DNA from: a virus
Lineage: Duplodnaviria; Caudoviricetes
IMG/VR virus record: IMGVR_UViG_3300034130_000053
Coordinates: 1-29,606 of that record
Reading direction: 5' to 3' (one strand)
Length of the DNA: 29,606 bases
A model generated the notes under the pieces. That model saw only the letters and a list, made by a program, of their open reading frames with translations, was not told the origin of the DNA and searched no databases. Shown here piece after piece: positions 1 through 29,606 of this stretch. Both the position numbers and the translations under genes were made by a program. The first letter of the stretch is position 1. Each line of letters opens with the position of its first letter.

Positions 1-424
1 CACTGTATAAGGTGTAGCCTAACATTGCTTCATTCCAATTAAGATTGGTTTTATCTTGAGTAACTGTAAACGTTTGGGTGCCGTCTATCGATTGTACTTG
101 AGCACCGATCGGTACTAAGCCTATATTATTTGGACTAGCCCGTGAGAATGTAACATTACCTGTTGCATATGTTGGTGCAAGCCGTAAAAACCCGAAATCA
201 ATACCGAAACTATCGACATCAGATCCAATTGAAGTAGCAAGCCGAGTAACAGCCAACAAATTAACTGCAATATTTTCTAATGTGATCAAATTATGTGCAC
301 TGGCTTCAGCAAACGCGAGTGCTACCGAATTCTCCGTGGTATCAGTGAGATTTGGATTAACTGATTGCATTGCTACAATGAAATTCTGTACAGCAGTGGA
401 GAAATCGATGACTGGCAATAACAT
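1..424 (-). CDS. Baseplate J/gp47-like wedge protein (N-terminal part, runs off window edge)
   Basis: Not in the ORF track. Read manually from ATG 424 with GGAA upstream: MLLPVIDFSTAVQNF...TRLATSIGSDVDSFGIDFGFLRLAPTYATGNVTFSR..., open to position 1. The 'LD..G..FG..R..A..ATG.VTF.R' pattern is typical of baseplate J, and it follows the gp25-like gene. Confidence 0.85.
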   Translation of the reverse strand, partial: MLLPVIDFSTAVQNFIVAMQSVNPNLTDTTENSVALAFAEASAHNLITLENIAVNLLAVTRLATSIGSDVDSFGIDFGFLRLAPTYATGNVTFSRASPNNIGLVPIGAQVQSIDGTQTFTVTQDKTNLNWNEAMLGYTLYS

Positions 425-433
425 TTGATATTC

Positions 434-793
434 CTAAATATATGGAACTGATAACACCGAAGTTATTCCAGATATATCTGTGTAAATTATTTGAACAATA
501 ACTGTTGTATCGGCTAATAGTGCTGGCGTAACTGTTATTGGACTTGATTGATCGACATATGATTCCTTCAACATTTGCCCCATAATCACTGCTTGAATGC
601 GTTGCAAATCAACTGGCATGAATATGTTCTGTCGTACACCAGCACCACGATCTAAATGATTGATATCATCGCCTGGATTGGTCAATAGATCTCTGAGGAC
701 CTTTTCTTGGCCTAAAGCGGTATTTGACGATAATGCGATATCACCTGTAATCGATAAGGTTAAATCTTCGCCATAGAGATGTTGGATATCCAT
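434..793 (-). CDS. Baseplate wedge / sheath-initiator protein (gp25/gpW-like)
   Basis: 119 aa between spike and baseplate J; 'LLTNPGD...H...GAG' motif typical of the gp25/W family. Confidence 0.75.
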   Translation of the reverse strand: MDIQHLYGEDLTLSITGDIALSSNTALGQEKVLRDLLTNPGDDINHLDRGAGVRQNIFMPVDLQRIQAVIMGQMLKESYVDQSSPITVTPALLADTTVIVQIIYTDISGITSVLSVPYI

Positions 794-806
794 GTTCGTA
801 TTTACA

Positions 807-1418
807 TTAAATTTGATCGTTGAGGCTAGTTGTGCCGGTTAATCCATTTCCTGTTGAAACCCCGCTATGTTGATGTCCGTCATAATTCGCTCGCAGTCGT
901 TCCAAAGATCCATGTTTATCACTGACATCTTGTTGGCCTATAATATTACCACTAACTGTCAGAATTCCATCGATATTGATATTAATCGCTTTGATATAGA
1001 TACTGCCATCTGATGCAAGACGGATAGTAGCACCATTCTTATTGACGAGAACTATCTCACCTTGTTGTGGAACTTGATTGGATCCAGCAATTGTATTGGG
1101 GGCTGATCCCATTGGGGTTTTGGTATTATGTTTGGTGCCAATTACAATGCCTGAATTATGATCACCTTGTAAATGTTCAACAATTACTTCGTCACCCATA
1201 TTAGGTGGCGACCATATTCCCCAGCCATTCGATGCTGCATGACTGGCAACAGGTAACCAACCACTCAATGTTCCATCTGGTTGCCATTGCACTTTAACGC
1301 AATTTGTGGCAGGATCGTAACTTGTAACTAATCCAGGTCGTAATGTTGGCCGTTGATTGATCACATCGATCATCCGTAAGGTAACTTGATCGATTATATC
1401 GTCGAATGAAAAATTCAT
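807..1418 (-). CDS. Baseplate spike protein (gpV/gp45-like)
   Basis: N-terminal OB-fold pattern (G.VTSYDP...VKV...SGWLP...P..GDEV.V), beta-helix-like middle, and C-terminal HxH iron-binding motif (GHQHSGV). Confidence 0.9.
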   Translation of the reverse strand: MNFSFDDIIDQVTLRMIDVINQRPTLRPGLVTSYDPATNCVKVQWQPDGTLSGWLPVASHAASNGWGIWSPPNMGDEVIVEHLQGDHNSGIVIGTKHNTKTPMGSAPNTIAGSNQVPQQGEIVLVNKNGATIRLASDGSIYIKAININIDGILTVSGNIIGQQDVSDKHGSLERLRANYDGHQHSGVSTGNGLTGTTSLNDQI

Positions 1419-2554
1419 CCGCTAACTGCACTTTCACCGGCTGAGGTATCCACAGAGTGGTTCTTCGCCGAAATAAACATTTCTAAGCCACCATCGATAC
1501 TAAAGGTTCTTGTTATTTTCTGAATATAATAGTTTTGATCAAAACTCGTGCCTGAGTTAATAACTTGGACCATATTACGTGGTGTCAATATATCCGAAAC
1601 ACCGGGTTCACGCCAATTAATCACTCGTTCGTTTTTACTGATTTCTAATGCAAGTGAATTTGCTCGTCTATTCAATTGATCTTGAGTCATATTGGGTGGG
1701 GCTTGTCGGGTATAGGTCTGACTGTTCTTACCAGCAGAAGAACCATAAGTCGCAGTCATTAATTTGCCATCATTACTATTCCAACTTTGGAGAATAACTT
1801 TCACATCTTTGGCTATAGACAAATTGCGCTCAAGATCGACATCTTTAACCGTATTGCCGTAATGATATGTTTGATTCTTTCGTTGAGCTGGCTTGTGTAG
1901 ATTGATAGTCCATGGTGTTGGATCTTGGAGAATTTGTTGTTTGAAATGGATCGTATTGCCTTTAACCCAAACATCATAACCTTCTTGTTGTGCAAGATAG
2001 GTTATCAATTGCCATTCAGTCGTTGATTTGGTGAATTCACCCGTAGCATTTTGACTTTGATTATGAGCATAATATGAACCAACTTTAGTAGTTGTTGGAT
2101 CAATATCAGATGTAATACCCGGATGTCCATTAGCCAATTGGCTAACTACTTCTGAACTAGTGAGATTCTGATACGTTTCGTTAATTTTGGTATCTAGGAA
2201 TAAACTGGTTTTATCACGGCCAGACAATATTACTGTGCCCTGAAACCATTTAACATTTATTCGATCGGTTTTGCCTAATAATATTGAACGAAACGCGTCT
2301 TTATTTGACCCTGTTACAATTGATAATTGAATATCGATATCCAATTCTTCGACATCGAAAAAACTAGGACCGAATTTCGGATCATCCCATAATGAAAATT
2401 CACACTCGAATTCATCTGCTTTATAATTGTTGGTACTCGTCATTGTTGCATGGATCAACCCAGGTATCACTGTTCCATTGGTCAACACTTGTAATCGTGG
2501 ATGTTTGACGAAACTTAACGGGGTAATTGAATTGAGACTAGACAAATATGCCAC
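1415..2554 (-). CDS. Baseplate hub protein (late control D / Mu gp44-like)
   Basis: 379 aa directly upstream of the spike gene; 'LSGRD', 'W..I..LA..EG..V...G.T.HF' and 'Y.I..ITRTFS...G' patterns. Confidence 0.8.
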   Translation of the reverse strand: MAYLSSLNSITPLSFVKHPRLQVLTNGTVIPGLIHATMTSTNNYKADEFECEFSLWDDPKFGPSFFDVEELDIDIQLSIVTGSNKDAFRSILLGKTDRINVKWFQGTVILSGRDKTSLFLDTKINETYQNLTSSEVVSQLANGHPGITSDIDPTTTKVGSYYAHNQSQNATGEFTKSTTEWQLITYLAQQEGYDVWVKGNTIHFKQQILQDPTPWTINLHKPAQRKNQTYHYGNTVKDVDLERNLSIAKDVKVILQSWNSNDGKLMTATYGSSAGKNSQTYTRQAPPNMTQDQLNRRANSLALEISKNERVINWREPGVSDILTPRNMVQVINSGTSFDQNYYIQKITRTFSIDGGLEMFISAKNHSVDTSAGESAVSG

Positions 2555-2723
2555 CAGTCAAACTACTATCAACGTCAGGAATAATGATTTGACCCATGCC
2601 TAATATTTTACTGTCGATCAAGCCATTTGCTTGTGAAATATAAATCCATAAAGTTGCATCACCGAGATAGGTTGCTGCCACTCGTTGGAGTAATGTACCT
2701 TCTACAACATTGATGATTTGCAT
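2538..2723 (-). CDS. Tail protein X-like / LysM-fold baseplate protein
   Basis: 61 aa with 'L..VA..YLGDA..W..I..ANGL.D....G...I.IP' pattern and canonical position before the hub. Confidence 0.8.
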   Translation of the reverse strand: MQIINVVEGTLLQRVAATYLGDATLWIYISQANGLIDSKILGMGQIIIPDVDSSLTGGIFV

Positions 2724-2724
2724 T

Positions 2725-3594
2725 TTAATGTGACCCCTGAACTTGTAAATTAGCCTGCATAACTGTGAGATTATTACCTATTCGACTGGTGGTCGTTGCA
2801 TTACCGAATGCCTTGGTTAAGGTGCTAATAGCTGAGATTGCACTGCCACTACTTGTAATGGATGTGGCAATTTGTGTGATACCACCAATACTACCATTTG
2901 CCACAAGATTTAAGCCACCAACTATATTATTGGCGCTACCCACAGCCCCTAATATGCCCAATGCCCCTTTGCTACCCCCTGTGAGGTTTACCGCTTGTTG
3001 CACTAATGGGGTTATATTGCCAAGGACTGTTTGAACATTGGATAGAGCCGCTGGAATATCAACACCAAGAGCATTACTGAGACTATTGGTAATAGCACCA
3101 AGAAGTGAAGTTTTGGGTTTCGGTGGTGTTGATGGAATTACAAGACATTCCACGGTAAAATTGGTCATACCACCTTTAGCAGTATATTTGATATTTTTTA
3201 CAAACACGTCTCTATATTGATCTTGCCAAATCAATGGAACAATCACACCTTGAGTTCGGATTTGTTCTAATGCCGCACGTCGGGTTTGTTGATTGGAACC
3301 AAGGAAAATGCCACTGAATGATATATCGGTCGGATCAGGTCCGAGATCATCTATTTGTTTAGTACCACCCGGCATTTTATGTTCAACAATCTGATTTTGT
3401 GTGGTATATTCAATATTTTCTGGCACTTCGAAGTCAACGAATTTGAATTTACCCAAACTTAATACAGGTGGACCTGATAACAAATCAGACAAACTAGTCG
3501 TTGCATCTGCAAAACTTTGAAGTGAATTTACGTTGGCGAATTGATTACCAACCGATTGTATTCCACCAAAGTAATCTCCTATTGATCCACTCAT
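2725..3594 (-). CDS. Tail tube initiator / gpU-Mu gpN-like protein
   Basis: Follows the tape measure gene; 'FEVPE.I......H..PGG....D.LG.DP.DISFSG.F' pattern. Confidence 0.7.
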   Translation of the reverse strand: MSGSIGDYFGGIQSVGNQFANVNSLQSFADATTSLSDLLSGPPVLSLGKFKFVDFEVPENIEYTTQNQIVEHKMPGGTKQIDDLGPDPTDISFSGIFLGSNQQTRRAALEQIRTQGVIVPLIWQDQYRDVFVKNIKYTAKGGMTNFTVECLVIPSTPPKPKTSLLGAITNSLSNALGVDIPAALSNVQTVLGNITPLVQQAVNLTGGSKGALGILGAVGSANNIVGGLNLVANGSIGGITQIATSITSSGSAISAISTLTKAFGNATTTSRIGNNLTVMQANLQVQGSH

Positions 3595-3603
3595 ATTTTA
3601 TTC

Positions 3604-5490
3604 CTATGCCGTTACAAACCAAGGGGTCGGACCTAAACCACGATTACCCGGTGAGGATGGTCCACTTGCTGGACTGGTTGTTGAGCGATAATTGTAATAA
3701 TTGGTATTAGAGGCAATTTGTTTGCCATCTAATATAAGATTACTAGTCAATTGAATTGGTGTTTTAGTTGATGGTGGTGGTGTAATCCAACTCGATTTAT
3801 GGGCTAATGCTGGACCTTTAAATTCGGCATCACCTGGCATCGGTAAATTACCCGGTAACGTATGTTGTGGACCCATACTTCGTGGATCAACAGGTAGGGC
3901 ATTTTTCTGTGGACCACCAGTAGCTGGTTTCGGAAATAATTTATCCATATAATCGGAAAAAGTCACTGCTAATACCCCACCAGCAACCCATGGTGCTAAT
4001 GCAGCACTGAATGCAATGATACCGGTCGTCAATACGGTTAACCCGGTCGCTATACCAGTAAAAGTACTAAGGACCACACCAGCGACAATGAATCCACCCA
4101 ATCCTATAGCCAAGGCACTTAAGCCAGCTGCGACATTGAACAACATTTGTTGTTTTTCGGGTGGCATATTATTAATCCACTCGTTTAATTCATTCAACCA
4201 TTTGGTGAATTGTTGTAACCAAGGAATGGCCAATTTGATACCGGGTCCACCCAATGCAGTCATGAAATTATCCCACGCCTTATGGAAATTCTCTATATTA
4301 GCAGTAAGACTTTTATCGTTCTGTTCTTTGGCAATGTCTTCTACACCAGGGGTTCGACCGAAACGGATACGCTCATTATTGAGAACTGCCCAGTTGGCGT
4401 CAATCTCACTCATCATTCTGGCAGTAGTTGCTCTCGATGCTATTTGGAAAATATCTTGGATTACTTTCGTAACGGCTGTGTCATCTACAACACCGGTCTT
4501 TTTATTGCGATATTTGTTGCGCAATGCCTCCATCTTCTCGTGCATCCATTCAATAGGATGAGTAGCCATCCTTTCTTGATCAGGCACGGCGTCTTTATCC
4601 ATGATAATCTTACCACCCCTGCCGACACTCCATTTGCCAGGTGTCAACATATGGGCTTGTTCCATTGCTACTGCTGTTCGTTTGCCAGCTACAATATGAC
4701 CAACAAATTGTGAGAATGTTGACATCATAGCAGTGCCAGCTTTACTTGCGCCTAACGCATTCATAATAGCTGGCGCTAATCCCCACATTTCTTCGGTACT
4801 CATATTGCGTGCGGCAGGACCAGCTTGACTGACAAATGCCAATATTTTTTGTGGATCGATTAAACCTTCAGATGACACAATAGCTCGCACCATACTGTCA
4901 AATTCCTTATGGAATTCTTCAGGATTTACCTTGCCATCTTTTTGGATATGACCACGTAATTCTAATGCTTTGACGGCAATTTGTGCGAGGTCTTGTTGTT
5001 TGTCAGTATAACGACTTACTGCAATGGATCCTTGAGCTACTTCCTTCTGGACTTGTTCGACTTCTTTCATATCACCGAACACGCCATATAATTCACGTTT
5101 TTGTTTTACAATTTCATCTACAGCACTACCTGGCACCTGTCTGGCCAAGGCAAAAGCGTTCTTCTTTTCAACTTCCATTTCAGCATCAGTATAACGCCGT
5201 AATTCACCGGTCTTTTCATCTTTCTTCAATGCACCAATTTGGAGACGAACTAAGGCATCATTCAATTTCTCGGCTTTTTTGGTGGCATCAACAAGGAATT
5301 CAGCACCAGCAAATCCAATAGTACCGATTGCTGCACCAGCCAATAATGCAGCCATTCTTACTGTACCCAATCTATTAGCCAACGTATGCGCTTGATTATT
5401 GAGGCCAGTAAAATGTGCAGCTATAGCGCCTAATACCTGAGCGGCATTGCTGCTCATTGCGATATGCACGGCAATCCGCATAATGTCCAT
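3604..5490 (-). CDS. Tail tape measure protein
   Basis: Ala/Gly-rich helical protein of ~628 aa with hydrophobic segments, in canonical position. Start moved to ATG 5490, which forms a TAATG overlap with the upstream stop. Confidence 0.85.
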   Translation of the reverse strand: MDIMRIAVHIAMSSNAAQVLGAIAAHFTGLNNQAHTLANRLGTVRMAALLAGAAIGTIGFAGAEFLVDATKKAEKLNDALVRLQIGALKKDEKTGELRRYTDAEMEVEKKNAFALARQVPGSAVDEIVKQKRELYGVFGDMKEVEQVQKEVAQGSIAVSRYTDKQQDLAQIAVKALELRGHIQKDGKVNPEEFHKEFDSMVRAIVSSEGLIDPQKILAFVSQAGPAARNMSTEEMWGLAPAIMNALGASKAGTAMMSTFSQFVGHIVAGKRTAVAMEQAHMLTPGKWSVGRGGKIIMDKDAVPDQERMATHPIEWMHEKMEALRNKYRNKKTGVVDDTAVTKVIQDIFQIASRATTARMMSEIDANWAVLNNERIRFGRTPGVEDIAKEQNDKSLTANIENFHKAWDNFMTALGGPGIKLAIPWLQQFTKWLNELNEWINNMPPEKQQMLFNVAAGLSALAIGLGGFIVAGVVLSTFTGIATGLTVLTTGIIAFSAALAPWVAGGVLAVTFSDYMDKLFPKPATGGPQKNALPVDPRSMGPQHTLPGNLPMPGDAEFKGPALAHKSSWITPPPSTKTPIQLTSNLILDGKQIASNTNYYNYRSTTSPASGPSSPGNRGLGPTPWFVTA

Positions 5491-5933
5491 TAATAATTCT
5501 TTCCTAAAATACACACAACTGTTGAGCGGCCTAATTCATCTTTAATCAATTCAATATTATTGAAAACACTTCGTGCTAAAAATGATCTCGGTGGAATCTT
5601 CACAGTACCTAATTCCTGATATTCAGCTATCGGATCATCACTTCCTATTGCTAAATCATTTCCATCTATCATATATTTGATCGAGTCGCGCAATTCGCCC
5701 GTACGTAACAATGGACTTGGGGTTGGAAAACCTTTGGCTTCTTTATCGGCTATAGTTGCATCAGCTAACGGTGCCCATTCTGGCTGATAATCATTACTCG
5801 GTTGATATTCACCGAGATAACTTTTACTATCTTTAACCAATTTAATGCCGATATGATCCAATGCCTTATGATTATATTCATGCATCGCCGCGATTGCAGC
5901 AGTAAATCTGACAGCAGCACCAAGAAAATTCAT
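5490..5933 (-). CDS. HK97 gp10-like / virion morphogenesis (tail completion) protein
   Basis: 'W.PLA..TI..K......PLLRTGELRDSI.......IGS...A.YQE.GT..IPPRSFL' signature. Confidence 0.85.
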   Translation of the reverse strand: MNFLGAAVRFTAAIAAMHEYNHKALDHIGIKLVKDSKSYLGEYQPSNDYQPEWAPLADATIADKEAKGFPTPSPLLRTGELRDSIKYMIDGNDLAIGSDDPIAEYQELGTVKIPPRSFLARSVFNNIELIKDELGRSTVVCILGKNY

Positions 5934-6124
5934 TTACTTTTCCATCTCATAAGAGCCCAATCAAATTCATTACCTTCTAATTCACCGGCTATAATTGCAT
6001 ACGCATTAATTTCGAAATTATCCAACATAACATGTTCGGATTCAGGAATACCAAATGCAATTTTAAATGGCACACCATTTTTACAAAGTCCCACGGCGCA
6101 TCTGAACTCCGGGGACTTGGCTAG
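5930..6124 (-). CDS. Tail assembly chaperone, -1 frameshift extension (gpGT-like; 64 aa added to the 133-aa chaperone)
   Basis: The -1 frame after A AAA AAC (6130-6124) is open: LAKSPEFRCAVGLCKNGVPFKIAF...GELEGNEFDWALMRWKSK*. It fills the whole gap and ends in an ATGA overlap with the next gene. Confidence 0.85.
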   Translation of the reverse strand, partial: LAKSPEFRCAVGLCKNGVPFKIAFGIPESEHVMLDNFEINAYAIIAGELEGNEFDWALMRWKSK

Positions 6125-6130
6125 TTTTTT
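6086..6130 (-). promoter_or_regulatory. Programmed -1 ribosomal frameshift signal (slippery heptamer plus downstream hairpin)
   Basis: A-AAA-AAC at 6130-6124, 5-nt spacer, then stem AAGUCCC-CGG...CCG-U-GGGACUU (6118-6086). Confidence 0.85.
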
Positions 6131-6522
6131 AGTTGTTCTTTTGGATCAATTTCAGCTTCAACATCAATAATTTCACCGTCTTCATCTAATTTGACATCAG
6201 GTACCAATATCTTCATCAATGCAGTGGCACCATCATCACCTACCATACCGATTCTTCCATCGATTTCATTTATGTTTTTAGGAAATGGCAATGGAGCATT
6301 ATCAATGGATCTAATTGAAGCAACCAGACTGGCCAATGAATAGAATGATGAATTGCTAGCATGTTCGCCACATGCTCGCATCAATCTAGCACTTTCTAAT
6401 AATGATAATTTTCGATAAACTAATGTTCGACCGGTCGCATCGACAACCGTCTGATCATCAGATGTTATAATTGCCGCTTTTGGTTTCTTAACTATAGTTT
6501 CGGCTGTTGGCCTTAAAGCCAT
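6121..6522 (-). CDS. Tail assembly chaperone (gpG-like)
   Basis: 133 aa right after the tail tube gene, AGGAG RBS, ends on a slippery heptamer. Confidence 0.85.
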   Translation of the reverse strand: MALRPTAETIVKKPKAAIITSDDQTVVDATGRTLVYRKLSLLESARLMRACGEHASNSSFYSLASLVASIRSIDNAPLPFPKNINEIDGRIGMVGDDGATALMKILVPDVKLDEDGEIIDVEAEIDPKEQLKN

Positions 6523-6562
6523 AAAAAATCTCCTGTAAATAATCCATATTTAACAGGAGATT
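6523..6562 (-). promoter_or_regulatory. RBS-sequestering hairpin/terminator with an embedded TAAATA late-promoter core
   Basis: Minus strand reads AATCTCCTGT-TAAATA-TGGAT-TATTT-ACAGGAGATT-TTTT-ATG. The 3' arm contains the AGGAG RBS; TAAATA is at 6552-6547. Confidence 0.7.
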
Positions 6563-6567
6563 AAAGT

Positions 6568-7011
6568 TTAGATAGCGATGCGGCGATTAGCTACACCTTC
6601 TATCTTCCATTTGACTTCTTTATCACCAGCCCAAGATCCAGATTCCGTGTATTTGAATGCGACATTGGTATATTGGAAACTGCTGGTCGATCCATTGGGT
6701 TCAGTGATATACACATAAACACTTGACGTGTTATAGGTGCCATTCTGATACCATTGAGTCTCGAGATTGGCGAAGAAGTTATCCAAACTAGGTCCAGCTC
6801 TTACCCCTTCTATATCCACTGTCCAGCCTTTCGGCAATTCAGCATTCATTTGGGTTGAATCTAATTTATCGACTTTGATATTGGCTGTAACTTGTTTGGC
6901 ATCATGACCGGTGATATTATCCAGGGTAATTGGCTGACCATTTTGGTCTAAGGCAATTACTTGGATATCACGACCCACATTGAAAAAATTGTTTCCCGAT
7001 TGAGCAGGCAT
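6568..7011 (-). CDS. Tail tube protein
   Basis: 147 aa, beta-rich, directly after the sheath gene; AGGAG RBS. Confidence 0.8.
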   Translation of the reverse strand: MPAQSGNNFFNVGRDIQVIALDQNGQPITLDNITGHDAKQVTANIKVDKLDSTQMNAELPKGWTVDIEGVRAGPSLDNFFANLETQWYQNGTYNTSSVYVYITEPNGSTSSFQYTNVAFKYTESGSWAGDKEVKWKIEGVANRRIAI

Positions 7012-7053
7012 ACTAAACTCCTAAATTTCGGGTTTGTTACCCGCTGTTCTTAT

Positions 7054-8610
7054 TTACGCCGTTGTTGTAAGACTAATACCACTATTCGTTGCAAGAACTA
7101 CCGTTGTTCCACCTTGAACGTTGATAATAAATTTCTCATTAATCGCCTGATATACCACGGCAATATCAGCTTGCACATAACCAAGACTAGTTCTGGATTG
7201 TGGATTATTGCTATTGTCACACACTACAGTGAATGGCATCGATCCATCCGGTTGTAAACTTAATAGGTTTTGGCCAAGCAAATTACTGAGGAAATTAACC
7301 AACGTAGCTTTGATATTCTTGAACAATGCCGGCGTTACAACTTGAAATACATATTGACCCATACCAGCATTCAACGTACTGGCAATATAGTTAGTCATTC
7401 GGCTGTAATTCACGCCATTGATACTAGCATTACTGGAGGCGTTATGGCCAACTCGTGCAGCCCAAATAAAGCCAACTGGACTCGGTGTAGTAACAACCTC
7501 AAGACGTGCACCAATAATTGCGGTCAATTCCGCAGTGCTATAATAATTCAATTGTTGAGTACCCGGTGTACCCAATCTTTGTGAACCAACAATACCGAAT
7601 AATTGCTTGCCACCAGGACTTTGATTCGGTGCAAGATTTGCTACACGTGCAGCCATAAATGCTGATGGATTGACCAATCGTGTAACTTTGGTTACTGGAT
7701 CTGCCCAATAGAGATAATCACCAAATAACGGATAACTTGTCCAACTATCAACAGCAGCGGAACTGGTCATCGTCAATGCATTACTGACATTACCTGACAT
7801 CGGATAGGCATATATCGCAATCATCGCTTCGGTCTGCACAAATCCATCGATTGTCGTAAAATCCGATGCATTATCATCATCAACTACCACGAGAACACTA
7901 CATCCTTGTGCTCTGAGCGAATACATACCAGTTTTCGGAAAACCATCAACACCAATCAATGGAATTGCATTGGTTAATGTCGCACCGTCTGTTCCACCAG
8001 CCAACGTATAGGTGCCAGCACCTGGGGCAGTTATTCCAACCCCTGCCGTCGACAACACATAATTTGATGGACCTCTGAATGTATTGCCGTTATTAATAAC
8101 ATTGGCTTCGTTTATCCAATATGAATTGCCTGATCCGACGATATTATCAAATACTTCTGGTACTTGACCTGGTATACCGATAACCAATTTCCAACTATTT
8201 GCCTGAGTGCCTACAGAACGAGTAACAGTAACAAGATTGCCAAGAGAACCAGTGTAAAGAGCAGCATAGCTAATGCAAGTCGCAACACCAGTCGCTGTTG
8301 CCGACGCATCTGTTCCATCCGTGACTCTGACCATTCTTGCATCAGCAGCACCGTTCTGTGTCATAATTGCGAAATAGGTGCCAGCGTCATATTTGCGAGC
8401 AACCAATGGCCCGAAAGAGCTGACATATTGTGCGTAATTACCAACTACTGTTGGTGTATTTTTTGGTCCCCAGGTTGCAGTTCCAACTACACCGACACGA
8501 TTACTTGGCACACCGTTAAGGCTAAGCAATGCGGGTGGCACAATCTGGACATAAAGATCAGGAACAACGAGGGCCGTTGTATTAAGAGAGCCAGCTAATG
8601 AAATCGGCAT
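7054..8610 (-). CDS. Contractile tail sheath protein
   Basis: 'PDLYVQIV', 'GVVGTATWGP.NTP', 'VRVTDGTD', 'LAGGTDG' and C-terminal 'CD.SNNP......G...AD......I.EKFIIN' motifs. Confidence 0.93.
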   Translation of the reverse strand: MPISLAGSLNTTALVVPDLYVQIVPPALLSLNGVPSNRVGVVGTATWGPKNTPTVVGNYAQYVSSFGPLVARKYDAGTYFAIMTQNGAADARMVRVTDGTDASATATGVATCISYAALYTGSLGNLVTVTRSVGTQANSWKLVIGIPGQVPEVFDNIVGSGNSYWINEANVINNGNTFRGPSNYVLSTAGVGITAPGAGTYTLAGGTDGATLTNAIPLIGVDGFPKTGMYSLRAQGCSVLVVVDDDNASDFTTIDGFVQTEAMIAIYAYPMSGNVSNALTMTSSAAVDSWTSYPLFGDYLYWADPVTKVTRLVNPSAFMAARVANLAPNQSPGGKQLFGIVGSQRLGTPGTQQLNYYSTAELTAIIGARLEVVTTPSPVGFIWAARVGHNASSNASINGVNYSRMTNYIASTLNAGMGQYVFQVVTPALFKNIKATLVNFLSNLLGQNLLSLQPDGSMPFTVVCDNSNNPQSRTSLGYVQADIAVVYQAINEKFIINVQGGTTVVLATNSGISLTTTA

Positions 8611-8676
8611 AGGTTATATCCTTTAATATTGGAAAATCTTTAATATAATCATATTAAAGGTATCATTATTTAACTT

Positions 8677-9510
8677 TTAGGTTTGTCCGTATAAAGCAGT
8701 TTGTTGGATAAGTCCACCAATAAACAATACGGGTGGAAATGTTTCGAACAATGCAGATTGATATTCTAGTTCATAACGATCTGTTCTACGCCATAATAAT
8801 GTATTTTCAGGCACATCATCATAATGTGTATTCATATATTTTGGTTTACTCGTAGCCAATCCATCAGCCAATTGGAGAACTCGTAATGCATCAACCCCTT
8901 GTTTAATTGCAGAACCAAATACATTCCTGAGGAATGGATTAGGTGCGAACAGATTAATTGAAATTACCTGACATTGTCTGTCGAGATATTGGAACATTGT
9001 TGAATCTGTTCCTTGTTCATAATAATGTTCGGTATCAAATAACATAGGAGAAGGCAACGTGAGAACATTGGCATTTACCATCGATCCATTGATCAAAAGG
9101 CTTAATCGTTGTAATGCACTATTCAATGTATCAATATTAGATAGACGCACACTAAAGCCATGTCGATTGATAGCAATACCAAATACTTGGCCACTCGTTG
9201 GCGTTCCTGACATAGTTAAGGTATTACCTGATGTCGTGCCTTGAATTGTTTGTGGGGTAATTGAGAATAATTGCCACTTATATTGGAATGGTGATTCGAT
9301 TCGAACTATGTCTGTTGGATAAACGGATATATTGGTCACACCATTAAGCAGATCTTTATCCAAATCGGATGATGATGGCCAACCATTTGCTATCCTTACT
9401 GGATTACCATTATCAGCAGTCACCACATTACCTTGAATGTATGGACCTGTAATCAATACAGTCGCGATTGCTTGGGTTAATGCAGAAAGGACATCACTCA
9501 GATCAGACAT
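8677..9510 (-). CDS. Tail/sheath terminator (neck) protein
   Basis: 277 aa immediately upstream of the sheath gene; position-based call with a 'GWP....LD.DL..G...ISVYP' pattern. Confidence 0.6.
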   Translation of the reverse strand: MSDLSDVLSALTQAIATVLITGPYIQGNVVTADNGNPVRIANGWPSSSDLDKDLLNGVTNISVYPTDIVRIESPFQYKWQLFSITPQTIQGTTSGNTLTMSGTPTSGQVFGIAINRHGFSVRLSNIDTLNSALQRLSLLINGSMVNANVLTLPSPMLFDTEHYYEQGTDSTMFQYLDRQCQVISINLFAPNPFLRNVFGSAIKQGVDALRVLQLADGLATSKPKYMNTHYDDVPENTLLWRRTDRYELEYQSALFETFPPVLFIGGLIQQTALYGQT

Positions 9511-9512
9511 GA

Positions 9513-10178
9513 TTATGTGCCAGTATAGGCAATAGAAAGCCTATAGCCTAATGCAGTTCGTTCAACGAGACTGACCACATAACGATGCCGTAAATTGGTT
9601 GATTGAGTAATACAAATATCATCTGTAAGAATTTCTATTCCTAAATCGGGTGCTATTACTTTCATCCATGGTAACTTTTGATCATCAGGTAATCCAACCA
9701 ATGAACGATCACCTTTTGTACCAGACAAGAAACTAACTGGAATATTCTCCATAATTAAATTGATATTATTCGATGCACTATAGCCAGCATAATAATTCGG
9801 ATTGGTCTGATTGATTGAGGTTTGGCGATAGAAATTCAATACTTCATTACATCTTACAACCGGGGTTGGTTTGATTAAACTCAAATCAGATATAAAATAG
9901 GTATCACCATCATAATTGGTGAGATAATCAAAAGATAACATATTGGATCGATCCATGGCCCCAAACCAGATTGTGTCATTTGGACTTTGAGGTGCAATGG
10001 ATTGAAATGTACTTTTAGTAGCAAAATATATCATCAGATTATTGGATAATAGATTTGCTTGAGTGATAGGATTTTGTCCATTCAATGTGCGATACCATTT
10101 CGTGGGCTGGCCAAGTTTTTGACCAACTTTCTTATAACCACTGTTTAATTTCTGTTGAATGGATAAAGCGTCGGCCAT
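9513..10178 (-). CDS. Head closure / neck protein
   Basis: Position between adaptor and tail terminator. Start moved to ATG 10178 (TAATG overlap). Confidence 0.55.
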   Translation of the reverse strand: MADALSIQQKLNSGYKKVGQKLGQPTKWYRTLNGQNPITQANLLSNNLMIYFATKSTFQSIAPQSPNDTIWFGAMDRSNMLSFDYLTNYDGDTYFISDLSLIKPTPVVRCNEVLNFYRQTSINQTNPNYYAGYSASNNINLIMENIPVSFLSGTKGDRSLVGLPDDQKLPWMKVIAPDLGIEILTDDICITQSTNLRHRYVVSLVERTALGYRLSIAYTGT

Positions 10179-10567
10179 TATGCAACACACACAGATGAAT
10201 TGGTTGAATTGAAGAACACACCTGGATACACGCCAATAATTTCACATAGTCGACGTCTCCAACTATTATAGAGACTATATCGATCACGTAATTCATTCTT
10301 ATTATGGAACCATACCGCAGCTTGATCAGTATCAAGATTATCGGCTGTTCCAACAATTGCTTGTTCCATTGTATTCAGTTGTGCAAGGTATTGCAGAACT
10401 ATTGTGCCTTCATTGGTATTAAGATTGTTGATCTTATACAGGAAGTCACCTTGTTGTTGGAAGAAGTGTATCGACTGAAAACCAGTTTGAGCATTGCCGA
10501 TTGGTGGATAACCACAATGCCGAATTAGGTCAGTAATCTGAGCTGGAGTGAACACTTGGAGCGCCAT
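10178..10567 (-). CDS. Head-tail adaptor (neck 1) protein
   Basis: 129 aa, helical, first gene after the capsid gene; 'IRHCGYP' and 'NLDTDQAAVW.HN.NE..DR......WRRRLC...G..PG' pattern; AGGAG RBS. Confidence 0.65.
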   Translation of the reverse strand: MALQVFTPAQITDLIRHCGYPPIGNAQTGFQSIHFFQQQGDFLYKINNLNTNEGTIVLQYLAQLNTMEQAIVGTADNLDTDQAAVWFHNKNELRDRYSLYNSWRRRLCEIIGVYPGVFFNSTNSSVCVA

Positions 10568-10581
10568 AATATTCTCCTAAT

Positions 10582-10609
10582 AAAAGTAAAGGGGTTTTCA
10601 CCCCTTTTT
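10582..10609 (-). terminator. Intrinsic terminator after the major capsid gene
   Basis: Minus strand AAAGGGGT-GAAA-ACCCCTTT followed by ACTTTT. Confidence 0.8.
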
Positions 10610-10612
10610 AGC

Positions 10613-12010
10613 TTACTGGGATTCAATTACAACTGTGCGTTTGTAAGCTGCACTATTAGCAGTAGGAATCGTAGTAGAATTAGTCAAATTGTCAGTAGGA
10701 GCGACAAATCCACCAATATAACACCACGACTGTGTAACGACCTGCAAGAGGGCATCGAGTGGTTCACGGATTACGTGTGCTACACCATCTGCCATTGTAA
10801 CGTTATCATCACCATAAATGCCTGCATAACCAGTGCCAGTGAATACACCTTCAACCAATGCATCTTTACCAACTACAATAGCACGATTCATATTAGGAAT
10901 ACCACCAATAGTGCCATTTGGACCCATATTAGTATACACAATACGAACACCAAGCAATTCAGCGACCACACCTTTGACATATTCAGACGTATTAATCTGA
11001 CCTCTCTGGAAGGATTGGAATGCTGGATCCTGATATAGACCCGTAAGATGATTGGGGTTGGCGTAACACGTGTAGAACCCTGCATCATCGGGTGGAACGT
11101 TATTAGAACGTAACGTATTGGTCGCACCTAGGATTGTAGCAATGGTAAGTGGGTTTGCGCCAAGACGCACGATCGTCGATCCACCAGCAGCACTAACGTT
11201 CTGGCCAGCGGCAAAATCACCAGCAACCACACCACTTGTCGTAAGACTTGCTGGTGTAGCAAGTGCTGTCACAGTGTACATGTTATTATTGATCTTCACA
11301 TTATACGGATAACTGGAGGGGAACCCACTGACACCGTTTACTGCAAGTGCAGTAGCTGATCCACCAGCAACTGTAGTAGCAATGAAACCACCCGGTCCAG
11401 AAACAGTATTACCAGCAGCAAAATCAGCAGCCGTTAAACCAGAGCTAGTAAGCACTGGATTTGTTACCGCAGTGACGTTATATGCATGACCATTAATTGT
11501 AATAACCATCGGGGGAACAATACCAGCCGTGGAATCGACATTCAAGGTAGTTGCACTACCGGTGGACAACGTCGTTGCTCCACCAGACATACCCGCACTA
11601 AACAATGCATTGGCAGCCAACGTATCAACCGAACGATATGCTTGTTCAGCTAGTTTATCAGCGTTCTGTAGGAAGATACTTGCAATGGCAACTTTACTGG
11701 TCACCTGATTGAGCATGGTATTAGCACCATACATTTTGACACCTAATGTGTATTGTTCCACATTAAGGTTTTGTGGGGTAATACCAGATGTTAGATCGGT
11801 ATTCAATGCGGCACTCAATGGTGTCGTCATTGCCGGAAGCAAACCAGGACGTGTTTTGGTGATTGTTTCACCTACGTTGGCAGGAAACGGTTCGCGTGCT
11901 GCAACCGCTCTAAATCCTAGTCTAGCACGCAACGAATCTTCAAAAACTCGTTGCAACATGTTCGTTTGGATGGCGTTTTGAATTCCGCCGGCTAAATTAT
12001 TCAACGCCAT
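10613..12010 (-). CDS. Major capsid protein (HK97 fold, N4-gp56/DUF4043-like) with a tandemly duplicated insertion domain
   Basis: Follows the scaffold gene and is followed by a terminator. 'P.NVGETITKTR', 'L.SNNVPP...G.Y..Y..P.....L..DP.F' and 'IREPLD.LLQV..QSW' motifs. Confidence 0.85.
   Translation of the reverse strand: MALNNLAGGIQNAIQTNMLQRVFEDSLRARLGFRAVAAREPFPANVGETITKTRPGLLPAMTTPLSAALNTDLTSGITPQNLNVEQYTLGVKMYGANTMLNQVTSKVAIASIFLQNADKLAEQAYRSVDTLAANALFSAGMSGGATTLSTGSATTLNVDSTAGIVPPMVITINGHAYNVTAVTNPVLTSSGLTAADFAAGNTVSGPGGFIATTVAGGSATALAVNGVSGFPSSYPYNVKINNNMYTVTALATPASLTTSGVVAGDFAAGQNVSAAGGSTIVRLGANPLTIATILGATNTLRSNNVPPDDAGFYTCYANPNHLTGLYQDPAFQSFQRGQINTSEYVKGVVAELLGVRIVYTNMGPNGTIGGIPNMNRAIVVGKDALVEGVFTGTGYAGIYGDDNVTMADGVAHVIREPLDALLQVVTQSWCYIGGFVAPTDNLTNSTTIPTANSAAYKRTVVIESQ
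11180..11578 (-). repeat. Protein-level tandem duplication (about 65 aa x2) inside the capsid gene
   Basis: aa145-208 ATTLSTGSATTLNV...INGHAYNVTA...LTSSGLTAADFAAGNTVSGPGG versus aa211-277 ATTVAGGSATALAV...INNNMYTVTA...LTTSGVVAGDFAAGQNVSAAGG. Confidence 0.9.
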
Positions 12011-12032
12011 GGGGGTTATCCTTTATAAAAAA

Positions 12033-12554
12033 TTAACTAGTCTCTTCGAATTTTCGTCTGTATGCCTTAAATTCTTCTTTCGACATTTTCATAGCATCTA
12101 TCGGTCCAGCCGGTGCTGCTTTTGGTTGGGTTGCACCTGATGATGTATTCGGTTGTTGGAACAAATAACTTTTTGCAGTCTTTAATTCTTTAAAAATTGC
12201 ATCAGCATTTTCTATTTCACCGGTTTCTTCATCAAATTTAAACTTATCCATATCAAGTAACTTCAATGCATCTAAATCCACAATGCCTGCTTTAAGGGCG
12301 TGTGTTTTTACTTCTGCTCTCAGTAATTTGCTTCTAGCAGCAAGGGTTAATTCTTTAATCCTTGTTTCGGCTTCTTCGTTTCGTTGCTTATAGACAGCAT
12401 CCAATTCGTTATATCTTTTCTCTAAATCCAAAGTTCTTAAACGATGTGCTTTGGCTTCCTCACGCAACTCGCTTACATATTCACGAGAAAATGTTTCGCG
12501 TTGTTGAGGTGTGGACTTAGGCGATTCGTTTTGAACTTCTTGTTCTTCAGCCAT
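12033..12554 (-). CDS. Capsid scaffolding protein
   Basis: Charged coiled coil with 'FSREYV.ELREEAK..R', 'A.KAGIVDLD.LKL.D' and 'LK..K.YLF', directly before the capsid gene. Confidence 0.85.
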   Translation of the reverse strand: MAEEQEVQNESPKSTPQQRETFSREYVSELREEAKAHRLRTLDLEKRYNELDAVYKQRNEEAETRIKELTLAARSKLLRAEVKTHALKAGIVDLDALKLLDMDKFKFDEETGEIENADAIFKELKTAKSYLFQQPNTSSGATQPKAAPAGPIDAMKMSKEEFKAYRRKFEETS

Positions 12555-12599
12555 AAAGGATCTTCCTTAAATTAGGTATATCTATACCCCGTTGTTTAT

Positions 12600-12815
12600 T
12601 TACGTATTATGATCGGACTTATTAGTTTGTTTTATATCTGCAACAATTGGCTCAAGACCGAGTTCCAATTGCGTTGATTTATCTACTAGTATGAGATGAT
12701 CATGGAGTTTGACCACGACAGCATCACACGTGTCTATTACTTTATTTCGTTCCTGGTCTATCAAAATAATCTCCATAAGTTGTGATGAGGTATTGATTAA
12801 ATGTTTTAACTTCAT
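12600..12815 (-). CDS. Hypothetical protein
   Basis: 71-aa ORF in the co-oriented cluster; its stop overlaps TAAATA. Confidence 0.5.
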   Translation of the reverse strand: MKLKHLINTSSQLMEIILIDQERNKVIDTCDAVVVKLHDHLILVDKSTQLELGLEPIVADIKQTNKSDHNT

Positions 12816-12957
12816 CCAATAAAACCTTACATACTGGATCTTGATATAATATTAATCGTTCTCGTCGTAAGTGTTCTATTCGTTCGCTTAATTGTTCCAT
12901 TTTGTCGAGATCATTCTGCGACATATTATTTGGAAATTTCAATGGGTGCTCCGTCAT
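12742..12957 (-). CDS. Hypothetical protein (short coiled coil)
   Basis: 71-aa ORF from the track, co-oriented, overlaps the next ORF. Confidence 0.5.
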   Translation of the reverse strand: MTEHPLKFPNNMSQNDLDKMEQLSERIEHLRRERLILYQDPVCKVLLDEVKTFNQYLITTYGDYFDRPGTK

Positions 12958-13025
12958 TCTTATGAATGGTTAAATTCACTGGACCTGCTTAATAGTGAAT
13001 GGCATTATTTGATTTGTAAGAGTCA

Positions 13026-13187
13026 TTATCTTGCCTTTTCTAAGAAATTCTTAATAGGTGAAAACAATGTGAAGTTAAATATCATGTATAAACATATATG
13101 CAATATTAGAAGGTAACCAACCACTTCTGGATTGATCAGATAAACTATAAGCAATCCTATATATGGCAATACTGTATAATTGGTCAT
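13026..13187 (-). CDS. Small membrane protein (53 aa)
   Basis: Read manually: MTNYTVLPYIGLLIVYLINPEVVGYLLILHICLYMIFNFTLFSPIKNFLEKAR; AAGGA RBS. Confidence 0.55.
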   Translation of the reverse strand: MTNYTVLPYIGLLIVYLINPEVVGYLLILHICLYMIFNFTLFSPIKNFLEKAR

Positions 13188-13190
13188 TTC

Positions 13191-13340
13191 TCAGGTCCTT
13201 CTAAAACATTTAACTGTTAATGAATTAGTGATATTACTAATTGAATGAACGTCATATCCCATCTTAGTGAACAATTCAATTATTTTATTGTTTTCATCGG
13301 GAGTCAATGTTTTATATTCATTTTGATTTGTAAGAGTCAT
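13191..13340 (-). CDS. Small hypothetical protein (49 aa)
   Basis: Read manually: MTLTNQNEYKTLTPDENNKIIELFTKMGYDVHSISNITNSLTVKCFRRT; AAGGA RBS, ATGA overlap with the upstream ORF. Confidence 0.55.
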   Translation of the reverse strand: MTLTNQNEYKTLTPDENNKIIELFTKMGYDVHSISNITNSLTVKCFRRT

Positions 13341-13501
13341 GATAGGTCCTTTTCTAATTCCGCCACGATTTGTTTGAGCACAGAAAGTAAATCATCTTTA
13401 TTGATGAAATCGTCCGATTCAAGATCGAATGTAGCAAGACCGTCACCAATTTCGTGATACTTGATATGTAGGTCACATTTACGTCCATAATTTTGCATCA
13501 T
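13337..13501 (-). CDS. Small hypothetical protein (54 aa)
   Basis: Read manually: MMQNYGRKCDLHIKYHEIGDGLATFDLESDDFINKDDLLSVLKQIVAELEKDLS; coupled to the next ORF. Confidence 0.55.
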   Translation of the reverse strand: MMQNYGRKCDLHIKYHEIGDGLATFDLESDDFINKDDLLSVLKQIVAELEKDLS

Positions 13502-13598
13502 ATACCGCTTCCATTGCTTGTCGATTGTTCATAAACAGCAAGATAATTGGTGTGAGAGCACTAACCAATCCAGTTAATGCGAGGAGTATCGTATTCAT
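13479..13598 (-). CDS. Small membrane peptide (39 aa)
   Basis: Read manually: MNTILLALTGLVSALTPIILLFMNNRQAMEAVYDAKLWT; GGAG RBS, abuts the upstream stop. Confidence 0.5.
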   Translation of the reverse strand: MNTILLALTGLVSALTPIILLFMNNRQAMEAVYDAKLWT

Positions 13599-13814
13599 TT
13601 AGAATCTCCAATAATGCATGCCAAATCCACCTAATAAAAACAATATCACCAAAACTACAATAATGATTGTAATAAGATTTGGGTCTTGTATTGGATTAGC
13701 TGACGTTCCCGGTTCGTATTGGGTTGTGCCAGGAGTGGATGTGCCGCCGTAATTACGCCAGCCGAAATATCCACCAGCCAATAGAATTAGTAGAATAATT
13801 ATGAGCAGTAACAT
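13599..13814 (-). CDS. Small two-TM membrane protein (DUF3309-like)
   Basis: Hydrophobic N-terminus, then GGYFGW..YGG, then a second hydrophobic helix. Confidence 0.6.
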   Translation of the reverse strand: MLLLIIILLILLAGGYFGWRNYGGTSTPGTTQYEPGTSANPIQDPNLITIIIVVLVILFLLGGFGMHYWRF

Positions 13815-13816
13815 TT

Positions 13817-13951
13817 CTATTTTCCTATTACTTCAGCAACAATAGCGACTGTGGTTTTTCTAGCAGTCGATACAACTCGTATTGAACCTGTAGCTAAGCC
13901 CAATTCCTTTAAGAACTCAGTTAATTTCGTAACCTTATCTCCGTCTAACAT
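13817..13951 (-). CDS. Small hypothetical protein (44 aa)
   Basis: Read manually: MLDGDKVTKLTEFLKELGLATGSIRVVSTARKTTVAIVAEVIGK; AGGAA RBS right after the portal stop. Confidence 0.5.
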   Translation of the reverse strand: MLDGDKVTKLTEFLKELGLATGSIRVVSTARKTTVAIVAEVIGK

Positions 13952-13960
13952 GTATTATTC

Positions 13961-15466
13961 CTAATTTTGTTTAGTAGTTACCTGTGTGGCGGCAGCTAGT
14001 TTTGCTTCTCTGGCATCTTGTGCTACTTCACCTGCCAGAATCAATTTTAGTTCATCTTCAACTGTTTCTATATCAAAATCCGAAGAAAGAACTTTAATTG
14101 CTGTTTCTCTTGACATTATGCCGCCTTGTACCATTCCTACAAGATATTGAGCTTGTTGTTGGAGATCCAATTGGGTTGGTGTAAAGAACTCACTCCATCT
14201 TAAACTTAATTCCATATTCTGTTTAAGTTTCGGAATAGATTTACCGTTTATTTTAATTGGAATCTTATTACTCGCAGAGACAACCATCTTCATCAGAGTA
14301 ATCAATCCATATTCACCATAACTTGCTCGTAATCCATCAGCAACTTGCAACAATCCTTCGTGCATTAATTGCATAGCCCGCCCAGATTGCGCGGTAGATA
14401 ATTTATCAGGAGAAGCTCGATTACCATGGATTGATTCCAACGCATATTCACGCAGTTTGGCGACGTGTTCAAGGATGGCATTTGTTGATTGCCCCGTGAT
14501 CTCTAATAGCTTAGCGTCCCCCTGCGGACCCACACTAAGGATTGTACTAGATGATCTTACTAATGGCTTACCCTCTGGATCGGTGTTCTCTTTGATGAGG
14601 AGCAGGGGATCAGCGCTATACATCAAACCTCGCCCAGATTGGCTGAGGAGTTTATCGATTTCAATACAGGTTTCTATAGCTGGTTCAAAATGACATTCGC
14701 CGTCAATATCTGAGAAATTGGCGTGCAGATTCTTAATCCAGACAATAGGCACAAATCCTAAATGATGACTGGTGGATCGTTTAACGTCTTTAACTGGCAC
14801 ATGTGGTTTATCATACGAATCTTCCATACATAACCATGGAATAAACCATGTTTCATCTGTTGTATCCCAGGTCAATAAAAACCAATGCCAGGCATTCAAG
14901 GCTTCTTGTTTAATGGTATAACCAGCATCAGCTAGATCTTGGCCTTTTACTTTGTATTTCTGCGTTACTTTGATAAGAGTATCAGGTTCCATTGGATCGA
15001 ATGCAGGTGTGAGATAAATTGTTTCAATATTATCAAAAAACAATCTTTCTTTGAGAATCCTCATTCGAATTGCTACGGATCCAATCGAACCTTTATATGT
15101 GGCATCACGCATCAAACTAATAAGATGTGATTCTTTGGTGATTGACTGAAATAATTCCTGCATCGCCATATCATCAATATCGTTGTCAATAACCGTAATA
15201 GCTGGAAATCTATCCTCTCCCCAAGTTAATGCAACCAATTCTTCTACTACAGAACGAATTATGCCAATGCCACATTGGATAGAAGGACATCTATCAATAA
15301 TTGGAATATATTCACCGGTTCCTGTTTGATATTCATTATGGAATTGATATGGTTGTACGGAATACAATGATCCATCTAGTACCATTTTCAATACGGTGAG
15401 TTCATAAGCCCTACGGGGGAAGTCTTTGTCGTATTCCACGCGTTTTTTAATAACCTGATACAACAT
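13961..15466 (-). CDS. Portal protein
   Basis: 501 aa downstream of terL; SPP1-portal-like 'H.LGFVPIVWIKN', 'SG.A..L' and 'G..SRETAI' motifs; AGGAG RBS. Confidence 0.88.
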   Translation of the reverse strand: MLYQVIKKRVEYDKDFPRRAYELTVLKMVLDGSLYSVQPYQFHNEYQTGTGEYIPIIDRCPSIQCGIGIIRSVVEELVALTWGEDRFPAITVIDNDIDDMAMQELFQSITKESHLISLMRDATYKGSIGSVAIRMRILKERLFFDNIETIYLTPAFDPMEPDTLIKVTQKYKVKGQDLADAGYTIKQEALNAWHWFLLTWDTTDETWFIPWLCMEDSYDKPHVPVKDVKRSTSHHLGFVPIVWIKNLHANFSDIDGECHFEPAIETCIEIDKLLSQSGRGLMYSADPLLLIKENTDPEGKPLVRSSSTILSVGPQGDAKLLEITGQSTNAILEHVAKLREYALESIHGNRASPDKLSTAQSGRAMQLMHEGLLQVADGLRASYGEYGLITLMKMVVSASNKIPIKINGKSIPKLKQNMELSLRWSEFFTPTQLDLQQQAQYLVGMVQGGIMSRETAIKVLSSDFDIETVEDELKLILAGEVAQDAREAKLAAATQVTTKQN

Positions 15467-15482
15467 AAACTCCTAAAAATGC

Positions 15483-15526
15483 TAGCTGAATGACTGTGGG
15501 CTTTCATGAAAACAATCATCCAGCTA
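15483..15526 (-). promoter_or_regulatory. 15-bp RNA stem-loop in the portal 5' leader
   Basis: UAGCUGGAUGAUUGU pairs with ACAGUCAUUCAGCUA using two G-U wobbles that form only on the minus (coding) strand. Confidence 0.65.
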
Positions 15527-15560
15527 CACACACTTTGAAATGGAGACATTCCGTGTTTAT

Positions 15561-15881
15561 TTAATCATGATACAGTTCAATATAAATCGTGAGCATGGCG
15601 ACCATATATTCCATTTGTGCATCAATATGTTTAGAATTATATTGTTCTAATGCCAATAGGATATGTAACCGGTCAGAACAATACACCAAAAGTTGATCGC
15701 GATCAACATTATGGCCAAGATCGATTAATCTTACTGCCATTGGCACAACGAATTGACTAAGTTCTTTTGACGAATGATACATAAGTTCACTTAGGAATCG
15801 TCTAGCGTCAGGTTTGTTATCAAGACATGCAACTAGTGCATCCAATGTTATTTCTCTGTTGGTTTCTTCTATTAAATTCAT
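15561..15881 (-). CDS. Hypothetical protein
   Basis: 106-aa helical ORF with AAGGA RBS between terL and portal. Confidence 0.65.
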   Translation of the reverse strand: MNLIEETNREITLDALVACLDNKPDARRFLSELMYHSSKELSQFVVPMAVRLIDLGHNVDRDQLLVYCSDRLHILLALEQYNSKHIDAQMEYMVAMLTIYIELYHD

Positions 15882-15893
15882 TTGAATCCTTAT

Positions 15894-17165
15894 CTATCTA
15901 CTCATAACGTTCATGTTACCAAAAGTCGCTGGCGTTTTAAGTGAGTCCACGCCCCCCATCAAATAGCGGAAAGAATCTGCACAATGTGAATGAATATCGT
16001 GTTCAGGCCCTAAATCATTCCCCAGTCGATCTAGCTTAGCTTTGTAGGTTCTTAAATGATCTAAACCTATTTCTGTTCTTGGCTTATAGAATTTACATCT
16101 ATGGAGATTTTGCCGCACAAGTAAAATTCCATCCATAGGTTTATGCACTGGCACCTTTGTAAAATAGATTCCTAATTTGGCGGCAGATTCTAATCGTGAA
16201 ATACCTGTCGCCAATTCTCGATTTTGAATGTCGAACGGGGCAAAATGGGTTTTATATTGATAGCCAAATTTATCACGGCGATACTCTAATATCTGTTTCC
16301 ATTCTGGAAAGCCTAAATTGGCATTTTCCTCATAATCAATTAAATGCACCTCTTTATCAACTAATTGAAAGAACCACACAGCCATATAATCAGATATACC
16401 TAAATCAAATGCAGTGTGAACTCTCAAATCTGGACGATACAATGGTTCGGAACTAATTCTCTTCTGAACATAAAGTTCGTCAAGTTGTTTCGAATAGTAA
16501 GCACCAACTAATGCACTGGTGAATGAACAATTAAGTTCCTGTTCAAACGTCTCAGGTGGCATTTCCATTTTTATCAGGCGAACTTCTTCTTCCTTTAATA
16601 CGCCAGTATCCTGCCATTTTAATACTATTCCAAACCAACCATTCTTGATGAATTCTGGATCTTGTGAACGTTGATAGACTTTATAGAATTCGTTCTGATT
16701 GCCTTTCGGTGTACCAATCCATATCACCCATCCAGAATACGTCGTCAACATCGGTCTTACAACTGTGAAGGTATCGGCGTGCATTTCTGCAAACTCGTCG
16801 AGCACGACCCCTCCAAGGTGCATGCCACGTAAGGTATCGGGGTTATCCGCACCCAAGACATGGATACGACTTCCATTAGGATATCTTACAACCATTGTTG
16901 AACGATTATATTCGATACCAGGTACTACTTTGGAACAATTGACTAATGGTGGCCATGCTACACGCTGAGCCTGATTGGCTTGCGGCAAAATATAGGCATA
17001 ATCTCTATTTGGTGGACCAGTGATTGCTGCTTTATTCAAAACATTTACTGACAATTCGGTCTTACCCGCCGCACGATGGCAGACTAGAACATTATTTCGT
17101 TTTAATCGTTTAATAATATCAGATTGCCATGACCTTGGCGCAAATGGCACAATTATAGTTTGCAT
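15894..17165 (-). CDS. terL: Terminase large subunit
   Basis: Walker A (CHRAAGKT), Walker B (VVLDEFAEM), coupling motif IGTP, RNase-H nuclease motifs AFDLG and SHCADSFRY. Confidence 0.95.
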   Translation of the reverse strand: MQTIIVPFAPRSWQSDIIKRLKRNNVLVCHRAAGKTELSVNVLNKAAITGPPNRDYAYILPQANQAQRVAWPPLVNCSKVVPGIEYNRSTMVVRYPNGSRIHVLGADNPDTLRGMHLGGVVLDEFAEMHADTFTVVRPMLTTYSGWVIWIGTPKGNQNEFYKVYQRSQDPEFIKNGWFGIVLKWQDTGVLKEEEVRLIKMEMPPETFEQELNCSFTSALVGAYYSKQLDELYVQKRISSEPLYRPDLRVHTAFDLGISDYMAVWFFQLVDKEVHLIDYEENANLGFPEWKQILEYRRDKFGYQYKTHFAPFDIQNRELATGISRLESAAKLGIYFTKVPVHKPMDGILLVRQNLHRCKFYKPRTEIGLDHLRTYKAKLDRLGNDLGPEHDIHSHCADSFRYLMGGVDSLKTPATFGNMNVMSR

Positions 17166-17173
17166 TTTATCTG

Positions 17174-17413
17174 TCAGATTTCGTCGTGTTGACGTAATAA
17201 AGCATCCAAAGAATTGGTGACATTATCAATAATCACATCTTTGGTTTCTTCTTCATCAATCGATGGGTCTTCCAATATCACAGCAAAGGTCTTTTGGATA
17301 ATAAGACATGCAAGATTTAAGGCAAATCTTGCGTCGTCACCAAATAGATAATCTTTTTCGATTTGGGCCATAGCTCTATCATATTTGGCAAGCTCTTTGG
17401 CAGATAATTTCAT
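17174..17413 (-). CDS. Hypothetical protein (79 aa)
   Basis: Start moved to ATG 17413, which forms an ATGA overlap with the upstream ORF. Confidence 0.55.
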   Translation of the reverse strand: MKLSAKELAKYDRAMAQIEKDYLFGDDARFALNLACLIIQKTFAVILEDPSIDEEETKDVIIDNVTNSLDALLRQHDEI

Positions 17414-17643
17414 TCTTCTGCAACTTGTAATAATTGTTGCGAAATCACTTGAAATGCCAAACCTAACCATTGTTTGACCTGTGGATTCATATCCAATGCT
17501 GGCATATTAACCGTGAAATTGCCATCCCAATGTCTGATAATCTGAAATTGCAAACTGACACCATTATGATTTGGATGGATTAATGGCGTGGTGTTATTCG
17601 GTGCTATCTGGGTTATGATCGGCAGCATCGGAATGTTGCGCAT
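17410..17643 (-). CDS. Hypothetical protein (77 aa)
   Basis: Start moved to ATG 17643 behind a strong AAGGAG RBS located inside terS. Confidence 0.55.
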   Translation of the reverse strand: MRNIPMLPIITQIAPNNTTPLIHPNHNGVSLQFQIIRHWDGNFTVNMPALDMNPQVKQWLGLAFQVISQQLLQVAEE

Positions 17644-17914
17644 TGATTTCTCCTTGTGAGTCGGCCCATTTGAATTCAAATGTCGATCCAGGCGTTATAG
17701 CGACATCACGTTTTTGGGCATAAATGAATTTCATCAAGGTTGATGCAGCTCGTTCTCTGACGTCAACTTTATTGGCTAAATTCGTTGCGATTTCACCCAA
17801 TATTTGGGCAGGATCACACCCTATCGCAGCCAACTTGTCTGCAAGTGTGCCATTGATTTTATTGCGACTGCCTAACGCTCTACCGGGACCGGGCTTAGGA
17901 TGTGGATTAGCCAT
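17594..17914 (-). CDS. terS: Terminase small subunit
   Basis: 'GPGR..GSRNK', 'DP...L..IA' and 'R..AA..L..FIY...R' pattern; first gene of the packaging module. Confidence 0.7.
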   Translation of the reverse strand: MANPHPKPGPGRALGSRNKINGTLADKLAAIGCDPAQILGEIATNLANKVDVRERAASTLMKFIYAQKRDVAITPGSTFEFKWADSQGEINAQHSDAADHNPDSTE

Positions 17915-17945
17915 TTGTTTGGATATATTTGTTTATCATAATTGA

Positions 17946-17952
17946 TATTTAT
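17946..17952 (-). promoter_or_regulatory. T4-like late promoter core (ATAAATA) at the head of the late module
   Basis: Sits between an intrinsic terminator and terS. The TAAATA core recurs at 799, 6547, 7051, 8667, 12597, 15558, 18102, 20297, 22667 and 26161 (minus strand, left coordinates). Confidence 0.7.
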
Positions 17953-17958
17953 TAAGTC

Positions 17959-17993
17959 AAAATAAAACCCTCAGAGCAAAACAAACTGAGGGT
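17959..17993 (-). terminator. Intrinsic terminator separating the replication and late modules
   Basis: Minus strand ACCCTCAG-11 nt-CTGAGGGT followed by TTTATTTT. Confidence 0.75.
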
Positions 17994-18114
17994 CTTATCC
18001 AAATCTCGTATGCGCTACGCAATCGGCCAGATTCTATACAAATTCGACATAAGGATATTTTAATGCAAGAAAGAACAAGAATGGCTAACCTGTTCTATAG
18101 TTATTTATGTTGGA

Positions 18115-18321
18115 TCAAGAGTCGAGTAAAACGACCAATATATCTTCACCAGCTTTTATTCGTTTCATTTGCTCTTCATATGTTTTTAACCTTCTAGCTT
18201 TTTCCATGTTTTTATCATCAAATGGCTTGTTCCAACAGTTTTCCAATTCGGCGTGCAATTCACCAGCCTTATTTTGAAGTTTGGCCATGACTTGCAACTG
18301 GCGGCGAGTCATTTTCATCAT
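18115..18321 (-). CDS. Small basic hypothetical protein
   Basis: 68 aa, GGAGAGG RBS, last gene of the SSB-clamp operon. Confidence 0.65.
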   Translation of the reverse strand: MMKMTRRQLQVMAKLQNKAGELHAELENCWNKPFDDKNMEKARRLKTYEEQMKRIKAGEDILVVLLDS

Positions 18322-18339
18322 CCTCTCCGCAAACTGTGT

Positions 18340-19086
18340 TCAATTATACGCAGGCAAAATATACCGATAATTGGCATAATCCGTATCAAATTGAATCGAA
18401 AATCCACCGATATCACTAAACGCAATAACTGGATTTTTGGTTGCCGCCAATTTTAACAATTTCATCGTCTTTTTGAGGTTGAATTCGTGACTCATATCCA
18501 ATGATCCACTTACATTTTGTGCTATCAAATAACTTGCGGTATTTTGATGTTTATTGTTCTTACCAATATTAAAGGTTAAATCGCCGTTAGGTGTTAAATT
18601 AACCCAAAAATAATCCTCAGTTTTTACCAATACTTTGGCTTGTTGTAAAAAGCCAGTAATTGCAACTGTCGTCAACGGCGTCGTTGTAGTCCATTTGTTT
18701 TTGAATACAGTTTGCAATGATATCATTTCGACTGGTGTCGTTTTATAGGTGATGTTTTGTTGTGCGCTAGTAAACACAATTTCAGCCAAAATACCATTTG
18801 GATGGTAATTGTACTGCAATTTCATTGCTGGTAATTGCAACCAACCGTTTAATACATCAAGATTAATCATAGCAAACGGCGTAGCCAATTCAGGATATTT
18901 CGAGCCAAGATTGGCTTCAACCGTCATATCATGGGTATCTGCCACTGCTTCAATTTTAATATAGTCGTCGGGGGATCGGGTAAGTTTCCATTGATTAAAC
19001 TCGACCCTATTGATATTATCCATTAAGTCGCTTAACAAATCATGCACTGGATCAGTGACATTGGCAAATAATGGGTGTAATGCCAT
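18340..19086 (-). CDS. DNA sliding clamp (T4 gp45-like, large/jumbo-phage type)
   Basis: 248 aa, fitting a two-domain clamp subunit; adjacent to SSB. 'F.M.NL..L', 'GDL.F..G' and C-terminal 'I.FSD.G...I..D.....Y.YILPA' pattern recalled from clamps of Rak2-like/T4-related large phages. Confidence 0.7.
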   Translation of the reverse strand: MALHPLFANVTDPVHDLLSDLMDNINRVEFNQWKLTRSPDDYIKIEAVADTHDMTVEANLGSKYPELATPFAMINLDVLNGWLQLPAMKLQYNYHPNGILAEIVFTSAQQNITYKTTPVEMISLQTVFKNKWTTTTPLTTVAITGFLQQAKVLVKTEDYFWVNLTPNGDLTFNIGKNNKHQNTASYLIAQNVSGSLDMSHEFNLKKTMKLLKLAATKNPVIAFSDIGGFSIQFDTDYANYRYILPAYN

Positions 19087-19103
19087 ACCATAAGTCCTTT
19101 GGT

Positions 19104-19135
19104 AAAATGGATGACAGGATTAATCCTGTCATCCA
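19104..19135 (-). terminator. 28-bp perfect palindrome with short U-tract after the SSB gene
   Basis: TGGATGACAGGATT/AATCCTGTCATCCA (19108-19135), followed on the minus strand by TTTT. Confidence 0.7.
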
Positions 19136-19156
19136 CTGTTTTACACAAACTGGGTG

Positions 19157-20080
19157 TTATATAACAGCGTTTTTTGCTTTTATCTTTTCAAGAATTTGCA
19201 TTGCTTCGGTATTAGCCGTTTTCGGTGATGCCGTTACGACTGTTAGCGATGGCTTAACTTGTTCCACTGGTGTCGTTCCAATAGCTTTTTGCCCCTGTGA
19301 TGTGCCGTCATATTTCAAACCAAATGGTTTGTAGTAATTCGCCCACTTATCTGGATCGTAGGCTTGTTGATCAAGACTTTCAAGGAACATTTCATAGATG
19401 ACATTTTCCTCTTCGGGTGTCGGTTCTTTTATCAGAAAATCATTAAGATTAAACAAGCCAAATTCCTTTATAGCAGCGTGTTCAACATCATTGAGAGCCC
19501 GTTGTTTCATACTAAAATTCGACGTAGCATAACTGGCATAAGGTCCTTGAGTGGTGCGAACAATCCGAAAATCACGACCATTTGCATAATCAGTTGGTAA
19601 TTCGGTGGTTTCATCATTCAGTAAATAGCCTTTTATGATATCAAATATTTGTTGGGTAAACAACATAAGTCGTATTGGATTTGCGGGTGGGGTTTTTTCT
19701 TCAATACCACTTGAATTGACGAATGCTTGCATTTTGTAGGTTTTCTTACGCCAATACTCTTTGGCAGTTTTACGCAAGGCTTCATCATTCCAAAATGGAG
19801 CAGTGTGTTTGGCGATTTTATCTTCCTTGCCATACATATGCATACATGGCACGAGAACCTTCACTGGTTCATTTGATTGATTTTTAATACCTTGGAACGT
19901 TAAAGTTATTTTTTGTTCCTCAACAAAGAATCCATCGTTATGTTCGTTGCCATCTGGCAACAATCGAATGGTTGTTGGGGTCGAATCAGTCGCATTCCAA
20001 AATGGATAGATGCGAGTGTCCGCCGGTTTCTTGTTGGTTTTGATTAATTTGGCTCTGGCAGCCGCTAGGTTGAATACCAT
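19157..20080 (-). CDS. Single-stranded DNA-binding protein, T4 gp32 family (large/jumbo-phage type)
   Basis: 'IYPFWN', 'IRLLPDGN..N..FFVE', 'VPCM.MYG', 'YWRKK.Y', 'P.NPIR', 'LPTDY..G.DFRI..T..G.YA.Y.TS' and 'GLFNL.DFL' motifs. Confidence 0.88.
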   Translation of the reverse strand: MVFNLAAARAKLIKTNKKPADTRIYPFWNATDSTPTTIRLLPDGNEHNDGFFVEEQKITLTFQGIKNQSNEPVKVLVPCMHMYGKEDKIAKHTAPFWNDEALRKTAKEYWRKKTYKMQAFVNSSGIEEKTPPANPIRLMLFTQQIFDIIKGYLLNDETTELPTDYANGRDFRIVRTTQGPYASYATSNFSMKQRALNDVEHAAIKEFGLFNLNDFLIKEPTPEEENVIYEMFLESLDQQAYDPDKWANYYKPFGLKYDGTSQGQKAIGTTPVEQVKPSLTVVTASPKTANTEAMQILEKIKAKNAVI

Positions 20081-20196
20081 TATTATTCCTTAATTGATGT
20101 GACATAAAATTGATGTGATTCTGTAAATGAGTGATTGATTTATTCAATGTAGTTAGACGTTTGGTAACACCCTCCTTTTGGTTTGTTAATTGCAAC

Positions 20197-20224
20197 AATA
20201 TACGATTGGCTTGCGCTAAGTCAA
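20197..20224 (-). promoter_or_regulatory. Sigma70-type promoter for the SSB-clamp operon
   Basis: TTGACT-N16-TATATT, about 115 nt upstream of the SSB ATG. Confidence 0.6.
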
Positions 20225-20229
20225 TATAA

Positions 20230-20284
20230 TTTGGGTGTTCTTCTTGAACACCCAAAAGATGTGGATTCGCTAGCGAATCCACAT
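20230..20284. repeat. Two adjacent inverted repeats (11-bp stem; 26-bp perfect palindrome)
   Basis: TTTGGGTGTTC-N5-GAACACCCAAA (20230-20256) and ATGTGGATTCGCTAGCGAATCCACAT (20259-20284). Confidence 0.95.
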
Positions 20285-20377
20285 AAGTGTGCTTTTTATT
20301 TAGCAGTTTCGTCTGGCTCCTCATTACCGGCCCAAATTTCTAACCAATGTTCTTGGATTATTTCAAAGTGTCAATAT

Positions 20378-20617
20378 TCAACACATTAACCTAAAGAGCA
20401 TTGCATCGTTAAATTTAGTTTTATCAAAAGAAACAAAACTGTGTCCATCAAGTCGATTGCAAAACCACTCTATTTTAATAGAGTTATCATCATACCAATC
20501 CTGTTTTTTCAACCAAAATATGAGACGCATCTGGTCGGGTATTGAATCTCCTATCTTAAAACGAATCACTTCATCAGTTTTCGATTCAAGTGTGATAATC
20601 ATCATTATTTCTGCCAA
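20378..20617 (-). CDS. Small hypothetical protein, 'DA..F(K/R)L' C-terminal family
   Basis: 79 aa ending SFDKTKFNDAMLFRLMC; overlaps the upstream ORF. Confidence 0.65.
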   Translation of the reverse strand: MAEIMMIITLESKTDEVIRFKIGDSIPDQMRLIFWLKKQDWYDDNSIKIEWFCNRLDGHSFVSFDKTKFNDAMLFRLMC

Positions 20618-20928
20618 TCATTTGAGTTGTAGCGCAATTTTGCCATCACTGCTATGTCAACGTCAGCTATTCCAACCAGCCAAAATGGATGACTAGAAAA
20701 ATCATCATATGGATTGGCTATTTCCCAGACAATATGATCTTTCGACCCACAACATTTTAACCATCTGTGTATTTCCATACGTTCAAATGGCTTGTCAGTA
20801 CCATTAGCGCTTAATTCGGCTGGCAATGTGATTATGTGATGATAAGGGTAGGTTTCGCGAAATTCAAATATGTCGATTGTTCCAAGGTTATCTGGGTTGT
20901 AATCATCCAATACATTATGACGTGTCAT
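20605..20928 (-). CDS. Small hypothetical protein, same C-terminal family
   Basis: Start moved to ATG 20928 (GGAG RBS); ends GIADVDIAVMAKLRYNSNDWQK; TTGAAT-N17-TATAGT promoter at 20993-20965. Confidence 0.65.
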   Translation of the reverse strand: MTRHNVLDDYNPDNLGTIDIFEFRETYPYHHIITLPAELSANGTDKPFERMEIHRWLKCCGSKDHIVWEIANPYDDFSSHPFWLVGIADVDIAVMAKLRYNSNDWQK

Positions 20929-21040
20929 TGCATTCTCCAATCTATAAATAGATTTATGTCGAACACTATATGACCTTTCTTGCCAACATTCAACCACACG
21001 CAGCGATGTAGTGTGGCTTTTCTTGTGATCAAACCACCCA

Positions 21041-21246
21041 GACCTGTAATCCGACCTGTAATCCAGGGTGTTTTTGACTCAACTTTATTCTAGTAATCAT
21101 TTTATTTTTTTCATACGATTGAGTGATTTTACCATATGAATTACAGAATGAGTCTGTTTTACTAGAGAAACTGCGGAAAATGACCTGTAATCCGACCTGT
21201 AATCCGTGGTTTAGACCTGTAATCCGTGGGGTATGGATTACAGGTC
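21041..21246. repeat. Iteron-type replication origin candidate
   Basis: GACCTGTAATCC direct at 21041, 21053, 21182, 21194 and 21214, inverted at 21235-21246. AT-rich spacer at ~21080-21120. Directly downstream of the helicase gene. Confidence 0.85.
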
Positions 21247-21255
21247 AAAGTCCTA

Positions 21256-22593
21256 TTATTCGATATCAGGTCCAACGTATTTGGGTTGACCTAGTCCATT
21301 TCGATACATATAATCACCATCATTTTGATTAGTAGTGGTATCTCCGAGTTTTCTGAAATACCAGGGTTGATCGATGCGTTCTTCAATAATATTCAATCCG
21401 TTTGATTGAATGTAATCACGTGCTCCTTCGTAGAATTTTGGAAACATTATCGGATAAGCGTTATATTGTTTACAACATGCTTGATATGCATCAAACAATG
21501 TTCGCCGGCGTATATGGATAAAATTAGGATCATCAAATATTGCACGACATACACGTTCGTGCATCGGCTCTTGGATTTGAGACAGGCGACCATAATCTTG
21601 TCCGTGTAATGCCGTGGGGGGTGGACTATCACAATGTTTTAAGTAAAGATAGGTTATCCATTTACCAATTTCTTCTGGATTATTATACACGTTAGCCACT
21701 GCGTCTTGGCGAAATTTTACCGCCTCTGCTAACGTCGAAAAATTCATCAGTTGTTGGGTCCACGTGTCCAACGTTTTATTACGTGGATTCGCTATCACAC
21801 TAAACCGTCGGTCGGCATTCGACCTATCCAACCAAATACCGCCATTATAATCATTCGAACCAATAAACAGCAACAACATATTATCGACTTCATATTGGCG
21901 AATATTCTTTGGATTGATAGGCAGCCGTGGACTTCCTATCAATGTTTTCAATTTACCGGTATCAAGTTTATCTGCTTTGGATTCATTAAGCAATATAACC
22001 ACTTTACCTTCTAATAATGAATTAAAATCACCAATTAGCTCTTTAGGTGTAGCAGAAATGGTAGCATCGGCAAACATTGTTCTAAGCACCACGTCAACAA
22101 GGAGATTCTTACCAACACCCCCCTCGCCATGCAATACAATACATGGTAACTGATTATTCGACGGGTCCATATATTTGTGGATAATAACCTGTTCAATATG
22201 GTTGATATTTTCTTCTTTACCACCTCCAAGTGAATGCATTAAAATAGGAAATGCTGGATGACAATCACCCTCGCGCGCCTGCACCCACTTACTCATATCC
22301 ATTAAATTGAACATATCTTTTGGTAAATCAGGACGAACCGAGTAAGTTACATCAACATACATCCGCCCATTATCTTCCATATAGGCATACATTTGGGTTT
22401 TGAATTTGCTGTTCCATCCTACCTTTCTACTAAGCGCGGTTTCTGCCATAAATTTCCAGTCACCACCTTCAGACTTCCAGACATAGCGGTCTTGCACTCG
22501 GACATACCGCAAATCATGTTCATCAACATATTTCTGTGCTGCGGCTTCATAGTCCATTTCGTCATCATCATCATCATCAACTCGTTTTGCCAT
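21256..22593 (-). CDS. SF3/D5-type primase-associated helicase (DUF5906-like)
   Basis: Walker A GEGGVGKN, 'FNSLLEGK..ILLNE', 'LK.LI.......NPK....Y.VDN......SN' and arginine finger DRRF; GGAG RBS. Confidence 0.9.
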   Translation of the reverse strand: MAKRVDDDDDDEMDYEAAAQKYVDEHDLRYVRVQDRYVWKSEGGDWKFMAETALSRKVGWNSKFKTQMYAYMEDNGRMYVDVTYSVRPDLPKDMFNLMDMSKWVQAREGDCHPAFPILMHSLGGGKEENINHIEQVIIHKYMDPSNNQLPCIVLHGEGGVGKNLLVDVVLRTMFADATISATPKELIGDFNSLLEGKVVILLNESKADKLDTGKLKTLIGSPRLPINPKNIRQYEVDNMLLLFIGSNDYNGGIWLDRSNADRRFSVIANPRNKTLDTWTQQLMNFSTLAEAVKFRQDAVANVYNNPEEIGKWITYLYLKHCDSPPPTALHGQDYGRLSQIQEPMHERVCRAIFDDPNFIHIRRRTLFDAYQACCKQYNAYPIMFPKFYEGARDYIQSNGLNIIEERIDQPWYFRKLGDTTTNQNDGDYMYRNGLGQPKYVGPDIE

Positions 22594-22604
22594 TAAAATA
22601 ACTC

Positions 22605-23597
22605 CTAATGTTTTGTTGCAAATAATATTCTACTTCTAATCTTTTCCATCGGTGTCAATGTTTCAATATTTAAATCAGCCCAGCCAATCGCTTTTTCGGC
22701 TTCTTTTTCAATACCAATCCGTTCAAGATCGGGTTCCAATGACAATGACACATCCAATGCAGCGGCAGCCAAATCAACAGCGTCTAAAGCCCAACCATTG
22801 ATTTTATGGCGGGCTGCTGCTGCCGCCATCAACTTATAGAGGCGTTTGCCTTTGTCACTTGTGTTATAGGTGGTAATCATTTTTGTGGTAAAAATAGCTT
22901 TTTGTGTTTGATTGCCAAGTAATTGTGGCTTTAATGTCGGGGTCGACATAACTGGTTGTATAAGATGTTGTTGCAATTCGTCTATATTGATTGCGTTATT
23001 CTCACGAACAAAAAACACATTGTCAGCCCCCGCCCATTTTGCTGGTACGAACGACAATCTATTCTCATTTTTGGTCGCTTGATCGATATCCTGAGCGAAA
23101 TACGTAGTATTGAGATAATGCCACAAGCCGACATATTCAGTGGCCGTCATACAACGCGACGCCTTCATTATAATTCGCCAGCGTTGCATAGTTGGAATGG
23201 ATTTTGTTGTGGTATAAATGATGCTGGAAAATTCGCCAATTGAGTCATAGATTCGTTCGATGGACCAACCGGGCGAATCGAGATCGATGCAGATGAAATT
23301 AGCCATTGCGCCAATATTAAGTTTTAATTTTTTCGTTTCACCTGGTTTCAATATCATCGGTGAAATCCACGGGGTATTATTTTCTTTTTCGTAATTGGTC
23401 GGTAATCGTTCAATTTGGCCAAAAGCCCGTAACATGTCGATTAAATCTTGCCATGTCATCATAAGTGATTGTGCGGGTGCTTTGGTATTATCACCATAGC
23501 ACACCTGAAATGTGTGTTGATTTGACGTCGTCAAATCAACAGCCTGTGTGCCAACGAATGTTGGCGCCTCGGTGTCCATATGTAATGATTCCATCAT
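22605..23597 (-). CDS. AEP-superfamily primase/polymerase-like protein
   Basis: Catalytic-like CIDLD (DxD), 'IIYTT........RWRII', 'ID.A.....R..FVP'; directly upstream of the SF3 helicase. Confidence 0.75.
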   Translation of the reverse strand: MMESLHMDTEAPTFVGTQAVDLTTSNQHTFQVCYGDNTKAPAQSLMMTWQDLIDMLRAFGQIERLPTNYEKENNTPWISPMILKPGETKKLKLNIGAMANFICIDLDSPGWSIERIYDSIGEFSSIIYTTTKSIPTMQRWRIIMKASRCMTATEYVGLWHYLNTTYFAQDIDQATKNENRLSFVPAKWAGADNVFFVRENNAINIDELQQHLIQPVMSTPTLKPQLLGNQTQKAIFTTKMITTYNTSDKGKRLYKLMAAAAARHKINGWALDAVDLAAAALDVSLSLEPDLERIGIEKEAEKAIGWADLNIETLTPMEKIRSRILFATKH

Positions 23598-23626
23598 AAA
23601 ATGTAGCGCCTTCCTAATAAAACGGT

Positions 23627-23660
23627 TCGGAAAGCTATGCTGTTACACATAGCTTTCCGA
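23627..23660. terminator. 13-bp inverted repeat between the ATPase and primase genes (terminator or leader hairpin)
   Basis: TCGGAAAGCTATG-N8-CATAGCTTTCCGA; a second 7-bp stem GCAGCGG/CCGCTGC lies at 23686-23706. Confidence 0.5.
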
Positions 23661-23756
23661 CTTTATTACATTTTATAGGACTGAGGCAGCGGGGATCAAC
23701 CGCTGCATGTGGTTATACTGGATGAGTAATGAAACGTCTATTTTTAAATCAGTTTT

Positions 23757-25109
23757 TTATTTTGTTTCACGCGGTGGCTCTGGTCTATCTTTCATCCACT
23801 TGCGTCTAGCGTCAACAACACTAGCCCGTCGCCGTGCAAAATCCTCGTCGCTTTCACCCTTATTCTTCTTGGTCGGTATATCAGGTTTAGACCCCATTTT
23901 ATCAACATAGACGTCACACGCTTTAACATAGGCATACCACGCTTCGCCGGTTCTATTTTTGTAGCCTTTTGATTTACCGCGGGCTTCTTCGCGAGCTGCA
24001 TCCATTTTTTTAGCCCGTATAGCCTCCTCGGCAGCGGCTTTAGCTTCTTCATGTGCTTTGGCATCACGCCAGTCATCGTTTTTGGTTTCGGTTTTGTTAC
24101 CAGAACCGTCACCTTCATCTTCACCCTGCCACGTGTAATCGGATCCGACCCCAGCCTTCTTGGGTCTGACATCATAAACCCATAAGTCCTCGCGCCATTC
24201 TCTTACCGGCTTAGGGGTCCAGCCGGGTGGTTTATCAATAAATCTGTTAGCCACTTTCAAAAACTGTTCAAGTGACGAGCATTCACCACGTTTTATAATT
24301 GCTAATTCGAATGTGCGAGGCGATGGATCTTTCAAAATATCCTTATGTTGCGCAAAAAATCGCAACACCTCGTTTACTTGTTGCGGTGTGACGTTTTTGT
24401 TTTCAAAATTAGGTCGCATTTCTTCGGTTGCAATATAACCAGCATAATGATACCGATCGTCTTTATTACCCCTAATGGATACGTAGTCTATTCCAACCCG
24501 ACTCATGATGCTTTGCATCATTGGATATCTTTTAAAGTCCGTACAAACGAGATTGGTTGAAATTACAATCCTGCCATAAAAATATAGGCCCATTTCATTA
24601 TCCAAGCCACGCATACTACGATGGCTAGGTATAAAACGATCTGCCGTATCAGAAGCTTTGTTTACAACTTCAAGACATGGCGTTGAACGAATGACGTTGT
24701 TGGCATCATCAAACAAAATACACGTGTTTTTATCGTTATTCATTATCAACTTTTCCCCGATGTTATTACCATTCGGGGTTTCGGATTTTACAGTCACGCC
24801 ATATGTTGGCAGAATTCGTTTGAAGAAATTGGACTTACCGATTCCATTATCACCTTCGATAATGAAAAGGTTTGAATTTATGCCTCGACGTGAAACTGGC
24901 ACTCGACGCGCAAATTGCACACCCAATATTTTAATCTGATCAAATTGCTTCCAATAATAATTTTGTTCTATATCAACAAACTTACCATCTGCTTTTTTGG
25001 GCGGACTCATTTTTACTAACCTTGTGTTACGACAACTGTCCCCGGGGACGCGAACCACGCCAAGCCACAACATTTCGGTGATAAACTCGCCGTAGCGGTT
25101 TTGTTTCAC
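23757..25109 (-). CDS. AAA+ ATPase with a charged C-terminal extension
   Basis: Walker A GDNGIGKS, Walker B CILFDD, sensor-1 IVISTN, 'SIMSRV' arginine-finger region, and 'SPR' sensor-2-like motif. Start position uncertain. Confidence 0.8.
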   Translation of the reverse strand: MKQNRYGEFITEMLWLGVVRVPGDSCRNTRLVKMSPPKKADGKFVDIEQNYYWKQFDQIKILGVQFARRVPVSRRGINSNLFIIEGDNGIGKSNFFKRILPTYGVTVKSETPNGNNIGEKLIMNNDKNTCILFDDANNVIRSTPCLEVVNKASDTADRFIPSHRSMRGLDNEMGLYFYGRIVISTNLVCTDFKRYPMMQSIMSRVGIDYVSIRGNKDDRYHYAGYIATEEMRPNFENKNVTPQQVNEVLRFFAQHKDILKDPSPRTFELAIIKRGECSSLEQFLKVANRFIDKPPGWTPKPVREWREDLWVYDVRPKKAGVGSDYTWQGEDEGDGSGNKTETKNDDWRDAKAHEEAKAAAEEAIRAKKMDAAREEARGKSKGYKNRTGEAWYAYVKACDVYVDKMGSKPDIPTKKNKGESDEDFARRRASVVDARRKWMKDRPEPPRETK

Positions 25110-25205
25110 CGTGCTTAATTCGATCTTCTTATATTTCGCATAGACACACGCCGTAGCGGTAGTCCTATGCTGACATTGTTTGCGCGCGCTTACTTTGCTA
25201 ACTGC

Positions 25206-25233
25206 ATAGTAACACGCATAGCCATCTAGCCAA
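25206..25233 (-). promoter_or_regulatory. Sigma70-type promoter upstream of the AAA+ ATPase
   Basis: TTGGCT-N16-TACTAT with extended -10 TG. Confidence 0.5.
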
Positions 25234-25240
25234 ACGATTT

Positions 25241-26155
25241 TTAATTAAAAAGGCTAAACTTATGGATCTGTTCTTTCGGCACAAATATCTTATCAGCCCG
25301 ATTTAAGACATAACACCATTTGGTTCCACAGGGTTGAGGATTTCTGCCATGCGCCTGATGTCCTTTATCAAATACCACATAATCTTGATTGAGGAAGAAG
25401 TCATACATCTCGTCTGGATGAAAGCCTTTAAAATGACCCTTTAACATTTCTGCCATCACTACCGGACGACATCGTTTGATGGTATCCACTGCACCCAAGA
25501 CAACTTCAAATTCATGGCCTTCGACATCAATCTTGATGCCATCTACTAAACCAAGATTGAGACTATCGATTGTAATACCATCAACAGTAAATCGCATTCT
25601 TATGCCGTTCTTCTTAGGTCTAGCTGGAATATGCGAATTGATGACTCGCGCATTGATATAACTTTGATTTGGTGTGTCGTGGAATACTACAGGCCCAACA
25701 AAATCAAGAACAGCGACTTGATGTAACGTCACTTTGTCACTGACATCATTTAACACAAGATTATGGGCGCACATCTCGGCAATTTTAGGTACTGGTTCAA
25801 ATGCCAAGACTGTAGCACCCCATAATGCAAATTGATGGGCCATCAAACCAATATTGGCGCCGACATCCAAGATTACCCCGTTAGATCGATCAGCCAGACA
25901 TATTTTGAATGCCTGTAGATTGCCAGATTGATATGGTGATTTGGATAGTTTCAAATTCCGATGATACATCTGATTTTCGGTTTGCATCCACATCTTGGGA
26001 TTTTGTTTATTGGTGTGGATCGCAGACGCAGTCTGCGAAACACCCTGTATGGGCTTTGCCCATCCAGTCCAATCGAATTGATGCAACACCACTGGATCAG
26101 TAATAAGGGGCGGTTTGGTTTTGGCAACATTTAAATTTGGATAGCTTACTAACAT
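25241..26155 (-). CDS. FkbM-family SAM-dependent methyltransferase
   Basis: ILDVGANIG, AFEP and IKIDVEGHEFEVVLGA..TI...RPVV..E motifs. Start placed at ATG 26155, 5 nt after TAAATA. Confidence 0.9.
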   Translation of the reverse strand: MLVSYPNLNVAKTKPPLITDPVVLHQFDWTGWAKPIQGVSQTASAIHTNKQNPKMWMQTENQMYHRNLKLSKSPYQSGNLQAFKICLADRSNGVILDVGANIGLMAHQFALWGATVLAFEPVPKIAEMCAHNLVLNDVSDKVTLHQVAVLDFVGPVVFHDTPNQSYINARVINSHIPARPKKNGIRMRFTVDGITIDSLNLGLVDGIKIDVEGHEFEVVLGAVDTIKRCRPVVMAEMLKGHFKGFHPDEMYDFFLNQDYVVFDKGHQAHGRNPQPCGTKWCYVLNRADKIFVPKEQIHKFSLFN

Positions 26156-26233
26156 TGCCATATTTAACTGTAGCATAAAGCACAGGAATTCCAACCAGTG
26201 CGCCGTCAAAATGTGCCAAAAAGGCCGGATTTT

Positions 26234-26265
26234 GCGGTTGTTTTAACCCTGCGTTGTGCTACATT
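26234..26265 (+). promoter_or_regulatory. Sigma70-type (early) promoter
   Basis: GCGGTTG-N16-TGCTACATT; the same architecture recurs at 28651-28682 (+) and 28616-28585 (-). Confidence 0.6.
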
Positions 26266-26319
26266 GCTTGGGTAGCGGGCTGCTACCTGTTCTTTTACAA
26301 CCAAATAGGAAGGTATATT

Positions 26320-27039
26320 ATGCTAAAGGATAAGCATGGCTTATGGACTTTGGAGGCGGAACCAAGTGTTGTTGCCATCCTCCAGGGTGTTACTGAGGAC
26401 CATCCGCTATGGCTGCCAGTATCCACACCGGATTACCACGCATTTGCCATAAATGATGGGTTGGAAATAACCAACAAAGGCAAGGTAGTTTGGCGTGGTA
26501 TTTGTGTCGGCAAGGATCCGAATGTGAATGCTAATGCGTTAGTTGGCAATCCTTTACAGGGTGGTAGTCAACAAATGCCACAAGCTGCATTTGGTAAAAC
26601 TTTTACGGATCCAAGTGCAACGGATCCAAGTGCAACACACCGGGTTAACCAAGCAATTTGTTTTTTACCGGCAGCGTTACGGATTACCCCTTGGACCACC
26701 AATGTAATTAACTTGGGTGATTACATGTTGGATGCCAAATCCACAGATGCGCTAACAACGGATACGCGTGTAGTACCCAAAGTTGGTGCGCGTAAAAAGT
26801 TGGGGGATTTGGTTAGTTGGATAGCGGAGGAGGTAAAAACCGAACAAGGAATTAACCGGTTTATGCCGTTATGTGCTGCGGTATTGCAAAATGCCACAGT
26901 ATGGCTGCTAAAAACCAGTATAGGTTCGGATAACCTAGTAACCACAATAACATTTGGCAAAACCGATCGGAACACCAGTCCGACTGCCCAGGAAGCAAAA
27001 TGCAAGGAGATTTGGCAAGCGTTTGGTAGCCCACAGTAA
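26320..27039 (+). CDS. Hypothetical protein (239 aa), stand-alone transcription unit
   Basis: Start moved to ATG 26320 behind AGGAAGG; has its own promoter and terminator; no recognisable family. Confidence 0.8.
   Translation: MLKDKHGLWTLEAEPSVVAILQGVTEDHPLWLPVSTPDYHAFAINDGLEITNKGKVVWRGICVGKDPNVNANALVGNPLQGGSQQMPQAAFGKTFTDPSATDPSATHRVNQAICFLPAALRITPWTTNVINLGDYMLDAKSTDALTTDTRVVPKVGARKKLGDLVSWIAEEVKTEQGINRFMPLCAAVLQNATVWLLKTSIGSDNLVTTITFGKTDRNTSPTAQEAKCKEIWQAFGSPQ
26605..26636 (+). repeat. In-frame 15-bp tandem duplication (TDPSA x2)
   Basis: ACGGATCCAAGTGCA at 26605 and 26620. Confidence 0.95.
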
Positions 27040-27044
27040 AAAAC

Positions 27045-27077
27045 AAAAAACCCCAACAATAATTGTTGGGGTTTTTT
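27045..27077. terminator. Bidirectional intrinsic terminator
   Basis: AAAAAACCCCAACAAT-A-ATTGTTGGGGTTTTTT between convergent genes. Confidence 0.9.
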
Positions 27078-27200
27078 ATTATGGCGATTTCTTTCAAAAC
27101 ATCGCGTATAAGTAATAGCGCAGGATTAAATTTACTCTTTTTAGTCATACCTTTAACACGTTTCGTAGGGAGTGAGATCAGTACGGAAACGCTTTAAGGT

Positions 27201-27770
27201 TTACTGGAAGAAATACGCTAGATTAAGCACCACCAACAAACTTACAACAAAGATCAACGTCACCATATTATTGACGTGTAGTTTGTCTTCCTTTGCAATA
27301 ATGACTGCCGCATAGATATGCCGTACGGTTTCGGTATCAGCCAATTCCTCGGCAGTAACTGGCGGCGTTAGCTGGAGTGCTGCTTCAAATTGTTCGAATT
27401 GCTGTTTGGCACTGCGCAATGATGACTGTTCCAAACTACTGCGGATAATGTCAGCTTTTTGGTTACGAGTCAATTCATCCAAAGCGCGATCAATTAATGA
27501 CGTTGGCATTTTGGCTGACTGTGGATCGCAGACTTCGTCTGCGAAACACCCTGTGTGATCAACTTTGTTGATCACCCAGTTATTGAACGAGGTTCGTTCA
27601 ATATAACTGAGACCCGAACCAGGAATGCCAACCGTGGCACGCATACCATCAGCCCGAATATTGAGCATGGAACCAGGCACACCAAGACTCAAACTTGGAC
27701 CGGTTTTAGCGAGGTTTACTCGCACACCGGGCATAACCTTGAACGACCTGTGGAAGCGAAAATAGCCCAT
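27201..27770 (-). CDS. DUF4236-domain protein with C-terminal TM helix
   Basis: N-terminal 'FRF.RS.K..PGVR.N..K.G.S.S.G.PG...........T.GIPG.GLSY' signature; GAGGA RBS. Confidence 0.85.
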   Translation of the reverse strand: MGYFRFHRSFKVMPGVRVNLAKTGPSLSLGVPGSMLNIRADGMRATVGIPGSGLSYIERTSFNNWVINKVDHTGCFADEVCDPQSAKMPTSLIDRALDELTRNQKADIIRSSLEQSSLRSAKQQFEQFEAALQLTPPVTAEELADTETVRHIYAAVIIAKEDKLHVNNMVTLIFVVSLLVVLNLAYFFQ

Positions 27771-27788
27771 TGTGTCCTCGGTTAGTTT

Positions 27789-28103
27789 TTATGGATGAAA
27801 GCGTAATTTAAACTCGATTGCATGTTTCGGATCAGTAAACCAGAAATCAGAGTCTGAATCATCTGAGTCATATATAATTGCAAAACAATTCTGATCTAGG
27901 ATATCCGTTTTCACCACAATTTCAACGTCATCATCACCGCTACTAGTCTGTTCATATTGCAATCCTACAATGTCATGAAATCCAATTCTGCGTTCGACGC
28001 ACCAAGATTGTACGGCCTCAATGACGTCGTTATCAGTGGGCATAGACACATGCCACCAATAAGGATAAGATCGGTTATAAAAGTCGCCAATAGTTACTAT
28101 CAT
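27789..28103 (-). CDS. Small hypothetical protein, 'A..FKLRF' C-terminal family
   Basis: Ends FWFTDPKHAIEFKLRFHP; ATG 28103 forms a TAATG overlap with a 12-aa upstream ORF. Confidence 0.7.
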   Translation of the reverse strand: MIVTIGDFYNRSYPYWWHVSMPTDNDVIEAVQSWCVERRIGFHDIVGLQYEQTSSGDDDVEIVVKTDILDQNCFAIIYDSDDSDSDFWFTDPKHAIEFKLRFHP

Positions 28104-28202
28104 TACCGACAAATCCTCGCTGCCAAAAACATCTTGCGCATTGTAATATCTCCTAAAATGCTACCCTGTAGCACGTCTAGCAAGGGGTCATAGCTATGAA
28201 AG

Positions 28203-28550
28203 CTATCTGCTATCACGTGCGTACATACGCTCAATGTGTTGCTTAAACGCCCGATGCATCACATCCATCGCGTTGTCCTCGGTTACTTCAACCGTGGCAT
28301 GATCGCATATTTGGGCTACACCACGCTTATGGGTTGTTGAATCCGTGAAGCCAAATACAACAACATTTGTCCATTTGTCGGCATTACCATATGCCGGTCC
28401 TTGGAGGATAATGGTTAGTTCACCCTCCAAAAGGTCTTTTTGTTCTTTAGCCGTAAAGCTATTAAACAACCAACCCCTCTTACCGACATAATTGCCCTTT
28501 TCGGTAAGGGGCTTGTTATTCTTGGTTTTGAACAATTTAAGCTGCGACAT
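28203..28550 (-). CDS. Hypothetical protein
   Basis: Start moved to ATG 28550 behind AAGGA; promoter at 28616-28585. Confidence 0.7.
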   Translation of the reverse strand: MSQLKLFKTKNNKPLTEKGNYVGKRGWLFNSFTAKEQKDLLEGELTIILQGPAYGNADKWTNVVVFGFTDSTTHKRGVAQICDHATVEVTEDNAMDVMHRAFKQHIERMYARDSR

Positions 28551-28580
28551 CTGCGTAATCCTTGTGCGTAGTTCCGATAA

Positions 28581-28688
28581 ACCCAACTTACGCTAGTTTT
28601 ATGGCTATGCAACCGCTAATGCCAAAACGGCGCGAATAAATACGAAACGAGCGGTTGTGTGCCATAAAATATATGCTATGTTGGGGTT
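28581..28688. promoter_or_regulatory. Divergent promoter pair forming an imperfect inverted repeat
   Basis: AGCGGTTG...GCCATAAAA...GTTGGG on both strands; plus-strand TAAATA at 28637-28642 lies between them. Confidence 0.6.
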
Positions 28689-28703
28689 ATAGGAGATACG
28701 CAC

Positions 28704-29606
28704 ATGACTAACTCACAAGATAATGATCCGACTGCATGGATGGCAAGTTTGATCAATGACATCCAAACTGCCCGTTGCACCTATCGTGATATAACGGGTG
28801 TGCGGTATATCAAACCCGAAAACGTCGACATCACTGCTCCGGTGTTTTGGTTTGATGACATGTTCGACCAAGGTTCCCCGATCATGCGCGGTATCGAAAC
28901 CGGCAATTCACTAGCCGATTTGTATCACGAAGACGCCAGACTATTGGTATTAAACAACGACTTTCGGTTGCCATTTCCTAAATGTTTTTTCGTTTATCGG
29001 TGTTGTGAAGTAAAACCGGAAATCCGTTTGCACAAGGTCGAGAATGGTCATCATATCGCCAATATCGTTTACCTTGATCAAGATCAAACAACATTTGACA
29101 TCGAATGCACCAGTTTTATGAAGATATTGACTGGATTCACTCAAATCAAAAATTGGTTGATATGTCCGTTAAAATGGAATTTCGGTTCACATTTGCCGAA
29201 AGGCGAAATCGAATATGTGGCACGCAGTCCACTTGCTGTGGACCCATTGCGTGAAAAAGCTATGATTATTGATTTAATCGCTGACTTGACTGCAATTATG
29301 GTCGGCACCATGTTGTTAAACGAGCCAAAAGCTACCAGTGCCATTAAACTGCCGTCTGGCCCAGTGCATAGTAAAGCCAATGCGCGACGCAGTAAAGCTG
29401 GTATCAAACCATTATCGGATGTAAGTTATATTCGTTTGCTTGATCCGGTACCATATCCAAGTAGTGGTAAAAACGCCATAGCGGCACGGGGTCCTATGCC
29501 GCCGCATAATCGTCGTGGTACCACACGGCATTATAAAAGCGGTAAAGTCGTAGCAGTTGGACCAATGAAGATACGGGGTGGTGCTCCAGACAATAGTACA
29601 CACGTG
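28704..29606 (+). CDS. Hypothetical phage protein with LPF and H.RRG..R...SGK motifs (runs off window edge)
   Basis: Not in the ORF track. AGGAG RBS, ATG 28704, open for 301 codons: MTNSQDNDPTAW...FRLPFPKCFF...PPHNRRGTTRHYKSGKVVAVGPMKIRGG... Confidence 0.85.
   Translation, partial: MTNSQDNDPTAWMASLINDIQTARCTYRDITGVRYIKPENVDITAPVFWFDDMFDQGSPIMRGIETGNSLADLYHEDARLLVLNNDFRLPFPKCFFVYRCCEVKPEIRLHKVENGHHIANIVYLDQDQTTFDIECTSFMKILTGFTQIKNWLICPLKWNFGSHLPKGEIEYVARSPLAVDPLREKAMIIDLIADLTAIMVGTMLLNEPKATSAIKLPSGPVHSKANARRSKAGIKPLSDVSYIRLLDPVPYPSSGKNAIAARGPMPPHNRRGTTRHYKSGKVVAVGPMKIRGGAPDNSTHV

Follow-up and report, generated by a model that had tools for sequence, protein, structure and literature searches.

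Virion and Packaging Genes

The window, by which we mean the whole stretch of 29,606 nt that was analyzed, is the linear record IMGVR_UViG_3300034130_000053 (29.6 kb), which CheckV estimates to be ~58% complete; ~40% of the phage genome lies beyond the contig. Its left end cuts into a baseplate J gene, and past its right end the unitig of the source run continues for another 2,644 nt. Along the minus strand run the baseplate genes (2..2723: a J-like wedge cut at the contig end, a gp25-like protein, spike V, hub, and a small LysM-like ORF), followed by the tail initiator, tape measure, neck protein, chaperones, tube, and sheath (2725..8610, the sheath itself at 7054-8610), then by a group at 8677..12554 formed by three genes of the head-tail connector region, the major capsid protein or MCP (10613-12010), and the scaffold (12033-12554), and finally by the portal (13961..15466, phrog_145), the terminase large subunit (terL, 15894-17165), and a gene which, by its position, is likely to be the terminase small subunit (terS, 17594-17914). 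Fourteen window proteins match the Ralstonia phage Raharianne with 22-50% identity, among them the sheath (47%) and the portal (44%); the same head and tail module, with this range of identity, is found in the Komagataeibacter phages phiKX1/2. Together with the PHROG matches, this bears out the compact module of temperate-myovirus style recognized in the first-pass annotation. The virion, known from genes alone, is that of a Raharianne/phiKX-like myovirus with a contractile tail, for which tube, sheath, tape measure, and baseplate genes are all present, while no gene for tail fibre, lysis, or integrase is visible in the window.

Replication Genes and Their Affinity to Jumbo Phages

Next to the packaging genes, and again on the minus strand, lies a sliding clamp (18340..19086, likely start 19053) of the jumbo-phage family phrog_12062 with a PCNA/gp45 fold, adjoined by a gp32-like single-stranded DNA-binding protein, SSB (19157..20080), of the Rak2/Phosso jumbo family phrog_1192 (E 6e-52; 50% identity to Phosso). 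The early proposal of a gp32-like SSB beside a gp45-like clamp is thus sustained by a family match for the former and by the fold of the latter, for which AF2 gave a pLDDT of 92.8 (32 only from the single sequence) and Foldseek a match to PCNA (E 1e-11, TM 0.67). The model has the two domains and ~250 aa of gp45/PCNA-type clamps; ring formation and loading are predicted. A profile of the window clamp matches the annotated clamp of Phosso (E 2e-98), while by sequence it finds no match in the PDB, and a word-index search for homologues returned the clamp itself only. The SSB has 94 phage matches, the best being jumbo phages; of the 30 listed, 29 belong to genomes of 345-469 kb. Both proteins are nevertheless far from all the sampled jumbo phages in the comparison (branch 2.79), to which the clamp has at most ~30% identity over full length. 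Locus searches of viral contigs with SSB and terL retrieved no close relative: none of 80 SSB loci adjoins virion genes of window type, and SSB, clamp, primase, and helicase are all missing from each of 80 sheath loci. The jumbo phages of Rak2-like, Phosso, PA5oct, and Atu_ph07 kind, which constitute the source family of SSB, clamp, and the promoter motif discussed below, differ from the window phage in having genomes of 280-490 kb and T4-like virions, with which the window shares only a distant terminase match.

How did a temperate-type virion come to lie beside genes of jumbo phages? One artefact to consider is an assembly chimera, in which part of a jumbo phage was joined to a temperate phage, as might arise in a metagenomic contig of ~10x depth. 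This explanation is largely refuted and its probability almost negligible: A single unitig covers 11109-29606 without differences and crosses from terminase to clamp with depth remaining even, the contig is found in runs of two studies, and the run of the second study contains a close strain covering both modules, over which the TAAATA motif is also spread.

Further along, the primase, SF3 helicase, and iteron origin of the first-pass annotation were confirmed, the first as a primase-like gene. The likely origin (21041..21246) consists of five direct 12-nt iterons (21041-21232) and one inverted copy (21235-21246) with an AT-rich spacer between, and lies directly 3' of a stand-alone SF3 helicase (DUF5906; 21256..22593, minus strand), which is the marker gene of the group of phages described below. 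A class-wide genome search for this helicase found it in 1 of 401 genomes, the window's own. The primase-like protein (22605..23597, minus strand) keeps the DxD motif and has replaced the His of its homologue in the related phage G002, with which pairwise BLAST gave no homology support. The adjacent viral AAA ATPase (phrog_1250; 23757..25109, minus strand) has a charged tail, no match to clamp-loader families or in the phage collection, and no meaningful match in the PDB; its candidacy as a gp44-type loader was dropped after no match emerged to loader profiles or RFC structures. There follow an FkbM-type methyltransferase (25241..26209, minus strand, likely start 26155) and, on the plus strand, a 301-aa ORF of no assigned family that is open at the contig end (28704..29606), whose homology to a G002 counterpart is unsupported by pairwise BLAST. 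In contrast, Raharianne replicates with an initiator and DnaB and possesses no SSB or clamp of window type; neither initiator-DnaB replication nor the host-type regulation of Rahariannevirus/phiKX-like phages was found in the window.

The TAAATA Motif

TAAATA is depleted in the window as a whole, with 17 sites on both strands vs 35.5 ± 5.9 in shuffled sequences, and is concentrated before genes: 10 of the 17 sites are sense-strand copies no more than 100 nt from a gene start (binomial P 3e-8). In upstream enrichment it ranks first among the hexamers tested, and again first of 4,043 when ORFs are called automatically (Fisher P 1.7e-4 vs 14 anagrams). The first-pass annotation had it before nearly every late unit, which holds for terS (17946..17951, with a second site at 18102..18107, 193 nt upstream), portal (15558..15563), the scaffold-capsid unit (12597..12602), sheath (8667..8672), tube (7051..7056), tail chaperone (6547..6552), and the gp25-like gene (799..804, 5 nt 5' of the ATG, a leaderless spacing), but not for terL, MCP, tape measure, and hub, none of which has a site within 100 nt. 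The motif also precedes genes that are not late, namely the SSB-clamp unit (20297..20302, 222 nt upstream of SSB), the helicase (22667..22672, 79 nt upstream and within the primase gene), FkbM (26161..26166, 5 nt before the likely start), and the 301-aa ORF (28637..28642, 67 nt upstream); this last site is on the plus strand and all the others on the minus strand, where the fourth base after the box is A at 10 of 11 sites. A scan for sigma70 promoters remained at chance level (47 vs 39.6 ± 6.4).

Of the T4/jumbo-phage late promoters originally proposed, the T4 form did not survive: The exact T4 8-mer TATAAATA occurs once only, antisense within an ORF, and the window motif therefore corresponds to the shorter form of jumbo phages. 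ATAAATA has been reported before structural genes of CBB and GAP32, two jumbo phages with a gp55-like sigma of their own (PMC5259590). In our comparison, TAAATA lies within 260 nt upstream in 68 of 73 jumbo-type SSB loci and ranks 1, 1, 1, 4, and 26 in jumbo phage regions; for the tested region of PA5oct, significance was not reached (P 0.2). The signal is lacking in temperate-phage controls (rank 467-3897), including phages with the same virion module, Raharianne at 3897 and phiKX at 467.

Related Phages with the Same Signal

The helicase search led to five further phages, the virions of which are unrelated to that of the window. Four of them carry the same promoter signal, with TAAATA ranking 1 in G404, 1 in G405, 3 in G406, and 16 in G002; the latter, at 63% GC, has 16 sites on the gene strand and none on the other. 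The box stands 4-5 nt before the ATG at 10 of 22 sites in G404 and 11 of 18 in G405. G406 is a complete circular genome of 36 kb and G405 an 88%-complete prophage with its integrase adjoining tRNA-Gln; G406 also has an integrase, and G002 and G404 are classed as provirus. The signal is absent from G001 (rank 183) and L166 (rank 213). The helicase-family loci L167, L168, and L170 contain no TAAATA, and L171 lacks a sense-strand copy 5' of its primase. A putative integrase in L166 (60-1421) was rejected, being a DNA methylase. Repeats placed as in the window occur in G002, G406, and L166. In a quick tree, the helicases of TAAATA-bearing phages do not appear as the sister of the window helicase. 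None of the five relatives possesses the SSB or the clamp, which are thus particular to the window genome; a gene of G002 matches 15 phage records, all of 284-490 kb (60% to Phosso), and the capture of jumbo-phage genes has been independent in the window, G002, and G406.

These relatives bear upon the possibility that the phages are ordinary ones, temperate or lytic, whose TAAATA boxes respond either to an unrecognized activator of their own or to some factor of the host; their jumbo genes would then have been acquired incidentally, and a helper would do no more than enhance growth. Many small ORFs have no assignment, the phages possess their own primase and helicase (plus a Prim-Pol domain in G404), and endolysins are present in G404 and G406, along with the integrases just mentioned. 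We consider this reading rather unlikely. Outside the virion, wide sharing is limited to the genes for primase and helicase, so that no common activator encoded by the elements is visible. Moreover, TAAATA is missing from 316 of 317 upstream windows of relatives with the window's virion, and its level is low, 0-3 sites each, in the 31 GC-rich capsid relatives of G002; repeated independent capture also argues against mere incident. Several ORFs of no assignment are present in G406 and G405, among which an activator could hide.

Search for Sigma, Polymerase, and Clamp Loader

No polymerase, loader, or late sigma had been noticed in the 29.6 kb at first pass, and a six-frame search of the window agrees, detecting no PolB, PolA, gp44-type loader, or sigma of gp55 or sigma70 type; for gp33 and gp62 the coverage was that of Pfam and PHROG scans of 44 ORFs only. 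Phosso, the positive control, gave matches for loader, gp55, and PolB, whereas phrog_12791 was searched without a control alongside. Sigma, loader, and polymerase together take ~5 kb, a length that would fit in the uncovered ~40% of the genome. The late sigma, loader, and PolB encoded by jumbo phages are what the window is missing, and it contains none of the T4-like virion, gp43, gp44, and gp55 expected of a Rak2/T4-like fragment. Nor was a PolB, PolA, gp44-type loader, or sigma of gp55 or sigma70 type found in the other searched records, complete G406 and 88%-complete G405 included.

The window phage might still be an autonomous chimera, with a captured late sigma, loader, and perhaps polymerase encoded in the uncovered part: The genome is incomplete and continues at the right end, two jumbo replisome genes are already present, and a clamp without loader is useless by itself. 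Such autonomy seems unlikely to us, since both borders of the replication cluster lie within the window, the missing part must also accommodate fibres, lysis, and the remaining baseplate, and both G406 and G405 carry the promoters without detectable sigma.

A Candidate Helper-Dependent Phage

We infer, with a probability of about 65%, that the window phage is a helper-dependent, virophage-like phage borrowing the gp55-like sigma of a jumbo phage. It would likely remain silent until a jumbo phage of Rak2/Phosso type provides this late sigma in the same cell; the likely helper is of Phosso/PA5oct/Rak2 kind, not one of the T4-like Straboviridae. Of the two borrowings originally proposed, that of late transcription is indirectly well supported, because the motif is that of structural genes in Rak2/Phosso jumbo phages and related phages, one of them complete, carry it without detected sigma. 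The case for borrowed DNA synthesis is weaker, because a polymerase is missing from many small phages; Raharianne has no annotated one and a Prim-Pol domain is encoded by one relative, leaving only the clamp without loader as the link to a helper replisome.

Mechanistically, host RNA polymerase would be unable to read a lone TAAATA box, so that no repressor would be needed and the relatives could wait as integrated prophages; no HTH_3 match above cut-off was obtained in five records. The helper sigma would then fire all units at once, with starts ~4 nt past the box and often leaderless transcripts. The element's primase-like protein and SF3 helicase would open the iteron origin; the captured clamp, placed on DNA by the loader of the helper, would together with SSB tie window DNA to the helper polymerase and to clamp-activated late transcription. 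The element would package itself into its own particles and, in competition with the helper, draw on sigma, clamp loader, and nucleotides.

Bacterial satellites known so far mostly steal virion parts. P4, PICI, cf-PICI, and PLE resemble our phages in primase/helicase, iteron origin, and integrase, but borrow virion components and have no tail genes, whereas the window and its relatives encode a whole virion, in the window with the full tail set. Late promoters of P4 respond to the Ogr protein of P2. Activation of PLE follows the transcription programme of the helper (PMC13595925). MiniFlayer, MulchRoom, Ando, and Aci01-2-Phanie have their own capsid and packaging genes and need a large virulent helper, the GC of the Streptomyces systems being low and matching the helper's; MulchRoom and Ando differ from the window in taking helper tails, and all four lack key replication genes, while the window and its relatives encode a full contractile or long tail, origin, primase-like gene, and helicase (PMC10690885, PMC13587820). 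The word "promoter" is absent from the main text of the MiniFlayer paper. The I55 island is, like our candidate, a satellite of a jumbo phage (JPTI55), but is described as having no virion or replication genes and as being packaged in the helper capsid (PMC12772148).

The Lavidaviridae have a double jelly-roll capsid and eukaryotic hosts; the window instead has a tailed-phage capsid, portal, terminase, and sheath. It encodes its own virion proteins, as satellite viruses do, and a putative helper late promoter stands upstream of most of its units, replication genes included. Mavirus and Sputnik likewise have their own capsid and a helper late promoter before most genes; their host-integrated form stays silent until a giant virus infects (PMC6723459). 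This likeness implies no homology, for the window's host is a bacterium, its particle tailed and of HK97 type, and its dependence presumed.

The odds are a little better than even that the window phage belongs to a polyphyletic, unrecognized class of bacterial provirophages: myo- and siphoviruses of 30-50 kb with complete virions, in which TAAATA would replace repressor and late-activator circuits, forming repressor-free chromosomal tripwires with the late sigma of Rak2/Phosso/PA5oct-like phages as the switch. If so, a phage building its whole particle yet stealing its sigma would be to bacteria what Mavirus is to eukaryotes, would pass for an ordinary or defective prophage in annotation pipelines and induction assays, and would explain some repressor-less prophages that never induce. 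Hosts would gain an inducible defence against jumbo phages, and strand-biased TAAATA plus the helicase would offer a simple genomic signature for further members.

Within this class the window phage would be furthest along, its captured SSB and clamp plugging into the helper replisome and clamp-activated transcription. Transcription might also be helper-dependent with SSB and clamp acting as decoys that poison the helper replisome instead of helping the element itself to replicate, a notion which their strong divergence from jumbo homologues and the relatives' ability to manage without them would accommodate. We regard it as very improbable, for SSB and clamp are full length, the clamp fold is confident, and the SSB is 95% conserved in the strain of the second study.

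The Virion Module and the Integrity of the Contig

The window is a linear viral contig of 29,606 bp with 40% GC, which CheckV estimates to be 58% complete. The head and contractile tail proposed in the first-pass annotation are indeed its own, encoded by a module that spans positions 1 to 17.9 kb, with baseplate J cut by the left contig end. Only six records of the phage collection match its sheath, at 47%, namely Raharianne-group Ralstonia phages and Komagataeibacter phages phiKX1/2; Raharianne is matched by 14 window proteins. Between 18.3 and 25.1 kb lie the clamp, SSB, small ORFs, iterons, SF3 helicase, primase-like gene and AAA ATPase, followed by accessory genes. An assembly chimera can be rejected, given the unitigs in sequencing run X1, the likely source (3-11072 and 11109-29606, without differences from the window, at an even depth of about 10), and a strain in the independent lake run X2, mostly 95-99% alike, whose contigs cover both modules (27/30 and 30/30 bins). 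The second X1 unitig extends 2,644 nt beyond the right end of the window.

A Jumbo-Phage Promoter Motif

The hexamer TAAATA occurs 17 times in the window against 35.5 expected, and 10 of the 17 sites lie in sense orientation at most 100 nt upstream of a gene start (P 3e-8), making it the top hexamer with gene starts set by hand and likewise rank 1 with automatic ones. Being depleted within genes and clustered before them, it shows the pattern expected of an active promoter. The fourth base past the box is A in 10 of 11 minus-strand sites, and some boxes lie 5 nt ahead of the ATG. The claim of T4/jumbo late promoters thus stands for the shorter jumbo-phage motif but not for the T4 8-mer, present once only and antisense.

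The CBB paper describes ATAAATA upstream of structural genes in CBB and GAP32, and a gp55-like sigma with gp33 and gp45 not detectable (PMC5259590); the absence of gp33 from the window consequently says little. TAAATA ranks 1 in two regions of the Sinorhizobium jumbo phage Phosso and in one of RaK2, 4 in a region of Vibrio 2.275.O and 26 in one of PA5oct, and it lies at most 260 nt upstream of the SSB gene in 68 of 73 jumbo-type loci. Temperate controls of 40-42% GC give ranks of 982 (HP1), 1910 (Aaphi23) and 1058 (SuMu), same-virion controls 3897 (Raharianne) and 467 (phiKX1), and only 1 of 317 upstream windows from 80 sheath relatives plus Raharianne, genomes of 52-73% GC, contains the motif. 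We consider it unlikely that an unrecognised activator, the phage's own or the host's, reads TAAATA.

Replication Genes Present and Missing

The assignment of an SSB and sliding clamp of jumbo type is sustained. The SSB has 94 phage-record matches, and among the 30 listed, 29 belong to genomes of 345-469 kb, the best being Phosso (50%); a 30-row tree places it beside Phosso among 10 rows that form a supported set, but its branch is so long that its exact position is unsure. The adjoining gene belongs to phrog_12062, the family also of Phosso's annotated clamp, and its predicted fold (pLDDT 92.8, built from 50/71 homologues) matches PCNA (E 1e-11, TM 0.67), an assignment with which the ESM Atlas agrees. 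This clamp also matches RaK2 ORF102 (L191:33954-34697, E 3e-4) and PA5oct gp170 (L192:21903-22649, E 2e-7), annotated as hypothetical or structural and lying directly after the DNA polymerase; to judge from sequence, they are probably the counterpart of gp45 that escaped detection in the CBB paper. The window ATPase was rejected as clamp loader on its assignment to the viral AAA family.

Searched in six frames, the window gave no match to PolB (with gp43 of three jumbo phages and profile PF00136 as queries), PolA, clamp loader, gp55-type sigma or sigma70 region 2, and none above cut-off to HTH_3. Phosso, the positive control, scored for loader, gp55 and PolB, and the recovery of the window clamp by that of RaK2 indicates useful sensitivity of the query search. 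The reported absence of polymerase, loader and late sigma therefore holds for the 58% of the genome seen; that the rest encodes a sigma of its own appears fairly unlikely to us.

Relatives Linked by the Helicase

The SF3 helicase family is small (27 hits), and locus searches returned 11 distinct loci, five of which are phages with virion genes, taken as whole records. G002 is a 40.7 kb provirus of 63% GC with a lambda-like tail and 16 TAAATA sites, all on the gene strand and one of them upstream of the primase; one of its genes has 15 phage-record matches, every one jumbo. G404, a siphovirus provirus of 35.7 kb, has 19 versus 3 sites by strand (rank 1), and G405, an HK97-like provirus, 88% complete, with an integrase adjoining tRNA-Gln, has 16 versus 2 (rank 1), 11 of the 18 lying 4-5 nt ahead of an ATG. 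G406 is complete (36,203 bp, 127-bp terminal repeat), with a Mu-like tail, integrase, endolysin and SegE-type GIY-YIG gene; TAAATA ranks 3, and its TnsA-like gene has matches at 16 jumbo loci. G001, 62% complete, gives no clear signal (rank 183). Outside virion genes the five share little but primase and helicase; all lack SSB and clamp, and none has a gp43 or RaK2 gp55 match. Profile searches for polymerases, loader, sigmas and HTH_3 gave no hit in these relatives either (for HTH_3, none above cut-off); they took in G002, G405 and G406 every time, and G404 for HTH_3, PolA, sigma70 region 2 and in one search for gp55-type sigma, with G001 in none of them. G407 (L268-L269), a relative reached via the capsid of G405, carries a primase and 15 TAAATA sites on its main strand versus 3, with no helicase match; it is possibly a decaying prophage that kept boxes and primase.

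G002 has 61 relatives by capsid. Sense sites number 0-3 in the 31 whose GC is at least 55%, compared with 10-14 in stretches of the same length from G002, G405 and G407, and in the 30 AT-richer ones TAAATA is near the anagram means; the motif thus tracks neither virion type nor GC. The interpretation, first drawn for a single contig, is widened to a group of phages. Two results count against this: among the remaining six helicase loci virion genes are not visible and TAAATA is mostly absent, and in a quick tree the window helicase is closer to them than to G002 or G404-G406.

L166, L167, L168, L170 and L171 are GC-rich primase-helicase-iteron cassettes that belong to this helicase family and show no virion genes; they may be satellites that lack a virion and depend on the same helpers. 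In L166, TAAATA lies 128 nt ahead of the primase. A serine recombinase sits between terS and terL in G002 (L172:8463-9149) and G404 (L184:7037-7714), the two being 48% alike. A 113-aa protein of G002 (L173:14490-14831), conserved in Phosso, PA5oct, Atu_ph07 and SCTP-2 and in no PHROG, is a candidate co-factor.

Probable Dependence on a Jumbo Helper

We give helper dependence of the window phage a probability of roughly 0.65. RNA polymerase carrying gp55 reads the late promoters of T4, and gp33 and the clamp loaded on DNA assist (PMC7892883). On the simplest explanation, elements of the present kind would stay silent until an incoming jumbo phage supplies the sigma that reads their boxes, for primase, helicase, packaging and virion genes lie behind the box and neither sigma nor recognisable repressor is found. 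Such an arrangement is described for Mavirus and Sputnik (PMC6723459); in the window, borrowed late transcription is deduced from sequence, and the earlier proposal is in this respect largely upheld. The SSB was probably acquired together with the upstream box that its jumbo homologues have, and the clamp, needing a loader with none in view, points to that of the helper.

The weakest part of this scheme is the proposed reliance on the polymerase of the helper, since Raharianne also has no polymerase, G404 has a Prim-Pol, and the window primase-like protein lacks the His present at the aligned motif of its G002 homologue, a residue we take to be catalytic. The host can be guessed to be among Alphaproteobacteria, judging from Phosso, phiKX, L171 and P0143.

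The satellite phages MiniFlayer, MulchRoom, Ando and Phanie each have their own capsid (PMC10690885, PMC13587820), I55 parasitizes a jumbo phage and has no virion genes (PMC12772148), and PLE follows the transcription of its helper (PMC13595925). We found no report of small fully tailed phages with jumbo late promoters in the literature covered, which takes in few subscription papers.

Minor Sequence Features

A low-depth 118-nt X1 contig matches window 26089-26169, from the FkbM 5' end through its TAAATA box, and diverges beyond; the promoter-FkbM unit may be common to another genome of the sample. Of the 80 SSB loci of jumbo type, 7 have FkbM homologues. The FkbM and DUF4236 genes each contain a copy of a 38-nt repeat (26014-26051 and 27520-27557) that includes an 8-bp hairpin, and contigs of the X2 strain skip 26012-26067 and parts of 27520-27646, which suggests a tiny palindromic insertion element within coding genes. 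The stretch 12987-13502, in which a 36-nt direct repeat (13008-13043, 13322-13357) surrounds small ORFs, is substituted in the X2 strain by 48 other letters; at the adaptor gene end (10190-10230), 661 other letters stand for 39, possibly an inserted gene. Strong hairpins lie upstream of the primase (23627-23660), in the interval that separates the SSB start from its TAAATA box (20230-20284), and at 27.0 kb in the gap where two genes converge (27042-27080).

Follow-up and report, generated by a model that had tools for sequence, protein, structure and literature searches.

The Stand-Alone Gene and Its Surroundings

The window, the whole stretch of 29,606 nt that was analyzed, contains a gene for a 239-aa protein (P0001; 26320–27039, plus strand) that stands alone on the strand opposite to that of the adjoining genes and shows a synonymous bias around an avoided motif. 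Upstream of it, a pattern search of the sequence located a predicted extended −10 box, TGTGCTACATT (26255–26265, plus strand), which is absent from the list returned by a consensus promoter scan. The predicted 5′ leader contains a GC-rich, terminator- or attenuator-like hairpin followed by a T run (26269–26296, plus strand), and the whole 60 nt leader folds no better than its shuffles (z 0.36). A purine-rich, ribosome-binding-like stretch (26306–26313, plus strand) lies upstream of the ATG. The gene is followed by a long inverted repeat with A/T tails (27042–27080, no strand assigned; fold z −4.2), a predicted two-way intrinsic terminator.

The divergent neighbor encodes an FkbM-family methyltransferase (25241–26161, minus strand). 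We place its start codon at 26161 because a predicted mirror-image extended −10 box, TATGCTACAGT (26167–26177, minus strand), sits 5 nt ahead of this probable start. The stretch is matched in a peat metagenome, perhaps its source, and a related strain occurs in a lake metagenome. Two related double-hairpin elements (26013–26066 and 27521–27582; common 38 nt core, 89% alike) are both absent from the lake strain, with the reading frame kept; the first is a 54 nt insert in the FkbM gene, and the second consists of 62 nt in place of 2 in a DUF4236 gene. Their appearance is that of short palindromic insertions within coding genes, and a search of viral contigs for the double-hairpin pattern gave no match.

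The contig is linear, 29.6 kb long, and an estimated 58% complete, so that ~21 kb of the genome is missing; a 21 kb contig from run X1 extends ~2.6 kb beyond its right end. Its head, tail, terminase, SSB, primase, and helicase genes identify a myophage, and the structural genes and their order are like those of Ralstonia phage Raharianne (46 kb). We found no polymerase gene on the contig. The cultured relatives of its gp32-type SSB and sliding-clamp-like gene (18340–20080, minus strand) are jumbo phages: the closest cultured relatives of the SSB are phages of 346–469 kb (all of the best 25 of 94), and the sole match of the clamp-like gene is in a 349 kb Vibrio phage, near a deazaguanine gene cluster. 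The original prediction had suggested looking for the same depletion at early genes of co-occurring jumbo phages; the phage of this contig is itself a small one and not a jumbo (>200 kb), as judged from its 29.6 kb at ~58% completeness and its Raharianne-like structural genes.

Several other features of the contig were recorded. Five 19 nt repeats in two clusters (21041–21232), between the helicase gene and the next gene, are likely to mark a replication origin. An open-ended gene at 28704–29606 (plus strand) is AcrVA2-like in an Atlas feature search (0.97; 38% of the top cluster carries the family); a predicted extended −10 box similar to those above lies ahead of it at 28672, as does a mildly depleted intergenic stretch with 4 of the sites defined below versus 10.7 expected. 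Outside 26098–27085, GGGA/TCCC is strongly scarce on both strands (13 versus 43 and 9 versus 39), with a ratio of 0.35 that is below every one of 95 compared loci; it is possibly an unprotected host restriction target.

The 239-aa protein matches no family at the curated cut-offs of Pfam, PHROGs, NCBIfam, or PADLOC, and the locus matches no Rfam family at the gathering score. Its sole homologue among 5.8 billion proteins is a 99% variant from a lake metagenome that differs at 2 residues; the one other match, an acidic low-complexity protein found among 1.84 billion representatives, was discarded. A search for the gene locus in viral, metagenome, and genome contigs returned none. The single-sequence AlphaFold model has a pLDDT of 36, at which a fold search is meaningless. 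An Atlas feature search pointed to tail or hub proteins (0.96; 150/256 features), the comparison with the contig's own hub gave an E value of 0.04 with no duplicate gene, and residues 14–79 matched carboxypeptidase A2 (E 0.03), for which Pfam gives no backing. We regard both the tail or hub likeness and the carboxypeptidase match as weak leads.

A Sharply Bounded Zone Poor in GA/TC Steps

We counted GA/TC dinucleotide steps outside GGA/TCC, that is, H-G-A and T-C-D contexts on the paired strands. Between 26101 and 27060 there are 37 GA and 17 TC steps, of which 27 lie in GGA, 11 in TCC, and 16 in neither; this recount agrees with the hand count that drew attention to the region (about 16 outside GGA/TCC and about 38 within). 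The rate elsewhere predicts 88.6 such sites (P 2.8e-21). The comparison lines of 60 bp, for which 9–12 sites each had been claimed, do contain 9, 9, and 12, but they are richer than the average of 5.5 per 60 bp. In a scan, the most depleted segment was 26098–27085 (no strand assigned), with 16 sites in 988 bp and a log-likelihood ratio of 48 versus 9.9 for the runner-up; 9 sites lie beyond both exemptions when CCGA/TCGG is exempted as well as GGA/TCC. Stretches of 988 bp elsewhere on the contig contain at least 62 sites (mean 91), and the minimum among 60 simulated contigs was 58.

The borders of the zone are sharp: the 200 bp flanking each of them contain 19 and 16 sites versus 18.5 expected. 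No site occurs from 26098 to 26205, and the non-coding 158 bp of the zone contain 2 versus 14.6 expected. The GC content is raised (0.45 versus 0.40). Among 238 sequences of at least 4 kb, the strongest HGA-poor 900 bp lies in this zone (log10 P −18.4), the second being in phage iggy (−8.1). In the rest of the contig a site occurs about once per 11 bp, GA is at 0.95 of expectation, and the intergenic regions other than the zone are barely depleted (280 sites versus 304 expected). We conclude that the depletion of this 1 kb unit is a genuine, strong feature. The island had been described as exactly the promoter, gene, and terminator of the 239-aa gene; these are covered, but the zone passes 27060 through the terminator and, at its other end, probably runs into the FkbM gene. 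Given a start at 26161, the first 21 FkbM codons and the predicted FkbM promoter probably lie inside the zone, and the remainder of that gene shows no depletion.

The coding sequence (26320–27039) contains 14 sites. With the protein fixed and codons drawn from the contig's usage, 55.0 ± 5.2 are expected (z −7.9; lowest of 2000 resamples, 35), and shuffling of the gene's own codons gives 39.8 ± 3.9 (lowest 25; z −6.6). The same protein-fixed test gave z values of −2.2 to +2.3 for 30 other genes of the contig. The depletion therefore outlasts control for amino acid content, which had been named at the outset as a possible source of it, and Asp and Glu together make up an ordinary 9.6% of the protein. 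On the sense strand, HGA is reduced (10 versus 30.2 expected) and so is TCD (4 versus 24.9); because both are depleted, this is not an mRNA effect.

The loss of sites is accompanied by compensating codon choice. GGA is gained in the coding sequence (23 versus 12.0 expected), and 17 of the 23 sense-strand occurrences lie at Asp/Glu codon junctions, the Gly codon GGA being used once. A G-ending codon precedes 17 of the 23 Asp/Glu codons, compared with 43 of the 215 other codons of the gene (p 3e-7) and 111 of 863 in other genes; just 1 of the 23 comes after a residue lacking any G-ending codon. Serine is encoded mostly by AGT (AGT 7, TCC 2, AGC 1, TCG 1), and Phe by TTT in 7 of 7 cases. The codon work-arounds that had been proposed for Asp/Glu and Ser are thus present in the gene. 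Because GGA rises in absolute terms, and does so at Asp/Glu junctions, these data indicate selection rather than erosion, and the two-strand loss together with compensating codon choice argues for selection on double-stranded DNA. Removal of the sites is incomplete, as the protein dictates only 2 and the other 12 of the 14 present are avoidable in principle. When contig codon usage is combined with a motif penalty, 13 other short words fall within |z| 2.3, which makes the gene look native but for this rule.

Word counts in the zone define the context further. GGA/TCC occurs 38 times versus 21–22 expected. All 7 of the remaining CGA words are CCGA, for which 5.9 are expected, and no other CGA is found (0 versus 19.7 expected); CCGA/TCGG is a second spared context beside GGA/TCC. 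It may be only partly free, as a model that leaves CCGA wholly free gives ~12 (z −2.1). The avoided set comprises TCA, TCT, and TCG followed by A, C, or T, independent of the −2 base: TCA and TCT are depleted alike (together 9 versus 65.5 expected), and TNTCC is present at 8 versus 5.8 expected. GATC is not avoided (4 versus 4.5 expected), GANTC is too rare to judge, and for 6 bp palindromes containing GA the sparing from avoidance is not significant (p 0.23). We rejected AT and ATAT as extra avoided words, since the protein together with the main rule explains their losses, and we rejected avoidance of UV dimers, as TT and CT are at normal levels.

Candidate Explanations for the Depleted Zone

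We put the chances at about even that the zone is a start-up unit from which a context-specific base mark of the phage itself is kept away. We infer in this case a writer, a marked base (G, T, C, or A), a reader, and an early role for the gene. A post-replicative base modification at H-G-A/T-C-D sites, encoded in the missing ~40% of the genome, would chemically mark these sites in packaged DNA, and the mark would hinder the host's RNA polymerase or some other reader of the host. Marked sites would then be selected against across the promoter, gene, and terminator, the mostly unmarked unit would be readable at the start of infection, and the 239-aa product would be an early factor that enables use of the remaining marked genome. 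A graded cost fits the counts, for example a bulky mark that slows a polymerase. Killing by a nuclease or toxin at a single site misfits, because the target occurs every ~11 bp and 9–16 copies are left in the zone. The proposal that the unit must avoid a DNA mark is partly supported: in its favor are the depletion after control for amino acids and on both strands, the lack of a matching genome-wide bias among 158 loci, and a GA-poor region of like depth in iggy. Of the agents named with it, DarT is not supported, and DpdA in the form known from iggy and CAjan does not fit as it stands (see below).

Phage writers of GA (DpdA) and of TC (5mYOX97; available part of PMC13229309) exist, and we count this in favor of an own mark. 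Against it stand the barely depleted intergenic regions elsewhere, the lack of genome-wide GA under-use, the palindrome result, the incomplete purge, a weak control in phage CAjan and none for GA in PaMx11, the mostly non-coding nature of the iggy region, the action of known writers on GGA/TCC as well, and the failure to find a writer. No DNA-modifying enzyme was recognized among the 32 contig proteins (Pfam, PHROGs), and tblastn of the contig with 12 modification-cluster proteins of iggy, CAjan, and PaMx11 gave no match. On this 58%-complete contig, there was accordingly no match to the DpdA proteins of iggy and CAjan or to PaMx11 gp46–gp51 (the dU hydroxymethylase, 5-HMUDK, and transferase set of the 5-hmdU-based thymidine hypermodification of M6, ViI, and PaMx11), and no folE, queD, queE, queC, or C5 methylase was found. 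QueC was found in 0 of 20 capsid relatives and 0 of 15 SSB/FkbM relatives, all of which are distant and mostly fragments. Tet_JBP (PF12851) was not found in the contig or 20 relatives in a search that had no positive control and matched no control genome. We did not count FkbM as part of a writer: the genes around its relatives form clusters of sugar enzymes or mixed neighborhoods (4 annotated loci of 80), and clusters of this kind have been assigned to surface polysaccharide (PMC7824862). Searches with the terminase, SSB, primase, helicase, clamp, and hairpin pattern yielded no close relatives.

A less probable account is that the unit is an imported cassette: a different phage, marking these sites or biased against them, would have shaped it, and the bias would be a relic here. 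The unit stands alone, opposite to its neighbors, and has a higher GC content, and 12 of the 14 coding sites could in principle have been avoided. Over the zone, the lake strain shows 4 differences in 1013 bp, versus 32 in 276 bp and 8 in 321 bp in adjoining pieces; however, another piece of that strain is as close as the zone (4 differences in 655 bp), and the three differences listed for the zone create no site and abolish one. In a 118 bp contig from peat (run X1), a minor variant, the FkbM 5′ end is joined to other upstream sequence with one added site. Because of this other sequence, the unit may move as a cassette, which also weighs against an own mark; we take the contig as a weak sign that the unit varies here. 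A donor with a matching genome-wide bias, which had been raised as an alternative, was not found among 158 loci compared: the lowest whole-locus HGA ratio was 0.78, and the lowest of 3742 1 kb windows was 0.48, versus 0.17 in the zone. The remaining word use matches the codon usage of this phage, and import would shift the cause to another genome, where it would still be needed.

We give a similarly low probability to a foreign writer or reader, belonging to a co-infecting or helper phage or to the host, to which this unit alone would be exposed until the phage can counter it. The jumbo-phage relatives of the SSB and of the clamp-like gene, the latter near a deazaguanine cluster, are in keeping with such a partner, as is the motif avoidance confined to a leading region that is known for type I restriction (available part of PMC12455610). 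However, the phage encodes a head and a tail of its own, and a three-base target that recurs every ~11 bp and is still present 9–16 times would give no protection against a nuclease or toxin; a DarT-type motif also differs from the avoided set. The distant capsid, FkbM, and SSB loci contain no comparable island. In the 80 SSB-relative loci, where the two best windows are Gly-rich genes, no island of this kind was seen.

A cytosine deaminase directed at TC that eroded the zone by mutation (TC to TT, both strands), without selection, is a very improbable cause: it would account for the TC context on both strands and for the exclusive use of TTT for Phe, but it cannot lift GGA in the coding sequence (23 versus 12.0) or put G-ending codons before Asp/Glu, and the zone has a higher GC content and retains its Asp and Glu. 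Chance, amino acid composition, or an mRNA-level constraint can be dismissed even though the zone was chosen post hoc and Gly-rich genes can mimic the pattern, as none of 2000 resamples or 60 simulated contigs comes near the observed counts and both strands and the non-coding 158 bp are depleted.

The zone is a new form of motif avoidance. Our more specific suggestion is less likely than not: that the zone is the footprint of an undescribed modification at GA/TC except GGA and CCGA, and that the orphan 239-aa protein is a new kind of start-up factor, placed in unmodifiable DNA, through which the host machinery can read the modified genome. If this is true, such islands would reveal directly from sequence which motif a phage modifies and which of its genes acts first, and if marked phages keep start-up genes target-free, the missing words would give the specificity of the enzyme without chemistry. 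The reason for post-replicative, motif-limited marks in phages has been called a mystery (available part of PMC13229309). Sequence alone is enough to keep a motif-limited mark away from chosen genes, which bears on that question.

Comparison with Known Systems

DarT, one of the agents named by the original prediction, ADP-ribosylates thymidine at TNTC or TCT motifs. The target contains TC, as does the avoided set; however, TNTCC is not avoided in the zone (8 versus 5.8 expected), TCA is lost like TCT, and the avoided words are independent of the −2 base. These counts argue against DarT as the agent.

We also examined four phages: iggy and CAjan, which modify GA; PaMx11, which modifies thymidine; and Raharianne, which has no known mark. 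In the available passages of PMC10484667, 97% of GA sites in iggy are modified, and its DpdA acts on nearly all GA; the CAjan DpdA targets GA, including GGA, plus GGC (available part of PMC7544227). The core step, GA/TC, is thus common to these dPreQ0 phages and the zone. In iggy (MN029011.1), positions 59959–60586, which lie between divergent genes and are mostly non-coding, contain 11 GA/TC versus 61 expected, a depth of loss like that in the zone (16 versus 89). The best composition-controlled 900 bp window of iggy wraps the record end (27 versus 87; log10 P −13.3), and the best other dinucleotide falls far behind GA (log10 P −5.9). The passages of PMC10484667 available to us make no mention of this region. 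The large intergenic region of CAjan contains 17 GA/TC versus 36 and is not that phage's top window, and PaMx11 and Raharianne have nothing comparable for GA, so a clear GA-poor island is present in 1 of the 2 GA-modifying phages. GA is under-used genome-wide in iggy (0.79) and CAjan (0.87), versus 0.95 outside the zone here. Two further stretches were observed in this comparison. The dinucleotide AT is absent over ~500 bp near an intergenic region of PaMx11 (NC_028770.1, 27900–28405). In a complete 105 kb phage (L060, 6800–8050), GA/TC including GGA is halved (60 versus 134) in a repeat-rich, non-coding stretch, where repeats inflate the signal.

The differences from iggy and CAjan lie in GGA and in the extent of the island. 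The iggy region loses GGA as well (5 versus 19), as expected from its enzyme, which also modifies GGA, whereas the zone gains it; this gain to 38 versus 21–22 expected argues against a DpdA of the iggy/CAjan type as the agent, and the contig yielded neither DpdA nor Que genes. The zone also includes a whole coding gene, whereas the iggy region is mostly non-coding.

Avoidance limited to one functional part of a genome has been described for Murciavirus, in which Mme2I restriction sites are avoided in the first-injected region (available part of PMC12455610). That system resembles the zone in its confinement but concerns a long host site that must be absent; the zone has a 3–4 base context that is ~five-fold less frequent, with codon work-arounds. 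In the available parts of PMC5889632, PMC8989533, PMC11780129, PMC10710427, and 10.1101/2023.12.21.572611, no matching context is described, and a literature search that covered few subscription papers returned nothing on gene islands that lack the motif of the modification made by the same phage.

The closest likeness on the TC side is to the thymine dioxygenase 5mYOX97, which in the available part of PMC13229309 is ParB-independent and post-replicative and prefers T in NTC; enzymes of this type often adjoin glycosyl- and methyltransferases. Its TTC test oligo reads TCC (PMC13229309, Table S1), so its substrate context includes TCC, which the zone spares; a later enzyme of the 5mYOX type could narrow the NTC context. 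The zone behaves like the DpdA and 5mYOX97 systems, but we do not count it among them because neither spares the contexts that the zone spares. The rule that spares GGA and CCGA matches none of the GA or TC writers compared, and a new specificity is predicted because the known GA and TC writers also act on GGA/TCC.
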